From the NCBI GenBank assembly GCA_035506195.1, contig DATJPV010000025.1:22494-86493 (forward strand): a DNA stretch of 64,000 bases, read 5' to 3'. The notes beneath the pieces were generated by a model. The model saw nothing but the letters and a program-made list of their open reading frames with translations, was not told where the DNA came from and did not search any database. Source of the stretch: Patescibacteria group bacterium (GTDB lineage Bacteria > Omnitrophota > Gorgyraeia > Gygaellales > Profunditerraquicolaceae). Position 1 is the first letter of the stretch, and each line of letters begins with the position of its first letter. Shown piece by piece: positions 1 through 64,000 of the stretch. Position numbers and translations under genes: made by a program.

Positions 1-847
1 ATTTCTTCTTTTTCCTGAATTGATAGCGGATGATTATCGCTACCAGGTTCATGCACAGCACCAGCACCAGCAATACCAATGCCGTGCCGTAACGCATCTT
101 CTCGTCCACATTAGGAACCTGAGTGGAGATCACATACAGGTGGTACGGCAAGGCCATGGCCTGGTCAAAAAGCGAATCGGGAAGCTGCGGCAGATAGAAA
201 GCCGCTACCGTGAATAAAATAGGCGCGGTCTCTCCGGCTGCCCTGCCTAACCCAAGGATCGTACCGGTCAATATCCCCGGGATGGCATTGGGCAAAACGA
301 TATTCCGGATGGTCTGCCATTTGCTGGCGCCTAACGAATAGCTTACTTCGCGGAAAGAATACGGCACGCTTTCCAAAGCCTCGCGCGAAGCCGTGATAAT
401 GATGGGCAGGATCATGATCCCCAAGGTAAGCGAACCGGATAAAATCGAAGCGCCGAATTTAAAAAAGACTACGAACAACGCAAGGCCGAAAAGCCCGTAG
501 ACCACCGAAGGCACGCCGGCCAGATTGACGATGGCCAGCTTAACCATGCGGTTCAGGAAGTTGTCCCGGGAATATTCGCTTAAGTAGATAGCCGCCAGCA
601 AGCCGATCGGCAGCGCAAAACTGATCGCACCCAAAACCAGGTATATCGTCCCGACGATGGCGGGAAAGATCCCTCCGCTGCGCATGCCCTGGCGCGGGAT
701 GTCCGTCAGGAACTGCCAGCTTATCGCAGGCAGGCCCTTTACGATAATAATAACCACGATCAAGCCTACCGGCACCGCGATCAAAAGGGTCGCCAGGAAC
801 AGGAAGGAAAACGCGATCTTTTGTGCCCTTCGGGGATTCTTCATTAT
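1..847 (-). CDS. pstA: phosphate ABC transporter permease PstA (C-terminal end runs off window start)
   Basis: Minus-strand frame starting at ATG 847 (MKNPRRAQKIAFSFLFLATLLIAV...). Multi-pass permease with an ABC EAA-like loop (LGRAAGETAPIL). No stop codon lies inside the window, so the ORF track omits it. It overlaps the pstC stop by 4 nt, and the gene order pstS-pstC-pstA matches the canonical operon. Confidence 0.8.
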   Translation of the reverse strand, partial: MMKNPRRAQKIAFSFLFLATLLIAVPVGLIVVIIIVKGLPAISWQFLTDIPRQGMRSGGIFPAIVGTIYLVLGAISFALPIGLLAAIYLSEYSRDNFLNRMVKLAIVNLAGVPSVVYGLFGLALFVVFFKFGASILSGSLTLGIMILPIIITASREALESVPYSFREVSYSLGASKWQTIRNIVLPNAIPGILTGTILGLGRAAGETAPILFTVAAFYLPQLPDSLFDQAMALPYHLYVISTQVPNVDEKMRYGTALVLLVLVLCMNLVAIIIRYQFRKKKK

Positions 848-1707
848 CTTTTCTTATGCAGGAACAGGTCCGCAGTTACGTTGATCGCAAAACTGATAAT
901 AAATAGAACTATGCCAACGGCAAAGAGCGCAAAGTAATGCTCGCTGCCTACCACCGCCTCGCCCATTTCCGCGGCAATGGTCGCGGTAAGCGTGCGCACC
1001 GGCTGCAGGATGCTATGCGGGATAACCGCGGCATTGCCGGTAATCATCATCACCGCCATGGTCTCTCCGATGACCCGGCCCAGCCCCAGCATCACTGCTG
1101 CCAGGATCCCGGATGAAGCCGCAGGCAGCATTACCCGCCAGATCGCCTGCCAATGCGTAGCGCCCAGGGCCAGGGCGCCTTCCTTATAGGTCTTCGGTAT
1201 GGAATACAAGGCATCTTCGGCAATGGAAACTATCGTAGGCATGGCCATGAAGGCAAGCATGATCGAACCGGATAAAGCGGTAAGCCCGGTAGGCAGCCTG
1301 AAAACGGTCTTTACCAAAGGTACCAGGGTTACCATGCCGATAAAACCCAGCACGACGCTGGGTATCGCGGCCAGCAGTTCAATGCTTGCCTTGAGTATTT
1401 CCTTGGTTTTTGCGGGAGCCACTTCGGCGATGTAGATCGCACAGGCTACTCCGATGGGGATCGAGATAAGCGCGGCACCCAGAGTCACCAGGACCGACCC
1501 CAGGATCAAAGGCAGGATCCCCAACTGCGCCGGCTCGGAAATGGGATACCAGCTTTTGCCGAAAAGGAACTGAGACGGGGTGACCGTGCCGAATAACGCC
1601 AGGCCTTCTTTGAGCAGGAACAGGAAGATGAGGATAACGAAGAAGATCGAAGCCAAACCGCAGACGAGGATCAGCTTCTCGATAATGAATTCTTTAAGCT
1701 TGCGCAT
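844..1707 (-). CDS. pstC: phosphate ABC transporter permease PstC
   Basis: 287-aa ORF with 6 TM segments and a conserved ABC permease loop (LGRVIGETMAVMMITGN). It lies between pstS and pstA with overlapping stop/start codons. Confidence 0.9.
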   Translation of the reverse strand: MRKLKEFIIEKLILVCGLASIFFVILIFLFLLKEGLALFGTVTPSQFLFGKSWYPISEPAQLGILPLILGSVLVTLGAALISIPIGVACAIYIAEVAPAKTKEILKASIELLAAIPSVVLGFIGMVTLVPLVKTVFRLPTGLTALSGSIMLAFMAMPTIVSIAEDALYSIPKTYKEGALALGATHWQAIWRVMLPAASSGILAAVMLGLGRVIGETMAVMMITGNAAVIPHSILQPVRTLTATIAAEMGEAVVGSEHYFALFAVGIVLFIISFAINVTADLFLHKKR

Positions 1708-2561
1708 TACTTGGCAATAGGCACAAAGTCGGTTTTCAACACGATATCCTGCCCTTCGCGGGAAAGCACGAAATCTACCAGTTTCTTCACCAGGCCTTGC
1801 GGCTGGCCGTTGGTATACAGGAACAAAGGCCTGGATATCGGATACTTCCCGTTGACCACATTCTCTATGGTCGGGGCTTCGTATTCCGATTTTTCGTCTT
1901 TTGCTACCAGGATGGCTTTCTGCTTAGGAGAGATATACCCCATTCCGTAATAACCGACGGCGGCGGTATTGCCGGCGACCTCATCGGCAATAGCCTGGGA
2001 AGAAGACAGCATAAGGGCAGAGGCGGCGAATTCCTCCTTTGAATTCGGGTCGTTCTTCCTTAAGATGTGCTCTTTGAAATAGACGTGCGTGCCGGAATTG
2101 ACCTCGCGGGAAAGGATGACGATCTTTTTATCCTCTCCCCCCAGCTCTTTCCAATTAACGACCCTGCCGGTGAAGATCTGTGCAAGCTGTTCCGTGGTCA
2201 ATTTACTTACCGGATTTTTCGGATTGACCACGACAGCCAGGCCGTCAAGGGCAACCTTGACCTCGTAGGGATTAACCCCCTTACCCTTCGCCAGGGCGAT
2301 CTCTTTCTCCTTGATGTTGCGCGAGCTCATGGCTATATCGCAGGTGCCGCTGATAAGGCTGGAAAGGCCCGTACCCGAGCCTCCCCCCGTAACTGCGACA
2401 AATTCCCCGGGATTGGCCGCCATATACTTTTCTGCCCAGGCCTGGCCTAGATTCACCATGGTATCTGAGCCTTTTATTTGTATGGAATTCTTTCCTCCCG
2501 AAGCGTACGCAAAAGATGAAACCGTCAGCACCGCCACGATTAACGCTATTGTTCTACGCAT
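1707..2561 (-). CDS. pstS: phosphate ABC transporter substrate-binding protein PstS
   Basis: ORF 1707..2630. The likely true start is the internal Met at 2561 (MRRTIALIVAVLTVSSFAYA signal peptide). A periplasmic binding-protein type-2 fold follows (VAVTGGGSGTG...SREVNSGT). Confidence 0.85.
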   Translation of the reverse strand: MRRTIALIVAVLTVSSFAYASGGKNSIQIKGSDTMVNLGQAWAEKYMAANPGEFVAVTGGGSGTGLSSLISGTCDIAMSSRNIKEKEIALAKGKGVNPYEVKVALDGLAVVVNPKNPVSKLTTEQLAQIFTGRVVNWKELGGEDKKIVILSREVNSGTHVYFKEHILRKNDPNSKEEFAASALMLSSSQAIADEVAGNTAAVGYYGMGYISPKQKAILVAKDEKSEYEAPTIENVVNGKYPISRPLFLYTNGQPQGLVKKLVDFVLSREGQDIVLKTDFVPIAK

Positions 2562-2602
2562 AATGCCTCCTTTAACTAACGGTAATTTTTTGTGGGAAGG
2601 AA

Positions 2603-3859
2603 TTAAAACCTGCGCTGCCGGTGGCGCCATTGTCTGGGGCCGGCCTTTGCCTGCTTATGCGCAGGCGCCTTCTCTAGCGGCGAGAACTGCTCCAGGGAGA
2701 TCCCCGGATGCCTGGCAATCGGCAAAGAAACCCGGATGACCTTTTCGATATCCCGGACATCGCGGCTCTGATCAGGGGTCGCAAAAGAGACCGCATGCCC
2801 GCCTGCCCCGGCCCGCGCGGTGCGGCCGATACGGTGCACATAGTTTTGCGCATCGTCGGGAAGGTCGTAATTGATGACCAGCTCGATCCCGGTGACATCG
2901 ATACCCCTGGCGGCGATATCGGTGGCGACTAATACCTTGTATTTGCCGGATTTGAAACCGTCGAGCGCTTCGCGGCGTTGAGGCAGGGAACGGTTGGAAT
3001 GTATCTCGGCGGCGCTGTAACCCATATCCCTGATCGACCGCGCGATCTTACGCGCGCTATGCTTGGTGCGGGAAAACAAAAGCACCGCTCCCCGGTACTG
3101 CGCAAGCAGCCTGCTCAAGAGCTTGTCCTTGGCGTCTTTTTTGACGATGAACAGCTCCTGGGTAACGCGCTCCGCCATGGTCCCGGAAGGGGCGATCTCC
3201 ACGGACACGGGCAGCTTCATATGCTTGGCGGCTATGGCCATAACCTCTTTGGGAATGGTCGCGGAGAACAACATCGTCTGCCTTTCCTTCGGCAGGAAAC
3301 GCAGGATCTTGTCGACCTGAGGAGCAAACCCCATATCCAGCATGCGGTCTGCTTCGTCAAGCACCAGCATCACCACCTCATCCGGTATGACGTTCCACTG
3401 CCCCATGTGGTCAAGGAGCCTGCCGGGAGTAGCGATCAGGATGCGGGGACTCCTGCGTAACGCCTCTACCTGATCCTCCATCGGAGCCCCGCCGATAAGG
3501 CAGGCCGTCCTCATCCCGAAGGAGTGCGCAATCCCCTGAAAAGCCTCGTCGATCTGGATGGCTAATTCACGGGTAGGCGCAAGAACCAGCCCTGTGCCCT
3601 TTTTCTGCGCCAACAGCTGCACCATCGGGATAGCAAACGAATGGGTCTTGCCGGTGCCGGTCTGCGCGATACCGATAATGTCTTTGCCCTGAATTGCCAG
3701 GGGGATCGCTTTGAACTGGATCGGGGTCGGCACTTTGAACTTGATACGTTCAAGTATATCGAGGATCTTCGGCGCAATCCCCAGGCCGTAGAAGCTCGGC
3801 GCGGAATGATTGGCCTCGTGCGGGAATAAAGGTGCGTTGGTTGTCTTGTGTGTCATCAT
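2603..3859 (-). CDS. DEAD-box ATP-dependent RNA helicase
   Basis: Q motif PTPIQ, Walker A AQTGTGKT, DEAD box (VLDEADRML), SAT, HRIGRTARAG, and an Arg-rich C-terminal tail. The start is probably MMTHKTT at 3859 rather than the ORF start at 3904, which would overlap the upstream terminator hairpin. Confidence 0.9.
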   Translation of the reverse strand: MMTHKTTNAPLFPHEANHSAPSFYGLGIAPKILDILERIKFKVPTPIQFKAIPLAIQGKDIIGIAQTGTGKTHSFAIPMVQLLAQKKGTGLVLAPTRELAIQIDEAFQGIAHSFGMRTACLIGGAPMEDQVEALRRSPRILIATPGRLLDHMGQWNVIPDEVVMLVLDEADRMLDMGFAPQVDKILRFLPKERQTMLFSATIPKEVMAIAAKHMKLPVSVEIAPSGTMAERVTQELFIVKKDAKDKLLSRLLAQYRGAVLLFSRTKHSARKIARSIRDMGYSAAEIHSNRSLPQRREALDGFKSGKYKVLVATDIAARGIDVTGIELVINYDLPDDAQNYVHRIGRTARAGAGGHAVSFATPDQSRDVRDIEKVIRVSLPIARHPGISLEQFSPLEKAPAHKQAKAGPRQWRHRQRRF

Positions 3860-3888
3860 AATTATCTTTGCGGGTGGTGCATAAAAAA

Positions 3889-3925
3889 CCGTAAAGGTTA
3901 GCAACCCTACCTTTACGGCCCAGAT
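3889..3925 (-). terminator. rho-independent terminator-like hairpin downstream of the radical SAM gene
   Basis: On the minus strand: a 10-bp perfect stem CCGTAAAGGT / ACCTTTACGG with a 10-nt loop, followed by TTTTTTAT. Confidence 0.5.
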
Positions 3926-3990
3926 TCTCTAATCTTTACTATTTGAGTATAGCATCTTTTTCGATTTTGGCAATAGAATTCCTTAAGGAA

Positions 3991-5115
3991 TTAGAACGTT
4001 ACGTAGCGTTCGGCTTTCTCAAGCAGGCGGACCTGCTTTCCCAGGACATCGAGAGACCGGATCTTTGTCCCGTTCAGGCGGAATGCGAGTATCCGTTCAA
4101 CCATTACCTGGCCTAGACCGGGAACGCGCAGCAGGCGCCAGGCGTCATCTTTATTGATGTCCACCGGAAAAAAGTCGGGATGCAATAATGCCCAGAGCTC
4201 TTTCGGGTCAGTGGCGATAGAGAGGTTCCCCTGAGGGTCAAGAGGGATCTCCTCGGCTTTAAAACCGTATTTGCGAATGAGCCAATCCGCCTGATACAGC
4301 CGGTGCTCGCGCGTCAAAAGCTCGCCGTTAGTCAGCCGCGAGCGTTCTCCGGGCAACTGGGGGGAACCTGCGCCGCGCTGGTAGGCGCTGAAATATACGC
4401 GGTTCAAGCCCAGCTCTTTATACAGTTTCCAGGAACAATCGATGATCTCTTTGTCCGTCTCTTGGGCGGCGCCGACCACGAACTGCGTAGTGTGCTTAAT
4501 CCCGCGGTAATCGGAACCTTTTGCGGTAAGGCGGCTGATCAGTTGTATCGGCCTTAGGATATCGCGAAGATAGTTTTTGGTGGTGCTCAGATACTTGAAG
4601 TTTTTTTCTCCGGCAGTTTCGATGTTCAGGGACACCGCGCTTGCCAAGGCAAGGCTCTGCCGGATGGCGGCATCGGATGCGCCGGGAATGATCTTCAAAT
4701 GGATGTAGCCTCTGAAGTGTGCCCTGCGTAAGCCAAGCGCCACGCGGTTAATGCGCTCCATGGTGTCATCGGGATTACGCATGACGGCGCTGCTTAAGAA
4801 AAGGCCGCTTACTCTGCGGGCTTTATAATAGGCAAGGAAAACCTTGGCCAGTTCCTCCGGCGTAAGCGTACAGCGGCTGGCAGCGAAACCGGTCCTGAGC
4901 GGACAGTATGCGCAGTTATTGACGCACTCGTTGGACAAAAGCGTCTTAAAAAGGAACGTGGTGCCGCCGTTAGGCAGGACGACAGGGTATATCCATTTGT
5001 CTTGCGGGGAGCGCCGGCGGTGCTCATCGTCTCTTGTGGCGCAGGCGCAGGCAAGGTCATACCGAGAATCCTGCGACAGGATAGCAAGCTTTGCGGCGAT
5101 ATCGGGATTTTTCAC
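3991..5115 (-). CDS. radical SAM protein, putative DNA modification/repair family with C-terminal helix-hairpin-helix
   Basis: CxxxCxxC cluster motif (CVNNCAYC) in the N-terminal half. The C-terminal segment LLRVPGLGQVMVERILAFR is a typical HhH GLG motif. The overall layout matches the family that is usually paired with a family-4 uracil-DNA-glycosylase-like gene, which is absent here. Confidence 0.65.
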   Translation of the reverse strand: MKNPDIAAKLAILSQDSRYDLACACATRDDEHRRRSPQDKWIYPVVLPNGGTTFLFKTLLSNECVNNCAYCPLRTGFAASRCTLTPEELAKVFLAYYKARRVSGLFLSSAVMRNPDDTMERINRVALGLRRAHFRGYIHLKIIPGASDAAIRQSLALASAVSLNIETAGEKNFKYLSTTKNYLRDILRPIQLISRLTAKGSDYRGIKHTTQFVVGAAQETDKEIIDCSWKLYKELGLNRVYFSAYQRGAGSPQLPGERSRLTNGELLTREHRLYQADWLIRKYGFKAEEIPLDPQGNLSIATDPKELWALLHPDFFPVDINKDDAWRLLRVPGLGQVMVERILAFRLNGTKIRSLDVLGKQVRLLEKAERYVTF

Positions 5116-5116
5116 G

Positions 5117-6958
5117 CTAGAATTCTGCCTTCAGCCCTCCGGTAAAAGAGAAGCCCGGCATGGGGTAATCCTGAATGACATTATACTTCTTCGCCAAAAG
5201 GTTGTCTACTGCCGCAAAATACGTAATCCCGGATTTACATTTTTTTGACACATTGAAGCCAACCGTATAGAACCTTTTTACTTCGATGGTATTGGCGGCG
5301 TCGTGGAATCTGGTGCCCGTGAATTGCCCTTTAAGCTCACAGGCAAGGCCGCGCGGGTCTCTGTATTTCAAGGAACAGTCGGCCTTATGCCTGGGCTGAT
5401 AAATAAGATACTTATGCGTATCCGCATCTTTTGCGTTCAGGTAGGTATAGCCCGTATCCAGGCTCCATCTGTCCGCGATTTTTATCTTGTTCTCAAGCTC
5501 TATCCCGTCTATCACCGCGGAGTTGACGTTCATCGGCTGCCACACCCCGGCCTCTTCTGCCCAATTGATAAGATTGTCGTAATCGCTGCGGTAATACGTC
5601 AATCCGAAACCGAAGCGCTTGTGCGGGGCGACCTGAACGCCTATCTCTTTGGTTACGCCTTTCTCGGGCTTTAAGAGGGGGTTTCCTTTGGCCCAGCCTT
5701 CATCCGGCCAGTAAAGGTCGTTGAAAGTGGGCGCGCGGAAAGAACGGCTGATAGAACCGCGCAGCTTCAGGGCGTCGCCGGCGGAATACAGAAAATTAAA
5801 AGAGGGGTTGATCTCGGCGCCGAGGTTCGAATAATCATCGAGCCTGGCGCCAAAATTCAACTTAAGCGAGCCGAACAGGTCGATCTTATTCTCCAGGTAA
5901 CCCGCACGGACGGTATAGTGGTGCTTCGCCGATGAGGTGCTGTCGTTGAAATTGCCGACATAGTTGAACCCGCATATCCCCTGGTAGCTTTCCGAAAACC
6001 GCCTGCTGAACTGCGCGTCATAGCCCCGCACGACAGTGATATGGACGTCTTTTTTGCCGGCAACGTCAAAGATAGACCCCGCGGTATTCTCGTCGAATTC
6101 CAGGCGATCGTAATTCTGGTATGCCTTGATCGAGGCGGCCGTGGCGTCATCGGGCCTGAAACCCCAGCTTGCGTCGATAAACTTTTTTGTGTTCTTCTGC
6201 GTATCGTCGAAATCCGGAGAAACAATGCTGCCGGGAGAACCCAGCCTGCTGCGGTAAAACCCGGAATTTAAAGTTATGTCGTTGGAGTCGTTGAATTTAT
6301 AGGTAAGCTTGGTATTGGCATCCTTGGCTTCGAGCTTCGTATTCGCACGGAAACCGGCGGAACTTTGATAGCCGCTGGTGACCAGATAACCGAATCCGGA
6401 TACCCTGGCGCCGTGCGAGAGCCGTTCGGTGTACGTCCGGAAGGTGCCGAAACTGGAGTAGAGCTCGGTTTTCTGTTTTTCCCCGGGCGGATTCCTCGTA
6501 ATGATATTCACCGTCCCGCCCATAGGGCCTGACCCGTAGAGGCTTGAGCCGGGCCCGTGCACGATCTCGACCCTCTCGATATTGTCTAACGGGATGGCGC
6601 TCAGATCCGCCTGGCCGTCGCGGGGGCTATTGATCGGCCTGCCGTCCACTAAAACCAGCACCTGGCTGGAAGTTGAGCCGCGCATCCTGACCGTTTTGGA
6701 CGCGCCCAGGCCGCCGTAATCGCTTACGTTGACGGAGGTAAAATCGGTCAAGAGCCCGGAGAGGTCCTGTGCCTGGCTCCTTTCAATGTCTCTTCTGGTG
6801 ACCACGTCGACATTCCGGGCGACGCCGGAGCTGTCTTCTTCCACGCGGGAAGCGGTAATGACAATCCGGTCCAATTCAACGTCCTGCGCAGAGACGCTCG
6901 ACCAGACGGCCAACGCCAATGCTGCCGGAAGGAATAGTTTTCCGATAGGTGCCTTCAT
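5117..6958 (-). CDS. btuB: TonB-dependent outer-membrane receptor, BtuB-like corrinoid importer
   Basis: ORF 5117..7096. The real start is probably Met at 6958 (signal peptide MKAPIGKLFLPAALALAVWSSVSAQD). TonB box DRIVITAS, a plug domain, a long beta-barrel and a terminal aromatic residue (F). It is the last gene of the riboswitch-led B12 operon. Its ATG overlaps the stop of the upstream gene (ATGA). Confidence 0.8.
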   Translation of the reverse strand: MKAPIGKLFLPAALALAVWSSVSAQDVELDRIVITASRVEEDSSGVARNVDVVTRRDIERSQAQDLSGLLTDFTSVNVSDYGGLGASKTVRMRGSTSSQVLVLVDGRPINSPRDGQADLSAIPLDNIERVEIVHGPGSSLYGSGPMGGTVNIITRNPPGEKQKTELYSSFGTFRTYTERLSHGARVSGFGYLVTSGYQSSAGFRANTKLEAKDANTKLTYKFNDSNDITLNSGFYRSRLGSPGSIVSPDFDDTQKNTKKFIDASWGFRPDDATAASIKAYQNYDRLEFDENTAGSIFDVAGKKDVHITVVRGYDAQFSRRFSESYQGICGFNYVGNFNDSTSSAKHHYTVRAGYLENKIDLFGSLKLNFGARLDDYSNLGAEINPSFNFLYSAGDALKLRGSISRSFRAPTFNDLYWPDEGWAKGNPLLKPEKGVTKEIGVQVAPHKRFGFGLTYYRSDYDNLINWAEEAGVWQPMNVNSAVIDGIELENKIKIADRWSLDTGYTYLNAKDADTHKYLIYQPRHKADCSLKYRDPRGLACELKGQFTGTRFHDAANTIEVKRFYTVGFNVSKKCKSGITYFAAVDNLLAKKYNVIQDYPMPGFSFTGGLKAEF

Positions 6959-7629
6959 GCGTACCTTTTGATATCCAAAAACCAGTGCTTCCAGAAACTT
7001 TCCTTGATGACGGCCTCGGCCTCGATTATTTCGATCGGCTTCCTGAATATCGGGCCGTCGACCACCAGGGTATGAAACTCCCCTTTCTCTCCGCACGGGC
7101 AGATGCCCCTTTGCTTAAGTTCTCTGACCAGGTCCCTGTCTACGGTCCGGCCGAGGAACTCTTTGCCCATGATGTCTGCCTTGCAACTGACGATAACCGC
7201 CTTGAACCCAAGGCTGACGAATTCATCAATGATCTTCTCCGGAAGGTTATTCCAGAGCGGCTCCAGGGCATGGATCTTAAGGTCCCCGCAGACGCGCTCG
7301 ATCCAGCTTTCGTGTTCCGCAAGATAGATGTCCCCAAAGACCATCGTACCGATACCCCTGCCCCTGAACTCGGTGACCGCAGCTTTGAACTCCTCTTCGT
7401 ATTTCTCCATATCGGAGCTGACTTCCTTTTGCACCAACGGTATGCCGATCAGGTCCGCCTGGAATTTCAGGAGCCTGCCTTCAAGGCCGTGAAAACATCC
7501 TCGCCTCGATTCCCGGGAAATGAAATTCAGAAGGTATTTTACGTCATACCCCTGCTGCCTTGCCTTATAACAAGCCAGGCAGCTGTCCTTACCGCCGCTC
7601 CAGGAAGATATTGCCGCCGAATTATCCAT
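6955..7629 (-). CDS. DUF71/COG2102 PP-loop ATP pyrophosphatase (diphthine-ammonia-ligase-like), B12-operon-embedded
   Basis: N-terminal PP-loop SWSGGKDS. The whole 224-aa protein matches the MJ0570/Dph6 N-domain (adenine nucleotide alpha-hydrolase). It is flanked by cobS and btuB with overlapping codons. Confidence 0.7.
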   Translation of the reverse strand: MDNSAAISSWSGGKDSCLACYKARQQGYDVKYLLNFISRESRRGCFHGLEGRLLKFQADLIGIPLVQKEVSSDMEKYEEEFKAAVTEFRGRGIGTMVFGDIYLAEHESWIERVCGDLKIHALEPLWNNLPEKIIDEFVSLGFKAVIVSCKADIMGKEFLGRTVDRDLVRELKQRGICPCGEKGEFHTLVVDGPIFRKPIEIIEAEAVIKESFWKHWFLDIKRYA

Positions 7630-7641
7630 CGTTGTCCTTTT

Positions 7642-8394
7642 TTAGCCGAGGCAGACCATACAGAGAGCCAGGGTTTCCGTTAATTCAATGACCGCCCCCA
7701 GGGTATCTCCGGTTATCCCGCCGATCCTGTTGGCGATAAACCTGCCGCTTGCACAGGTAAAGCCGGCGATGACCGTAAAGGCAAGCAAGCCTTTTAAGCC
7801 CCAGGCGGCAACCGAGAATATGAGCGCTGTGAAAGAAGCAAACAGGACGATCCCCGGTTCCATGCCCTCCATAAAAACTTTGGCTTTGCCCTCTTGACGG
7901 GCGTAGGGAAACAAAAACATCGCCAAAACCGCAGACCAGCGGCTTAAGACGCAGGAAAGAAGCAGGCCGGTCGTCCTTGCGGGCGCAAGACCCAGGCCGA
8001 CAAGCAAGCTCACCTTCAATAGCATCAGGCTTATCAGGCTTACGACGCCCATTACGCCGACGTGAGGATCCCGCATGATCTTAAGCATTTCCTCTTTTGG
8101 CCTCGCGCTCAAAAAGGCGTCGGCAGTATCCGCAAGGCCGTCTAAGTGCATCCCCCCGGTGATACCGACCCAAGCAACTACCAGAATGACGCCGGATGCC
8201 AGCGCAGGGAAATTCAACATCCCAAGCAGCGCCCCTATCCCGGCCAAGGCCAGGCCCAGCAACAACCCCACGAAAGGAAAGTATGCCGCAGCGCCCGCCA
8301 GATGCTTTTCGTCCGCCTCTTTCATGCCAAGCGGCACAATGGTCAAGAACTGCAGGCTCAATAAGAAGCTACTCATTTTTCTTCTCCGAAACAT
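7642..8394 (-). CDS. cobS: adenosylcobinamide-GDP ribazoletransferase (cobalamin-5'-phosphate synthase)
   Basis: 250-aa polytopic membrane protein with conserved CobS blocks (FLTIVPLG, GGMHLDGLADTADA, GGITGDTLGA). The start could be M at 8394 or MSSFLL at 8376. Confidence 0.85.
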   Translation of the reverse strand: MFRRRKMSSFLLSLQFLTIVPLGMKEADEKHLAGAAAYFPFVGLLLGLALAGIGALLGMLNFPALASGVILVVAWVGITGGMHLDGLADTADAFLSARPKEEMLKIMRDPHVGVMGVVSLISLMLLKVSLLVGLGLAPARTTGLLLSCVLSRWSAVLAMFLFPYARQEGKAKVFMEGMEPGIVLFASFTALIFSVAAWGLKGLLAFTVIAGFTCASGRFIANRIGGITGDTLGAVIELTETLALCMVCLG

Positions 8395-9430
8395 TGGCGC
8401 TTTGAAAGGTTGCCATCTGCGTCAGGATCTTAACCGCCGCATCGGCCAGCCCCATTGCCAATGCCGCGCCCGTGCCTTCGCCAAGCCTCAACTGCAGGTT
8501 CAAGAGGGGTTTCAATCCGATGTGCGCCAAAATATGCGCATGGCCTCCTTCGACCGACTCATGCGCGGCGATCATGTAATTTTTTACTTTCGGCTCGATC
8601 CGGTATGCCGTCAATGCCGCAGCCGAAGAGATGAACCCGTCAACGACTACGGGGACTTTTCTTGCGGCGGCAGCCAGGATGATACCGGCCAGGCCCGCGA
8701 TCTCGAATCCGCCTACTTTTGACAAGACATCAATCGGGTCAGAGGCATCGGGCCTGTTCACCAGAAGCGCCTTTTTAAGCACTTCAATCTTGCGCGCCAG
8801 CCCCTTATCATCGAGGCCGGCGCCCCGGCCGGTGATGTCTTCAAGGGGCCTTCCGGTAAAGCAGGCGGTAATGGCGCTGGCGGAGGTCGTATTGCCTATG
8901 CCCATCTCGCCCGTGCCGATAATATCTGCGCCGCGGCGCAATTCCCGCTCGAATACCTCGCAGCCGGCACAGACCGCGCTGACTGCCTCCTGCCTGGTCA
9001 TAGCCGGTCCCGCAGCCATATTTTTGGTGCCGTAGGCGATCTTCTTGACGGTAAGCCGAGGGTCGGGCTTGAGGTCACAGGCAACACCCATATCGACTAT
9101 CGCAACCCGGGCGCCTACATGCTGCGCCAGGACGTTTATACCGGCGCCTCCCGCAAGAAAATTGTAAACCATCTGGGCGGTTACTTCCTGAGGATAGGCG
9201 CTTACCCCTTCCGCGGTTACTCCGTGGTCGGCGGCCAGCGTAAAGATCACTTTATTGCCCAGGGCAGGGCTTTCTTTCCCGGTGATCCCGCAGACCTGCG
9301 CGGCAAGCTCCTCAAGCCTGCCCAAGCTTCCTAAAGGCTTGGTCAGGTTATCCAGCCTCCTGCGGGTCTTTTTGATAAGCTCGGTATCGAGTTCGGAAAT
9401 CTCCTGCGTCACTTTTTTTATTCTTTCCAT
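8369..9430 (-). CDS. cobT: nicotinate-nucleotide--dimethylbenzimidazole phosphoribosyltransferase
   Basis: 353 aa with the CobT signature (GEMGIGNTTSASAI, LGEGTGAALA). Confidence 0.9.
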   Translation of the reverse strand: MERIKKVTQEISELDTELIKKTRRRLDNLTKPLGSLGRLEELAAQVCGITGKESPALGNKVIFTLAADHGVTAEGVSAYPQEVTAQMVYNFLAGGAGINVLAQHVGARVAIVDMGVACDLKPDPRLTVKKIAYGTKNMAAGPAMTRQEAVSAVCAGCEVFERELRRGADIIGTGEMGIGNTTSASAITACFTGRPLEDITGRGAGLDDKGLARKIEVLKKALLVNRPDASDPIDVLSKVGGFEIAGLAGIILAAAARKVPVVVDGFISSAAALTAYRIEPKVKNYMIAAHESVEGGHAHILAHIGLKPLLNLQLRLGEGTGAALAMGLADAAVKILTQMATFQSANVSEKKNE

Positions 9431-9954
9431 CGTGCCCCCGGTTTAATTTCGACCGGTATACCGGAAACGGTAACACATACACGGTCTGCTTCTTTTGCTG
9501 CCAACTGGTTCACCTTACCGGCGATATCGCGAAAATCCCTGCCCAGCCTGTTGGCCGGCACCAGCCCCAGGCCCACCTCGTTAGAAACCAGGATCGCCGT
9601 AGCTTTCTTTTTTCTAAGCTGCGCAAACGCATCCTCGATCTCTTTAAGGATCGATCGTTCCTTACGCCCGGCCAGAATAAGATTCGAAACCAGCAGCGTC
9701 AGGCAGTCGACAACGATACAATCGAAGCCGCTGCCTATCTTGCCCAATACGCCCGCAAGGTCTCTTGGCTCCTCAAGAGTCTCCCAGTGCCGGGGCCTGG
9801 CCTGGCGGTGCGCGCGGATGCGCTCCCGCATCTCCTTATCCAGGCCCTGGCAGGTTGCGACAAAAACTACTTTTTTATGCTTTTTTGCCAACTGCAATGC
9901 GTAGGCGCTCTTTCCGCTGCGGGCGCCCCCCAAGATCAAAACTATCTTATTCAT
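9418..9954 (-). CDS. cobU: bifunctional adenosylcobinamide kinase / adenosylcobinamide-phosphate guanylyltransferase
   Basis: 178 aa with a P-loop (GGARSGKS) at the N-terminus and CobU/CobP-family length and order (VFVATCQ...DCLT). Confidence 0.85.
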   Translation of the reverse strand: MNKIVLILGGARSGKSAYALQLAKKHKKVVFVATCQGLDKEMRERIRAHRQARPRHWETLEEPRDLAGVLGKIGSGFDCIVVDCLTLLVSNLILAGRKERSILKEIEDAFAQLRKKKATAILVSNEVGLGLVPANRLGRDFRDIAGKVNQLAAKEADRVCVTVSGIPVEIKPGARWKE

Positions 9955-10553
9955 GGCTGCTCCAGGTGGGCTATGTCGTTAAACTTCTTTATCCGAGGCG
10001 CGGCCTTTCTGTATTCGACTACCGTAACGCTGGTTGCCTGGGGCACATAACGCCAGAAGTCTCTCGTTTTCAATACACTGCTGACGAATATGCCGATGGC
10101 TCCCCCGTGGCAGACTACGGCTACGGTCTTGCCGGGGTTGCTGGAGGCGATCTTGCGTATGGTGCGGCATATCCTTTTCTTGAACGCCCGCATCGGCTCC
10201 GCCTTAGGGATACGATTCTTATAGGGGTCCTTGATCCAGCTTTCATAAAGCCGGCCGTAGGTAGCCGCGATCTCTTCGTGGCGCAGGCCTTCAAGCACCC
10301 CAAAATTTATTTCCCGCAACCCGGCGACCTTGGTGAATCGCGCCCTGCCAAAAATGATACGGCAGGTCTGCACGGCGCGCCTTTTGCTGCTGCAGTATAT
10401 CTTGTCGAAAGAAACCTTCTCCAGTTTCCTGCGCAGCTTCGCCGCCTGCTGCCTGCCTTCGCGGCTTAAGCCCACGTCGAGACGGCCGCAATAGCGCCTT
10501 TGCTTATTCCAGGCGGTTATGCCGTGCCTGATCAAGAAGATCTGCGTGGTCAT
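9951..10553 (-). CDS. cobC: alpha-ribazole-5'-phosphate phosphatase (histidine phosphatase superfamily)
   Basis: RHG motif at the N-terminus (LIRHGITAWN) and a second catalytic His (VCHGGAI). It sits between cobU and btuD. Confidence 0.7.
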   Translation of the reverse strand: MTTQIFLIRHGITAWNKQRRYCGRLDVGLSREGRQQAAKLRRKLEKVSFDKIYCSSKRRAVQTCRIIFGRARFTKVAGLREINFGVLEGLRHEEIAATYGRLYESWIKDPYKNRIPKAEPMRAFKKRICRTIRKIASSNPGKTVAVVCHGGAIGIFVSSVLKTRDFWRYVPQATSVTVVEYRKAAPRIKKFNDIAHLEQP

Positions 10554-11341
10554 GATCCTCCTGCCGGCACCAGCACGACGTTCGGCCTTTTAGTGAGCTG
10601 GTTCGTATTCACCAGCACTATGGTTTTATACACTGCCTCGATGTTCTGATACGTAAGGACCTCCTCAGGGCTGCCCTCTTTGAAGATCGCCCCTTTGTCC
10701 AGCAACGCAATGCGGTTACAGTAAGCGCTGGCCAGGTTCAGATCGTGGAGGATCATGACAATGGTAAGGCTGTTCTTACGGTTAAGCCTTTTCAGCAGGT
10801 CCAACACCTGTATCTGGTGGCCGATATCAAGGTGTGAGGTCGGTTCGTCCAGGAATAGAAGCGCCGGCTCCTGGGCCAGGGCCCGGGCGATGATCACCCG
10901 CTGCCGCTCCCCTGCGCTTAACTCATCGATACGCTTATCTCTTAGGGCAAGCGTATCGGTCAGGGAAAGCGCCTGTTCCGCAATCTCGATATCTCGCTTC
11001 GTCTCAAACTGCATGCGTTTCAAATGGGGAATCCTGCCCATTAGCACGATCTCGATGACCGTGAAGGAAAAACTGCTTAAGATATCCTGCCCCACAAAAG
11101 CCACCCGGCGGCAAAACTCCTTTACTTCCATACGGAAAATATCCCGATCCCCCAAAAGCACCCTCCCCCTGGCAGGCACAAGCACCCGGGTGGCAAAACG
11201 CAGGAGCGTAGTCTTACCCGAACCGTTCGGGCCGATGATGCCCATGCAATCACCCTGATGTATATCAAGGCTGATACCCTTGATCACCTCTTCCTGATAA
11301 TAGCCGCCGGATAGGTTTTTTATTTGTAAAAGCGGTCCCAT
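10550..11341 (-). CDS. btuD: ABC transporter ATP-binding protein, BtuD/FecE-type
   Basis: Walker A GPNGSGKTT, ABC signature LSAGERQR, Walker B LLFLDEP, H-loop. Confidence 0.8.
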   Translation of the reverse strand: MGPLLQIKNLSGGYYQEEVIKGISLDIHQGDCMGIIGPNGSGKTTLLRFATRVLVPARGRVLLGDRDIFRMEVKEFCRRVAFVGQDILSSFSFTVIEIVLMGRIPHLKRMQFETKRDIEIAEQALSLTDTLALRDKRIDELSAGERQRVIIARALAQEPALLFLDEPTSHLDIGHQIQVLDLLKRLNRKNSLTIVMILHDLNLASAYCNRIALLDKGAIFKEGSPEEVLTYQNIEAVYKTIVLVNTNQLTKRPNVVLVPAGGS

Positions 11342-12300
11342 CAGAACCTCCTGCCCTTCTTTAAGATGATCATGAATGCGGGAGCCCCTATTATTGCCGT
11401 AATGACGCCGATGGGTATCTCCATCGGCGCAAAGAGCGTCCGGGAAAGCAGGTCACAGGCGACCATGAATACCGCGGCAGCCAGGCAGGTAGCGGGGATA
11501 AGCGTCTTATGGTTGGGGCCGCAGACCAGGCGCATCATATGGGGTACGATCAGGCCCACGAAACCGATGATCCCGCAGATACAGATGAGGCTGGCAGTGA
11601 TCAAAGCGGTAACAAGAATGAGTATCTTTTTTATGTTCTGCGCATCTATGCCTACGTGCATGGCTTCTTCTTCCCCCATGCTGATGGCATTCAAATCCTG
11701 CGAAAATATATATACCGTGCAGATCCCCAGGATAACCGGTATGGCTACCAACACGACCAGCTTATAATCATACACCTGCATGCTTCCCCATAACCACCAA
11801 TTCATCTCGTGCATGGCAAGGTTGCCGAAAAGGGAAACCAGGAATACGATGATCGAAGAGAATGCCACCGAGACGATCACGCCGGAAAGTATCAGCGAGG
11901 TATCAAGGATCTTGCCTCTGTCCCGGGCCAGGTTATAGACCAGAATGATGCTGGCCAATGCCCCCAGGAATGCGGCCAGCGGCATATAGATGCGCGAAAC
12001 CCCTAAGATAACGGCGATGACCGCAGCCAGGCCCGCGCCGCTTGAGGTACCCAGCAGGTACGGCTCAGCCAAGGGGTTGCGCAGGATCGCCTGCAGGGCT
12101 ATGCCCGAAACCGCCAGGCCGCTGCCGGCGAGGATCGCGACCAACACCCTTAAAAGCCTCAAGTGGAAGATGGCCTGGTTTTTTTCAAGTAAAAGCTCAG
12201 CCGGCGGAATGCGTACTGCGCCCTTCACCAGCGCGTAGATCGCTACGGCGCACAACAGCAAAAATAATACCGGCAATCTTTTGCGTAAAGGCTCGTTCAT
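11341..12300 (-). CDS. btuC: FecCD-family ABC permease, BtuC-like
   Basis: 319 aa, ~9 TM helices, FecCD-type permease blocks (LLGTSSGAGLAAV, GIIGFVGLIVPHMMR). Confidence 0.8.
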   Translation of the reverse strand: MNEPLRKRLPVLFLLLCAVAIYALVKGAVRIPPAELLLEKNQAIFHLRLLRVLVAILAGSGLAVSGIALQAILRNPLAEPYLLGTSSGAGLAAVIAVILGVSRIYMPLAAFLGALASIILVYNLARDRGKILDTSLILSGVIVSVAFSSIIVFLVSLFGNLAMHEMNWWLWGSMQVYDYKLVVLVAIPVILGICTVYIFSQDLNAISMGEEEAMHVGIDAQNIKKILILVTALITASLICICGIIGFVGLIVPHMMRLVCGPNHKTLIPATCLAAAVFMVACDLLSRTLFAPMEIPIGVITAIIGAPAFMIILKKGRRF

Positions 12301-13127
12301 TGTCCGGGGTAGAGTTTTTTATACAATTCTTTTAAGCCTTCGGTTATCCTGGGCCCGGGCCTGAGCAAAAGATCCGGGTCGATATCGTTAAATACCCGTT
12401 TATTTTTCACCGCTTCGATGCCCGCCCAGCCAAAACGGCCCTCGACCAGCCTCAGGGGCGGCTCTTTATCCATGTAGGCCAGGATGATGACCTGAGGATT
12501 CAAACTGACCACCTTCTCAGCGCTGAAAATCGAATAGGGCCTGTTTACTTGATGCCCCACGTTGATCCCGCCGGCCAGGGTGATCATCTCATCAATAAAG
12601 GAGCCTCGCCCGGCAGTCATGAGCGGCTCATGCCAGATCTCGACAAAGATCCTTGTTCTTCTGTCTTGCGGAATGAGCTTCACCTTTGCACTGACTGCCC
12701 TGATGTCATCGCGCATCCTGGCGATCAGGGCTTGAGCCTCTTTTTCCCTGGCGGTGATCTTTCCGATGTCCCGAATGGAAGAAAACAGTTCCTCGATGTT
12801 CGCAGGGTCGGCGATGTAGACATTCAACTTGAGGCGCTTTAGCTCGGCAATCGTCCCTGCCTGCTCAAGGCCGGTGCAAAAAACGTAATCGGGCCTGGCG
12901 GCAACGATCTGCTCCATGTTGGGGTGGCTGAAATCTCCGACGCGGGGCTTATGCGCGGCCTCGGCAGGATAGTTACAGTATGCGCTCACTCCCGCAACGG
13001 ATTCGCCTAACCCCAGGGCAAAAAGGATCTCCGTGGTCGAAGGCGCAAGGGAAATGTAGCTGGGTGCAGCCACGGCATTGCCGCAGATCAAAGAAAAAAA
13101 GACGAAAAGTAAAATTGTCTTGTTCAT
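12297..13127 (-). CDS. btuF: periplasmic corrinoid/siderophore-type substrate-binding protein, BtuF-like
   Basis: Signal peptide followed by a class-III SBP fold. It is the first gene after the cobalamin riboswitch. Confidence 0.75.
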   Translation of the reverse strand: MNKTILLFVFFSLICGNAVAAPSYISLAPSTTEILFALGLGESVAGVSAYCNYPAEAAHKPRVGDFSHPNMEQIVAARPDYVFCTGLEQAGTIAELKRLKLNVYIADPANIEELFSSIRDIGKITAREKEAQALIARMRDDIRAVSAKVKLIPQDRRTRIFVEIWHEPLMTAGRGSFIDEMITLAGGINVGHQVNRPYSIFSAEKVVSLNPQVIILAYMDKEPPLRLVEGRFGWAGIEAVKNKRVFNDIDPDLLLRPGPRITEGLKELYKKLYPGQ

Positions 13128-13136
13128 ATAAACACG

Positions 13137-13165
13137 AAACCCGCCACGAGATTCTGGCGGGTTGC
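13137..13165 (-). terminator. riboswitch expression-platform hairpin (attenuator) immediately upstream of the btuF ATG
   Basis: Minus strand: AACCCGCCAGAATCTCGTGGCGGGTT (10-bp stem) followed by TCGTGTTTAT and then ATG. This placement is typical of a riboswitch terminator or RBS-sequestering helix. Confidence 0.5.
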
Positions 13166-13169
13166 ACCC

Positions 13170-13372
13170 AAATAGTTACTTGGCCCTGTCCACGAGGCGT
13201 TGCTTTAATATAGGCAGGTCTTCTGGCTCGGGTATCATTCTAGTTGCTGCGTCTTCCCATCCCGGGTTCTTGAGGGACAGTGACTATTGCAGCTTTCGTC
13301 CACCCTTACAGCGGCGGGACCGCACTCGCTTTCACGAGTTTCCCTTGTCCTATATTACCGTATTGTCGCTTC
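13170..13372 (-). promoter_or_regulatory. cobalamin (AdoCbl) riboswitch aptamer
   Basis: The minus-strand sequence contains the hallmark core GGACAAGGGAAACTCGTGAAAGCGAGTGCGGTCCCGCCGCTGTAAGGGTGGACGAAAGC. This is the AAGGGAA / GTGAAA element plus the B12 box GTCCCGCCGCTGTA. It sits 5' of a btu/cob operon. Confidence 0.85.
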
Positions 13373-13373
13373 T

Positions 13374-13402
13374 AATCTATCAGCCGCAGGCTCGTTTGTC
13401 AA
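13374..13402 (-). promoter_or_regulatory. sigma70-type promoter of the B12 operon (TTGACA-N17-TAGATT)
   Basis: Minus strand: TTGACAaacgagcctgcggctgaTAGATT, immediately 5' of the riboswitch. Confidence 0.45.
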
Positions 13403-13410
13403 ACAATATT

Positions 13411-16092
13411 TTAGGGAGCCTGTGTGCTAAAATATGCCTGCAGTATCGCGTTAGCGATATTGGCGGCTAAAAGCCTGTAGCCTTTGTCCGTACAATGATC
13501 GTCAAAATCGATAAGATACTCTCCGTAGCCTTCGCGCGCTATGGCCTCCTTGAACGCCTTCTCATTATCTACGAATACTATCCCGGCCTGTCCTTCGAAT
13601 ATATCCTTCAACGGTGTGACGCTAGCCGTAGGGGTCTGCACGCAGATCAAGGGTATGTTTCTTTTATCGAGGACCTCCTTGATCTTGCGGTAGTTGCCGG
13701 CGGTCACAGGGTCATAACGGAAATGCGCGTTGTCTTCTTTTTTACTTTCTTTTTTCAAAGCGGCCAACATGCGGCTCTCCCTGTCTTTGGTGCCGGAAAA
13801 ACGCATGATTTTCTTGAGGGTTTCTTCTGCCTGAGCAAGCTTGCCTTCCTTCAGATAAGTCCCTCCCAGATCGATATACGCTTGCTCATTCCCGGGATTA
13901 AGCTCTATGGCTTTCCCGAATGCCTCTTCCGCCCGGATGAGCTTCCCTTCTTTCAGGCGGAGCCAGCCGAGGTCGAAATACACACGATCGCTTCGGGGGC
14001 TAAGCTCTATGGCTTTCTGGAACGATTCTTCTGCCGGGCCGAATTTGCCCTGTTGCGAGTATACTGCTCCTAACAGGCGGTACGGCCAGTCGCTTGCGGG
14101 ATTGCACGCGATAGCTTTTCGGGCGACGTCTTGCGCCTGAAGAAGCTTATCCTGCTTCATGTAAAGCTGCCCCAGTTCGCAATACGCCTGCTCATTCCCA
14201 GAGTCAAGCGCTATGGCTCTACCGTAAAACTGTTCTGCCTGGGCAAATTGGGCCTGCCTTGCGCAGGACTGCCCCAGGCCGCGATATCCCTGCGGATTCC
14301 GCCCGTTAAGCGCGATGGCCTTTTGGAACATTTCTTCTGCCAAGCCGAAATTATCCTGCCCCAAGCAGCTCCACCCCAGGTTAAGATAACTATTCTCGTT
14401 CTGAGGGTTAAGCGCGATACCCTTTTTAAGCGTTTCTTCCGCCTGGGAAAGTTTATGCTGCTGCAAATACGCCAGCCCCAGGTCAAAATAACCCTGCTCA
14501 TCTTGAGGGTCGAGCGTGATGGCCTTTTGGAACGATTCTTCTGCCCGGGGAAAATTATCCTGCTGCAGGTAAGCCCGGCCGAGTAAAAGGTGTGCCTGAC
14601 CATTGCCGGGATCGACTACGATGACCTTCTGATACATTTCTTCTGCCTGGGCAAATTTGCCTTCCAGTAAATAGCTGCCTCCCAGGTCAAAATAGCTTTG
14701 TGCTTTCCGGGGGTCAACTGCGATGGCCCTTTGGAACACTTCTTCTGCCCGGGGAAAGTTGCCCTGCTGCAGGTAGCGCTGCCCTAAATCGCAATAATAG
14801 GGGTATACTTGTGCGCTTTGAGGGCTGGCCCTTACCGCTTGCGCGAATGCCTGCTCTGCCTCGGGAAGCTTACCCTGCCTTAGGCAGGCTTGGCCCAGAA
14901 AAAGATACGCCCGGTCATCGCCGGGATTGACCCTTACTGCCTGCGCGAATGCCTGCTCTGCCTTAAGAAATGCGCGCTGTTGCAGGTAACCGCCTCCTAA
15001 GTCAAAATAGCCTTGTTCTTGCTGGGGGTCAAGCGCGATGGCCTTGTGGAACGCTTCTTCTGCGCGGGGGAAGTTGCCCTGCTGCAGGTAGCGCCGTCCT
15101 AATTCGCAATAATCAAAATACACGGATGCAAACCCGGGATTAAGCGCGATGGCCTTCATGAACAACGTCTCTGCCTGAGGAAGCCTATTCTGCCGCAGGT
15201 AAAGCTGCCCCAGCCCTTGATAGCCGTGTTCATTGCGGGGGTTGAGCGTGATAACCTTGTTCAGGGCCTCTTCGGCCCGGGCGCATTTGTCCTGCTTCAA
15301 GTAAACCCGGCTTAACAGCAGATACGCTTCGTCGCTGGCAGGCTTAAGCGCCAGGACGGTCTTGAATGCCTCTTCGGCCTGGGCGCATTTGTCCTGCTTC
15401 AAGTAAACCCGGCCCAGGGAAAGCAGGGAATCGACGTTACCGGGATCGGCCAGTACGGCCTTCTTAAGCGCGCCTTCTTGACGGACAAGCTGGGCCTGCT
15501 TTAGCTGGTCAGGGGCTGGCGCGGTCTTGCCGGGGGCCTGCGGCGCCGAAGGGGATATAACCTGACGGGGCTTTACCGCTATGCTTTTTTTAAGCGGCCT
15601 GCCGATGAAGAGCCCTCGTGCCGGAGTAAGGATAGCCCGCCAAACGGTCATGGCCAGCTTATAGGTCCGCAGGGATTCTACCCATGCATGCGCCCGGGGC
15701 GACGGGTGGGCATAATAGTTCTCTGTCCTGCCAAGCATGGTGACAACCAGCTGAGGCTTATACGTAACAAGGTAACGCTCCAGCTGGCTTAAAACGAAGA
15801 AAGAATCGGAGCCCGGTACGACCTTGTCGATCACGCTGAAGCGCACCCCCGGATGGCACCGATTTAAGATCTTTTCCAGATGGCGGGGGTAGCCTCCCGT
15901 AGTGGAATCCCCCACGCAGAGGATGCGATAACTGCCCTGTGTGCGGAAAGAAGCCTTATTCTTGTATTCCTGCAAAAGGAAGTAGGCGCCTCCGGCCAGC
16001 CGCAAACTCAGCTCCAGCGCCGCCAGCAATAGAAGCGTTCTGACTAGAGCAAAGATTATCTTCTTATGCAAAATCCCCTCCCTAAAACGCAA
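13411..16092 (-). CDS. membrane-anchored SGNH/DltD-like hydrolase whose catalytic blocks are separated by a ~650-aa TPR array
   Basis: An N-terminal TM helix is followed by SGNH block I (ILCVGDSTTGGYP). About 19 TPR units follow (aa ~200-730), with internal triplications. The C-terminal region carries SGNH block V (DFDDHCTDKGYRLLAANIANAI, DxxH). It is the last gene of the Dlt-like operon. Confidence 0.7.
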   Translation of the reverse strand: MRFREGILHKKIIFALVRTLLLLAALELSLRLAGGAYFLLQEYKNKASFRTQGSYRILCVGDSTTGGYPRHLEKILNRCHPGVRFSVIDKVVPGSDSFFVLSQLERYLVTYKPQLVVTMLGRTENYYAHPSPRAHAWVESLRTYKLAMTVWRAILTPARGLFIGRPLKKSIAVKPRQVISPSAPQAPGKTAPAPDQLKQAQLVRQEGALKKAVLADPGNVDSLLSLGRVYLKQDKCAQAEEAFKTVLALKPASDEAYLLLSRVYLKQDKCARAEEALNKVITLNPRNEHGYQGLGQLYLRQNRLPQAETLFMKAIALNPGFASVYFDYCELGRRYLQQGNFPRAEEAFHKAIALDPQQEQGYFDLGGGYLQQRAFLKAEQAFAQAVRVNPGDDRAYLFLGQACLRQGKLPEAEQAFAQAVRASPQSAQVYPYYCDLGQRYLQQGNFPRAEEVFQRAIAVDPRKAQSYFDLGGSYLLEGKFAQAEEMYQKVIVVDPGNGQAHLLLGRAYLQQDNFPRAEESFQKAITLDPQDEQGYFDLGLAYLQQHKLSQAEETLKKGIALNPQNENSYLNLGWSCLGQDNFGLAEEMFQKAIALNGRNPQGYRGLGQSCARQAQFAQAEQFYGRAIALDSGNEQAYCELGQLYMKQDKLLQAQDVARKAIACNPASDWPYRLLGAVYSQQGKFGPAEESFQKAIELSPRSDRVYFDLGWLRLKEGKLIRAEEAFGKAIELNPGNEQAYIDLGGTYLKEGKLAQAEETLKKIMRFSGTKDRESRMLAALKKESKKEDNAHFRYDPVTAGNYRKIKEVLDKRNIPLICVQTPTASVTPLKDIFEGQAGIVFVDNEKAFKEAIAREGYGEYLIDFDDHCTDKGYRLLAANIANAILQAYFSTQAP
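13900..15490. repeat. in-frame tandem TPR-coding repeats (102-bp and ~306-bp periodicity)
   Basis: Near-identical peptide blocks recur, e.g. CELGRRYLQQGNFPRAEEAFHKAIALDP and CDLGQRYLQQGNFPRAEEVFQRAIAVDP. Mirror-image antisense ORFs (13495..14073 and 14131..14586) reflect the same DNA periodicity. Confidence 0.7.
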
Positions 16093-17536
16093 CGTACAGG
16101 AACTGCTTTCCGATATGCTGGCCCAACATCAGCAGCAGGACCAGCAATACCACATAAAATATATCCCTGGCGAGGAAATGCCAGCGCAAGACGATCAAAA
16201 GATCATTTTTGATGTATTGCATGATCTCCAGGGCTACGAGTATCGAAACAAAGAACAAGATGCCTGCCGCTATCTCCAGGGAATCGCGCGAAATGGCGAA
16301 TCCAAAGACCAGCCTGTGCATGAAATCCCCTATCTGAGGAGCGGATTGAGCCATAAAGAGAAGCTCTCCGAAAACAAAAAGATGGAAGGTCAGGATTATT
16401 TTGAGCGCATCTACCAGGGCGCGCCTTCTTCCCGTAAAGGAAAAACCGAATTTCCCCCAGAGCGGGCGCGCAAGGACCTGCACGCTCATCAGGACGCCGT
16501 GGTATAACCCCCATAAGACAAAAGGCCATGCCGCCCCGTGCCAGAGCCCCATCACTGCCATGGTCGCCAGGATCGCCCCTGGCGCCCCCTCCGCGCGCGT
16601 AGCCCCCAGCCTGATCCGTAGCCGATTAAAGTAATAAAAAACATAGTCCCTGCACCAGCTCGACAAGCTGATATGCCACCGGCGCCAGATCTCCAGGGGG
16701 CTCTTGGCAAAAAAAGGAAGATTGAAATTCAACATTGTCTTGAATCCCAGGCAACCCGCCGTTCCGATCGCGATATCCGAGTATCCCGAGAAATCCGCAT
16801 ACAGCTGAAAGGTAAACGCGTAGGCGGCCAAAAGGATCTGGAAGCCGGAACCGGCATTGTCTGCGGAAACAAGGTTTGCCACGACCAGCGCCAGGTTGTC
16901 GGCGATGAAAAACTTCTTGAACACCCCCCAGAAGATCAAGTAGAGGTTTTCGCCGAAAGCAGCCCACTCAAACCGCCTTGAGCCGGCAACCTGCGGCATA
17001 AAATGCACTGCCCGCTCGATGGGGCCGGCCAGGAAGTGCGGGAAAAAAGACAAATACAGCGCATAGTCCCCCAGGTTTCTGACCGGCCGGGTGATGACGC
17101 ACCTATACACGTCTATGGTGTAGCTCATGGATTTAAAGAGGTAATAGGAGATCCCGACAGGCAAGATGATATTCAGATGCAGCGGCGCGACATTCCTGAT
17201 CCCTGCGGCGCCTAACACCGCCGTGAGATTCTGCACGAAGAAATCAAAATACTTAAAAAACCCCAGGAGGCAAAGGTCCGAGGCGATACTAATCCACAGG
17301 AAGAACGTTTTTCTCTTTTTCGTCTCTGCCCGAAAGATCCGTATACCGCAGGCGTAATCGACAACGGTGGGGACCAGTATCAGCAGGGGAAAGCGCCAGT
17401 TCAGGCATAGATAAAACGCATAACTTGCCGCTAAAAGAAGGACGTTCTGTTTGCGCCAATCCAGGCGCCAGTAGATCAAAAGGAAAGGCAGGAGGAATAA
17501 AAGCTTAAACGGGGCAAAGATCATGAATGAGGACAT
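16082..17536 (-). CDS. MBOAT-family membrane O-acyltransferase (DltB/AlgI-like)
   Basis: 484 aa, ~11 TM helices, with a conserved MBOAT His-containing C-terminal region (RRWHISLSSWCRDYVFY). Confidence 0.85.
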   Translation of the reverse strand: MSSFMIFAPFKLLFLLPFLLIYWRLDWRKQNVLLLAASYAFYLCLNWRFPLLILVPTVVDYACGIRIFRAETKKRKTFFLWISIASDLCLLGFFKYFDFFVQNLTAVLGAAGIRNVAPLHLNIILPVGISYYLFKSMSYTIDVYRCVITRPVRNLGDYALYLSFFPHFLAGPIERAVHFMPQVAGSRRFEWAAFGENLYLIFWGVFKKFFIADNLALVVANLVSADNAGSGFQILLAAYAFTFQLYADFSGYSDIAIGTAGCLGFKTMLNFNLPFFAKSPLEIWRRWHISLSSWCRDYVFYYFNRLRIRLGATRAEGAPGAILATMAVMGLWHGAAWPFVLWGLYHGVLMSVQVLARPLWGKFGFSFTGRRRALVDALKIILTFHLFVFGELLFMAQSAPQIGDFMHRLVFGFAISRDSLEIAAGILFFVSILVALEIMQYIKNDLLIVLRWHFLARDIFYVVLLVLLLMLGQHIGKQFLYVAF

Positions 17537-17539
17537 GAC

Positions 17540-18820
17540 TTAATCGAATTCTCCTGCGGCATGGCTCCGGCGGATCACGGAGGCGCGCGCGCCGTCGACA
17601 AGCAATTCAAGCGGCGTTTCGTGGGATAAAAACAGTATGGGGCTTGCGGTATAGGTATACGCGCCGGAAGTCAAGACCGCGATATACTGGCCGGCCTGCG
17701 GTTTCTTAAGGAGCAGGTCCTCCGCGATTATATCAAGGGAAGCGCACAGGGGCCCGACGAGCGTTACCCGCTCCGCCGCAATCCTGCCCGTGCAAGAAAT
17801 ATTGACGACCCGCAGATTCCGGCGGATAAAATTACCCAACCGGCCGCTGGCTGCCAAATGATGATTGATGCCGCCGTCTAAGACGCAGAACTTCTTTCCC
17901 CTGGACTCCTTGACGTCCACGATGCGCGCGACATAGATCCCCGCCTGCGCAACCAGGTAGCGGCCCAGCTCCAGTATCCCCGTACAGCCGGAAAGGCCTG
18001 TCTTGCGCTTGAACCGCCCAAACTGACTCGATATGCCGGAACAAACCCGCCTGACGTCGATTTCGCTCTGCCCTTCGTAATAGGGGACGCCGAACCCTCC
18101 CCCGAAGTTGACGGATCTTATTTCCAGGCGAGTTGCTGCGTAGACCTCTTCGGCGATATTTAACGTAGAGACGGCGTTATCCAGAAGCGTTGCCTCATCC
18201 AGGCACTGCGTGCCCGAGTACACATGGATACCGACAAAACGGCACCGGCGCATGCCTTCGAGGAGACGGAAAAAACCGCCCCATTTCTCTTGGTCGATGC
18301 CGAAAGGCGACGCCAGGCCTCCCATTTTGACCGGGAACTTTCTTTGCGGCCTTGCTGGATTTATCCGTATCGAGACAGCGGCCTTTCGCTTTTGCGCTGC
18401 AGCGATCCTGTCTATCCTGACCAGCTCGGTAAGCGACTCTACGCTGAGCGAGCCGATCCTCCGGGAAACGGCCAATGACAGCTCCTCCTCCGTTTTTCCC
18501 GGCCCGGCAAAGCTTATGCGCGAGGGACAACAACCTGCCTTTAAGGCCCGTGTAAGCTCCCCGCCGGAGGCAACATCAACCCCGTCTACCAAAGGCAGCA
18601 TGCGCTTAAGAAGCCCGAGGTTAGGGTTGGCCTTTATCGCGTAATACAGTTTTATATCGTCGCTTAAGCCCTCGCGCACCGCCCGGATCTTTTGCGCGAT
18701 ACACTGCCAGTCATATATAAAAAAGGGGGTATCGTACTTTTGGAGATTGACGCCCCTTAGGTAGGTGCGGCCGTTACGGACCTTAAGCCCTAATCCGGTC
18801 ACTGTGCTTTTCTTATGCAT
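17540..18820 (-). CDS. fold-type III PLP-dependent decarboxylase (Orn/DAP/Arg decarboxylase family)
   Basis: PLP-lysine motif YAIKANPN, glycine-rich FGGGFGVPY, and a C-terminal beta-barrel domain. The length and order match diaminopimelate decarboxylase-like enzymes. Confidence 0.75.
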   Translation of the reverse strand: MHKKSTVTGLGLKVRNGRTYLRGVNLQKYDTPFFIYDWQCIAQKIRAVREGLSDDIKLYYAIKANPNLGLLKRMLPLVDGVDVASGGELTRALKAGCCPSRISFAGPGKTEEELSLAVSRRIGSLSVESLTELVRIDRIAAAQKRKAAVSIRINPARPQRKFPVKMGGLASPFGIDQEKWGGFFRLLEGMRRCRFVGIHVYSGTQCLDEATLLDNAVSTLNIAEEVYAATRLEIRSVNFGGGFGVPYYEGQSEIDVRRVCSGISSQFGRFKRKTGLSGCTGILELGRYLVAQAGIYVARIVDVKESRGKKFCVLDGGINHHLAASGRLGNFIRRNLRVVNISCTGRIAAERVTLVGPLCASLDIIAEDLLLKKPQAGQYIAVLTSGAYTYTASPILFLSHETPLELLVDGARASVIRRSHAAGEFD

Positions 18821-19076
18821 CCGATGCTTTTATCTCCGTTATAAGAGAGGCCATGCCCTGAATAGAGCGGAACCGCTGATCAAAGAAATGCTCCTCCTGG
18901 AAGGTGACGCCGAAGGTCTCTTCAAGGAATGTTGCCAGTTCAAACGCCCCCATAGAGTCAATGACGCCGGTTTCAAAAAGATTCTGCCCGTCGCTTAAGT
19001 CTTTTTCGCTGGCCCGTAGCCTGCGGACCAGATACGCCTTTATCTTCTGCCTGATATCATTCTCGCTTACACGCAT
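18813..19076 (-). CDS. acyl/peptidyl carrier protein (DltC-like)
   Basis: 87 aa with a 4'-phosphopantetheine attachment motif (GVIDSMGAFEL). Confidence 0.8.
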   Translation of the reverse strand: MRVSENDIRQKIKAYLVRRLRASEKDLSDGQNLFETGVIDSMGAFELATFLEETFGVTFQEEHFFDQRFRSIQGMASLITEIKASDA

Positions 19077-20527
19077 ACGTATCCTGCCGCCTTTTTCGCC
19101 CTAAGCCGGTCGATCTTTCCCGCGGCTGTCTTCGGCATGGCATCCACGAACACTATTTCCCGGGGCATCATGAATTCGGGAAGATGCTCTTTGCAGGCAT
19201 CCAGGATATCCTGCGCGCAGGTTCCTTTTGCTTTCTCGTGCAGAGAAATGACGGCCTTGATCTTATGGCCGCGCAGGTCATCCTCAACTCCGAAGACAAC
19301 CGCCTCCCTGACCTGCGCAACCCTGCAGAGAGCGTCTTCGATCTCCTGCGGACTGATCCGGTGGCCGAGGCATTTTATCATTTCATCATTCCTGCCGATG
19401 AAATACAAAAATCCCTCTTCGTCTTTTTTCACGATGTCGCCGGACCATACCGCCATCTCTTCGCCGCCAGGAGCCGGCCTTAAAATCTTCTTTGTCTCCT
19501 GCGGATCATTCCAATACCCCTGGAAAACGACCCCCCCGCAATGAAGCAGAACCCCCTCTTCCCCGGGCAGGCACTCCTTGCCTTCTTTATTGATAACCAG
19601 TATGCGTACCCCGGGGATGGGTTTACCGATAGAGCCCGGCCGGCGCGCAAGCTCATCGGGAGGCAGGTACGTCGAACGAAAAGCCTCGGTCAAACCGTAC
19701 ATCAGATAGATCTGCGTGCGCGTCAGCACTTTTCTTAACTCGTCGAGATATCTGCCGGGGATGGCCCCTCCGGAATTGGTGACGTAGCGCAGGTCCGGAA
19801 AGGACATTTTTTTAAAAGACGAAATATCCTGCAGGAGCATGACCCATACGGTCGGTATCCCGGCAAAGCCGGTGATGCGCCTGGCCAGGAGGGTCTTGCA
19901 GATATCGTTGGGGAACATCGATCTTTGCAGGACCAGTGTCCCGGCCGCAAGGCAGGCGGTTAACAGCTGGCTCAGGCCGTAATCAAAACTAAACGGCAAT
20001 ACGCCAAGGATGACATCCTCATCCGTATTGCCTAAATACCCTGCCACCACCCGCGCCCCTAAAACCAGGTTCCCGTGGCTAAGGACAACTCCCTTGGGAT
20101 AACCGGTGGAACCAGAGGTGTATATGATGGCAGCCGTATCGTTTTCGGTCAATGCCGGCATCGCCAGGCAGGCCCCGGCATCCCCTTTGCACAAAGAATC
20201 AAACTCCGAGGCATCGATAATACAGCGCATGCCGCAATTCTCGGCGCGATAAGAGACCTGGCTGCGGGTAAGCGTCGGGCCGATATCGACAAAGATCCCT
20301 CCTGCCTTGGAGATACCCCAGATAGAAATGACCTCTTCGATGCTCTTCTCCAGCACAATGCCGACCCGGTCCCCCTTTTTTATGCCCCTGGAAATCAAAG
20401 AACAGGCCAGGGCGTCGGAACGGATCTCCAGCTCCTTATATGAGATGCCCCGGTCATTTTCTAGGACGGCAGGCTTTTCGGGGAAAAGCGCGGCGCTCTG
20501 GCGCAATATATCAGGGAGTATACGCAT
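19067..20527 (-). CDS. AMP-dependent synthetase/ligase, carrier-protein-loading adenylation enzyme (DltA-like)
   Basis: AMP-binding motifs (TSGSTGYPKGV, YGLTE, conserved C-terminal K). The ORF extends to 20638, but the likely start is MRILPDILRQ at 20527, 11 nt downstream of an extended -10. Confidence 0.8.
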   Translation of the reverse strand: MRILPDILRQSAALFPEKPAVLENDRGISYKELEIRSDALACSLISRGIKKGDRVGIVLEKSIEEVISIWGISKAGGIFVDIGPTLTRSQVSYRAENCGMRCIIDASEFDSLCKGDAGACLAMPALTENDTAAIIYTSGSTGYPKGVVLSHGNLVLGARVVAGYLGNTDEDVILGVLPFSFDYGLSQLLTACLAAGTLVLQRSMFPNDICKTLLARRITGFAGIPTVWVMLLQDISSFKKMSFPDLRYVTNSGGAIPGRYLDELRKVLTRTQIYLMYGLTEAFRSTYLPPDELARRPGSIGKPIPGVRILVINKEGKECLPGEEGVLLHCGGVVFQGYWNDPQETKKILRPAPGGEEMAVWSGDIVKKDEEGFLYFIGRNDEMIKCLGHRISPQEIEDALCRVAQVREAVVFGVEDDLRGHKIKAVISLHEKAKGTCAQDILDACKEHLPEFMMPREIVFVDAMPKTAAGKIDRLRAKKAAGYVCV

Positions 20528-20538
20528 ACGTGCGTATA

Positions 20539-20547
20539 TTATAGCAT
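20539..20547 (-). promoter_or_regulatory. extended -10 element (TGcTATAAT) for the Dlt-like operon
   Basis: Minus strand: GTTATGCTATAATATACGCACGT-ATG. The -10 ends 11 nt before the start codon, which implies a leaderless or very short-leader mRNA. Confidence 0.4.
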
Positions 20548-20609
20548 AACTGCCGTGCGCGTGCGATAGGCGAAGTTTGTTCTTTATTGCCGGGAGAAAA
20601 TGGGCTACA

Positions 20610-22205
20610 ATGATGCGTATGAAGATAGCCTGCATCACGATAAACTCTCTGGATAATTATGCCGGGATCCCGAAATGGAGATATTCCCTGCCATTTGCCT
20701 ACCTGCAAAGCTACTATACGCTGTCGAAATTCCATAGCCGCACGCAGTTCGTCGACATCGTCAAGGACGTCAACGCGGATGAGCCCGAATTGCTGGATGC
20801 CATAGAAAAAGAGTCTCCGGACGTGGCGGCTTTTTCCTGCTACGTCTGGAACACGCAAAAAGTATGCAGGCTCCTGCCCAAAATACGAAAGCGCCTCAGG
20901 CAGACCCGGATCGTAGTCGGCGGCCCCGAGTGCACCCCTGATTTCATGGGGCTGCTGGAGCCCGGCTCTTATTTCGATGTCCTCGTAAAAGGCGAAGGGG
21001 AAACGGTATTCCGTCAGCTCATCGACACTCTGCATGAAACCGGCGGGATCGCGCACGATATCCCGGGGACCATCTGTTATGCAAAGGCAGCGCGCCGCTT
21101 CATCGAAAACCCCGATGCCCAGCCGCTTAGGGATATCAATGCCATACCTTCTCCATACCTAAACGGCATCATCGATGTCAAAGGGCTGGCAAGCTCGGTG
21201 ATCGGGATAGAGACCCAGAGAGGCTGCGCCTATCACTGCGGCTATTGCAGCTATCCTAAAGGCGCCAAGACGATACGCTATTTCGATATGCAGCGGATCC
21301 TTCGGGAACTGGACCTTATTCTGGCGGCAGGACCCCGGCAGCTGTATCTGATGGACCCGATGTTCAATTCCGACCGGAACCGGGCAGGGCAGATACTGCG
21401 GCACATCGGCAAAAAAAATACCGCGCCCAAAACCGTCATCAACACCGAGATCCTTATCGATACCATGGATGAAACATTGTTTGCGCTTGCGCGCAAGGCG
21501 GGAGTCAAAACGATCGAGGTGGGGATCCAAAGTTTCAATCCTGTTGCGATAAAAAACCTCCACCGGCACCGCAACGAAAAGAAGCTCCTGGCGAACATGC
21601 GCACAGGCTTAAAATACGGACTCAACCTGATCCCGCAGATCATCTACGGGCTTCCGGGGGATACGCTCGGCGATTTCTTCGATTCTTTCGACAGGATGTA
21701 CGCGTTTAAGGTAAAAGAACTTGACCTGTTCCGGCTCTTGATCCTGCCGGGCACCGAATTCAGGAAAAAAGCGCTGTTGTACGGCATGACCTATGATGCC
21801 GCGCCGCCCTATGAGATAAGGTCGAACGGACAACTCTCGGTAAAAGAAGCCGACTATCTGGATCTGTTCAGAAAGGTGGTTCTGTGCACCGTCTGGTACA
21901 AAGAAGTTATCATGCAGATCTGCCGGAAGGCCCATTTGCCATACCACCAGCTCTTTAACGGGTTTGTGGCAGCGCGGAGAAGATCCCTGGAAAATACCAT
22001 CTTCGACTGGCCGATACACTCGAAGGAAGACAAGGACAGCGCCATGCGCATAGTCAGGCGCTTCAGCGATTATTTAGGAAAAACGGCGGGGCGCTCGAAA
22101 GGAACGTACGAGCCGATCCGGCGCAAGATCGCGCAAGCCGAAGCCTATACCAAGAAGGTCCTGCTTTTTAGATACTTAAGCGTCCGCAGCACTAGGCCTG
22201 TTTAA
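20610..22205 (+). CDS. cobalamin-binding (class B) radical SAM enzyme
   Basis: An N-terminal Rossmann-type B12-binding domain (RIVVGGPECTP) followed by a radical SAM CxxxCxxC (CAYHCGYC). Alternative starts exist at 20613 and 20619 (MKIACIT). TACAAT at 20606-20611 would make the 20619 start leaderless. Confidence 0.8.
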   Translation: MMRMKIACITINSLDNYAGIPKWRYSLPFAYLQSYYTLSKFHSRTQFVDIVKDVNADEPELLDAIEKESPDVAAFSCYVWNTQKVCRLLPKIRKRLRQTRIVVGGPECTPDFMGLLEPGSYFDVLVKGEGETVFRQLIDTLHETGGIAHDIPGTICYAKAARRFIENPDAQPLRDINAIPSPYLNGIIDVKGLASSVIGIETQRGCAYHCGYCSYPKGAKTIRYFDMQRILRELDLILAAGPRQLYLMDPMFNSDRNRAGQILRHIGKKNTAPKTVINTEILIDTMDETLFALARKAGVKTIEVGIQSFNPVAIKNLHRHRNEKKLLANMRTGLKYGLNLIPQIIYGLPGDTLGDFFDSFDRMYAFKVKELDLFRLLILPGTEFRKKALLYGMTYDAAPPYEIRSNGQLSVKEADYLDLFRKVVLCTVWYKEVIMQICRKAHLPYHQLFNGFVAARRRSLENTIFDWPIHSKEDKDSAMRIVRRFSDYLGKTAGRSKGTYEPIRRKIAQAEAYTKKVLLFRYLSVRSTRPV

Positions 22206-24388
22206 GGCTGCCGGTATGGCGCCAGCGCCTCTTGCAGCTTGGCATTTTTCAAACCGCACTCACTTGCTTTATCGCAATACTCAATAGCCAGCTTGTACTG
22301 TTTCTGCTTAAAATAATACTTAGATAAATTATCATAGGCTCTGGCATGCTTCGGATCGGCCTCTATCGCCTTCTTGAAGAATGCGACGGCTTCGCCTTCC
22401 CTGCCGAGCTTGTAGTACACCGAGCCGATATTGTTAAGCACTCTTGCATACTTTGGCGCAAGCGCAAACGCCTTGTGGTAAACCGCCAAGGCATCCTGAT
22501 ATTTCTGCATCCTCTCATACACCACGCCTAAATTATAATAGGCGTCTACGTAGGCGGGGTCTATCGCGACGGCCTTAAGGTATGCCTTCTCTGCTTCCGG
22601 GAACTCTTTCTGGTGCGTATAGGCGTTGCCCAGATTATAGTAAGCCTTGGCGTAATCCGGCTCGCATTGTATCGCCTTCATGTATAAGGCCATTGCCTCC
22701 CGGACCTTTCCTTGCTTTTCATACACCGAGCCGAGGTTATTATAGGCGACCTCCTCGTCAGGATTCAGCGATATGGCTTTCTTGTACAAGGCGATCGCCT
22801 CTTCGGTTTTTCCCATCTGCTCATAAATGACGCCGAGGTTATTGTACGGCGTCACATAGTTGGGATTTGCCTTGATCGATTCCTTGTAGAGGGCTATCGC
22901 GGTGTCAAAATGACCCGCCTTTTCGTTCATGACCCCCAGGTTATTATAGGGGATAGCCGCCGAGGATTCCGTCTGCAGGGGCTTCTTGAACAGCGCCATA
23001 GCCTCCTGATACAGGCCAAGCCTTTCATATATCGTCCCCAGGTTATTGAGCGCCCGTGCGTTGTGCGGCTCAAGCGCCAGGAGCCTTTTCAGCAGATCTA
23101 TGGCCTTGTCTAATTCCCCTTGCTCCTTATAGATGTTGCTTAAGTTCAGCAGGGCAATGGTACTGTGGGGATTATATTTGAGCAACCTGGTATAGGTTTC
23201 CTGCGGATTCCTCCAGAACTTATTCTGCGCCATACTGAGCGCTGAATACGCCAGTACCAGGCAGGCTGCCAGGGCCGTGGCGCAATATGCGCATTTCTTG
23301 ATCCTGGATAAGCGCGAAAAACCCGCTGCCAGAAGAAGGCATACCCCCAGGGAAGGCAGGTATAAAAAATGCTCTGCCATATAAGAAAACAACGGATAGA
23401 TGTTGGAGACGGGCGCCAGAGAAATCAGAAACCAGGATATGCAGAAAAATACCAGGGGGCTGCCCCTCTTGGACCTGAAGATATACAGGAAGGCATACAC
23501 TAAAAAAGCGGCTACCAGGCCCATGCCGAGCAGCGCCTGGGGATGGCTGAACTTAAAAAGGGGCCGGCCGTAATCGATGTGCAGATTATACGGCAGGACC
23601 ATCAGGCGGATATAATTTGTGATAGCCACAAAAAGCCCGGGCACCCTTTCAAGGGCGCTATGCGCGACGCCTGCCTTGAGGCTGGCTACTTTAAAAAGGA
23701 ACGAACGCGCAAAAAGATACGCACCGGCCATGCCGCACAACAGGACAAAAACGCTTACACGCGCCGGCTTCCGGAAGCAGGCGTGATAGAGCGCCAGCAG
23801 CGCGGGAAACACGATGCCGTTTTCCTTAAGCAGGAGTATCGCCGCAAAACACAGCACCAGCAGCGCCGTATTGCGCAAAACCCTCTTATCCTCCAGCTGC
23901 TTTACATAAAAGATCAGGCCCAGCAGTATGCACAAAACAACCAGCAGGTCGGCGCGGTCGGAGATATAGGCTACCGACTCAACCTGCACGGGGTGCGCGA
24001 CAAAAAACAGGGCCGTCAACAGCGCCAGGAGCTTTTCTTGAAAAAGTATAAGGATGAGCCAGTAGACGGCCAGCGCAACCAGAATATGCAAAATGGTATT
24101 GGTGAGATGGTAGGTGGAGCTGTTCAATTTCCCGAAGGTGTAGCTGATCCTGAAGGAAAACGTCGTCAGGGGGCGGTAAAATCCGAAGCGCGCCTTGCCT
24201 CCGGGAGAAAAATCATCGTTGATGACCTTCGATAGCGTAAGGCCGCTTTTGATGCGGGGGTTCTGTTCGATCACGAATTGATCATCCAGAACAAACTTGC
24301 CGTGCAACGAATTCGCGTAAATCGCGCATCCTAAAACCGCTATCAAAAACAAAGGTACGAATGATCGTAAGAAAACGGATCTGGTCAT
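22202..24388 (-). CDS. TMTC-like protein: N-terminal GT-C/PMT-like polytopic membrane domain fused to ~13 C-terminal TPRs
   Basis: ORF 22202..24592; the likely start is MTRSVFL at 24388. About 11 TM helices with a DUF1736/PMT_2-like conserved region (HLTNTILHILVALAVYW...VAHPVQVESVAYIS). The C-terminal half is canonical TPR (AYNNLG, AYYNLG repeats). Confidence 0.7.
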   Translation of the reverse strand: MTRSVFLRSFVPLFLIAVLGCAIYANSLHGKFVLDDQFVIEQNPRIKSGLTLSKVINDDFSPGGKARFGFYRPLTTFSFRISYTFGKLNSSTYHLTNTILHILVALAVYWLILILFQEKLLALLTALFFVAHPVQVESVAYISDRADLLVVLCILLGLIFYVKQLEDKRVLRNTALLVLCFAAILLLKENGIVFPALLALYHACFRKPARVSVFVLLCGMAGAYLFARSFLFKVASLKAGVAHSALERVPGLFVAITNYIRLMVLPYNLHIDYGRPLFKFSHPQALLGMGLVAAFLVYAFLYIFRSKRGSPLVFFCISWFLISLAPVSNIYPLFSYMAEHFLYLPSLGVCLLLAAGFSRLSRIKKCAYCATALAACLVLAYSALSMAQNKFWRNPQETYTRLLKYNPHSTIALLNLSNIYKEQGELDKAIDLLKRLLALEPHNARALNNLGTIYERLGLYQEAMALFKKPLQTESSAAIPYNNLGVMNEKAGHFDTAIALYKESIKANPNYVTPYNNLGVIYEQMGKTEEAIALYKKAISLNPDEEVAYNNLGSVYEKQGKVREAMALYMKAIQCEPDYAKAYYNLGNAYTHQKEFPEAEKAYLKAVAIDPAYVDAYYNLGVVYERMQKYQDALAVYHKAFALAPKYARVLNNIGSVYYKLGREGEAVAFFKKAIEADPKHARAYDNLSKYYFKQKQYKLAIEYCDKASECGLKNAKLQEALAPYRQP

Positions 24389-25467
24389 CGGGCGGCCTTT
24401 GCGTTGTGAATAAAAAAGTTCAGCAGTTTTTTTGCGGGCGTCAGGCATGCCATGGAAGTCTTTACGTCCCGCAGGTCGATATTCTCCACCGTCGGCCAGC
24501 TGACGATCTTTACTTCCAGCTTCTTTGCCGCCCCGGCTCCTACCCCTGAAGCGGGGATAAACTTTTTCTCCTTGATGCGGCCCCGGAGGCAAAAGATGAC
24601 GCTGCGGCCCAGGCGGGATCTTAGAAAATCGGTTTTCAGCTGCTGCCTGTCGATATGCGCCTGTCTTGCAAACAGATCGAACAGCTCGGAAAATGCATAG
24701 CCGGCGGGCGCGCTTTTCGCAAGGCCCCTTGCCGGCACACAGCTGCGGAAACGGATCTGGGAGATAAAATGGGTTCGGCGCATGGCAAACATAAGCAGAT
24801 CATTGAGTTCCCGGTCATTCAAGCCGCGATACACCGTAACAGAGAGAATAGTCGCCACGCGCTGGCGCGCAAGATTCAGGAGGGCCTTCTTTTTTGCCGC
24901 CAGGATATTCCGGTTGCCGGAAAGCTTCTCATAGAAGGCGCTCTTTAAGCTGTCGAAAGAAAAAAGTACCTGACCCAGGCCTGCTCTTTTCAGGCTCCTC
25001 ACATATCGTTCATCCGCAAGCCTCAGGCCGTTGGTTTCCAGGACCGCTTGTTTTCCGGAAGCCTTGACCGCCCTGATAATCCGGGGCAGGTCTTGGCGCA
25101 ACGTAGGTTCTCCGCCGGAAAGCTCTACCGACTCCCCTTTAAAATCCTTCACGGCCTGCCGTATTTCGTCAAAGGCCGTATCCGACGTACGGGAGGAACC
25201 GGTAAAACAATATGCGCAACGCACATTGCATCTATGCGTTACCGGCAAAAACATGATCGTAAAATGCAGGGGCTTGCGTAGCGGTATGCCGGCAAACCAC
25301 CGGTAGAACACGGGGTCTTTTTCTACCAGGCCAACAGACGTTCCGTGCCGGGGGCAGGCCTTACGGATAAGGACCCTGCCGCCTTCTTCATAGATACGTG
25401 CAGGGGCCTTGCGGCAGCATACATTGCAAAGGCCCGTGGTCTTGCGGTTTAGCGCATGCATAATCAA
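24385..25467 (-). CDS. radical SAM enzyme with N-terminal Cys4 zinc-ribbon/rubredoxin-like motif
   Basis: N-terminus CNVCC...(19 aa)...CPRHG, then a radical SAM CxxxCxxC (CNVRCAYC) and a glycine-rich SAM motif (ELSGGEPTL). Confidence 0.7.
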   Translation of the reverse strand: MIMHALNRKTTGLCNVCCRKAPARIYEEGGRVLIRKACPRHGTSVGLVEKDPVFYRWFAGIPLRKPLHFTIMFLPVTHRCNVRCAYCFTGSSRTSDTAFDEIRQAVKDFKGESVELSGGEPTLRQDLPRIIRAVKASGKQAVLETNGLRLADERYVRSLKRAGLGQVLFSFDSLKSAFYEKLSGNRNILAAKKKALLNLARQRVATILSVTVYRGLNDRELNDLLMFAMRRTHFISQIRFRSCVPARGLAKSAPAGYAFSELFDLFARQAHIDRQQLKTDFLRSRLGRSVIFCLRGRIKEKKFIPASGVGAGAAKKLEVKIVSWPTVENIDLRDVKTSMACLTPAKKLLNFFIHNAKAAR

Positions 25468-25514
25468 TTTATTTTAGTGAATAGGGCTACCTCTGTCAAG
25501 CGGTTGTTTCCTCC

Positions 25515-25543
25515 TTGAAAGCGCCTGGCGCATAAGGTATAAT
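25515..25543 (+). promoter_or_regulatory. sigma70 consensus-like promoter (TTGAAA-N17-TATAAT)
   Basis: TTGAAAgcgcctggcgcataaggTATAAT ends 9 nt before ATG 25553, giving a leaderless or short-leader transcript. The spacer contains the small palindrome GCGCCTGGCGC. Confidence 0.5.
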
Positions 25544-25552
25544 GAACTTCCT

Positions 25553-27031
25553 ATGAGCAGGAAAGTTATTCTCTTTTATCCACGCCATACGAAAGGCTGG
25601 GAAGTCCAGCCCTGGTGCGACGCCCCCCTGGGCCTTTTGTGCGTCGCAACGCCTTTAGTGCATGCCGGTTATACGGTCAAGATCATCGACCAGCGGATCG
25701 AACCGGCATGGCGCCGGATACTCCAGGATGAGCTAAAAGGCGCCCCGATCTGCGTAGGCATGTCTTCTACTACCGGCCCTCAGCTGCAATATGCCCTCCA
25801 GGTATCCCGGCTCATCAAAGAATACGCGGATGTGCCGGTAGTCTGGGGAGGGGTACACCCAAGCCTCCTGCCGCAGCAAACTTTGCAGGAAGACGATGTC
25901 GATGTGGTCGTCCAGGGAGAAGGCGAAGCGACCTTCCTGGAGCTGGTCAGGGCCCTGGAAGAAAAGAAGCCTCTTAACAGCGTCAAGGGCATCTGGTACA
26001 AGGACAACGCCGCCATCTGCCGCACCGAAAGCCGTCCCTTCATAAACCTTAACGAACAGCCCCCTCTTGCCTGGGACACCATCGAACCGAGGCGCTACAT
26101 CCGCACTGTCTTCGGCGTCGAGCGTTTGAGCTTTTTTACCAGCCGCGGATGCCCCTACGGCTGCGCGTTCTGCTATAACGCCGCATTCAATAAGAGGCGC
26201 TGGCGTTGCCTGGAGCCGGAATTGGCGGTCCGGCGGATAAAAGAACTGGTAGAGACATACAAGGTCAAAGGGATCTTTCTTACCGATTCGAATTCCTTCG
26301 TGGACATGAACTGGGCAAGGCAGTTCTTGAAAGCCTTGATACGCGAAAGGCTGGATATGGTGATCACCCGCATGCACATCTGCTTTGATTCTCTAGTGAA
26401 CATGAATGCGGATGACTTTGCGCTCCTGGAAAAGGCGGGCTGCCGATGCCTGGCTATCGGAATCGAATCCGGCTCAGAGAGAATCCGCAACCTCCTGAAC
26501 AAGCCCATCGACGTATCCGCCCTTCTGAAGATGAACCGGCAATTCGGCGCATACTCTTTTTTCCCTCTCTATTTCTTCATGATCGGCTTTCCGACCGAAA
26601 CAAAGGAAGAAATGAAGGAAACGGTTTCTCTGTTTTCAAGGCTCGTCGAAGAAAACCCCAGGGCCTCCAAGTCCGTGAACATCTATACGCCTTTTCCGGG
26701 CACGGAGCTCTTTAACCTGGCGGTTTCATGCGGGATGAAGCCGCCGCAACGCACCAAAGACTGGGTGGATTTGAATTACCGCAGCGTCAGCCGTTTTTCC
26801 GGCTTCCTTTCGGATGAGATGAGGAGTATCGTGGAAATGCTGGATTTCTGCGCGTTCTTTGTCGGCCGCAGGTCATACCGTTCCCCCTACAAAAAGACCA
26901 ACAAATTCATCGTCTTCTTAAGCAACCTCTACGCCCCCATTGCCAGGAAGCGGATAAGGAACCTGTATTACCGCTTCCCCTTCGAGATCAAACTCGCCAA
27001 GCTCCTGAGGCTCTACGCCAAACAGAGCTAA
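25553..27031 (+). CDS. cobalamin-binding (class B) radical SAM enzyme, paralogue A
   Basis: B12-domain signature VVWGGVHPS, then CPYGCAFC. 492 aa. Near-identical length and collinear sequence to the convergent paralogue 27035..28513. Confidence 0.85.
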   Translation: MSRKVILFYPRHTKGWEVQPWCDAPLGLLCVATPLVHAGYTVKIIDQRIEPAWRRILQDELKGAPICVGMSSTTGPQLQYALQVSRLIKEYADVPVVWGGVHPSLLPQQTLQEDDVDVVVQGEGEATFLELVRALEEKKPLNSVKGIWYKDNAAICRTESRPFINLNEQPPLAWDTIEPRRYIRTVFGVERLSFFTSRGCPYGCAFCYNAAFNKRRWRCLEPELAVRRIKELVETYKVKGIFLTDSNSFVDMNWARQFLKALIRERLDMVITRMHICFDSLVNMNADDFALLEKAGCRCLAIGIESGSERIRNLLNKPIDVSALLKMNRQFGAYSFFPLYFFMIGFPTETKEEMKETVSLFSRLVEENPRASKSVNIYTPFPGTELFNLAVSCGMKPPQRTKDWVDLNYRSVSRFSGFLSDEMRSIVEMLDFCAFFVGRRSYRSPYKKTNKFIVFLSNLYAPIARKRIRNLYYRFPFEIKLAKLLRLYAKQS

Positions 27032-27034
27032 CCG

Positions 27035-28513
27035 TTATTCCTGCTTCGCATAAAGCCGCAAGAATTTGGCAAGCTTTATTTCCAACGGGAACTGATACCA
27101 GAAATGCTTTATCCTTTGGCGTGCCAGGGGTGCGTATGTTTTACAGAGGAACGAAGCCAGGGGGCTGGTTTGCCGGTAGGGCCGCAGGAACTCCTGCTCG
27201 CCGATAAGGTTGAGGCAGAAGTCCATCATCTCTACAAGGCGGCGCATCTTTTTCGACAGCCACGGCGCCCCTTGCGTAAGATTGCGGTAATGGAAAGGGA
27301 ACCACTCTTCTATGCGCTCGGGGAAACGCAGGCCGCTGTTTACCGCAATATCGAAGAGCTCGGTTCCGGGATAGGGGGTATAGATATTGAACACGGCGTC
27401 CGACTTGGCGTTTTCCTTAAGAAGCCTTGAGGCAAGGGAAACGGAAGCCGCAAGGTCCTCTTCGGTTTCTGTCGGGAAACCCATCATAAAAGCGTAATGC
27501 GGGGACATATCGAACTTTTTAAGAAACTTATTCATCTGGAGAAGCTGCTCTACGTCAACCGGCTTTCTAATCAGATCCTGGATCCTTTTGGAACCGGATT
27601 CAACCGCGATGGGAAGCCATCGGCAATTGGCTTTTTGGAGCAGCTCAAAGATCCTTGCATCCATCTTTAACAAAGTGAAAATGTCGAAGTTGATCTTGGA
27701 AATAATGACGCCGGAGTTGTCTTCAATCATCCCTTCCAGGATCTTACGGCCGCGCGGGATATCGAAAAAGAAGTTGGAGTCATTGAAGTAGAGGCCCTTC
27801 ACATGATATTCGCGCACGAAATCCTTGAGCCTTTTAATCACCAGGTCTGCATCCATAGGCCGCCACTTCCTTTTGTGAAAAGCGACATTGTAGCAGAAGG
27901 CACACTGATGCGGGCAGCCGCGGCTGGTAAAGAACTCCATATTCTCGATGCCGAATATTATCCGGGCATGCTTTTTGAGATCGATGAGATGGTAGGGCAG
28001 CGGCGGCTGCCTGTTCAGGTCTGCGAACGGACGAAAGCCGGTGTTTACGAGGCGGCCGTTATCCTTATACCATATCCCCCTGACCGTGCTCAAAGGCCGC
28101 TTGCCTTCAAGGGCCGCAAGGAGCTCCGGAAAGGTCTCTTCGCCTTCTCCTTCGACAACGATATCGATGTTATCGTTACGCAGGCTCTGTTCCGGAAGGA
28201 GGCTGACATGCGTACCGCCCCATACGACGGGAGTGTTGTTATACGCCTTAACCGCCCGGGAGATCTCCAGGGCATAACGCAGCTGCGGCCCGGTCATGGA
28301 TGAGACGCCTACGCAGACAGGGTCTTTTCGGAGCTCCTCTTCCAGCATGGGCTTCCAGTCGGGTTCGACCCGCTGGTCGATGACCTTGACATCGTATCCT
28401 GCCTCCAGGGCAGGAGCGGCGATGCTCAACAGGCTGATCGGGATCCCCACCCTGGGCCGGGCCTGCCAGCCTTTGATGATGTTTGGATATACAAGGACAA
28501 CGCGCTTTTTCAT
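27035..28513 (-). CDS. cobalamin-binding (class B) radical SAM enzyme, paralogue B
   Basis: VVWGGTHVS, then CPHQCAFC. 492 aa. The C-terminus FPLEIKLAKFLRLYAKQE matches FPFEIKLAKLLRLYAKQS of paralogue A. Confidence 0.85.
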   Translation of the reverse strand: MKKRVVLVYPNIIKGWQARPRVGIPISLLSIAAPALEAGYDVKVIDQRVEPDWKPMLEEELRKDPVCVGVSSMTGPQLRYALEISRAVKAYNNTPVVWGGTHVSLLPEQSLRNDNIDIVVEGEGEETFPELLAALEGKRPLSTVRGIWYKDNGRLVNTGFRPFADLNRQPPLPYHLIDLKKHARIIFGIENMEFFTSRGCPHQCAFCYNVAFHKRKWRPMDADLVIKRLKDFVREYHVKGLYFNDSNFFFDIPRGRKILEGMIEDNSGVIISKINFDIFTLLKMDARIFELLQKANCRWLPIAVESGSKRIQDLIRKPVDVEQLLQMNKFLKKFDMSPHYAFMMGFPTETEEDLAASVSLASRLLKENAKSDAVFNIYTPYPGTELFDIAVNSGLRFPERIEEWFPFHYRNLTQGAPWLSKKMRRLVEMMDFCLNLIGEQEFLRPYRQTSPLASFLCKTYAPLARQRIKHFWYQFPLEIKLAKFLRLYAKQE

Positions 28514-28598
28514 GACCTAGCCTTTCGCGGCTGTTTTCGTGTATGCCACATTATAACCCGGATCCGGGAATTATCAAGTAAATCAAGCGGCATTGTGC

Positions 28599-28627
28599 TT
28601 GACAATCTCCGCCGGTTGACATAGAAT
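28599..28627 (+). promoter_or_regulatory. sigma70 consensus promoter (TTGACA-N17-TAGAAT)
   Basis: TTGACAatctccgccggttgacaTAGAAT ends 10 nt upstream of ATG 28638. It sits in a 124-bp divergent intergenic region. Confidence 0.5.
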
Positions 28628-28637
28628 TCATAGCAGA

Positions 28638-29933
28638 ATGCGTATCGCTACGGTATTAAAAATCATCAAGACACAGCTGGCCCGGCACATCAGCCTGGTC
28701 CTGGCTGCCAACATGTCTGCCGCGGCCCTGGGGTTCATATCGCTGCTGCTGGTCGCCCGGGGCTTAAGCGTCGCCGACTTCGGGCTTTTTAACGTCGCCA
28801 TCTCGCTGATCCTCGTCATCCAGGTTTTTACGGCATTCGGCATAGACACAAGCATGGTAACGCATGTGTCTTCTTATCTTGGCAAGGAAAAGCCCGCGCA
28901 GGCCAAAGAAGTAGTCAGCGCCGGTTTTATCTTTATCATCATAAATACCTGCGCCGTCGGCCTGTGCATATATGCCGCCGCTCCATATATCGCAAAGAAT
29001 ATATTCCACCTGCCGCAGCTGGTCTCCCTGCTGCGCCTGGCCTCCCTGGGGATCGCCTGCGTGTCGCTTTTTAATTATACCAAAACCACATTCTACGCTT
29101 ACAAGCAATTCAAGCAGTATGCCTTTATTCTGCTGCTGGTCGACACCCTCAAACTTGCCGTCATCTTCACCCTGGCCCGTTCATCCAGGATAAGCGCCTC
29201 CTCTGCCGTAGCGGCCTTCGGCTTAAGCCCCCTGCTGGGAGCAATCCTGGGGACCTGGGTCTTACGGGACAAGTTCTCCTTATCGGCCAGGCAGGTAAAA
29301 AAGGCAATGTTGGGCCTGCTTGATTTTACGAAGTGGATATTTGTGAGCGATATGGCCAAACAGATATTCCCTTACGTAGGCACCTTCATGCTGGCAAAGC
29401 TGCTGGACAGCAAAGCGGCGGGGATGTACGGGCTGGCGCTTAATCTGACTTACGCATTCCCTATCCTGATCAATTCCTTCAACTCCGTCCTTCTGCCGGA
29501 GCTTTCCCGTTTTAAGCAGATATCGCAGTTTGAAAATTACCTGAAAACTTCTTTTAGGATATTATCATACCTGGTTGCCGCAGCTATCCCCTGCACTTTC
29601 TTCTCGGCTAGATTCATTATCTTCTTTTTCGGCAGCCGCTATGTGAATTCTATCGTCGTGTTGAACTGGCTCATTTTCAACTACTTGGTCACCGCAGTCA
29701 ACTCAACCCTGCTAAACCTGACGCTCTATTCCCTGAAGAAACCCCGCATTGTCGCGGTAAGCGATATCGCAAGGCTGACGGCCATGTTCCTGGGCTGCTT
29801 TTTCCTGATACCCCGCCTGGGAATAGTATGCCCGGCCGTCATTGCGCTGCTCATTAATACTTCTGCCGCAATATTCCTGGCCTCCTACGTCTTCAATCAC
29901 ATCAAGCTGGTCAAGTCGTTGTCGCCGGCTTAG
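28638..29933 (+). CDS. MOP-superfamily polysaccharide/oligosaccharide flippase (Wzx-like)
   Basis: 431 aa, 12-14 TM helices, with a polysaccharide-biosynthesis-protein-like N-terminus. Confidence 0.7.
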   Translation: MRIATVLKIIKTQLARHISLVLAANMSAAALGFISLLLVARGLSVADFGLFNVAISLILVIQVFTAFGIDTSMVTHVSSYLGKEKPAQAKEVVSAGFIFIIINTCAVGLCIYAAAPYIAKNIFHLPQLVSLLRLASLGIACVSLFNYTKTTFYAYKQFKQYAFILLLVDTLKLAVIFTLARSSRISASSAVAAFGLSPLLGAILGTWVLRDKFSLSARQVKKAMLGLLDFTKWIFVSDMAKQIFPYVGTFMLAKLLDSKAAGMYGLALNLTYAFPILINSFNSVLLPELSRFKQISQFENYLKTSFRILSYLVAAAIPCTFFSARFIIFFFGSRYVNSIVVLNWLIFNYLVTAVNSTLLNLTLYSLKKPRIVAVSDIARLTAMFLGCFFLIPRLGIVCPAVIALLINTSAAIFLASYVFNHIKLVKSLSPA

Positions 29934-30729
29934 TTGCCTTCACGCAGGTAAAATAACCCGACAGGTACTTCAGGGGGCTTTTCTCCAGCCGTTCGCATAT
30001 GCCCAAGAGCTTCAAAAAACATCCCGTGGCCGTGTTGCTGCGCAGCAAAGCCACAAGAGAGCCTATCCAGATCGCAAAAAACCTCGGACAATGCACGATA
30101 GCACCGGTATACCTGACCTTAAACCCCTGTCCTTCCAGGACGCGTATTAATTCCGATCTTGAAAGAGTAGCCCCCATGTAAAACGGGATAATGCCGGCGG
30201 ACTTAAGCAGGCCGTAGGGCAGCGCATTCCTGAGCCGGATCACCGGGTTCAAGGGATTATCGAGCGTCAGGATCAGTTCTCCTTTGGGTTTCAAAACCCG
30301 GAATAATTCCTTGATGCCGGCGACGATGTCATCTTTGGAGGGGAAGTGGTCAAGCGTAGAATTGGAAATAACCGTATCAAAGGAATTGTCTTCGAAGGAA
30401 AGCTTGCGGATGTCCGTCACCACGATCCCCTGCAGGGCGATCTTCTGCCGGGTGAGCCTCTGGCGGGCATGGCCGGCGACCGCAGGCGAACAATCCATAC
30501 CCACCAGGGAAAGCCGCTGCGGGCTCAGGAGGGAAAACAGGCTGTGGTCGGTTATGGTCTCGTCATACAGGTCGGTTTTAAGCCACAGCTTCCCCGGGGC
30601 GTTATTCCCATCGAAGATCATCCTCCGGTAGATCTCTTTTAAATGGATCCTCCAGACATCCTCTCTTGCGCTCTTGAGGTTCCGGTCGGCGATCGCATCC
30701 CAATACTCGCTATTGGCCTTTACGCTCAT
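29911..30729 (-). CDS. class I SAM-dependent methyltransferase
   Basis: Motif I (LVGMDCSPAVAG), acidic post-I (VTDI), motif II/III (FDTVISNSTLDHF...LKPKGELILT). Confidence 0.75.
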   Translation of the reverse strand: MSVKANSEYWDAIADRNLKSAREDVWRIHLKEIYRRMIFDGNNAPGKLWLKTDLYDETITDHSLFSLLSPQRLSLVGMDCSPAVAGHARQRLTRQKIALQGIVVTDIRKLSFEDNSFDTVISNSTLDHFPSKDDIVAGIKELFRVLKPKGELILTLDNPLNPVIRLRNALPYGLLKSAGIIPFYMGATLSRSELIRVLEGQGFKVRYTGAIVHCPRFFAIWIGSLVALLRSNTATGCFLKLLGICERLEKSPLKYLSGYFTCVKATKPATTT

Positions 30730-30733
30730 CGGT

Positions 30734-31954
30734 TCAAAATCGCCCCTGCATCCTTTTCGTAAAGTATTCTGCCGAAGCGCTCTTCACCAGGGGCCGAGGC
30801 AGCAGTCCGTTACGATACAAACTCATGCCTGACAAAAACAGCATCCCGCGCAATGACTTCTTTTCCGACGAGGCCTTTACGCGGCCAAAACGCTCCAGCG
30901 CTACTTCTTGGAGCGCCGCCAGGGGCCTTTTCCCCGCGCCGAAAGTATCCCGGATAAGATCCGATACCTGCGCGAAGAATACCGTCCCGATATCCCTGTC
31001 TATCTCTTGAGGCCGAAAGCCGGCAAACTCCATCGTCCCGCCGAGGATGCCTCCGCAATTAGCAATGAAGTGCGGGATGCAAATCACGCCTTTTTGAAAA
31101 AGGATGTCTTCTGCCTCGGTGGTGAGGGGAAGGTTTGCGCCGGGCGAGATCAATCCGGCCCTGATCCGGGAAACGTTGCCCTTATGAATACTGCTGCCTA
31201 TGGCGCAGGGGAAAAGCGCATCCACATCCAGCTCGACAAGGGCTCCCGGCTCCAGCCTCTGTGCGCGAAAGTCTGCGCTGCGTTCGACGATCCTGCTGCC
31301 CAGCTCCTGCCGTAATTTCAACAAAGCAGGGATATCCAGCCCCTCTTTTGCAAAAAGGGTTCCCCTGCTCGTAGACACCGCCACGACCCTGCTGCCCAAC
31401 CGATACAGGTTTTCGGCTACGGCAGAACCTACGCTGCCGAAGCCCTCTACGGCAACGGTCGCTCCCGCCAGATCCATGCGCGCAAACTGTGCCCCTGCCT
31501 TTGCGCAGGCAATCACCGTTAAGCTTGTATACCATCCGCCCCTTTCCGTTACCAGGGCCCTTGCGGGAACCGGCCTTCCCAGGGTTTTCAGTGCAGCAGT
31601 AATGCAGTCGCGGTCTGTGCCCACATCCGGATAAGGCTCATACACCACCTCCCCCAGGATTGCCTGCGCCTTCTTGAGGAACTTCTGCAGAAGAAAAACC
31701 TTTTTTTCCTTAGGGGCCTCGTCATCGCAAGAGATACCGGCCTTTGCCCCGCCGTGCGGCAGGCCCAGGAACCCGAATTTCAGGGTCATGGCTTCTGCCA
31801 GGCCTGCCATCTCCTGCGCATCGATACCTTGCCGTATCCGTAAGCCCCCGCAACAACGGTTATTGATCAGGGAGTCTACCGCCAGCCACCCCTGCAGGCC
31901 GCAGGCATCATCGGTGACCGGGAAAACCTGCGGCAGCTTAACGGTCCGGCTCAT
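30734..31954 (-). CDS. Glu/Leu/Phe/Val-dehydrogenase-family amino acid dehydrogenase
   Basis: Substrate-domain signature CCGGLRI...MTLKFGFLGLPHGGAKAGI (compare GGxR...MTYK...GGGK). NAD(P) Rossmann motif VAVEGFGSVGSAV. Confidence 0.65.
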   Translation of the reverse strand: MSRTVKLPQVFPVTDDACGLQGWLAVDSLINNRCCGGLRIRQGIDAQEMAGLAEAMTLKFGFLGLPHGGAKAGISCDDEAPKEKKVFLLQKFLKKAQAILGEVVYEPYPDVGTDRDCITAALKTLGRPVPARALVTERGGWYTSLTVIACAKAGAQFARMDLAGATVAVEGFGSVGSAVAENLYRLGSRVVAVSTSRGTLFAKEGLDIPALLKLRQELGSRIVERSADFRAQRLEPGALVELDVDALFPCAIGSSIHKGNVSRIRAGLISPGANLPLTTEAEDILFQKGVICIPHFIANCGGILGGTMEFAGFRPQEIDRDIGTVFFAQVSDLIRDTFGAGKRPLAALQEVALERFGRVKASSEKKSLRGMLFLSGMSLYRNGLLPRPLVKSASAEYFTKRMQGRF

Positions 31955-32939
31955 GAGGCCTCCTGATGGATAAAAACGTTATACAACAGGCAAAAACGAA
32001 AGAGCTGTAAAAAAGATAGAACCAGTGGAACGGTATTGCCCGGACGGTGAAGAAAAAACCTTTTGTGCGCAGGAAAAATGCATACAGGTCCCGGTTCAAA
32101 TAAACCAGGCCCCCGGACAGCGCAAAAAACATAAAGGCAAGAAAAGGAAAGCACCACGCAAAAATCACGGATAAAAATAGGAGCAGGGAAAACGCGCCGC
32201 TTAGCCTATCGGAGAGCTTGAAATTCAGGTCATACGGCAGCCCTCTTTTTGCCGCAAGCCTGGTCCAGGGGATGGTCCGGTGCAGTATGTCGGATCTGAT
32301 CAGGCTGATAAAACCCCATTTTTTCAAGTGCGTAACCTGAATATCCTTAACCAGTTTTATCTTATTGCCCCCTGCGGCCAAATCATACCCTAATGCCACA
32401 TCTTCAATCTCCGGATTAAGGTATTTTTCCAAGAACCCCCCTGCCTTCAAAAAAACATCCCTGCGGACCGCCCCGCAGCCCGCCCAAAATGTCTTTGCCT
32501 GGACGCTGGCATGCTGATGCACAAAATAGTGGTGAAGGTTCTTGTATTGCGAAAAGAAATTCGCAGCCGCCGGGGCAGCATCATAGGAGCCAAAGATCGC
32601 GGCAGCCTCTTTATCCTCTTGGAAGGCCGCGGCTACTTTTGAGACCGTATCCGCGGCAACCCTGACATCGGCATCTACGAAGAAAAGGACCTGGCCCCTG
32701 CTCTTCTGGACGCCAAGATTACGCGCCCTGGCCGGGCCGGCCCTGTTTTCAAGCACAACGACCGTATCGGCCCAGGGGCGCGCAAGTGCCGCGGTCCCGT
32801 CGCTTGAGGCATCATCCACGACGATAAGTTCAAAAGACGGGTAATCCGACCGGCGCAGCGCCTGCAGGCATGCGGTCACATAATCCTTGGCATTGTGGGC
32901 GGGAACGATAATGGAAACCAGAGTGCGGTTAGCGGGCAT
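31938..32939 (-). CDS. family 2 glycosyltransferase with C-terminal TM helices
   Basis: GT-A N-terminus (VSIIVPAHNAKDYV...VVDDASSDGT, DxD FFVDADV), then 2-3 TM helices. Confidence 0.8.
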   Translation of the reverse strand: MPANRTLVSIIVPAHNAKDYVTACLQALRRSDYPSFELIVVDDASSDGTAALARPWADTVVVLENRAGPARARNLGVQKSRGQVLFFVDADVRVAADTVSKVAAAFQEDKEAAAIFGSYDAAPAAANFFSQYKNLHHYFVHQHASVQAKTFWAGCGAVRRDVFLKAGGFLEKYLNPEIEDVALGYDLAAGGNKIKLVKDIQVTHLKKWGFISLIRSDILHRTIPWTRLAAKRGLPYDLNFKLSDRLSGAFSLLLFLSVIFAWCFPFLAFMFFALSGGLVYLNRDLYAFFLRTKGFFFTVRAIPFHWFYLFYSSFVFACCITFLSIRRPHEPDR

Positions 32940-34428
32940 TAATCTTTAAGTATAATCCTTTTTCCGTATAATCTTTCCTCTCATCGCAGCTGAACATTTC
33001 TCTGCGGTTATTTTCGTCATCCAGGGCCCGGGCAGCCAGGAACCCTTCTTCAAGGGCGGCGTCCATATTAAGGTAACGGAACCGGCCCTGCCTGCCGGCG
33101 ATCACAAGAGGATCGAAGCCCTGCAGATACGCGTAAATTTTGCGCAGGCGCTCCTTGTAATCCAGCAGGTACACCGGATACGCGTGCGGCGCATAGGTGG
33201 AAAAATAACCCAGTATCTTATTTTCTACGGCGATGCCCATCTTGGCAAGGTCATGCACGCAGAACTTAAGCAGGTCCGCATCGGGCATCCTCCAGAGCCT
33301 GCCTCCCTCCTCGCAGGCAACCTCAAGGGTAAGCGCTGTTTTTCCGGGAGGGCAGTTGGCCGGGTGCCAATTGCATACTTCCTGTATGCGAAAGAAAATG
33401 AACTTTCTTTCCGGCACATAGATCCAGGTATTCGAGGTGATCTGCGATGTATCAAGCATGACGTTCAGGAAGCGCACGGAACGCAAATGCAGGCCCCTTG
33501 CGGCATCCAGCACATCAGCCGGCGGCAGGGGTCGAAAGGAAAAAATGAATTCGTTCAAGGGGATAGTAGAGATAACTTTGTCGGCCAGGATCTTTCTCGG
33601 AGTTCCGTCCCGGGAAACAACGGTGAGCAAAAAACCCTGCGCCTGAGGGCAAATCTCCGCCAGGCGATGACCGGTAAGGATGCGCGCGCCGGCGGCGCTG
33701 GCATGCTCGGCGATGCGGCGGGGGATCTGGCCGATGCCTCCTTGGGGATATACGAATTGGCGCGCATACGTTTTGATGTGCTTGTCCTTTTTAAAGAGCA
33801 GGTTCCTTAACGCCAGGCCCATATTCGGCACGGAGATACGCTGCGATGCCCATTCCGCGGAGATCCCCGAAGTCTTTCTCCCCCAGAGCTTATAGGAATA
33901 AGGCCCAAAGTAGATATCGTAGAGGGTCGGCCCAAAACGGCGCATCATCCAGTCTTTCAGGGAGATTTCCGCGGGCAATCTGAACAGATGGCTGGTTAAC
34001 CGGAAATAGAGGCTGTCTATGCCGCTCTTCAGGCAGGTAATCGGCCCCAGGTTCTTAAGGATATCCGCGAACTCCGGCGGGTAAGCCAGGAACTTGCCCT
34101 TAAGGTAGATCTGGCTGAGCCTGTCCCTTAACGCAAGTTCTCCGGGGACAGGGAATAAAGAACTGACATAGTCTGCGGTCTGCTGGTTATGCGGCAGGAA
34201 CCTGTGCCCGCCCAGATCGAAGATAAAGCCATCCTGCGCAAGACTGCGGCACATCCCTCCGACCGAGTTTTCTTTCTCGATGACCATGACGCCTGCGCCC
34301 TGGCTGGCAAGCTTATCTGCCGCTGCCAGGCCGGCTAAGCCTGCGCCTAAGACGACGATTTCCGTCTTTTGCTGGTCTTCTTTCATGCCGTTATCTCCTA
34401 TCAATAGAAAAGGCGCTCTCTGGTACAC
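32929..34428 (-). CDS. FAD-dependent oxidoreductase (amine-oxidase / protoporphyrinogen-oxidase-like fold)
   Basis: Dinucleotide-binding motif VVLGAGLAGLAAA...VIEKENSVGGMCRS. The start is possibly MKEDQQ at 34386. Confidence 0.7.
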   Translation of the reverse strand: MYQRAPFLLIGDNGMKEDQQKTEIVVLGAGLAGLAAADKLASQGAGVMVIEKENSVGGMCRSLAQDGFIFDLGGHRFLPHNQQTADYVSSLFPVPGELALRDRLSQIYLKGKFLAYPPEFADILKNLGPITCLKSGIDSLYFRLTSHLFRLPAEISLKDWMMRRFGPTLYDIYFGPYSYKLWGRKTSGISAEWASQRISVPNMGLALRNLLFKKDKHIKTYARQFVYPQGGIGQIPRRIAEHASAAGARILTGHRLAEICPQAQGFLLTVVSRDGTPRKILADKVISTIPLNEFIFSFRPLPPADVLDAARGLHLRSVRFLNVMLDTSQITSNTWIYVPERKFIFFRIQEVCNWHPANCPPGKTALTLEVACEEGGRLWRMPDADLLKFCVHDLAKMGIAVENKILGYFSTYAPHAYPVYLLDYKERLRKIYAYLQGFDPLVIAGRQGRFRYLNMDAALEEGFLAARALDDENNRREMFSCDERKDYTEKGLYLKINAR

Positions 34429-34479
34429 CTACCGAGCGCCTTTTCTGTATCGTAAATAAAGAACCTTGGCTGCCTTTAA

Positions 34480-37400
34480 TTAGGGTCCGGGTCCGCTAAA
34501 GAGCCAGGGATCATAGTCAACGCTGTCCGGGCCGCCGATCTGACCGTTGATGTAGGGGTCGCTATCCTGGCCCCACCAGTTATTCTCCGCCAGGAGCCCG
34601 TCTATCCCGGAGTCATTCCTCAAATCATAGTTGCTATTACCATAGAGACCATTATACATAATGTTGACACCCGCTACATCGCCGCCATAGTTGTCGAACG
34701 CAATTCCGTCATTGCCGTTGTTGATGATACTGTTATTGAGAATAGTAACGTAATCTCCCGGGAAATCATCGCCCAGAGTAGAGAACGTGCCGTTAGCGAA
34801 GTACACGCCGGTGCCGCTATTGTCAGAGACGGCGTTATCGTTGATGACCAGGCGCGAGACGGTTGAATCATTATAGTTCTCGACGCGAATACCATCGCCG
34901 GAGTTTCCGGTGATCTCATTGCTCAGGATGCCATACTGATCCGCAGCCGAGTAATCATCGTTATAGATTTTGATACCGGTACCGATGTTGTCGGAGATGG
35001 TGTTTCCTGCGATGGTAACGCGCGTAGAGGTTGAGAACGAGTAGTTGTCGATATAGATACCGTCTCCGGAGTTGCCGACGATATCGTTGTTGGCGATCGC
35101 GAAATTATCCAGAGTAGAGACATCCTCATTGTAAATAGCGATGCCGTCGCCGCCATTGCCGCCGTATTCTTCGCCGTTAGCGCCGATGGTGTTGCCTATG
35201 ATATTGACATCCGACATGGCTGAAGACTCGTAGTTGTCCAGATCGATGCCGGTGCCGGAGTTGTCGGAGATGGTATTGTTCAGGATATTAAGGTTGCTCA
35301 TATCCGCGCCATACCAGTTATCGACAGCGATACCTTCGTCGGAATTATTGGTAATAGTATTGCCCTCGATGGTGAAGTAATCTTCGGGAACATTATTGCC
35401 GACTTGCCCGCCATTGTAATTGCCCAGGTATATGCCGGTGCCGGTGTTGTCGGAGATGGTGTTATCTTTGATGTCGAAACGCGAAAGGGTCGAGGTACCT
35501 GAAGTGCCGTCGTTCTCGATGTGGATGCCATCGCCGTTATTGCCAATGATGGTATTGTCGGAGATGGTAAAGTTATCCATCGAAGAGTTTTCATGGTTGT
35601 AGATATCGATACCGTCACCGTTGTTGCCTTCGCCTTCTTCGCTTCCGCCGATGGTGTTGCCGGAGATGGTCACATCCGACATATCGGCTTTGTTATAGTT
35701 GTTTAAAACAATACCGTTGGCAACGCCGGTGGCCTCGTTTCCTTGAATGGTATTATCCTGGATATTAAGATTAGCTATATCCGCACCATCTTCGTTCTCA
35801 ACGTGAATGCCGTTATTGCTGTTGTTGGAGATGGTGTTGTTGGAGATGGTGAAGTAGTCGTCGATAACGTAATTGCCGATCTGCGCATCGTTGTAATTGC
35901 CTACAAAGATGCCGCTTCCGGTGTTATCGGTAATGGTATTGTCATCGCCGATCTTGAAGCGCGAGATGGTTGAGTCATTAAAGTTCTCGATATGGATACC
36001 GTCGCCGGAGTTTCCGATGATCTGGTTACTGGAAATCTCGAACTGATCGATATTGGAGTAATCATCATTGTAGATATCGATACCCGGGCCGCTGTTGCCT
36101 AGGCCTGCTTCGATTCCGCCGATGGTGTTGCCGGAGATGGTGATTTCCGACATGACGGAGTGATCATAGTTGTCGATGTAAATACCGGATTTTTCGGCGG
36201 CGTTTCCGGTAATGGTATTATCCCGGATATTGACGTTGTTCATGGTAGCGCCATACCAGTTATCGATCCCGATGCCGTCAGAGTTGTTACCGGTGATCTC
36301 GTTATTGTTGATGTTGAAGTAGTCGCCGTCAGTCCAATTGCCGACTTGCCCGCCATAGTAATTGCCCAGGTATACGCCGGTGCCGGTATTGTCGGAGACG
36401 GTGTTATCTTTGATGTCAACGTTGGAAAGGGTCCCGCCATACCAGTTCTCGATATGGATACCGTCGCCGGAGTTTCCGATAATATCGTTGTTGGAAATCT
36501 CCAAATCATAAAGGAGGGAATCGTCGTTGTAAATGTAAATACCGTCACCGGTATTGGCTTCGCCTTCGCCGGTGCCGCCGATGGTGTTGCCGGAGATGGT
36601 AACATCCGACATGACAGAGCCATTCGTATTCTGCACATAGATCCCATCGCCTTTATTGCCGGTAATGACGTTATCGGCAATAAGCAGGCCAGACATGAAG
36701 GAGTTATTATTATTTTCGATGTGGATACCGCTGACCAAACCGGTATTGCCGGTAATAGTGTTATTGGTGATCTCAATGCCGCCGGTTGAAAGCGCATTCG
36801 TATTCACAATGCGTATACCTTCGCCGTTTTCGGTAATGTAGTTATCGTGGATGGTGGCGTTGGTTATATCTTTGCCGTATATACCGTATCCGCCGTGCTG
36901 GAGTTTGAGCCCCTGTATGGTATTGTGATCAGACATACCGATGACATATTCGCCGCTGTCTGCGTCAACTACCGGATAATCGGTAACGGGTAAGCCCTTG
37001 AAACCGCCCGTGGTCGCGCTTCCCCAAAGTACGGTAGTATCGGCCAGATCGAAGTCTCCCACGTAGCTGTCTCCCGTACCTCTGAAAACATATATATATT
37101 TCACTGTCCCGCCCTGGCCTACATAGCGCGGGTCGGAAAGCGCCTCTGCCATGGTGGGCCAAGGATGCGCCAGGGTTCCGTCTTTGGTGCCGGTGTTGCT
37201 GTTGTCGACATAAATAATATCCATATCCGGTACGGACTGTATGGGAGAGGTGCCGTTGGAGATAACCCGAATATCCGTATCCCTGACCACTCTTTCAAAC
37301 AATCTTTCCTTAATATAGGAATCGTTGGGCATAGAGGAAGACTTAAACGGATTCCGCATATCCCTGACCTTGCCTAATGCGAAGGGGACGGTAACCCGTA

Positions 37401-38184
37401 CGCCTCCGATGAATTCGCTTTCGCCGGCATTCCTCTCATTGAAATTCAAGTCTATTGCCAGCCATTTGTTCAGGTCGGTTTCCGATCTTACCTTCCAGCC
37501 GTTCACATCCTTTCCGTATCTTGAATTAAAGAAGAACCCGCCGAAATAAATGCGGGATCTGAGCTCCTTGGGGATAAGGGGAACGCCGAATTCGAAATCA
37601 TACCCTCTCAACGGCTCTTCAACATTGTATACACGCAGGAGAGAAGAAGGGCCGAGTTTGTAACTATCTGTGGCTTCAAGGGCTTTTGCCTTTGTTTGAG
37701 GATCATAGAAGTTAAAACGGAAATCGAAAGGCTGTGATAAGAATTCAACGCCTGTTCCTACCTGGCTATACCATTTGTCGTTCTCGGAAAGCTTCCTGTC
37801 AAAGAAGACGTTCAGGCCCAGGATATAGTTATCGGAGAATATATGCCGGATACCCGCGCCCATATTTGATTCCGAGCCGGCCGGGACAAAGGCATCCTCT
37901 TTGGTATTCATGAAAAGGAGGGTGTCTCGATCTTTACTATAGTAAAGCGGCAGGAGATAATCGGCGTAGAATATCCCCCTTCCTTCGGTAGAGCCTGCGG
38001 CAGAGAGGCGGATCTTACCGGGCCAATAGTTGCTATCATCTTTGGTGGTTCCGCTGGTTTGCGCGAAACTAATGCCGTAGCCCGGGGCTACCAGTAAGGT
38101 AATCGCCATCAATAAAGCCACTATTCTTTTTACCATCTCTCCCCCTTTTTTTAACTTCTTTATCATGATCAGGTTAGGATACAA
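34480..38184 (-). CDS. inverse-autotransporter-type outer-membrane adhesin with parallel beta-helix (PbH1) repeat passenger
   Basis: Signal peptide, then an N-terminal ~300-aa region resembling the intimin/invasin beta-barrel domain (GKIRLSAAGSTEGRGIFYADYLLPLYY...GAGIRH...LGLNVFFD). About 750 aa of NxTIxGN-type beta-helix coils follow, organised as four ~155-aa tandem units. Confidence 0.65.
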   Translation of the reverse strand: MYPNLIMIKKLKKGGEMVKRIVALLMAITLLVAPGYGISFAQTSGTTKDDSNYWPGKIRLSAAGSTEGRGIFYADYLLPLYYSKDRDTLLFMNTKEDAFVPAGSESNMGAGIRHIFSDNYILGLNVFFDRKLSENDKWYSQVGTGVEFLSQPFDFRFNFYDPQTKAKALEATDSYKLGPSSLLRVYNVEEPLRGYDFEFGVPLIPKELRSRIYFGGFFFNSRYGKDVNGWKVRSETDLNKWLAIDLNFNERNAGESEFIGGVRVTVPFALGKVRDMRNPFKSSSMPNDSYIKERLFERVVRDTDIRVISNGTSPIQSVPDMDIIYVDNSNTGTKDGTLAHPWPTMAEALSDPRYVGQGGTVKYIYVFRGTGDSYVGDFDLADTTVLWGSATTGGFKGLPVTDYPVVDADSGEYVIGMSDHNTIQGLKLQHGGYGIYGKDITNATIHDNYITENGEGIRIVNTNALSTGGIEITNNTITGNTGLVSGIHIENNNNSFMSGLLIADNVITGNKGDGIYVQNTNGSVMSDVTISGNTIGGTGEGEANTGDGIYIYNDDSLLYDLEISNNDIIGNSGDGIHIENWYGGTLSNVDIKDNTVSDNTGTGVYLGNYYGGQVGNWTDGDYFNINNNEITGNNSDGIGIDNWYGATMNNVNIRDNTITGNAAEKSGIYIDNYDHSVMSEITISGNTIGGIEAGLGNSGPGIDIYNDDYSNIDQFEISSNQIIGNSGDGIHIENFNDSTISRFKIGDDNTITDNTGSGIFVGNYNDAQIGNYVIDDYFTISNNTISNNSNNGIHVENEDGADIANLNIQDNTIQGNEATGVANGIVLNNYNKADMSDVTISGNTIGGSEEGEGNNGDGIDIYNHENSSMDNFTISDNTIIGNNGDGIHIENDGTSGTSTLSRFDIKDNTISDNTGTGIYLGNYNGGQVGNNVPEDYFTIEGNTITNNSDEGIAVDNWYGADMSNLNILNNTISDNSGTGIDLDNYESSAMSDVNIIGNTIGANGEEYGGNGGDGIAIYNEDVSTLDNFAIANNDIVGNSGDGIYIDNYSFSTSTRVTIAGNTISDNIGTGIKIYNDDYSAADQYGILSNEITGNSGDGIRVENYNDSTVSRLVINDNAVSDNSGTGVYFANGTFSTLGDDFPGDYVTILNNSIINNGNDGIAFDNYGGDVAGVNIMYNGLYGNSNYDLRNDSGIDGLLAENNWWGQDSDPYINGQIGGPDSVDYDPWLFSGPGP
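34735..36606. repeat. four in-frame tandem repeats of ~465 bp inside the adhesin gene
   Basis: Repeat heads are MSDVTISGNTIGG, MSEITISGNTIGG, MSDVTISGNTIGG and MSDVNIIGNTIGA, at aa 527, 682, 839 and 993. The repetition produces many spurious ORFs on both strands in this interval. Confidence 0.75.
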
Positions 38185-38232
38185 TATATAAAAGCAGTAT
38201 ATTAATAATGCCGGGATCTGTCAAGTATTTTT

Positions 38233-38706
38233 TCAGCGATTTTGATCGGCGCCTTTTTTCTTTTCTCGCTGGTCATGAAGCCGCTCTTTTCTGATCTCTT
38301 GCTGCTTTTCCGCGATCTGCTGAAATTTGGCAAACTGTTCAGGCGTCAGGAGTTCCTTCAGGGTAAAAATGCGGCTTATCCTGCCGTCGATCAGTTGCGC
38401 CTGCAGGGATTTGAGGCTGCTGACGAGCGGATCGACCGAGGCGCGAGTCACCTCGGGGCTCTTCAGGGCCTTTTGTAATTCCACCTCTTTTTCCTTGATC
38501 GCCGTAAGCAGCTTGACGAGTTCGTCACGCTGTGTCTTGCGGTTTTCCTCCAGCTTTTTCTGCTGTTCCGCAGTCAAGTTAAGCTCTTTGGCAAGGCGGC
38601 TTTTCTCGACGGCAGCGTGCTGAGATGCCTCGTCCGTTGTCTGGGCGCACACCGTTGCTGAGCTTAAGAAAATTACGGCCAATCCAATGCCTAATGTCCT
38701 CTTCAT
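38233..38706 (-). CDS. Spy/CpxP-family periplasmic chaperone-like protein
   Basis: Signal peptide, then two LTxxQ motifs (LTAEQQKKL and LTPEQFAKF) in a helical, Lys/Glu-rich 157-aa protein. Confidence 0.6.
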   Translation of the reverse strand: MKRTLGIGLAVIFLSSATVCAQTTDEASQHAAVEKSRLAKELNLTAEQQKKLEENRKTQRDELVKLLTAIKEKEVELQKALKSPEVTRASVDPLVSSLKSLQAQLIDGRISRIFTLKELLTPEQFAKFQQIAEKQQEIRKERLHDQREKKKGADQNR

Positions 38707-38793
38707 CCTCGTGCCTCCTTTTAAGTGGACATGAACAAGTATAGCGTTGTGTAATCCGATATTATATGGAGAACGCCTCGTTATTACAAGAAT

Positions 38794-39174
38794 TTATTTT
38801 CCGATGTTTTTTTCGGCAATATCCCCGGCTACCGGCAGCTTGAATGTATCTCCCTGATAGGCCTTGACCATCAGGATAATCCACAAGATCACCGCCACCA
38901 GCCAAAGCAGTTTGGTTATCAGAACGAAGAATTGGAACATGAAATATAAATGTATCATTATGAAAATCTGGAAAAAGAGCGAAAGGGCAAAACCTAGAAC
39001 CGAAAGCGCGCCAAAGACGATGATCGACTGCAGGGCATGGAAACGGACAAATTTGTTATCTTTTTCGATAAGAAACATGATCAATCCGCTGACCCATCCT
39101 GCCGCGTAGGCGACCAGCCCCGCTACGTTGGCTTGCATTCCCGTAGAAGTTTTTCCCAGGTCTTTCGTCTCCAT
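38794..39174 (-). CDS. DUF4870-like small membrane protein
   Basis: 126 aa, three TM helices, with a conserved FHALQS block. Confidence 0.45.
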   Translation of the reverse strand: METKDLGKTSTGMQANVAGLVAYAAGWVSGLIMFLIEKDNKFVRFHALQSIIVFGALSVLGFALSLFFQIFIMIHLYFMFQFFVLITKLLWLVAVILWIILMVKAYQGDTFKLPVAGDIAEKNIGK

Positions 39175-39191
39175 GCCTCCTCCTTTTTTAT

Positions 39192-42100
39192 CTATGGTTT
39201 AGGAGCGATCTTGAAGCTTAAGGATTTTTTGACTGCCGCGCCGCCTGTATCGGTAACGGTATATTCGACCTTATAGTCCCCTGCATTCGGGTACGCATGG
39301 GTGATGCTCTTGGATACCGTGCCTTGTCCAGAATCGGTTTGACCGTCGCCGAAGGAAAGCGTCCAATTCGCAATGGGATACGAACCCTCTTGCGCCTTTA
39401 TCGTAAAACTAAAACCCCCTTTGACTGAAGCTTTCGCAAGCGTCAGCTTGGGGGACAGAGCCAAGACCGTAATAGTAGTATTGATCGCCTCCGCAGGCGC
39501 GCAGGTTTGGCCCGCCTTAAGAGTTGCGGCCAGGTTCACCTGATACGTGCCGGCAGCCGCATACGTATGCGTAAGCATAACATCTGCATCCGCCTCGCTC
39601 TTTTTGCCGTCACCCCAATCCAACACACAGGAAGCCGCGACCTTTACCCCCTTCTGTGTCTGCGCAACGGGCTTGAGAGAAATTTCCTTGTTCGCATAGG
39701 CAACCGAAGGCTTACCTACGAGCTTGAGCACGGCCTTTTGAGCGGCGGTACTCTGGCTCTCGCCGGCTTGCGCCTGTTGCGTGTGCGCCTGGCCAGCCTG
39801 CGTGGCTGCGTTTGCCTGCAGCGAAACCGTCGCAGCAAGCGCCAGGACGGTATTATCCGCGGCAACGGCGCTAAAAGTAACCTGTTTCGGCGAAGTTGAA
39901 GAATAATTAGTAAGCGCGTAGCTGGTTGTGTTTATATCGGCGATTTCCACGGGTGGCTGCGTGCCGACCTTGATGGTATATTTCCCGAATTTTTCCGGAT
40001 AGGGGAATTTCGTCCAGCTGAAAGTAACCGCAGATTGCGTCTGAGCAGCCTTAAAATCCCAGAGGCTGCCTCCGAAAAGCTGGTACTCTTTCACTTCGCC
40101 CTCTCCGACATTATTCCATTTGTCTTTTGCCTTAACTTTGATCCTGTAGGTGCCGGGCTTAAGGCCGGAGCCCTGAATAAGCACGAGATGATCGGAGACC
40201 CCGCTGCCCGGAGAAGACATCCCCTCTTTAAAGGGCGTATTCTTGATCTGGCCCTGAGGGTCTTGATATTCAACGGAGCTTTTCCCTTTTTCGTCATCAA
40301 GCTTGAACTTTACCTGCAGGGCGCCTTGCCCGGCCTGGGTTATCTCGATCTGCGACGGGACAGGCCCCTTCTTATCCGCAGGGCAGGTGACGGTAACATT
40401 GCGGGTCGAGGCGCTTTCTATGGAAACGAAATCCTGCGCCGGAAGGATATTTTCCGTAGCGGTTGCGGCAGGCGTAACGGAGATGGTAAAGATATGCTCG
40501 TTGTCGTCATTGAACGTCCCGGCCTTGGCTGCCTTGCCCTGCATATCCGTAGTAAGCTGGGCAATGGTCGCGCCTCCCTCCTGAACCAGGACCGAGGCTC
40601 CTTTGACTGCCTTATTCGCCTGGTCCTTCACCGCGATATTCAGAGCGTAATTACGTTTGACCAGCGTTACCGGAAGGCCGATGAAACGGCCGCAGGAATT
40701 GACGGTAATGCCTACGGTAGCCGTTTTATAAGTGTCCTTGCTTACCGTAAAGGTATAGATACCGGGATTCAAGCCCGAGCTGATCACCCAGGCGCCGCTG
40801 ACGGTGGTAGTGGTACTTATAGGAGCGCCTGCGGAATTTTTTCCGCAAACTGTTGCGCCGGGAATGCCGTTACCCTGGCTGTCCAGCGCATACCCTGCGC
40901 GCGCAGGGACCTTCTCGACATTGATGACCGCCTCTGCCAAGGGCCCCTGGGCGGTATTGGAAACGGCCAGCTCTGTCGAGCCGGGTTGATAACAGGCATT
41001 TCCTTCCGTCTGGAGGGTATACGTGGTCCCCCGGTCGACGATAACGTCGTTGCTGGTGCCGCTGGGACCTGAGCTTACCGACACCTTGAAATCTATATCC
41101 GTATTCTTGGTCAGGATGATGGGCATATCCGGTATGGACCTATTTCCCTCGGAAGGAGAACATACGCGTATCTTTACCGTAGGCGGCGGGCTTCCCGGCA
41201 GCGTAGTAACGGTGCCCGTATAGCCAACCGCATCCTGCGGGTTACCCGTCTCATCGTTATTAGTAAAGGTCCAGGAACGCAAGTTGTAATAATATTTCGT
41301 ATTCGGCTCCAGGCCCGTAAGCCTTAAGCCGTGGCTGGTCTCAAACTGCCGCGGCCCCTCCCGCGTTACCCAGCCCTGAGTCACGACATCGCCGACCTTT
41401 TTGACCGCCATCACGTAGTTAAGGGAAAGGTCCGGCGAAGGAGAGAACATGACTTCCGTCGAGGAAAGCTGATTAGTGGTCCATGCGAAATCCACGTAAT
41501 CCGGCCCCGCGATTGCGCTGGGAGCACTTAAGGTAAGCGCATTGCATGTTTGCCTCTCAACGCGCTCAGGGCATGTGCCGGCGACGGTGGTAGCGGTTAT
41601 CTCTTTTCCCGGGATAGCCTCGCCGCTTTGGTTGACGCAGTCAACGGTAAAACGATACGCGCTACCCTGGGCCAGATTAGGCACGATCACGTTATGCGCT
41701 GTTTTAAAGGTGCTTTCGATGACGGTAGCCACGAGCGTATTGCCGTTATATGCCTTAACCGTGCCCTTAAGAGGCACGCAAGGGCTTGCCCAGTTAACGG
41801 ATACGGAGGTGCACCCGGGGTTGGCCCGTAAACTCTGCACCAGGGAATCGGATTGCCGGATAGGCACTTCGATCTTGAACGGATCCCCGGTCGCATCCAG
41901 TACTGCGCTGGTATAGGTAACGGTCTTCTCTACGTTATCCAGGTCAAGAGGTATTACCGATATCTGAACGCTGGCGGTCAGGCCCTGCACGAGCCTGAAT
42001 TCGTACGCGATATCTTCTACCGAAATGGTCAGGTTATCGCCCGGTACGATAAAAGGGGTGATGTCCCGGAAAGTGACCGTCTGGAACTGATTCATGTTAT

Positions 42101-42980
42101 TGAAATAGAGCGTATAAAGGCCGCTGCCTTTGCCCCCCGGGATGTAGACGCGCAGGTTGACCCGCAGCCGTACCCCTTCCAGCTTGAAATAGGGGTCCCC
42201 TTTCAAGGTCAGCGTCGGGGCATCGTATAAGACGCTAAGCGCCTTCTCGGTATAATCCTGAAGCTTGGCCATCGCCTCGGAATCCGAACAGAACGTTGCA
42301 AGCTTTATCAAGCGCATGGCATTGGTCCTGGCGCTTTCGGGGATCTTGCCCAGGATATCCGGGGCCAGGTCCTCTACCTTATATTTGGAGATCTCCACGG
42401 TAATGAGGTCCCGTTGATTATGGTAGGAGTCTGTCTTACCCAGAGGAAGCGCGCCTTGCGTGGAGGTGTTGACGCCGATATTACTGACGGCGCTGGCAAC
42501 CGAATCCCCTACTTTGGGGATCTTGGCGACCAATTCCCAAAAATCCATGGGCACGTCAAACCAGGGAAGGTCTATAGGGACTCCGCTTACCCCCACAAAA
42601 CCAAGCTGTATCTTATTCGGAAAGGAAATGCCGAAAGCGGACTGAAAGGTGTTGTACCCGGCGGCTGCGGGCTCTGCCTTGACCCCGAAGACGAAATCCT
42701 CTCCTGAGCGCGCGGCATCCGGGTCATACCGGAAGGTAAGCCTCACCGGCGTCTTGATGGTGATCGTGCCATCCGAGATCAAAAACCCCAATTTACAGCG
42801 AAAACCGACTTGCGCCAGAGGAAGCCAGGGCGACCAGTGCGTCTCCGGCACCGGTTTTCCCTGAAAGCTCCACTCCAGGGGGCCGTACTCATGCGAAACT
42901 TCCGTTGCCGCAGCGTACGCATAAAAGAGCGCGATAAGAAAGAAAACAGAAATCCCGACAGCCTTCATTCTGTTCTTCAT
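39192..42980 (-). CDS. large secreted/surface protein with Ig-like, carboxypeptidase-regulatory-like and two C-terminal PKD domains
   Basis: Signal peptide. Two PKD signatures (LDWGDGK...HTYAAAGTYQV and WTLSFGDGQT...HAYPNAGDYKV). A CarbopepD_reg-like segment (PGATVCGKN...GIYTFTVSKDTYKT). Thr/Ser/Gly-rich throughout. Confidence 0.7.
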   Translation of the reverse strand: MKNRMKAVGISVFFLIALFYAYAAATEVSHEYGPLEWSFQGKPVPETHWSPWLPLAQVGFRCKLGFLISDGTITIKTPVRLTFRYDPDAARSGEDFVFGVKAEPAAAGYNTFQSAFGISFPNKIQLGFVGVSGVPIDLPWFDVPMDFWELVAKIPKVGDSVASAVSNIGVNTSTQGALPLGKTDSYHNQRDLITVEISKYKVEDLAPDILGKIPESARTNAMRLIKLATFCSDSEAMAKLQDYTEKALSVLYDAPTLTLKGDPYFKLEGVRLRVNLRVYIPGGKGSGLYTLYFNNMNQFQTVTFRDITPFIVPGDNLTISVEDIAYEFRLVQGLTASVQISVIPLDLDNVEKTVTYTSAVLDATGDPFKIEVPIRQSDSLVQSLRANPGCTSVSVNWASPCVPLKGTVKAYNGNTLVATVIESTFKTAHNVIVPNLAQGSAYRFTVDCVNQSGEAIPGKEITATTVAGTCPERVERQTCNALTLSAPSAIAGPDYVDFAWTTNQLSSTEVMFSPSPDLSLNYVMAVKKVGDVVTQGWVTREGPRQFETSHGLRLTGLEPNTKYYYNLRSWTFTNNDETGNPQDAVGYTGTVTTLPGSPPPTVKIRVCSPSEGNRSIPDMPIILTKNTDIDFKVSVSSGPSGTSNDVIVDRGTTYTLQTEGNACYQPGSTELAVSNTAQGPLAEAVINVEKVPARAGYALDSQGNGIPGATVCGKNSAGAPISTTTTVSGAWVISSGLNPGIYTFTVSKDTYKTATVGITVNSCGRFIGLPVTLVKRNYALNIAVKDQANKAVKGASVLVQEGGATIAQLTTDMQGKAAKAGTFNDDNEHIFTISVTPAATATENILPAQDFVSIESASTRNVTVTCPADKKGPVPSQIEITQAGQGALQVKFKLDDEKGKSSVEYQDPQGQIKNTPFKEGMSSPGSGVSDHLVLIQGSGLKPGTYRIKVKAKDKWNNVGEGEVKEYQLFGGSLWDFKAAQTQSAVTFSWTKFPYPEKFGKYTIKVGTQPPVEIADINTTSYALTNYSSTSPKQVTFSAVAADNTVLALAATVSLQANAATQAGQAHTQQAQAGESQSTAAQKAVLKLVGKPSVAYANKEISLKPVAQTQKGVKVAASCVLDWGDGKKSEADADVMLTHTYAAAGTYQVNLAATLKAGQTCAPAEAINTTITVLALSPKLTLAKASVKGGFSFTIKAQEGSYPIANWTLSFGDGQTDSGQGTVSKSITHAYPNAGDYKVEYTVTDTGGAAVKKSLSFKIAPKP

Positions 42981-42995
42981 TTTTCTCTCCTTATC

Positions 42996-43592
42996 TTACA
43001 TCAGGCGATCGTACTTGGAGCCCAGCCGGTATGACTCTACGACTATCTGCTGTTTCCTGGTGTCCACATTTATCACCAACGAATAAGACCTCAGGGAAGT
43101 GCTCTTGAACAACGACATCCCTGCGCCACCGCTCCATATCGTAGGCTTACTTCCCAGCCGCGGGCTTGTACTGAAATGCGCGGCGCGCAGTGCGGCATGC
43201 AGGGATTCCCCGTCCTGAGGCGCAAGGTATTTCCTGACCACATAGGTAAACCGGTTCTCCACCACCTCTCCGTCTCTCTTGGTCTCGGGCCTTGCCGACT
43301 CCGAAACGATCCGGGCGTCCCCGAAAAGCCTTTTCAATACCGGCCGTATCGCGCTATCCAGGTCCCTGACTTCGGCTGCCTGGGCTTGCGTATCTTTTGC
43401 GCTGTTGAATGCGCGGTTATCGGAAGCGTTCCCGGAAGCCCTGGACTGGCCTGCCGCAGCCTGTTGCGTAAGCTTTTCCAAGCCTGCCTGTGATTTGTAT
43501 TTGGTCGGCTCCTCTCCTTCCTTCTTACTACAGCCGTTACCCGCCGTCACCGCAATACATGCCGCTAAAAACAGATACGCTAATCTGTACAT
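42996..43592 (-). CDS. putative lipoprotein
   Basis: Signal peptide with a lipobox-like LAACIAVTAGNGC. No recognisable domain. Confidence 0.45.
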   Translation of the reverse strand: MYRLAYLFLAACIAVTAGNGCSKKEGEEPTKYKSQAGLEKLTQQAAAGQSRASGNASDNRAFNSAKDTQAQAAEVRDLDSAIRPVLKRLFGDARIVSESARPETKRDGEVVENRFTYVVRKYLAPQDGESLHAALRAAHFSTSPRLGSKPTIWSGGAGMSLFKSTSLRSYSLVINVDTRKQQIVVESYRLGSKYDRLM

Positions 43593-43608
43593 AGGCGCCT
43601 CCCGAAGG

Positions 43609-44265
43609 TTAAAACCGCATGCCGTAAATATAGAACGGTATATCTTTGCCTAAAAAATACCGGAAATAAGACCTTCTCCCCTGAAACAACAATTGAAAAT
43701 TCTGCTTTCTGAAGAACAGGCCTGCCGCATCGGACATGGTTGCCAGATGCACTCCCTTTACTGCCTGTTTTTTCAGGTAATCCAGATAAGCGCTGATAAG
43801 CTTTGTGCCGGTCCCCTCTGCGCGGCACCCCTTGCGGATATTGATATGCAATACCGCCGGATAATCCCGGGAGAAAACCGGAGCCCTGAATTCCCCCTTC
43901 AGGAAGCTCAAGAAGACATGGAAGAGGAACGCGGCGTTCTTTCTGCGAAAAAGCGTGCCCTGTCGCAGCGACTTCATACACAGGGGCAGCGTGATCCTGG
44001 AAGCAGAAATGCTGTCCATGCGCCCTGAGTCTTTTGCGCCCAGCAGATACCCGACTACGTCATGTGCGCGCTCGGCCACAAAACAAGACTGCGGTTCGTA
44101 ATCGGTAAAATATGCCGTCAATGCGTCGGCAAATACCTCGTCGCCGTCAAAAAAAGCGTCGCTCGGCTCGCCCATCAACGCGGTCTCGCAGCATATGCGG
44201 CGGACTGCCTGCCTGTCTTGCGGGGCGTATTTCCTGATCACGATGCTGCCGGGGTCATTTTGCAT
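43609..44265 (-). CDS. GNAT-family N-acetyltransferase
   Basis: 218-aa acyl-CoA N-acyltransferase-like pattern (VVGYLLG ... R/QxxGxG/A-like GCRAEGTGTKLI). Confidence 0.55.
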   Translation of the reverse strand: MQNDPGSIVIRKYAPQDRQAVRRICCETALMGEPSDAFFDGDEVFADALTAYFTDYEPQSCFVAERAHDVVGYLLGAKDSGRMDSISASRITLPLCMKSLRQGTLFRRKNAAFLFHVFLSFLKGEFRAPVFSRDYPAVLHINIRKGCRAEGTGTKLISAYLDYLKKQAVKGVHLATMSDAAGLFFRKQNFQLLFQGRRSYFRYFLGKDIPFYIYGMRF

Positions 44266-44692
44266 GAAGGCGTTTACTTTTCCAATGTCTGGCGACTATC
44301 AGCGTGATAACGTACAGGACCATTGCACAAAACAGCCCCAGCATGACGCTGCCTATTAACAGGGGATGATAGAACGCGCTTATCGTCGAAATTTTGAAGT
44401 TGCGTATATATTCCCAGGAGAGGGGCGGATAGTTTTTGTGCGGCAGGAGGAAACGGCCGATATCGTATGCCGTCCAGGTAATGGTTGCCACGGTCGGAGG
44501 CAAAGAGACATTGGTCCCCAGCAGTATTGCCAGTTTATTGGCTTTCGGTACCGCGACCGCCGCCATCACGCAAAGCGCGGTATGGAAACCGTACAGGGGA
44601 AGGATCGCGATGAAAGAGCCTATGGCCACGCCCAGGGCGATCTCATGCGGCGCGCTATGTGCTTTGAGAATCCTTATGAAAGCTGCGATCAT
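44255..44692 (-). CDS. DUF2062-domain membrane protein
   Basis: 145 aa with a conserved PHEIALGVAIGSFIAILPLYGFHT block and 3 TM helices. Confidence 0.6.
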   Translation of the reverse strand: MIAAFIRILKAHSAPHEIALGVAIGSFIAILPLYGFHTALCVMAAVAVPKANKLAILLGTNVSLPPTVATITWTAYDIGRFLLPHKNYPPLSWEYIRNFKISTISAFYHPLLIGSVMLGLFCAMVLYVITLIVARHWKSKRLHAK

Positions 44693-44748
44693 TATTGATA
44701 CCGTTGCCGCGCTCCGGGGCTAGAGGTCGCCTGGCTGGACGCGGGAGG

Positions 44749-45027
44749 TTATGCCGCGATCTTGTCGAATTCCTCGATGGTGACCGCGGGGAAACTGGTG
44801 AAAGAGATATGTGTCATCTTATGCAGGGCGATCGAAGCCTTCATTACTTCCGCGACTCCGGGGAAATCCGCGATAAGCACGACGTCGTATTTGCCCAGCA
44901 GCGCATACATCGAATTCACCTTGCCGCCGGCCTTGGCTACGAGGTCCATCGCCTTCCTGGTCCTGTCGGCCGAGATGCCTTCTATGGCCCCTTGCGAATA
45001 TTTTCCGTACATGAAAAATGTAGCCAT
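44749..45027 (-). CDS. GYD-domain protein
   Basis: 92 aa with a GKYD motif (LLGKYDVVLIADFP). Confidence 0.65.
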   Translation of the reverse strand: MATFFMYGKYSQGAIEGISADRTRKAMDLVAKAGGKVNSMYALLGKYDVVLIADFPGVAEVMKASIALHKMTHISFTSFPAVTIEEFDKIAA

Positions 45028-45055
45028 CCTGCCGCCTCCTCTCTTTTTGTGCTCC

Positions 45056-46129
45056 TTAAGCCCGGACTTCTACCAACTCGTAATCAAGGCTGCCCAACCC
45101 TATTTCCTGAGCGTACATAAGCTGTTTGACGCCGTCCTTGTCGGGATGGGCTGCCTTGAAAATATCCTTTTTGCAGTCCCTGGCCACCATGTCGAGGCTG
45201 GCCTTATCGATGCTGACAGGGTCAGAAGACGCCAATATCCCGACATCCGGCCCTATCCGCGGGTTCTCCAAATTCCAACAGTCGCATTCCCGGCTGATCT
45301 TGACCGCAAAATTCAAGAACCCTGCCTTACCCTTCTTATCCTTGAGCACTGCCAGGCTATACTCGGCTACCTTCTGCTGCACCTGGTCGGTCGCGCCGAA
45401 GTCGATGAACATCGCCATGGTCGGGCAGGCTGCCAGGCAGCTTGCGCAGCCGATACATTTTTTGCTGTCGACGACGGATTTCTTGTTTTTGATCGTGATC
45501 GCCTTTACCGGACAGACTATGGAGCATTCCGCGCAGCCGGTGCACCTGTCTACGTAGACGACGGGAGAAACATCGCAATGCTGCGCAAGCTTGCCTTCCC
45601 TGGTGGCGCAACCCATGCCGATGTTCTTCAGCGTGCCTCCGAAGCCGGTCAAAATATGCCCCTTGAAATGGCTGACCGCAACTAAACCGTCCGCATCGAT
45701 AAAGAGGCGGGCAAGCTTTGCCTTTTTGATGGCCTTTTGGTTGATCTCTACGTCGGTTATCTGGTCTTTTTGATTATCGTCGGGGATGACGACATCGGCA
45801 CCGGTGGCGGTTTTGGTAAAACCGTGTTCGTAGGCAAGCTGCAGGTGGTCTTGGGAGTTCAGGCGCCTGCCGCGGTACAGCGTGTTGGCGTCCGAGAGGA
45901 CCGGTTTGGCGCCCCGGGAGACGACCCCGTCGCAGACAACGCGCACATGCTCGGGCCTGACGAAGTTGCCGTTGCCTGCCTCGCCGAAATGGAGCTTTAT
46001 GGCGATGTTCGAGTCCTTGCGGATGAAATCAAGGACTTTGCTTTCCTGAAGGAGCTTGTTGAGCCGGTTGTTGACGGTCCAGATATCGCTTGCATCCTTT
46101 ACCTCTATAAAATATACCTTGCTTTTCAT
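45056..46129 (-). CDS. DUF362-domain protein with two embedded 4Fe-4S ferredoxin motifs
   Basis: CTGCAECSIVCP and CIGCASCLAACP (2 x CxxCxxCxxxCP) lie inside a DUF362-like scaffold. Confidence 0.55.
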   Translation of the reverse strand: MKSKVYFIEVKDASDIWTVNNRLNKLLQESKVLDFIRKDSNIAIKLHFGEAGNGNFVRPEHVRVVCDGVVSRGAKPVLSDANTLYRGRRLNSQDHLQLAYEHGFTKTATGADVVIPDDNQKDQITDVEINQKAIKKAKLARLFIDADGLVAVSHFKGHILTGFGGTLKNIGMGCATREGKLAQHCDVSPVVYVDRCTGCAECSIVCPVKAITIKNKKSVVDSKKCIGCASCLAACPTMAMFIDFGATDQVQQKVAEYSLAVLKDKKGKAGFLNFAVKISRECDCWNLENPRIGPDVGILASSDPVSIDKASLDMVARDCKKDIFKAAHPDKDGVKQLMYAQEIGLGSLDYELVEVRA

Positions 46130-46202
46130 ATAACCCTCCGCAACGTGATCATATTATTGTAATGCTTTGCAAGGGGCAAGTCAAGACGAAACAAAGGGCC
46201 GG

Positions 46203-48185
46203 CTAGACCCGGATAGGCAGGATGACGAAGGGGATGCCTTGCCGGTATAATAACTTCTGCAAGGCGAATACCGTGTAGTTATGGAACAGGGGCGACAAAA
46301 GCGATTCTTTTTCAAAAACGAGCTGGCCTCCGAAAAAAACGGAATTCGAAAAACGCCGCATGATCTCGGGAGTGATCGCGACCACCCCGTCAACCACGTC
46401 TACTCCGAGCGCAGAGACTCCTTCGGCATAATACCCCTGCCGCTGCATAAAGCTTACGTAATGGCCCAGGTCCCGCTGCACGTGGCTCTTCAGGTTCTCG
46501 ATCTCCTCTGCCCCCTTAAAATTACCGGCATCGATCATGCCTATTTCCAGAAAGACGAAATTCTTGAAGGAGCCTCCGAACAGCCTTATAACGCCGAAAA
46601 GCGTATGCAGCCCCATTCCGTTAAAGCCGCTTACCAGCAGCACGGCGGTCTTCCCTTTGGGGTCGAACTCCGCGGGCTTCTGCGGCCCCTTAAAGGCGGT
46701 CTCCTGGGACTCCGTAGTTTTGACGAGGCCGCCCAGCCGGCGTAATTGTTTTGCGATCTTGTAGTAGTGCCGCTTGGTCAGGATAGCCAGGACGACCAGT
46801 GTCGCGGTGATGAAGAGCGTGATCCAGCCGCCTTCGTGGAATTTCATGACCACCATCGAAATGAGTATGAAAGAGCTTAAAAGCAGCCCCACCCCGTTGA
46901 TGCATATCTTCCTGGCCCATTTTTTTATTTTACCCCGGGACTCCCACCAATGGCGTACCATGCCGGCCTGAGACAACACGAACGTAATGAACACGTTGAT
47001 ACTGTAGAGGACGACGAGAAACCGTACCGAGGCGCGGCTTAAGATCATCAACAGCGCCGACAGGCCTCCCATGATCAATATCCCCTTCTGGATCACCAGC
47101 CTGTCGCTTAAGCTGGAAAATCCGACCGGGAACCACCGGTCTACCGCCATGTTCGCCAACACCCTCGGCCCGTCAAGGAATCCGGTCTGCGCAGCCACAA
47201 AAAGAAGCGTCGCTTCCGAAATGAGCGTCACCAGGATGAAGGCGGAGCCGAACTTTCCCCAGCCCTGCGCCACCTGTTCAAGGAGGGTCGCGTTGAGCGT
47301 CTTTCCCGGCTGCGCGCCTACCGCATAGAATATGTAGGCGACCATCAGGCCCATGACGACAAAAGACAGAGAAACGGCCATATAACGCATGGTGCGCTTG
47401 GCTGTCTCTACCTTCGGCTCCCTCAACACCGGGATACCGTTACTGACAGCCTCCAGGCCCGTATAGGTCCCGGCGCCCATACTGTAAGAACGCAGCAACA
47501 GGAAGAGCATACCGACGACGCCAACCTGAGAGACGGTCCCCCGTATATCGGCTTTCGTCGCGGCGGCTATGTCCGGCAAACTGGGTATGTGCCCGAAAAA
47601 AGCGAAACAGATTACAAGGAAGTGCGTCAGCAGAAAAATGAGGAAGATCGGCACCAAGGGCAGCACCGACTCCCTGACGCCTCTCATGTTCAATACGATG
47701 AGGACCAGCACCACCAGCACGGCAAACGCAAGCCGGTAAGGATACCAGTGCGCGGGGAGGAAGCTGAATATGGCGTCTGCGCCGCTGGCAATAGAAACGG
47801 TAATGGTCAATACGTAATCAATGAGCAGCGCGCAACCCGATATCATCCCCACGGTAGGCGACAGCAATTTGCTGGCAACAAGATAGCCTCCTCCTCCGTG
47901 CGGGAAAAGCTCGACGATCTGCGAATAGCTGGCGCTGATGATAAAAATCGTAATGACGGCGCCCAGCGCGACAAAGAGGCTTAAGTAAATATGGGTGCCC
48001 AAGGCCAGAAAGGCCTCTTGAGGGCCGTAGCAGGAAGAGGACAGGCCGTCGGAACCCAGGCCGATCCAGGCAAAAAATGCTATCAGGGACAACTTATGGA
48101 AGATGTGCTTGTCTGCCGGATCGCGGGGCTTGCCGATGACCAGGCCTTTGAACCGCCGGGATAAGGAAGGGCCTCTACTCTTCAT
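46203..48185 (-). CDS. APC-superfamily amino acid/polyamine permease with extended C-terminal domain
   Basis: ORF to 48236; the start is more likely MKSRGP at 48185. 12 TM helices followed by a ~200-aa soluble C-terminal region. Confidence 0.65.
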   Translation of the reverse strand: MKSRGPSLSRRFKGLVIGKPRDPADKHIFHKLSLIAFFAWIGLGSDGLSSSCYGPQEAFLALGTHIYLSLFVALGAVITIFIISASYSQIVELFPHGGGGYLVASKLLSPTVGMISGCALLIDYVLTITVSIASGADAIFSFLPAHWYPYRLAFAVLVVLVLIVLNMRGVRESVLPLVPIFLIFLLTHFLVICFAFFGHIPSLPDIAAATKADIRGTVSQVGVVGMLFLLLRSYSMGAGTYTGLEAVSNGIPVLREPKVETAKRTMRYMAVSLSFVVMGLMVAYIFYAVGAQPGKTLNATLLEQVAQGWGKFGSAFILVTLISEATLLFVAAQTGFLDGPRVLANMAVDRWFPVGFSSLSDRLVIQKGILIMGGLSALLMILSRASVRFLVVLYSINVFITFVLSQAGMVRHWWESRGKIKKWARKICINGVGLLLSSFILISMVVMKFHEGGWITLFITATLVVLAILTKRHYYKIAKQLRRLGGLVKTTESQETAFKGPQKPAEFDPKGKTAVLLVSGFNGMGLHTLFGVIRLFGGSFKNFVFLEIGMIDAGNFKGAEEIENLKSHVQRDLGHYVSFMQRQGYYAEGVSALGVDVVDGVVAITPEIMRRFSNSVFFGGQLVFEKESLLSPLFHNYTVFALQKLLYRQGIPFVILPIRV

Positions 48186-48582
48186 TAGTCGAGGCCAGAT
48201 TGACGTTCTTGATCCCCAGCTCGTTGAGCGCATCAAGCGCTTCGACTATGTCTTTGAACCTGACGAACTTGTCGGCGCGCAGGATGATGATGAGCGCGGG
48301 GTTATCTCTGTACAGCAGGCGTATCTTGTGTTTCATCTCTTTTCTGGTAACGACTGCGTTGTCCAGATACATGACGCCTTCATTGGTTATGGTGATGGAG
48401 GCCTGAACCACGTCTTCGATGGGCTTAGCGCTCCTTGTTTCGGGAAGGCTGACCCTGATACTGGATTGGAATATCAGGGGCGTGGCGATCATGAATATGG
48501 TCAAAAGCACCAGGATCACGTCGGTAAAAGGCGTTATGTTTATTTCCGCCATTACCCGCTGTTTTCTGTCTCTTCTGTTCAT
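48175..48582 (-). CDS. exbD: ExbD/TolR biopolymer transport protein
   Basis: 135 aa with one N-terminal TM helix (INITPFTDVILVLLTIFMI) and a periplasmic domain. Confidence 0.8.
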   Translation of the reverse strand: MNRRDRKQRVMAEINITPFTDVILVLLTIFMIATPLIFQSSIRVSLPETRSAKPIEDVVQASITITNEGVMYLDNAVVTRKEMKHKIRLLYRDNPALIIILRADKFVRFKDIVEALDALNELGIKNVNLASTNEE

Positions 48583-49208
48583 TTTTGTTTACTCGTTAAG
48601 AGGTCGTTCACCTCGGAGGCGCACAGCTCCATATCGGTGACAAAGTTGTCTATCTTTTTGACGAAGTAGTTATACGCAATGACCGCGGGAACGGCCACAA
48701 GCAGGCCTGCCGCGGTGCAGATCAGGGCTTCGGATATGCCGCTGATAACGATATTGATCCCGGCGGCCCGGTTTACCGAAATATCGCGGAAGGCCCGGAT
48801 GATGCCCAGTACCGTGCCGAAGAGCCCGACGTAGACGGCAGTGCTGCCGATGGTGCCGACGATGCTGGTATACCGCTCAAGCTTGGTGGTCTCGATGGCG
48901 ATTGCCCGCTCCATGGCGTTGGAGATCGCTTTTTCATTCTGGCCGGAATGGATGATCCCCGCAGAAGCCACCGAGGCAAAAGGCGCATCGGTATTCTGGC
49001 ATATCTCGGAGGCCTTTTTGGTATTGCCTTTTTCCAGCTCCTTCTTCAGCTCCTCCAGGAATTCCGCTCTTTTTGCCTTTGCTTTCTTGCGGTAATAAAT
49101 AAACCGCTCCAGAAAAATGGTAAACGAAAAGATCGAACAGATCAAAAGGATATACATAGTAAACCCGCCGGCCTGAACCATCTGCCAAAGCGTTCTTTCG
49201 CTAAGCAT
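48579..49208 (-). CDS. exbB: MotA/TolQ/ExbB proton-channel protein
   Basis: 209 aa, 3 TM helices, with a conserved ExbB C-terminal region (TAVYVGLFGTVLGIIRAF). Confidence 0.8.
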   Translation of the reverse strand: MLSERTLWQMVQAGGFTMYILLICSIFSFTIFLERFIYYRKKAKAKRAEFLEELKKELEKGNTKKASEICQNTDAPFASVASAGIIHSGQNEKAISNAMERAIAIETTKLERYTSIVGTIGSTAVYVGLFGTVLGIIRAFRDISVNRAAGINIVISGISEALICTAAGLLVAVPAVIAYNYFVKKIDNFVTDMELCASEVNDLLTSKQK

Positions 49209-49788
49209 CTTGCGCCTCCCTCTTAGAAAAGGTCCGTGTCAACTTGAAAGCCGCAACGCACAACAACAGAAAACCGATGACCAGCACCGTAGGCTTTGTG
49301 TACTTTACGATGGTAGTCCCGAACATGGCTAACAGATAGATCCTCGGCACAACCCCGATCAGCGTGCAGACGACAAAGGGGACCAGGGGCAGATTGGTGA
49401 TGCCGGCGGCAATGGAAAATACCTTAAAAGGTATGATGGGTAATATCCTGCCGATAAGCACGCCCCAGACGCCGTGTTTCCTGGCAAACGCCTCTGCCTT
49501 GTAAATATGGTGGGGTTTTATCAGTATGAACTTGCCGAACTTCAATATCACCGGCAGCGCCGCATACCTGCCCAGAAAGTAGCCGGCGAGGCCGCCGAGG
49601 GTCGAGCCCAGCGCGCCGAATACGACGATCGAAGCCAAAGGTATGCCGATCGCGCCCGCGCCGACGACGATCACCTCCGAAGGCAAAGGGATGATACTTG
49701 ACTCAAGGAACATGGCCAGGAACACCCCGAAGTCGCCGAACCGCTTAATCGTTTCTATCGCGTCGCTCTGCAGGACCTGTTCAAACAT
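49201..49788 (-). CDS. DedA/SNARE-associated (TVP38) family membrane protein
   Basis: ORF to 49884; the likely start is MFEQVLQ at 49788. DedA motif FLESSIIPLPSE...GALGSTLGGLAGYFLGRY. Confidence 0.75.
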   Translation of the reverse strand: MFEQVLQSDAIETIKRFGDFGVFLAMFLESSIIPLPSEVIVVGAGAIGIPLASIVVFGALGSTLGGLAGYFLGRYAALPVILKFGKFILIKPHHIYKAEAFARKHGVWGVLIGRILPIIPFKVFSIAAGITNLPLVPFVVCTLIGVVPRIYLLAMFGTTIVKYTKPTVLVIGFLLLCVAAFKLTRTFSKREAQDA

Positions 49789-50296
49789 CGGTTTTTGTTG
49801 TCCTCCCCAGGATCGAGCCGATCGCCGCACAGACGGCTCCGGCCGACCTTTCCACTTCCGGAGAAAAACGGCTCCCGAAGGCAAGCGTCTTGGGCTGGAT
49901 GCCGATAATGGTTATCGCGCACCCGATGGATTTAACCAGGTAATCGGCCAATATATTAAGAGGCAGGCTGTGCGTACAGGAAGAAAACCCGTCGATCCGG
50001 TCGGCAGGTATCAGCTTAACCGCGCCCGCCTCTGCGTTCATGTCGGCGGCATCGATGATGATCAACTGGCCCGGCTTGAATTTTTTGATCTGGCCGGTAA
50101 CATTTTCCGGGGCGGTAGCTCCGATAAAGACCTTGAATTTCTGCCGGCCCCTGCTACCGCGGAAATCCGCGGCCAGCCTCTTGGCGACCAGGATCCCGGC
50201 GGCATCGTCCCCGCGCAGCTCGGAACCGACTCCCAAGAGCGCGATCCTCTGCGCCCGGCTAAGCTGTTTCTTTAGGCTTGTCTTCAGGCTTTCCAC
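49781..50296 (-). CDS. hycI: [NiFe]-hydrogenase maturation endopeptidase (HycI/HybD family)
   Basis: ALLGVGSELRGDDAAG and IIDAAD motifs. 171 aa. It overlaps the ferredoxin-subunit gene by 38 nt, so the real start may be a non-ATG codon downstream. Confidence 0.75.
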   Translation of the reverse strand: MESLKTSLKKQLSRAQRIALLGVGSELRGDDAAGILVAKRLAADFRGSRGRQKFKVFIGATAPENVTGQIKKFKPGQLIIIDAADMNAEAGAVKLIPADRIDGFSSCTHSLPLNILADYLVKSIGCAITIIGIQPKTLAFGSRFSPEVERSAGAVCAAIGSILGRTTKTDV

Positions 50297-50639
50297 CGAA
50301 AACCACCTTCAATTGAGTCACATCCGTTTGCGCCAGCTCTACATCCTTAGTAAGCTCAAGGGCCTTCTTGAGGCAGGAGTCCACGCACTGGCCGCAATAG
50401 ATGCACCTTCCCAGGTGTATGACCGCTTCGAACTGCTTTGGGGCCGTTTCGTTGATGGTTATCGCGCCTGCAGGGCAATCCCGCATGCACAGCTTGCAGC
50501 CGATGCATTTCTGCGGGTCGAATACGAGCTTGCCCCTGATCTTTCCCGGCATCTCCAGCTTCTCATAAGGATACATATTCGTCGCCGGTTTCTTAAAAAG
50601 GGAATGCAGCACCTGACTGAGCATCCTGCCGGGGTTCAT
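50259..50639 (-). CDS. energy-converting hydrogenase 2x[4Fe-4S] ferredoxin subunit (NuoI/EchF/MbhN-like)
   Basis: Two CxxCxxCxxxCP motifs (CIGCKLCMRDCP and CIYCGQCVDSC). Confidence 0.8.
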   Translation of the reverse strand: MNPGRMLSQVLHSLFKKPATNMYPYEKLEMPGKIRGKLVFDPQKCIGCKLCMRDCPAGAITINETAPKQFEAVIHLGRCIYCGQCVDSCLKKALELTKDVELAQTDVTQLKVVFGGKPEDKPKETA

Positions 50640-51577
50640 CGCAATACTATCCCTTTCGCAAACAGGTTTATGAGAAGTTGCAGCAGTGCCAGCGGCACCA
50701 TGTATTTCCAGCAGAACCTGATCATCTGGTCGATGCGCAGGCGCGCAAATATCGTACGCAGCAGAGAAATGAGGCTAATGATGAAGAATACTTCCGCGAT
50801 GAAAATGACGAACCTGGCAAGCGGGCCCAGGCCCAAGCCGACCGGCATGAATACCGCCGCCAGCAGAGCAGCCCCGGCGACCATTTCGATGCAGAGCGTC
50901 AATCTGAAGAAGGCCAGGAACCTTCCGCTGTATTCCGTAAAGACGCCGGCAACGACCTCGGTTTCTGCCTCGGGTATATCGAAAGGCACCTTTTCCAACT
51001 TTCCCATAAGCGAGATCAACGAAACCGCAAAACCGATGATATTGAGCAGCCAGAAGAACGGCCTGTTGTTATAAAAAACCGTGATCCCGTACAGCGACCA
51101 GGTATCTGCCAGAAGCGCCGAAGACAGGATCCCCATGAACAGGGGGATCTCGTAAGCGAATAGCTGGGTTATCGCGCGCACGGAGCCGATCCTGGCGAAC
51201 AGCGACGTGGAATACCACCCTCCGATGAAGAACGTCATGGTAGGCAAGGTCAACAGGTACAGCACCACGATGATATCGCCGTTAAAAGAAAACAGCGCCT
51301 CGGTGTTCCAGAGCGGGATATACAAAAAAGCGGTTGCGGCGGAAGCCAGGGCGAATACCGGGGCAAGACAGAACATCGTTGCGTTGGCGTCTTTAGGGAT
51401 AACCTCTTCCTTAGCCAGCAGCTTGATAAAGTCCGCCAGGGGCTGGAACCAGGGAGGGCCGACCCTGTTCTGCAGGCGCGCATGCAATTTTCTGTCGAAA
51501 AAATCCGCAACAAGGCTGAGCGCGCTTACGAAAAGGAAACCCGGAAAGATCAGGATCGAGAATAGCGACTTTACCAT
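50636..51577 (-). CDS. energy-converting hydrogenase membrane subunit (NuoH/EchB/MbhM-like)
   Basis: 313 aa, 8 TM helices, NuoH-family conserved loop (RLQNRVGPPWFQPLADFIKL). Confidence 0.8.
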   Translation of the reverse strand: MVKSLFSILIFPGFLFVSALSLVADFFDRKLHARLQNRVGPPWFQPLADFIKLLAKEEVIPKDANATMFCLAPVFALASAATAFLYIPLWNTEALFSFNGDIIVVLYLLTLPTMTFFIGGWYSTSLFARIGSVRAITQLFAYEIPLFMGILSSALLADTWSLYGITVFYNNRPFFWLLNIIGFAVSLISLMGKLEKVPFDIPEAETEVVAGVFTEYSGRFLAFFRLTLCIEMVAGAALLAAVFMPVGLGLGPLARFVIFIAEVFFIISLISLLRTIFARLRIDQMIRFCWKYMVPLALLQLLINLFAKGIVLR

Positions 51578-51578
51578 C

Positions 51579-52811
51579 TTATCCTATCGCCTTGGACAAC
51601 TTCTTATTCAACGCCGTAAAATCCGTTCCGCGGCTGCGGTGCCACTCTATACTATACTCATGCAGGGCCTGCCAAGTCAAGACCTGATGTGCGTCGTTAT
51701 CCAGCTGTTGTACGGATACCAGCCTGTCGGTACAGGAAAAACAGGGGTCTATCGCAGCGATGACGATGGGCATATCCGCCAGGTACCTGTCCTTAAGCAT
51801 GTGCTTGACCGCCTGCACATTGGCCAGGGTGGGTGCTCTGACCTTGACCCTTTCCGGCTTCTCCGTACCGTTGGATTTTACATAATGCATGTCTTCCCCC
51901 CGGGGGGCCTCATAACGGCTTACCGCCTCTCCGGCGGGGATCTTGCGCGGCGCCTTAACGGCAATGGGGCCGTCAGGCATGTTCTTAAGGCACTGACGGA
52001 CTATCTTATAGGCTTCCATCAGCTCTTTTACCCTCACTACCGTACGGCCATACACGTCGCTGTTGCTGTCCGTGATGACGTCGAAAGCCATCTCCGGGTA
52101 TGCGGCATAGGGGTCATCGCGCCTGGTGTCGCGGTCCACGTCGGAGGCGCGCGCAGTCGGGCCCACCGCGTCCAGCTTCAAGGCGTCCGGGTAATACAGC
52201 TTTCCTACTCCGGAGAGCCTTTTGATGATGCTAGTCTCCTGCGTGGCGACCTCGATATAATACTTGGTCCTCTCTTCGAGGATATCCATCCCCTTCAATA
52301 CCTCTGCGGCCTGTTCTGCGGTGATGTCGCGCCTTACTCCGCCGATGGTATTCATGCCGTAATTAACACGGTTACCCGTCAAAAGCGCCAAGAGGTCCAT
52401 AACGACCTCCCGGTCGCGCCACGTATACATAAGCAGGGTATCGAAGCCTATCTCATGGCCGGCCACGCCCAGCCAGAGCAGGTGGCTGTGCACGCGCTCC
52501 AATTCTGCGATCAGGGTGCGGATGTACAGCGCCCGCTTGGGCACTGCCAGGCCCGCGATCTCTTCGACCGCCTGCACAAAACAGGTAGAATGCGAATGCG
52601 AACAGATGCCGCAGACGCGTTCGATAAGATAGACATCCTGGGTGTAGGTTCTGTCTTCGCAGGCCTTCTCCACTCCGCGGTGGTTATAACCCAAGCGTAT
52701 CTCAACACCCAGAATCTTTTCCCCGCGCAGGGCTACGCTGAAGCTCTCCGGCTCTTTTAAGGCGGGGTGCTGCGGCCCCATGGGTATCTTGAATTTATCG
52801 GAATCATGCAT
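51579..52811 (-). CDS. group-4 [NiFe]-hydrogenase large subunit (NuoD/EchE/MbhL-like)
   Basis: N-terminal Ni-binding RVCGICSHSH and C-terminal DPCFSCTDR motifs are both present, followed by a ~43-aa C-terminal extension. ORF to 52916; the likely start is MHDSDKF at 52811. Confidence 0.85.
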   Translation of the reverse strand: MHDSDKFKIPMGPQHPALKEPESFSVALRGEKILGVEIRLGYNHRGVEKACEDRTYTQDVYLIERVCGICSHSHSTCFVQAVEEIAGLAVPKRALYIRTLIAELERVHSHLLWLGVAGHEIGFDTLLMYTWRDREVVMDLLALLTGNRVNYGMNTIGGVRRDITAEQAAEVLKGMDILEERTKYYIEVATQETSIIKRLSGVGKLYYPDALKLDAVGPTARASDVDRDTRRDDPYAAYPEMAFDVITDSNSDVYGRTVVRVKELMEAYKIVRQCLKNMPDGPIAVKAPRKIPAGEAVSRYEAPRGEDMHYVKSNGTEKPERVKVRAPTLANVQAVKHMLKDRYLADMPIVIAAIDPCFSCTDRLVSVQQLDNDAHQVLTWQALHEYSIEWHRSRGTDFTALNKKLSKAIG

Positions 52812-53259
52812 CGGAATGTCCTCCCTTCCAATCTTTGCGCAAAGGAAACTCCCCCGCCGGCCAGTCGTCGGTGAGAGGATAGCGGTTACCCGCAGGCAGC
52901 CCTTCCACCTTGGCACCGAACAGGTCCACCAGCTCTCTTTCGTAAATCTCCGCGCCGGGGAAATAGCTCATCACGGTTTTTATCACCGGGTTATCCTTGG
53001 GGGCGCTTGTCTTTATGTTCAACATGACCCCCTTTTGCGCCAGGTGATACAGGAAACTTAAATTATCCTGCTCATCGAGCCCGGTTATCGAGATCAAATG
53101 GGAGAATTTTAACTTTTGCACCGCATAGGCGAATACCTCTTCGAAATGCGCCAGGTCTACGTCCAGGAACAGGCGCCTTGGCCTGGCCAGCCGGACCTTG
53201 TTTTCCAGGTAACCGAAATTCTTGACGAGTTCCTGCACTATGTTTTCTTCTGTGGACAT
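52804..53259 (-). CDS. hydrogenase NuoC/30-kDa-subunit-like protein (EchD/MbhK-like)
   Basis: 151 aa, NADH dehydrogenase 30-kDa family-like (ERELVDLFG). Confidence 0.7.
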   Translation of the reverse strand: MSTEENIVQELVKNFGYLENKVRLARPRRLFLDVDLAHFEEVFAYAVQKLKFSHLISITGLDEQDNLSFLYHLAQKGVMLNIKTSAPKDNPVIKTVMSYFPGAEIYERELVDLFGAKVEGLPAGNRYPLTDDWPAGEFPLRKDWKGGHSDA

Positions 53260-53705
53260 TTTTTTCCTCCTCCTGCCGCCTCAAGGCTCGCCAGAAGCTT
53301 TACCGCGCCGTCGATTATCGCCTTGGGACTGGCAGGGCATCCGGGTATATACGCCGATACGGGGATGACCGCATTGATCCCTCCCCGTATATTGTAACAG
53401 CCGTTGAACACCCCGCCCGTGCACGCACAGGTGCCGACGGCAATAACGAACCGCGGCTCCGCCATCTGTTCGTATATCCTCTTGAGCCGGCATTCGATCT
53501 GCCGGGTAACCGGCCCGGAACAGACCAGTATATCCGCATGCCGGGGTGTGCCCTTGAGCTGCACGCCGAACCGCTCCAGGTCATAGCGGGGAGTAAGGGC
53601 AGCGATGATCTCGATATCGCAGGCATTGCATGCGCCGGTATTGAAATGCAGGATCCAGGGTGATTTTATTCTTGACCAGTTTACGATTCTAGTGATTACG
53701 CCCAT
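53238..53705 (-). CDS. group-4 [NiFe]-hydrogenase small subunit (NuoB/EchC/MbhJ-like)
   Basis: Proximal-cluster cysteines (GACNACDIE, GTCACTGG, IPGCPA). Confidence 0.85.
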   Translation of the reverse strand: MGVITRIVNWSRIKSPWILHFNTGACNACDIEIIAALTPRYDLERFGVQLKGTPRHADILVCSGPVTRQIECRLKRIYEQMAEPRFVIAVGTCACTGGVFNGCYNIRGGINAVIPVSAYIPGCPASPKAIIDGAVKLLASLEAAGGGKKCPQKKT

Positions 53706-53711
53706 ACAAAG

Positions 53712-54044
53712 TTAACTCCTCAATAAGACATGCAGGCCGATGACCGCGCCGATGATATACAGGATCGCCAGGATAAACGTCTGGCTGGTTTGCACGGGAA
53801 CGGTATTCATGATCAGGGTGGCAACGTGCGCTATGGTAAAGAAAAAAGCAAAAGGGAAAAACGTGCTGTAGTCAGGCTGCGCCATATGGTCATAGTTGTC
53901 TTCCCCGCAGGCGTAGGACTTGCCTTCTCCCTCGGTATGCTTGCCGGGACGAAAGGAAAGCTTGGCGCACAGGCGCGAAAACAAAAAAGATGCCAGGAGT
54001 ATGATGATAAACGCCACCGGCGGGGAAAGCAGCCAATTCTCCAT
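53712..54044 (-). CDS. NuoA-like small membrane subunit
   Basis: 110 aa, 3 TM helices, with a YACGE motif similar to the NuoA YECGF. Confidence 0.55.
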   Translation of the reverse strand: MENWLLSPPVAFIIILLASFLFSRLCAKLSFRPGKHTEGEGKSYACGEDNYDHMAQPDYSTFFPFAFFFTIAHVATLIMNTVPVQTSQTFILAILYIIGAVIGLHVLLRS

Positions 54045-54054
54045 ATTCTTTCTT

Positions 54055-54375
54055 TTATCCTTTCAGGTTTCGTATTCTTCTGGTATCGAGGGACTCGTTG
54101 TAGCTGCGGATCCCCAGGACAACGCCGACCGCAACCGTCATCACGACGACCTCGATGACGATAAGGGTTATCACCAGCGCCTGCGCCAGCGCCGCATGAT
54201 ACGTTACGTATCCGACGGTAACCAACAGCAGCGTCACCGCCTTGAACAGCAGCTCAAGGCCGATAAGCGCCCGTATCAGGTTGCGCGTGACCAGCACGCA
54301 ATATAAGCCGACCACGGAGAGCATGATAATGAAAAGGCTAAACGGCCACAGTACCCCCAAGACCCCGTTACTCAC
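54055..54375 (-). CDS. MrpC/NuoK-like antiporter subunit
   Basis: The only in-frame ATG (MLSVVGLYCV, 54324) would truncate the N-terminus. A GTG at 54375 overlaps the upstream stop (GTGA) and gives ~106 aa with 3 TM helices, as in MnhC. Confidence 0.6.
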   Translation of the reverse strand: MSNGVLGVLWPFSLFIIMLSVVGLYCVLVTRNLIRALIGLELLFKAVTLLLVTVGYVTYHAALAQALVITLIVIEVVVMTVAVGVVLGIRSYNESLDTRRIRNLKG

Positions 54376-54860
54376 TTCTTCACCCTCTCCTTGAACAGTA
54401 TGACCACGCCGAATACGCCGGTCAAAAGTACGATGATCTGGCCCATGACATCGACCTGCCTTAGGCTCCATAAGACATTGCGCGCCTCTTTTACCGCTTC
54501 GGGGGCAGGCAGGTCTATGGGCGGCTTTATTTTCAGCAGGCTTAAGATAACCCCTAACGCGATGAGTAAGAACGGCAGGAACCAGAACCTGGCACGCCGC
54601 TCTCTCATGTGCGCAAGTATCTCCTTGCGGGTCAGCGGATGCGTAAGGCTGATGGTACTGATGAACAACACCGAGATCAACCCGGTACATACCGACAGCT
54701 CAAAGACCGCCGCCAGAGAGGAATCCAGTCTGATCATGAGTATGGTCAATATCGCGCTGGTGAGGGCAAGCCCTATGGCCGAACGCAATAAGCTTCGCGT
54801 CAACACTGTCCAGAGCGAAGCTGCAAGCAGGCTCAAAAGGATGGCTATATTGACCGACAC
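54372..54860 (-). CDS. MrpB/MnhB-like antiporter subunit
   Basis: 162 aa, 4 TM helices, MnhB-domain-like. Confidence 0.6.
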   Translation of the reverse strand: MSVNIAILLSLLAASLWTVLTRSLLRSAIGLALTSAILTILMIRLDSSLAAVFELSVCTGLISVLFISTISLTHPLTRKEILAHMRERRARFWFLPFLLIALGVILSLLKIKPPIDLPAPEAVKEARNVLWSLRQVDVMGQIIVLLTGVFGVVILFKERVKK

Positions 54861-54861
54861 G

Positions 54862-56286
54862 TTATCCCCCCAGTAAGTTGCCTTTTAAAAGGATGCTCAC
54901 AAAAGGAAAGAGCAACCCTACGCCGACCGTGATCACCGCCAGGATGAGCGCCGGAAGCATCAGGACGGGCCCGGCCTCCTCGATCTCAGCCATGTCCTGG
55001 CCTAGCTTCCCGAAGAAGATCTTTCTTTGCATGGTAAGAAGATACGCAAGCGTCAGGAGGCTTGCCAATACCGCCAACATCGCATACGCATAATGCCCCG
55101 AGGCCCACAGGGCGATGACGATGATCAATTTACTCCAAAAGCCTGCCAGGGGCGGTATCCCTGCGCAGGACAGGCTTGCCAGGACCGAAGTAAAGCCTGT
55201 CACCGGCATTCTTTTCGCCAGGCCCGATAGCTTATCCATCTGCACCGTCCCCGTCTCCAGCTCCACGGCCGCGGAGTCGACGAACAAAAGCGATTTAAAG
55301 ACCGCGTGGTTGAATACATGGAAAATCGCGCCGGCCAGGCCCAGCGGCGTAGCGGCCCCCAGGCCCAGCACGATGTAGCCTACCTGACTTATGCTGGAAT
55401 ACGCAAGCATGCGTTTAAGGTCGCGCTGCCCCAGGGCTGCCAGAGCCCCTGCGATCATCGAAACCGCCCCCAGCGCAAGCAGCAGATGCTGCAGGGAGCG
55501 GTCAAGCACGAATACCGAATTCACTATGCGTATCAGCGTATATACGCCGACGGTCTTTGTCGCAATCCCGGCTAAAAGCACCGATACCGATGTGGGCGCC
55601 GCAGAATAGACGTCGGGAAGCCAGCCGTGAAACGGCATGAGCCCCGCTTTAATGAAACAGGCACACAGGAAAATGCCGACCGCCAGGCTGATCAACAACC
55701 TGTGCGGGGACAGCCTCACGGTGGAGGCGATCGCCGAAAAGCTCGTATCTCCCGCAAGCAGCAGTATTATGGCGATCGACGAAAGCATCAACGCGGTAGC
55801 GATAACCGAAAGGATTATATATTTGAAAGCCGCCTCGAACGCATCCAGGTCCTGGTTGAACCCGATGAGGATAAAAGAGCTGACCGCGGTAATCTCCAGG
55901 AATACGTACAGCGAAAAGATATCCCTGACCATGACAATGCCGTTCATGCCGACCAAAATTATCAGCAGCATGTTCACGAAATTGAATATCCGTTCCTTGT
56001 CGCCGAGGATGGACTTCTGCACCAAGAGCGTCACGCACAGGATAAGGGCTATCGAAAACAAAAGCACGCGGCTGAGGTTATCCGCCGTAAAATCCAATTT
56101 AAAGAGCGTCTTGAAGATGTCGAAAAAGCTGCAGCCGGGAAAAATCGCAGAGAATACGACCAGGCACATCTGCGCAAGCAGCAACACAAGGCAGGCCCAA
56201 AAGGCCGCCTTTTTCATGGTGGTCCTGAACGGCAGATTCAGGATTATCACGCTAAAAAACGGTATCAGGATCAAGTACGCGTACAT
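54862..56286 (-). CDS. NuoL/M/N-family proton-translocating antiporter-like subunit (MrpD-like)
   Basis: 474 aa, 14 TM helices, conserved complex-I antiporter core (MPFHGWLPDVYSAAPT, SQVGYI). Confidence 0.8.
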   Translation of the reverse strand: MYAYLILIPFFSVIILNLPFRTTMKKAAFWACLVLLLAQMCLVVFSAIFPGCSFFDIFKTLFKLDFTADNLSRVLLFSIALILCVTLLVQKSILGDKERIFNFVNMLLIILVGMNGIVMVRDIFSLYVFLEITAVSSFILIGFNQDLDAFEAAFKYIILSVIATALMLSSIAIILLLAGDTSFSAIASTVRLSPHRLLISLAVGIFLCACFIKAGLMPFHGWLPDVYSAAPTSVSVLLAGIATKTVGVYTLIRIVNSVFVLDRSLQHLLLALGAVSMIAGALAALGQRDLKRMLAYSSISQVGYIVLGLGAATPLGLAGAIFHVFNHAVFKSLLFVDSAAVELETGTVQMDKLSGLAKRMPVTGFTSVLASLSCAGIPPLAGFWSKLIIVIALWASGHYAYAMLAVLASLLTLAYLLTMQRKIFFGKLGQDMAEIEEAGPVLMLPALILAVITVGVGLLFPFVSILLKGNLLGG

Positions 56287-56293
56287 TGCGCTC

Positions 56294-58132
56294 CTACCTC
56301 GAACAAATCAAAAAGATCGTGACGACTATCAGCCCGATCAAAGACCAGCTTAAGTAAGTAGAATAATTTCCCGTATGCCATCTGCGGATGCGATGGCTCA
56401 AGGCAGCGGCCAGGTTAACCGTGAATCCGTCATACAGCCAGTCTATCGCCCTGTCGCACCAGAAGACGGCGCCTGCGACGTAGCCTGCTACTTTCAAACC
56501 TATATCATAAGGGTCGAAGAATCTTTTCTCGGCCTTTGCGTAGATCCCGGACAAGACGGGGGCGTAGTGGATATGGTCGGTGGCCTTCAGGGCGCTGCCC
56601 TTCTTTTTGGCCGCCCAAAGATGGCTCGCCAGGGCCGCAGCCAGCACGATCAGGGTGATTACCACAAGCAGCGTATTCTCCGGCAGGCCGGCGAAATCAT
56701 GGCCCTGCAGCCTGTACGGGCCGACGATGGGCTGGATAAGGGCGCGTAAAGGCAGATGATTGTATACGCCGAACAGGATGCATAAAAAGGCAATGCCCAG
56801 CATCGGCAGGAGCATGGAAAACGGTGCTTCTTTGACCTGTTTATTTTTTTCCTCTATTTTTCCCAGGAAGGCCGCATGCCCGAGCTTTAAGAATGATAGC
56901 GCGGTGAAAAACGACCCCAGGGCCGCAGCGCCGTAAAAGACCCAACCCCTCTGCAGCGCGCCGTCATACACAAGCTCTTTCGAGAAAAAGCCGTTTAAGG
57001 GAGGAACCCCGGAGATGGCAACTGCGCTTACGATAAAGCAGGCGAACGTCACCGGCATCCGGCTGCCGATACCGCCCAGCGCTGCCAGCTCGGTCGTGCC
57101 CGCCTGTTTTTCTACGGCGCCGCCGGTAAGGAACAGGCAGCTCTTGTAGAGCGCGTGGTTGATCATGTGGAACAGGCCGCCCACTATCCCCGCCGGGACT
57201 GCCGTGCCGATACCCAGGATCATATACCCCACCTGGCTGACGGCATGGTAAGACAATAACCGCTTATAATCCTTTTGGATCAATGCCATCATGACGGCAA
57301 AGAGTATGGTTACGGCTCCGACGGCCATCAGCAGGATGCTGACCGGCGAATCGGCTCCCAGGGCAAACATGTCCAGAGAGATCCTCGCCAATAGGTATAT
57401 CCCCAGGAGTTTTTCCAGTGCCGCAGGCACCAGGGCCATAAAAGGCAGAGGCGCATCAACCGCAGCGTCGGGGATCCAGCTGTGGAAGGGCATGGCGCCG
57501 GCCTTGGAGATCGCCCCGATCATCAACAGAATGAACCCCAGGCTCCCCCAGCCGTCCAGAGAAAGGTGTATCCGGGACATCTCCAGCGTCCCGGCAAGGC
57601 TGCCCGTCAGCGCCACCCCCAGCATCAGGCACAGGTCGGTAATGCCCACGATAACGAATGCCTTGGTGGCGGTCTTAAACGCAGCCTTGCTGGCGATGGC
57701 GATCATGCCGAAAAGGGCCAGAAGCAGCCCCTCCCAGAAGAAAAGCATCACTACTAAATTATCCGCAAGGACTGCGCCGCTGGTAAAAGAAACGTTCAAT
57801 AATAAATACGCGTAAAATTGCTTAAGGCAGGGCCTCTGCCGCATGAAGACGGTAGAATATAAGGCGATCAGGAACCCGAAGCCGGCAACGGCAAGAATGA
57901 TGAAGGCGCTAAAGTGGTATAACCTAAGCGAAAACTCAAGGCCCCAGCCAAGCCAGGGCAAGGAGAAAACGAGTTCCTTTTTGAACAGCCCGGCGGTCAG
58001 GGCCAGCTGCAACAGGACAGCTGTCAGGGCCAGGCCTTCGGTGATCGCCCGGAACCTCCGGGGAACCAACAGGACCAATACCCCGGCAAAGAAAGGAAGA
58101 AGTATGGGTAAAAGCAAGGTCATATCCGTCAT
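56294..58132 (-). CDS. NuoL-family antiporter-like subunit (MrpA-like)
   Basis: ORF to 58459, but the likely start is MTDMTLLL at 58132, where an ATGA overlap with the upstream stop occurs. 613 aa with MPFHSWIPDAAVDAP and SQVGYM motifs and a long C-terminal extension typical of NuoL/MrpA. Confidence 0.8.
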   Translation of the reverse strand: MTDMTLLLPILLPFFAGVLVLLVPRRFRAITEGLALTAVLLQLALTAGLFKKELVFSLPWLGWGLEFSLRLYHFSAFIILAVAGFGFLIALYSTVFMRQRPCLKQFYAYLLLNVSFTSGAVLADNLVVMLFFWEGLLLALFGMIAIASKAAFKTATKAFVIVGITDLCLMLGVALTGSLAGTLEMSRIHLSLDGWGSLGFILLMIGAISKAGAMPFHSWIPDAAVDAPLPFMALVPAALEKLLGIYLLARISLDMFALGADSPVSILLMAVGAVTILFAVMMALIQKDYKRLLSYHAVSQVGYMILGIGTAVPAGIVGGLFHMINHALYKSCLFLTGGAVEKQAGTTELAALGGIGSRMPVTFACFIVSAVAISGVPPLNGFFSKELVYDGALQRGWVFYGAAALGSFFTALSFLKLGHAAFLGKIEEKNKQVKEAPFSMLLPMLGIAFLCILFGVYNHLPLRALIQPIVGPYRLQGHDFAGLPENTLLVVITLIVLAAALASHLWAAKKKGSALKATDHIHYAPVLSGIYAKAEKRFFDPYDIGLKVAGYVAGAVFWCDRAIDWLYDGFTVNLAAALSHRIRRWHTGNYSTYLSWSLIGLIVVTIFLICSR

Positions 58133-59577
58133 CGAGCCATCCCCAGCATGCCTGCGGTGACTGCCTGAGCAAATCCGGCAGGATAATTGATAAAGATCCC
58201 GCTCAAGAGCGAAAGCAGGGCCAACAGGGCCACGCTTGCCACCATCACGGGGCTGGACTCTTTCGGCCAGGGAGCCTGCGCCTGGCCGAGGAATACCAGA
58301 TTGAATACCCTGAACAGATACAGGATCGTCAAGAACGCGCAGAGCAGGAACGCAAAACTGATCCAGAGCTGCCCTGCTTCGATCGCTCCGGCAAAGACCA
58401 GATATTTGCTGAAGAACCCTCCGAACGGCGGTATCCCCATGACGGAAAACGCACAGCACAAAAACGATACCGCGGTTACCGGCATGGTAGTAATGAGCCC
58501 GCCGAGCTTGGTGATGTCCCTGATCTTGGTGTTCTGCTCGATGATCCCTGCGCAGAGGAACAGCCCTGCCTTGGCGATACCGTGCATGAGTATGTACAAC
58601 AGGCCTCCGGCAACCGCCATGAGGTTACCTACGGCCAAGCCGAAGAAAATGAAACCTATCTGGCTGATCGTAGAATAGGCGATGAGCCGTTTCAAGTCTG
58701 TTTCTACCAGCGCCGCTCCCGCGGAAACGATTGCGCTGGCCAGCGCGATGACCGGCACCGCCGTATGCCAGAAAGCGGCAACCGGGAATGTGACGACAAA
58801 AAGCCGGGCGAACACATACACGCCTATCTTAACCAGGATCGCGGCGTGCAGCAACGCGGTGACCGGAGAAGGCGCCACGCCGGCATCAGGCAGCCAGGTA
58901 TGAAAGGGCAGGGTTGCGGACTTGGAGAATATGCCGACCAGGATCAACAGGACCGTAAGGCCGGTCAGAGAACCTCCCTTAAGGCTTGCCTTTATGGCGG
59001 AAAATTCAAACGAGCCGGCCTGCTGGTAGATAATGATGAACCCGATAAGCATGGCCAGGGCGCCGAAAACGGTGACCAGGAATGCCTTGTCGGCCTTCAA
59101 CACATACTCCTTCTCCCGGAAAAACCCGATCAAGCGCCAGCTGGTTATCGCGGTGATCTCCCAGAATATATACAATAGGATCAGGTGCGCGGCAAAGATC
59201 AGCCCCATCATCGCGCCGATGAACAGGGTTACCATGGAATAATACTCATTCTGGTTTTCGTAATGGCTGATATAGCCGAAGGAATACAGCACGATTATCG
59301 CGCTGATCAAAGAGGAGACGCAGGCCATGAATACCGCAAGGCCGTCCGCAAGGAAGACAAGGCTTATCCCGGGTACAAGCGGTATGTTGACCGGGATCGC
59401 TTCATTGCGCAATACGGGCGCGATCATCCGCAGGGAAGCGGCAAAAGGAACGAGGATAAAGCCTAACGCCAGCGCATTCCTGAGCCGTAAGGAGACCCTG
59501 CCTGCCAGGGGAAGGATACATGCCCCTGCAAGCGGCACGAACACCGCGCTCAACAGCAACAGATCATATCTGACCAT
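58129..59577 (-). CDS. NuoL/M/N-family antiporter-like subunit (MrpD-like), first gene of the hydrogenase operon
   Basis: 482 aa with LPFHTWLPDAGVAPSPV and SQIGFIF motifs. An AAGG Shine-Dalgarno lies 8 nt upstream. Confidence 0.8.
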   Translation of the reverse strand: MVRYDLLLLSAVFVPLAGACILPLAGRVSLRLRNALALGFILVPFAASLRMIAPVLRNEAIPVNIPLVPGISLVFLADGLAVFMACVSSLISAIIVLYSFGYISHYENQNEYYSMVTLFIGAMMGLIFAAHLILLYIFWEITAITSWRLIGFFREKEYVLKADKAFLVTVFGALAMLIGFIIIYQQAGSFEFSAIKASLKGGSLTGLTVLLILVGIFSKSATLPFHTWLPDAGVAPSPVTALLHAAILVKIGVYVFARLFVVTFPVAAFWHTAVPVIALASAIVSAGAALVETDLKRLIAYSTISQIGFIFFGLAVGNLMAVAGGLLYILMHGIAKAGLFLCAGIIEQNTKIRDITKLGGLITTMPVTAVSFLCCAFSVMGIPPFGGFFSKYLVFAGAIEAGQLWISFAFLLCAFLTILYLFRVFNLVFLGQAQAPWPKESSPVMVASVALLALLSLLSGIFINYPAGFAQAVTAGMLGMAR

Positions 59578-59598
59578 CTTTTACCTTAATAAAAAGAA

Positions 59599-59622
59599 AA
59601 CCAGAGAAGTAGTTCTCTGGTT
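59599..59622 (-). terminator. hairpin plus T-run in the leader of the hydrogenase operon (terminator of upstream gene and/or attenuator)
   Basis: Minus strand: AACCAGAGAA-CTAC-TTCTCTGGTT, followed by TTCTTTTTATT. Confidence 0.45.
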
Positions 59623-59650
59623 ACTTCTTCTCATCCATTTTATGTAGGTA

Positions 59651-59678
59651 AATATATCACAAAACGCGCTTTTGTCAA
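59651..59678 (-). promoter_or_regulatory. sigma70-type promoter (TTGACA-N16-TGaTATATT) for the hydrogenase operon
   Basis: Minus strand: ATTTGACAaaagcgcgttttgTGaTATATT. The predicted TSS is near 59644, which places the hairpin/T-run inside a ~65-nt leader. Confidence 0.4.
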
Positions 59679-59685
59679 ATTGTTT

Positions 59686-60978
59686 TCAAGACTTGTTCTC
59701 GCAGGCGCCCTGCCGTGATTGCGCGGGATCCCGGGAGAATATCCAGTCGGAAACCGCGCTGGCCCGCTGCGCCTGTTGAACTGCCTTGATAAACGCCTGG
59801 TCGCGGCGGAACAAGCGGAAAAACGCGGCGGCATAGGAGGCGATCAGGCGGCCCAGGCGAAATACATAACACAGATATATCTTCGGGGAAGAAACCGGCA
59901 CCGGATACATGCGCGCCAGGTTCTCCTTTGAGGGAAAGGCCTTTCTAAAAAAGGCCGAAACCCGGCTTCCGGCCCCTTTCATTTTCTGTATGTTTGAAAG
60001 TTGATTGATCCTCATTACGGCTTGCTGGCCTGATGAACCCACATCAAGGACTTGCCTGAGGGCCTCATCGAGAAAAACAGGCCGGTAATCAGGGGGTTTT
60101 ATTACTTGCAGTATTTCATCCGGCGGCGCCGCTTCCAGCAATTCCCGGACCAACAGCAACACCAGGTACACGCACTTTTGGCCGCCCCAACGCGTGGCCC
60201 GTTCAGCCACGATGCGCCAGTCGATCTTAACTGCGGATGTTCTTATCAATTCGGCCAAGTCGCATAAATGGATCAGGCATAATTCGGTCTCCAGGTGCAC
60301 ACACGCATGGATGCACAAATGCAGGAAGAGGTCCTCCGGTGACAAAGCCAGGGCATCTAACGCGTCTACCTTGATAAGGCGCGCCCTCTCCCAGACTCCG
60401 TCAAGGTCTACTTTTATGGGGCTATCCGTAGTCACGATGTCCCAGTGCAGCTCGATAACCGTCCCCCTCTTATTCGTAAAAAGCGGCAGGTGATGGTAGA
60501 TCTTCCGCGTGCTCTCCCAGGCAGGAAAGTCCTGGCGATAACCGAGATCCAATAATATCCGGCCGGCCTTGACCAGGTCTTCCTCTTTCACTAAAAAATC
60601 CATATCGCACATCGGCCTTAACGCAATATCGCCATAGATGTTTTTTGCCAGACAAAGGCCCTTGAGCGCAATGACCGGCACTTGATTGCCGGCCAGAGAC
60701 GCAAGGATGCCTGCGGCATCGAAAAAAAGGTTCATGTTTATAACCGCGCGGTTGCGGTATTCTTCCTTGAGCCTGTTGCGGACGGCATCCGGGATAAGCC
60801 CGGCCGGAATATTGCGGGACTTTATCTGCCGATAGAACAACCCTGCCACCCTGGAATATTGGGACAGGGCGACCAGGCCCTCCCAATCAACCGGCGATAA
60901 TTCTGCCAGACTTGCGTGCGGTATTTCTCTGCCGGAAAGGAAATTACATAAAAGCCTGCAGGCTTCTCTTTTTTCCAT
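59686..60978 (-). CDS. PF14907-type (NTP_transf_5) nucleotidyltransferase-family protein
   Basis: 430 aa with paired acidic motifs (CDMDFLV and IELHWDI) as in the polymerase-beta-like nucleotidyltransferase superfamily. Confidence 0.55.
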   Translation of the reverse strand: MEKREACRLLCNFLSGREIPHASLAELSPVDWEGLVALSQYSRVAGLFYRQIKSRNIPAGLIPDAVRNRLKEEYRNRAVINMNLFFDAAGILASLAGNQVPVIALKGLCLAKNIYGDIALRPMCDMDFLVKEEDLVKAGRILLDLGYRQDFPAWESTRKIYHHLPLFTNKRGTVIELHWDIVTTDSPIKVDLDGVWERARLIKVDALDALALSPEDLFLHLCIHACVHLETELCLIHLCDLAELIRTSAVKIDWRIVAERATRWGGQKCVYLVLLLVRELLEAAPPDEILQVIKPPDYRPVFLDEALRQVLDVGSSGQQAVMRINQLSNIQKMKGAGSRVSAFFRKAFPSKENLARMYPVPVSSPKIYLCYVFRLGRLIASYAAAFFRLFRRDQAFIKAVQQAQRASAVSDWIFSRDPAQSRQGACENKS

Positions 60979-62122
60979 GGGATATTTTGAACCCTAGCCT
61001 CTTTATGGTTTTTGATGCCGCGGCGGCGGCTAACCGAAAGAACCCTTCCTTACCCCAGTACAACCGCAGGAATTCCATAAATGCGGATATACTCTTTTTT
61101 TTCTTGGCATAGATCAGGTAGCGATAAAAATTGGCCGGCAGCATGCCCGTGATGTCATTGCTGTTGGTTTCCGCCCGCCAGGCCATGCGCTCGATTTCGG
61201 AGACCCGGGCCGCTGCGAACTCCCGGAGCACTTCCTGCGGGACGAGGATACCGACCAACTCATTCAAATAATCCGAGTTGTTTTTTACCGATAAGGAAAA
61301 AGACATCTTTTGGGCGTATCCGATCAGCCGCTGCCAATCGATCGGCGCCCGGATGTCGTTTAACAGCAGGGCCGCGTCAGCTACCCAGCGCAGATCGGCG
61401 CCGCCGTCTCTTCGGCCGCGGCGCATTAATATATACAACAACTGGTCCGTGGGGTTCAGGACGCGTACCGGCAGGCTGTCAAATTGCATTGCCAGGGAAT
61501 CTCTCCAGAAATCATCTTCGGCACCGGCTACGCAATATCCGCGGAACAGGCGCCAATGCAGGTCAAGATCGTGTCCTTGCGCGTCCCGAAAACCGCGCGC
61601 ATCCCGGACGCTCTGGGTGAGCCGGTTAAGCGGCCAATCCTGAAGCGGCTGCCAGCCCGCACCCGAAAGAAGCTCAACGGCACGCGGAAGGTCTGCCTGC
61701 CGGATCATGACATCGAAATCCGTCATCGAACGCAGGCCGCAATCTTTGTAATAAAATAAGGCTAACGGCGCTCCCCCGATGATCATCGTCGCGATCCCGG
61801 TATTCTCCAATAGACACAGCGCCGAATGCATGGCGTGGAACAACATCTGGTTTTTATACCAGGCCTGCCGATAGACCCCTTTAAGCCTTTCTAAGTCCCG
61901 GTCCTGGACGCCGTGAAAAACAAGGTTTTTATAAAGAAGCGGCAATATCCGGAAAGAGTTCCTGTCGATGTTGCCGATATCAACGCGGGACTTGAATTCA
62001 TCCCAGGCCCCCAGCGCCTCTTTGGTCTTCAGGAGGCTGGCGCGTAAAAGCAGTTCCTGGTCCGGGGTGAATGAGGATTTATCGCGGAACAGCGTAGGGG
62101 TTGTTGGTCCCATATTTTTCAT
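60944..62122 (-). CDS. PF14907-type nucleotidyltransferase-family protein, paralogue
   Basis: 392 aa with the same motif pair (TDFDVMI and DLDLHWRLF). Confidence 0.55.
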   Translation of the reverse strand: MKNMGPTTPTLFRDKSSFTPDQELLLRASLLKTKEALGAWDEFKSRVDIGNIDRNSFRILPLLYKNLVFHGVQDRDLERLKGVYRQAWYKNQMLFHAMHSALCLLENTGIATMIIGGAPLALFYYKDCGLRSMTDFDVMIRQADLPRAVELLSGAGWQPLQDWPLNRLTQSVRDARGFRDAQGHDLDLHWRLFRGYCVAGAEDDFWRDSLAMQFDSLPVRVLNPTDQLLYILMRRGRRDGGADLRWVADAALLLNDIRAPIDWQRLIGYAQKMSFSLSVKNNSDYLNELVGILVPQEVLREFAAARVSEIERMAWRAETNSNDITGMLPANFYRYLIYAKKKKSISAFMEFLRLYWGKEGFFRLAAAAASKTIKRLGFKISHGKKRSLQAFM

Positions 62123-63785
62123 TCACGCTGCGAGGCACCAAATGCCCGTCCCTTAACAGGTAGGCGCATTGGGCCTGTTCTAATATCTCCGTATCGTGGC
62201 TGATGACGAGCTTTGCCATGGAGCGGTCAAGCTTGGCGAGATTCCCTAATATCTGCTGGATGATCTCGCGTTCAAGGTGGTTCGTGGGCTCATCGAGGAT
62301 CAGGAATCTTGGTTTACCCAACAATGCCCTGGCAATGGCGATGCGCTGGCGCTGGCCGCCCGAAAGAAGCATCCCGTTTTCGCCCGCATACGTCTCATAC
62401 CCGCGGGGTAATTCCTGAATAAACCCGTGGGCCAACGCCGTTTCTGCGGCCTGCGCAACTTCTTTCAAGCTTGCGCCGGGACAACCGTAGGTGATATTCT
62501 GCAGGATCGTGCCGGGGAAGATAATCGGCTCCTGCCGGACCACCCGCATGACCCTGCGCAGCTGTGCGATATCCAGCTCGTCATAAGAAAAAGCATCCGC
62601 CAGCAGCTGCCCCTTTTGCGGGCGGTAGAACCCAAGGATAAGATTGACGATCGTGCTCTTGCCTGCGCCGCTTGGGCCCGAAAGGACCACGGTCTGGCCC
62701 GAGAGAATTTCGAGATTGACATCCTCGAATAAGGGCCGGCCTTTCTCGTTATACTGGAAGGAAACATGTTCAAGGGCGATCCTTCCCTTGAAATAGATGC
62801 GCTTTTTCCCTGAATAGGGCGTCGGCTCGTTTATTTCGAACCAGGAATGGAGCGTCTCCAGCGACTCCCTGCCCTCGCTGACGAAAGGCGCTGCGGCAAA
62901 TATCATTTGAAGCTGGCCGCGCAAAAGGGCGACCGCGGTGTAAAAAGACAGGAATTCCCCCAGGGACATTTTCTTCGAAACCACCAGGATCCCTCCGCCG
63001 ACCAGGACCACCGCACCGGAACAGGCAACCAAAGTGCTTTGAATGATACTGTACATATTGTTCATCCATTCCTTGTGCTGGCCTGCGTAGCGTAATTTTT
63101 CGATGTATGTCCGCTGCCTCGCCATCTCATCCTGCTCGGCGGATTGGGTCCTTGTCAGATCCATCATCTGCAGCGTAAATAATATGCCTTTGCTGAATGT
63201 TTCGAAAGAGCGGTGAAAAATACGGACACGCCTCTGCACGAGCCTGCCCGCTATCTTACCCGTCAGAAATAATAACGGAACAAAAAGGCTCATCAGGACG
63301 AACAAAAACCAGTTAAAGTGTATCAGGATAACGCTGATGGCTATGCAGACTAAAAAAGCCGGGAGGATCTGGGAAAAAAGCGCCCGGTTCATATTATCGA
63401 GGCGCTCCGTATCCTGCACCACGATAGCGTGCAGCTTGCTGCGGTCCAGATCGCTATAAAAATAACGCGGGAAGATATAGAATTTCTGAAGGATTTCGTT
63501 TCGCAGCCGCTGGATGACTACCTTGGTGATGCTGGTGGTCGCTTTGCGCACGCCCAAGAGGATCGCCGAGCTTACCATATAGAGCAAAATAATGACACAT
63601 CCCACCGCCACCAGGGTGTACAGCCGGCCGGTCGAAGCCGTAGCGTCGAAGGCATAGCGGATCAGAATAAGAACCGCCATGTTCACCAGCGCCTGGGCTC
63701 CCGAAAAAAGCATCGCCAGCGAAAGCCTCGCAGCGCTACCTTTATAGAAGCGATAATAATAACGCCCCAACTGAAGGTTTGTCAT
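62079..63785 (-). CDS. ABC exporter, fused transmembrane and ATP-binding domains (type I exporter, MsbA-like fold)
   Basis: 6 TM helices, then an NBD with Walker A GPSGAGKST, signature LSGGQRQR and Walker B LILDEPT. Confidence 0.85.
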   Translation of the reverse strand: MTNLQLGRYYYRFYKGSAARLSLAMLFSGAQALVNMAVLILIRYAFDATASTGRLYTLVAVGCVIILLYMVSSAILLGVRKATTSITKVVIQRLRNEILQKFYIFPRYFYSDLDRSKLHAIVVQDTERLDNMNRALFSQILPAFLVCIAISVILIHFNWFLFVLMSLFVPLLFLTGKIAGRLVQRRVRIFHRSFETFSKGILFTLQMMDLTRTQSAEQDEMARQRTYIEKLRYAGQHKEWMNNMYSIIQSTLVACSGAVVLVGGGILVVSKKMSLGEFLSFYTAVALLRGQLQMIFAAAPFVSEGRESLETLHSWFEINEPTPYSGKKRIYFKGRIALEHVSFQYNEKGRPLFEDVNLEILSGQTVVLSGPSGAGKSTIVNLILGFYRPQKGQLLADAFSYDELDIAQLRRVMRVVRQEPIIFPGTILQNITYGCPGASLKEVAQAAETALAHGFIQELPRGYETYAGENGMLLSGGQRQRIAIARALLGKPRFLILDEPTNHLEREIIQQILGNLAKLDRSMAKLVISHDTEILEQAQCAYLLRDGHLVPRSVNEKYGTNNPYAVPR

Positions 63786-63786
63786 T

Positions 63787-64000
63787 ACAGGATCCCCTTT
63801 TTTCGTTTTCTATCCAAAGAGGCCTTGATAAATCGGACATATTCACTGCGGTCGTGGCGCTTGATAATGCCCGTATTGGCGTCATGGATGCGCCGCTTTA
63901 CCAGTACGTCAGGCAGCAGGGCGCTCTTCAGACCCGCCTCCTGCGCCTTCATATACCAGTCGATGAACTGGCCGAGCCTGCAGGAAACATCAAAAGTCCC
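63787..64000 (-). CDS. glycosyltransferase family 2 (C-terminal fragment; the gene continues beyond the window end)
   Basis: The minus-strand frame ends in ...DVSCRLGQFIDWYMKAQEAGLKSALLPDVLVKRRIH...KRKKGIL* and resembles the GT2 C-terminal (E/D)D(x)(D/E)(F/L)CLR region. A TAATG junction joins it to the downstream ABC exporter. Confidence 0.5.

What the first reader, a model, noticed from the sequence alone, without database searches (positions are those of the whole stretch)
46203..59577. Group-4 energy-converting [NiFe]-hydrogenase with a three-antiporter Mrp module, co-transcribed with DedA, ExbB, ExbD and an APC permease
Twelve contiguous genes make up this unit. They encode three NuoL/M/N-like antiporter subunits, MrpB-like, MrpC-like and NuoA-like proteins, and a small subunit with proximal-cluster cysteines. 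They also encode a NuoC-like protein and a large subunit that keeps both Ni-binding motifs (RVCGICSHSH and DPCFSCTDR). NuoH-like and NuoI-like subunits and the HycI-type protease complete the set.

Three antiporter-like subunits are more than the single one in Pyrococcus-type Mbh. The number resembles Hyf/Mrp-Mbh hybrids. No formate dehydrogenase, CO dehydrogenase or hyp genes are in the window, so the electron donor is unknown. The operon continues without gaps, with overlapping codons, into a DedA membrane protein, ExbB, ExbD and an APC permease. This suggests that ion-motive-force consumers (TonB energisation, amino acid uptake) are wired transcriptionally to the H2-evolving or H2-consuming ion pump.
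Basis: partly seen in the sequence, partly recalled or inferred. Interest (0 to 1): 0.6.

Follow-up and report, generated by a model that had tools for sequence, protein, structure and literature searches.

The report
Complex-I-like membrane hydrogenase operon
This is an operon for a membrane-bound nickel-iron hydrogenase built like a small respiratory complex I, which most likely couples ferredoxin oxidation and hydrogen gas formation to an ion gradient; the enzyme group is widespread and already reported in these bacteria (Omnitrophota) but has never been tested biochemically, so this is a refined annotation and not a discovery.

Summary
Window 46203-59577 (minus strand) carries 16 tightly packed genes, with gaps of -38 to +10 nt.

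The first 12 encode a group-4 [NiFe]-hydrogenase. Both Ni-binding motifs are intact, and the large subunit has a conserved 47-aa C-terminal tail matched by a HycI-type protease.

Two labels need correcting:
- The "Mrp module" is a complete homologue set of the complex I membrane arm. It has NuoA/H/J/K-like subunits and three antiporter-like subunits, one a full-length NuoL with the lateral helix. There is no MrpE/F/G.
- The "APC permease" is a KimA-type K+ transporter, not an amino-acid permease.

The 12-gene order is the same in all 80 related species loci examined that are long enough to show it, from Omnitrophota, Planctomycetota and other phyla. One of them is Ca. Velamenicoccus archaeovorus, whose membrane hydrogenase is published as HydDB group 4g.

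The DedA-ExbB-ExbD-KimA tail is not conserved as such. However, 37 of 67 loci have some ion-gradient machine next to the operon: membrane pyrophosphatase, F1Fo ATP synthase, ExbBD, KimA or a P-type ATPase, in shuffled orders. Gene overlap is the rule throughout this genome, so it is weak evidence of functional wiring.

Verdict: a new member of a known, uncharacterised kind. Moderate interest.

The parts
59651..59678 (-). Best sigma-70-like promoter of the region (TTGACA-16-TATATT with an extended TG), upstream of ant1
   Evidence: 11 of 12 matches, the top hit in 45000-61000. Sequence read. This is a consensus match only.
59599..59622 (-). Leader hairpin with an A-tract before it and a U-tract after it, between the promoter and the ant1 start. 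It is either the terminator of the upstream genes or an attenuator.
   Evidence: -22.7 kcal/mol, z -4.1. Terminator-like hairpins lie within 160 nt upstream of ant1 in 16 of 63 related loci, about ten of them with similar stems. The motif is not specific to this operon.
58129..59577 (-). Antiporter-like subunit 1 (482 aa), MrpA/NuoL class, without a C-terminal extension
   Evidence: Pfam Proton_antipo_M 8e-74 plus Proton_antipo_N. Best PDB hits MrpA (209 bits) and Nqo12 (197 bits). E140, K219, H244 and K336 are invariant in 60 orthologues.
56294..58132 (-). Antiporter-like subunit 2 (612 aa), full-length NuoL type with TM15, a lateral helix and TM16
   Evidence: The NCBIfam NuoL model matches over positions 5-611 of 615. 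Best PDB hits are NuoL of Thermus and Mycobacterium. The AF2 model (pLDDT 84) has helices 487-511, 515-585 and 590-610. Foldseek top hit is 8e9g_L, TM-score 0.80 over the full length.
54862..56286 (-). Antiporter-like subunit 3 (474 aa), MrpD/NuoN/MbhH class
   Evidence: Pfam 2.8e-69. Best PDB hits MbhH (202 bits), MrpD (192 bits) and MbsH (181 bits). E131, K213, K244 and K331 are invariant.
54372..54860 (-).
   Evidence: Pfam Oxidored_q3, 34.0 bits against a cut-off of 33.2. Weak NCBIfam DUF4040 hit. PDB hits MbsD 0.0098, NuoJ 0.15 and MbhD 0.18.
54055..54375 (-). NuoK/MrpC-like membrane subunit (106 aa, GTG start)
   Evidence: Pfam Oxidored_q2 6.8e-17, 61 bits. NCBIfam MrpC and NuoK models match, all below their cut-offs.
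53712..54044 (-). NuoA/ND3/MbhI-like membrane subunit (110 aa); the assignment is weak
   Evidence: Pfam Oxidored_q4, 22.1 bits against a cut-off of 23.3. A profile of 21 orthologues hits ND3 at E 0.011 and MbhI at 0.78.
53238..53705 (-). NuoB-like hydrogenase small subunit (155 aa) with a CxxC...C...C(P) cluster site
   Evidence: Pfam Oxidored_q6 2e-30. NCBIfam NuoB subfamily models are passed (151 bits against 116). Cysteines read.
52804..53259 (-). NuoC-like subunit (151 aa), not fused to the large subunit
   Evidence: Pfam Complex1_30kDa 3e-23.
51579..52811 (-). [NiFe] large subunit (410 aa): L1 motif RVCGICSHSH, L2 motif DPCFSCTDR, then a conserved 47-aa C-terminal extension
   Evidence: Pfam Complex1_49kDa plus NiFeSe_Hases. 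PDB hits MbhL 318 bits and HycE 276 bits; the tail aligns with the HycE tail. C67, C70, C357 and C360 are invariant. A 100% identical protein exists in a public MAG.
50636..51577 (-). NuoH-like membrane subunit (313 aa)
   Evidence: Pfam NADHdh 2e-75.
50259..50639 (-). NuoI-like 2x[4Fe-4S] subunit (126 aa), the presumed ferredoxin docking and entry point
   Evidence: Pfam Fer4 families. NCBIfam NuoI and HycF-type models match, below their cut-offs. The donor role is inferred.
49781..50296 (-). HycI-type maturation endopeptidase (171 aa)
   Evidence: Pfam HycI 1e-12. NCBIfam TIGR00142 hycI, 131.4 bits against a cut-off of 119.1. It is the 12th gene in nearly all relatives.
49201..49788 (-). DedA/VTT-domain membrane protein (195 aa)
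   Evidence: Pfam VTT_dom 2.8e-20. Best NCBIfam hit is UptA, far below its cut-off. An 8-nt overlap with HycI.
48579..49208 (-). ExbB/TolQ-family proton-channel subunit (209 aa)
   Evidence: Pfam MotA_ExbB 1.6e-32. NCBIfam TolQ 140 bits and ExbB 109 bits, both below their cut-offs.
48175..48582 (-). ExbD/TolR-family subunit (135 aa)
   Evidence: Pfam ExbD 1e-25. NCBIfam TolR 87 bits and ExbD 74 bits, below their cut-offs.
46203..48185 (-). KimA-family K+ transporter (660 aa; APC fold plus a C-terminal cytoplasmic part)
   Evidence: PDB 6s3k KimA, E 9e-66 over residues 30-500. D36, Y43, D117, T121, S125, T230 and E233 of KimA are matched by identical residues in the printed alignment. Pfam AA_permease_2 5.6e-23.
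46196..46210 (-). Weak terminator-like hairpin overlapping the stop codon at the end of the last gene
   Evidence: 5 pairs, followed by TTTGTTTCGT. A 73-nt gap and a promoter-like site (46184-46156) come before the next gene.

Best explanation
The unit encodes an 11-subunit, complex-I-like, ion-translocating group-4 [NiFe]-hydrogenase plus its own HycI-type maturation protease.

Steps shown by sequence or structure evidence:
- The large subunit keeps all four Ni/Fe-ligating cysteines. It carries a conserved C-terminal tail of the kind that HycI removes after metal insertion.
- The small subunit has a hydrogenase-type CxxC cluster site.
- A NuoI-like subunit carries two [4Fe-4S] motifs.
- The membrane arm holds NuoH-, NuoA-, NuoJ- and NuoK-like subunits and three antiporter-like subunits.
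- All three antiporter-like subunits keep an invariant Glu, Lys, Lys/His and Lys that I place, from memory of the NuoL/M/N motifs, at the TM5, TM7, TM8 and TM12 channel positions.
- One antiporter-like subunit has the NuoL-type lateral helix and C-terminal anchor helix.

Steps inferred:
- Reduced ferredoxin docks on the NuoI-like subunit.
- Electrons pass through three [4Fe-4S] clusters to the NiFe site, where protons are reduced to H2.
- The redox step drives H+ (or Na+) translocation through the membrane arm, as in MBH and complex I.
- The reaction is probably reversible.

In this genome the 12 genes are very probably co-transcribed with DedA, an ExbB/ExbD-type stator pair and a KimA-type K+/H+ symporter. 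That tail is one local permutation of a looser pattern. In relatives the operon often sits beside other ion-gradient machines, namely membrane pyrophosphatase, F1Fo ATP synthase, ExbBD, KimA or a P-type ATPase. This fits a role in membrane energisation. It does not show a dedicated functional link to TonB transport or K+ uptake.
For: - Domain and family assignments for all 16 genes.
- The large subunit is closest to MbhL and HycE among solved structures.
- Ni ligands and the tail are invariant or conserved in 37 relatives.
- HycI passes the NCBIfam equivalog cut-off.
- NuoL-type fold of ant2L: sequence, AF2 model, Foldseek.
- Classes of the other two antiporter-like subunits.
- Conserved channel residues in about 60 orthologues each.
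- The same 12-gene order in every one of the 80 species-level loci that is long enough to show it.
- The orthologous enzyme of Ca. Velamenicoccus archaeovorus (L016, 75% identity, same order) is reported as HydDB group 4g (PMC10066038). Other Omnitrophota likewise (PMC8542988).
- Contiguity and overlaps of the 16 genes, the upstream promoter-like site and the hairpin after the last gene.
- Recurrent neighbours, verified by Pfam.
- KimA identity.
- A TonB-dependent receptor lies in the same window.
Against: - No biochemical data exist for any member of this clade. Donor, direction, coupling ion and stoichiometry are all inferred.
- The NuoA-like assignment is just below Pfam's cut-off.
- The arrangement of the three antiporter-like subunits in the complex was not modelled.
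- Energetics (my calculation from standard potentials): ferredoxin to H+ yields roughly 10-40 kJ per H2, enough for about 1-3 ions. It is therefore not obvious why four complex-I-like ion paths are kept.
- None of the 80 related loci has the DedA-ExbB-ExbD-KimA tail.
- Tight packing is genome-wide, so co-transcription need not mean functional coupling.
- No transcript data were available.
Confidence: 0.75

Rival explanations
1. The enzyme works physiologically in the uptake direction. It would use the ion-motive force, through its many ion paths, to push electrons from H2 uphill onto ferredoxin, as Eha/Ehb and Ech do in methanogens. This would supply reduced ferredoxin for Wood-Ljungdahl or other reductive reactions.
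For: - Three intact antiporter-like subunits plus the NuoH/A/J/K path give more ion paths than ferredoxin-to-H2 chemistry can energise at normal ion-motive force (my calculation). A high ion-to-electron ratio makes sense for a reverse, force-driven reaction.
- Many Omnitrophota that carry this enzyme are predicted acetogens with partial or complete Wood-Ljungdahl pathways (PMC10066038).
- The operon often neighbours ATP synthase and pyrophosphatase, which could generate the gradient.
Against: - The closest characterised relatives, MBH and FHL, evolve H2 (established knowledge).
- Published genome interpretations assume H2 evolution for redox balance.
- Nothing in the window bears on direction.
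- The two directions are not exclusive for a reversible enzyme.
Confidence: 0.25
2. It is a Pyrococcus-type, Mrp-linked Mbh (HydDB group 4d). In that enzyme a proton gradient made by the hydrogenase module is exchanged for Na+ by an attached Mrp antiporter module. This is the reading of the first reader and of the published Omnitrophota genome papers.
For: - MbhL is the best solved match of the large subunit.
- MbhH is the best match of ant3.
- The gene order NuoA-like, B, C, D, H, I equals mbhI-N (the mbh order is from my knowledge).
- Papers describe the enzyme as 'Mrp-linked'.
Against: - No MrpE/F/G (MbhA-C) homologues were found, and there is no spare coding space in the operon.
- There are three antiporter-like subunits instead of one.
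- One subunit has a full NuoL-type C-terminal extension, reported absent from the structurally characterised membrane-bound hydrogenases (PMC11291895).
- HydDB calls the orthologue 4g, not 4d.
Confidence: 0.1
3. It is a formate hydrogenlyase of the Hyf (hydrogenase-4) type that oxidises formate. The formate dehydrogenase would be encoded elsewhere.
For: - It has three antiporter-like subunits, as Hyf does (PMC3144371).
- The C-terminal tail and the HycI protease resemble HycE/HycI.
- Some Omnitrophota lack formate dehydrogenase in the Wood-Ljungdahl pathway and may handle formate.
Against: - No FdhF, HycB or HyfA-type gene lies in the window or among the recurrent neighbours in 80 loci.
- NuoC and NuoD are separate genes, not fused as in HycE/HyfG (the fusion is from my knowledge).
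- The antiporter-like subunits score higher against NuoL and MrpA models than against HyfB and HyfD models.
Confidence: 0.05
4. The four downstream genes (DedA, ExbB, ExbD, KimA) are passengers. They sit in the transcript only because this small genome packs genes end to end, and they have no functional relation to the hydrogenase.
For: - The tail is absent from all 80 related loci.
- Outside the finding, 17 of 28 same-strand neighbour pairs in the window lie 20 nt or less apart and 11 overlap. These include unrelated pairs such as glutamate dehydrogenase with a glycosyltransferase.
- In relatives where ExbBD lies upstream, a terminator-like hairpin separates it from ant1.
Against: - ExbBD (9 loci), KimA (4), DedA (3), pyrophosphatase (23), ATP synthase (14) and P-type ATPase (5) recur next to the operon in different orders and on both sides.
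- That is 37 of 67 loci with usable flanks. This is far more than expected for single-copy genes within about 10 kb (my estimate).
- The loci are phylogenetically related, so the counts are not independent events.
Confidence: 0.45
5. It is an 11-subunit complex I (a ferredoxin- or unknown-donor:quinone oxidoreductase) and not a hydrogenase, as many automatic annotations ('NADH-quinone oxidoreductase subunit D/L') imply.
For: - All 11 core Nuo homologues are present.
- The best NCBIfam hits of several subunits are Nuo models.
- Public annotations use Nuo names.
Against: - All four Ni/Fe cysteine ligands are invariant.
- A HycI protease gene and a cleavable-type tail are conserved.
- The small subunit has CxxC, not the tandem CC of NuoB (motif knowledge is mine).
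- The large subunit scores higher against MbhL and HycE than against any NuoD.
Confidence: 0.03

Closest known systems
Pyrococcus furiosus membrane-bound hydrogenase MBH (HydDB group 4d; PDB 6CFW)
   Same: - Ferredoxin-type input module with NuoB/C/D/H/I homologues.
- The large subunit is the best solved match (318 bits).
- ant3 is most similar to MbhH.
- The small membrane subunits resemble MbhD, MbhG and MbhI.
- The order of the six genes from the NuoA-like one to the NuoI-like one is the same.
   Different: - No MbhA-C (MrpE/F/G).
- Three antiporter-like subunits instead of one.
- One of them carries a full NuoL-type lateral helix.
- NuoJ-like is one 162-aa protein rather than the split MbhD/E (the split is from my knowledge).
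- The operon carries its own HycI gene.
Complex-I-like group 4 [NiFe]-hydrogenases of Asgard archaea (Valentin-Alvarado et al. 2024, PMC11291895; Appler et al. preprint 10.1101/2024.07.04.601786)
   Same: - A NiFe large subunit sits in a NuoBCDI peripheral arm without NuoEFG.
- The membrane arm is built from Nuo-like subunits.
- The L-like subunit has a full-length lateral helix, reported absent from the structurally characterised membrane-bound hydrogenases.
- Ferredoxin is the predicted donor and H2 the product.
   Different: - Those complexes are archaeal, and some have fewer antiporter-like subunits than complex I or carry extra modules.
- This clade is bacterial (Omnitrophota, Planctomycetota, Kiritimatiellae, Margulisiibacteriota, Spirochaetota).
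- Whether the two are one clade or convergent was not testable here, because I had no Asgard sequences.
Respiratory complex I, 11-subunit core (NuoA-D, H-N), as in NDH-1 and Fpo-type enzymes
   Same: - One homologue of each of the 11 core subunits is present.
- The NuoL-type subunit has the same length and predicted topology as NuoL.
- An invariant Glu, Lys, Lys/His and Lys in all three antiporter-like subunits, which I map from memory to the complex I channel positions.
- This is the layout that Moparthi and Hagerhall (PMC3144371) postulated for the common ancestor: an 11-subunit enzyme with a NiFe site on NuoD.
   Different: - NuoD keeps the NiFe ligands.
- NuoB has CxxC rather than CC.
- A maturation protease is encoded.
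- The gene order differs, with the L/M/N-like, J-like and K-like genes first.
- Two of the three antiporter-like subunits are of the MrpA/NuoL class, against one in complex I.
Escherichia coli hydrogenase-4 (Hyf) and formate hydrogenlyase (HydDB group 4a; PDB 7Z0S for Hyc)
   Same: - Hyf also has three antiporter-like subunits.
- The large subunit has a C-terminal tail removed by HycI, and the tail sequences align.
   Different: - No formate dehydrogenase or HycB/HyfA partners.
- NuoC and NuoD are not fused.
- NuoA- and NuoJ-like subunits are present.
- The gene order differs.
- Similarity to HycE is lower than to MbhL.
HydDB group 4g (ferredoxin-coupled, putative), for example Ech2 of Thermoanaerobacter kivui
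   Same: This is the label given in the literature to the Omnitrophota orthologues. It is an uncharacterised catch-all class, presumed to be ferredoxin-coupled.
   Different: Group 4g is polyphyletic (PMC13582414). The 4g members discussed there have compact Ech2-like clusters, not a three-antiporter complex-I-like arm. The label therefore says little about this architecture.
Bacillus subtilis KimA K+/H+ symporter (PDB 6S3K)
   Same: The last gene of the unit aligns with KimA over the whole transmembrane domain (E 9e-66). It has identical residues at the positions I recall as the K+ site.
   Different: About 50 residues longer. The C-terminal cytoplasmic part was not aligned. Transport was not tested.

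Membership tests
Group 4 (energy-converting) [NiFe]-hydrogenase | Large subunit with an N-terminal RxCGxCxxxH motif and a C-terminal DPCxxCxxR/H motif (four Ni/Fe cysteine ligands) | tested here: met
   RVCGICSHSH and DPCFSCTDR. C67, C70, C357 and C360 are invariant in 37 relatives.
Group 4 (energy-converting) [NiFe]-hydrogenase | Large subunit closer to known group-4 large subunits than to NuoD or to group 1-3 enzymes | tested here: met
   PDB: MbhL 318 bits, HycE 276, best NuoD 215. Group 1-3 NCBIfam models score 63 bits or less. No tree was built.
Group 4 (energy-converting) [NiFe]-hydrogenase | Short NuoB-like small subunit with one [4Fe-4S] site, plus NuoH-like and NuoI-like partners | tested here: met
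   Cysteines read.
Group 4 (energy-converting) [NiFe]-hydrogenase | H2 turnover coupled to ion translocation | not testable with these tools
   Needs biochemistry.
HydDB group 4g | Assignment by the HydDB classifier | not testable with these tools
   HydDB is not available here. The orthologue in Ca. V. archaeovorus (L016, 75% identity, same 12-gene order) is reported as 4g.
Mrp-linked Mbh (HydDB group 4d) | MrpE/F/G-like subunits (MbhA-C) in the complex | tested here: not met
   No such Pfam or NCBIfam hits among the 16 genes, and no spare ORF space.
Mrp-linked Mbh (HydDB group 4d) | A single MrpD-like antiporter subunit | tested here: not met
   Three antiporter-like subunits in every complete locus.
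Formate hydrogenlyase / Hyf (group 4a) | Associated formate dehydrogenase and HycB/HyfA-type Fe-S subunit | tested here: not met
   Absent from the window and from the recurrent flanks of 80 loci. The rest of the genome was not seen.
Formate hydrogenlyase / Hyf (group 4a) | Fused NuoC-NuoD large subunit | tested here: not met
   Separate 151-aa and 410-aa genes.
Formate hydrogenlyase / Hyf (group 4a) | C-terminal extension of the large subunit, and a HycI endopeptidase | tested here: met
   A 47-aa conserved tail that aligns with the HycE tail. HycI scores above the equivalog cut-off.
Respiratory complex I (11-subunit core) | Homologues of NuoA, B, C, D, H, I, J, K, L, M and N | tested here: inconclusive
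   Ten are clear. NuoA-like is just below Pfam's cut-off, and its profile hits ND3 only at E 0.011.
Respiratory complex I (11-subunit core) | NuoL with a C-terminal TM15, lateral helix HL and TM16 | tested here: met
Respiratory complex I (11-subunit core) | NuoD without Ni ligands (a quinone site), and NuoB with tandem cysteines | tested here: not met
   Ni ligands are present and invariant. The small subunit has CxxC.
TonB-ExbB-ExbD energising system | ExbB (MotA/TolQ/ExbB) and ExbD domains as an adjacent pair | tested here: met
   Pfam 1.6e-32 and 1.1e-25. The ExbB versus TolQ subfamily is unresolved, since all NCBIfam models score below their cut-offs.
TonB-ExbB-ExbD energising system | TonB (or TolA) partner encoded alongside | tested here: not met
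   None in the unit or elsewhere in the window. A TonB-dependent receptor lies at 5117-7096.
KimA K+ transporter family | Homology to KimA over the APC-fold domain, with conserved K+-site residues | tested here: met
   6s3k, E 9e-66. D36, Y43, D117, T121, S125, T230 and E233 are identical in the alignment. Which residues form the site is from my memory of the KimA structure paper.

The most novel reading that the evidence does not exclude
This widespread bacterial clade may be a living example of the enzyme that Moparthi and Hagerhall postulated as the common ancestor of complex I and membrane hydrogenases: an 11-subunit 'NiFe complex I' with a fully differentiated L/M/N-type membrane arm. Ferredoxin/H2 chemistry cannot energise four ion paths at normal membrane potential. 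The enzyme would therefore either run with an unusual, possibly variable, ion-to-electron ratio, or act mainly as a gradient-driven H2:ferredoxin oxidoreductase. Its frequent placement beside ATP synthase, pyrophosphatase, ExbBD and KimA would then mark a co-inherited membrane-energy gene island in Omnitrophota and their neighbours.
Probability: 0.2. Interest if true: 0.65.

Novelty: new member of a known kind. Interest (0 to 1): 0.35.

Why it matters
If the architecture is as inferred, this clade offers a bacterial model for how a low-energy redox reaction (ferredoxin to H2) is coupled to a long, complex-I-type ion-pumping arm. It occurs in over 500 species-level genomes and in an enrichment-cultured organism, Ca. 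Velamenicoccus archaeovorus.

That question bears on two topics: the evolution of complex I from hydrogenases, and the long-standing puzzle of why Hyf-like enzymes keep three antiporter-like subunits.

For genome annotation there are three practical points:
- These operons are hydrogenases, not 'NADH dehydrogenases'.
- Their membrane arm is not an Mrp antiporter.
- The neighbouring 'amino-acid permease' is a K+ transporter.

The neighbourhood pattern (pyrophosphatase, ATP synthase, ExbBD, KimA) supports a role in membrane energisation in ultra-small, mostly fermentative or acetogenic bacteria.

Tried and rejected
1. Mrp module. I looked for MrpE/F/G and MrpB homologues. None was found; the 'MrpB-like' gene is NuoJ/MbhD-like.
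2. Amino-acid permease. Rejected in favour of KimA.
3. Partner dehydrogenase or hyp genes. The long ORFs of the window were scanned with Pfam and none was found. The flanks of 80 related loci were clustered, and no recurrent redox partner or hyp cluster appeared.
4. The DUF362/2x[4Fe-4S] gene just downstream (45056-46129) as a conserved partner. It occurs in this locus only.
5. Riboswitch in the operon leader. An Rfam scan of the whole window found only a cobalamin riboswitch elsewhere.
6. Leader hairpin as a shared regulatory motif of a 'bioenergetic regulon'. Similar hairpins precede ant1 in about ten related loci and HppA in one. The sequence is therefore a common terminator-like motif, and the regulon idea is not supported.
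7. TonB in the window. The ORF at 9765-10469 is not TonB-like and is probably not coding.
8. Single-sequence PDB search for the NuoA-like protein found nothing. A profile of orthologues gave only weak ND3 and MbhI hits.
9. No phylogeny against HydDB reference sets or Asgard sequences could be built, because reference sequences were not retrievable with the tools. Best-hit scores against PDB chains and NCBIfam models were used instead.

Full report
**What is in the sequence**

On the minus strand between 59577 and 46203 there are 16 open reading frames with junctions of -38 to +10 nt. A 108-nt gap precedes the first gene. It holds the best sigma-70-like site of the region (TTGACA-16-TATATT, 59678-59651) and a strong hairpin (59599-59622; -22.7 kcal/mol, z -4.1). 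A 73-nt gap with a weak terminator-like hairpin follows the last gene, and then comes a promoter-like site for the next gene, a DUF362/ferredoxin protein.

**Gene identities**

Pfam and NCBIfam give the following:
- Three Proton_antipo_M proteins of 482, 612 and 474 aa.
- A NuoJ-like protein (Oxidored_q3, 34.0 bits against a cut-off of 33.2).
- A NuoK/MrpC-like protein (61 bits).
- A NuoA-like protein (22.1 bits against 23.3, so just below the cut-off).
- NuoB-, NuoC-, NuoD/NiFe-, NuoH- and NuoI-like proteins.
- A HycI endopeptidase (TIGR00142, 131 bits against 119).
- A DedA/VTT protein, ExbB/TolQ, ExbD/TolR, and an APC-fold permease.

The large subunit reads RVCGICSHSH and DPCFSCTDR, followed by 47 further residues. 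One exception is the 'MrpB-like' gene, which is NuoJ/MbhD/MbsD-like. The other is the permease (see below).

**The hydrogenase module**

Among solved structures the large subunit is closest to MbhL of Pyrococcus (318 bits) and HycE of E. coli (276 bits). All NuoD chains score 215 bits or less. The tail beyond the L2 motif aligns with the tail of HycE. From established knowledge, HycI cleaves that tail after the arginine of DPCxxCxxR once the NiFe cofactor is inserted.

In 37 relatives of 77-83% identity the four cysteines are invariant and the tail is conserved (W380, L383, Y386, W390 and others). The small subunit has the hydrogenase-type CxxC...C...C(P) pattern, not the tandem cysteines of NuoB (sequence; the motif assignment is my knowledge). 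The enzyme meets every sequence criterion of a group-4 [NiFe]-hydrogenase that I could test.

**The membrane arm**

- ant1 is of the MrpA/NuoL class but has no C-terminal extension (MrpA 209 bits, Nqo12 197 bits).
- ant3 is of the MrpD/NuoN/MbhH class (MbhH 202, MrpD 192, MbsH 181 bits).
- ant2L matches NuoL over its whole length. The NCBIfam NuoL model is covered at positions 5-611 of 615, and Mycobacterium NuoL aligns at residues 67-614.

An AlphaFold2 model of ant2L, built on 50 homologues, has mean pLDDT 84 and pTM 0.82. After the 14-helix core it shows a transmembrane helix (487-511), a run of helices at 515-585 that includes one 45-residue helix, and a final transmembrane helix (590-610). 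This is the TM15, lateral helix, TM16 pattern of NuoL. Foldseek's best match is NuoL of mycobacterial complex I, with TM-score 0.80 over the full length, followed by MrpA and other NuoL chains.

In about 60 orthologues of each of the three proteins a conserved set of charged residues is kept: E140/E134/E131, K219/K210/K213, H244/K241/K244 and K336/K330/K331. I map these to the TM5 Glu, TM7 Lys, TM8 His/Lys and TM12 Lys of NuoL/M/N from memory of those motifs. All three therefore look functional.

There are no MrpE/F/G homologues and there is no room for further genes. Calling the membrane part 'an Mrp module' is misleading. The subunit set is that of the complex I membrane arm.

**Distribution and literature**

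The large subunit has a 100% identical entry from a public MAG and thousands of relatives, most of them labelled Omnitrophota. A scan of one genome per species found 511 related places. The 80 best are labelled Omnitrophota, Phycisphaerae/Sedimentisphaerales and other Planctomycetota, Kiritimatiellae, Margulisiibacteriota and Spirochaetota. Wherever the contig is long enough, they all show the same 12-gene order.

One of the 80 is the closed genome of Ca. Velamenicoccus archaeovorus LiM (75% identity). Seymour et al. 2023 report its membrane hydrogenase as HydDB group 4g (PMC10066038). Williams et al. 2021 describe Omnitrophota 'Group 4g Mbh, Mrp-linked' (PMC8542988). Group 4g is an uncharacterised, polyphyletic catch-all (PMC5037454; PMC13582414).

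Complex-I-like group-4 hydrogenases whose L-like subunit has a full lateral helix have been described from Asgard archaea (PMC11291895; preprint 10.1101/2024.07.04.601786). An 11-subunit NiFe enzyme was postulated in 2011 as the ancestor of complex I (PMC3144371). The kind is therefore known. I did not find this bacterial clade described in these terms, but my literature search was limited to open-access text.

**The downstream genes**

The 660-aa 'APC permease' aligns with the K+/H+ symporter KimA of B. subtilis at E 9e-66 over the whole membrane domain. Residues at KimA positions 36, 43, 117, 121, 125, 230 and 233 are identical. That these residues form the K+ site is from my memory. It is not an amino-acid permease.

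The ExbB/ExbD pair cannot be assigned to the TonB or the Tol system. TolQ and TolR models score slightly higher, and all models score below their cut-offs. No TonB or TolA gene is in the window. The window does hold a TonB-dependent receptor at the end of a cobalamin-riboswitch-controlled B12 uptake and salvage run.

**Is the link to ion-gradient users real?**

I called ORFs in the flanks of all 80 loci, clustered them and identified the recurrent clusters with Pfam. None of the 80 loci has the DedA-ExbB-ExbD-KimA tail. The recurrent neighbours are nevertheless almost all ion-gradient machines:

| Neighbour | Loci |
|---|---|
| Membrane pyrophosphatase (HppA) | 23 |
| F1Fo ATP synthase operon (mostly directly downstream, same strand) | 14 |
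| ExbB/ExbD (five downstream, four upstream) | 9 |
| P-type cation ATPase | 5 |
| KimA | 4 |
| DedA | 3 |

Taken together, 37 of 67 loci with usable flanks have at least one of these. Examples:
- L065: hydrogenase, ExbB, ExbD, HppA, atp.
- L064: ExbB, ExbD, hydrogenase, one other gene, DedA, P-ATPase, atp.
- L024: HppA, hydrogenase, KimA, atp.

For single-copy genes this is far above chance by my rough estimate. The loci are related, however, and the counts are not independent.

Against a specific functional link, tight packing is the rule in this genome. Outside the finding, 17 of 28 same-strand neighbour pairs lie 20 nt or less apart and 11 overlap, including clearly unrelated pairs (the starts are longest-ORF starts, so overlaps may be overstated).

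My reading is that co-transcription of the 16 genes is likely. The operon belongs to a loosely conserved neighbourhood of membrane-energy genes. A dedicated wiring to TonB transport or K+ uptake is not shown.

**Mechanism**

What is shown is the cofactor-binding motifs, the subunit set, the fold of the NuoL-like subunit and the conserved channel residues.

What is inferred from MBH, FHL and complex I is the rest. Reduced ferredoxin would deliver electrons to the NuoI-like subunit. Three [4Fe-4S] clusters would carry them to the NiFe site, where protons are reduced to H2. The reaction would drive ions through the NuoH/A/J/K path and the three antiporter-like subunits.

Taking E0' of H+/H2 as -414 mV (about -300 mV at 10 Pa H2) and ferredoxin as -450 to -500 mV, the reaction yields roughly 10-40 kJ per H2. 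At 150 mV that is about 1-3 ions, whereas complex I has about 80 kJ for four protons (my calculation from standard values). The long arm is therefore not self-evidently useful in the H2-evolving direction. Possible answers are Na+/H+ exchange within the arm (as proposed for MBH), operation at low H2, or gradient-driven H2 uptake. The same puzzle exists for Hyf.

The c subunits of the ATP synthases encoded next to the operon in relatives read GCAFIEALTIY. They lack the Ser/Thr and Gln that I recall from Na+-binding c rings, which hints at H+ coupling. This is weak evidence.

**Verdict**

It is wrong about the Mrp nature of the arm and about the permease, and it is only loosely supported on 'wiring'. 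This is a new member of a known but biochemically untested kind.

Noticed in passing
window 5117-13368 (- strand): A cobalamin riboswitch (13196-13368, Rfam RF00174, 91 bits) heads a B12 uptake and salvage run: periplasmic binding protein, FecCD permease, ABC ATPase, CobT, CobS, and a TonB-dependent receptor at 5117-7096. It shows that the organism uses TonB-dependent uptake.
   Followed up: partly
window 59599-59622 (leader of the operon); related loci L004, L010, L023, L027, L033, L042, L057, L063, L064, L077; L024 upstream of HppA: A terminator-like hairpin with purine-rich and pyrimidine-rich arms (CCAGAGAA...TTCTCTGG, or the flipped TCTTCTGG...CTAGAAGA) plus a U-tract lies 20-190 nt upstream of ant1. 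In the window and in L033 it sits downstream of a promoter-like site. It could be an attenuator. An exact-pattern scan of metagenomes showed that the sequence is common in unrelated contexts: only 1 of 119 stored hits lay next to this hydrogenase.
   Followed up: partly
proteins P0173 and P0194; locus L070: In Margulisiibacteriota the relatives of ant2L are about 1008 aa long. They look like fusions of ant1 and ant2L.
   Followed up: no
loci L004, L017, L024, L029, L031, L038, L042, L046, L060, L064, L065: The F1Fo ATP synthase operons directly downstream of the hydrogenase encode c subunits reading ...GCAFIEALTIY.... They lack the Gln and Ser/Thr ligands that I recall for Na+-binding c rings, which suggests H+ coupling.
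   Followed up: partly
L066 about 18000-21200; L080 about 17100-19800: A second, divergent NuoB/C/D/I-like cluster (25-39% identity to the window proteins) lies a few kb downstream of the hydrogenase operon in two Planctomycetota loci.
   Followed up: no
window 56294-58132: The large subunit has a 100% identical entry in the 5.8-billion-protein collection. The NuoL-like subunit's best hit there is only 71% identical, even though its ORF is intact in the window. The gene may be called differently, or not at all, in the public record.
   Followed up: no
window 45056-46129 (- strand): A DUF362 protein with an inserted 2x[4Fe-4S] ferredoxin domain lies immediately downstream of the unit and has its own promoter-like site. 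It is not found next to the operon in any of the 80 related loci.
   Followed up: partly
window 16082-28513: A dlt-like set (MBOAT acyltransferase, carrier protein, AMP-binding ligase, Orn/DAP-type decarboxylase) lies among large TPR proteins and three B12-binding radical-SAM genes.
   Followed up: no
window 34480-38184 and 39192-42980 (- strand): Two surface-type proteins of about 1250 aa. One has a right-handed beta-helix plus an inverse-autotransporter beta domain. The other has PKD, fn3 and CarboxypepD_reg domains. This is of interest because Omnitrophota are proposed to have attached or predatory lifestyles.
   Followed up: no
window 59686-62122 (- strand): Two adjacent paralogous genes for 'uncharacterised nucleotidyltransferase' (NTP_transf_5) sit directly upstream of the operon, preceded by an ABC exporter. 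They are not conserved neighbours of the operon.
   Followed up: no
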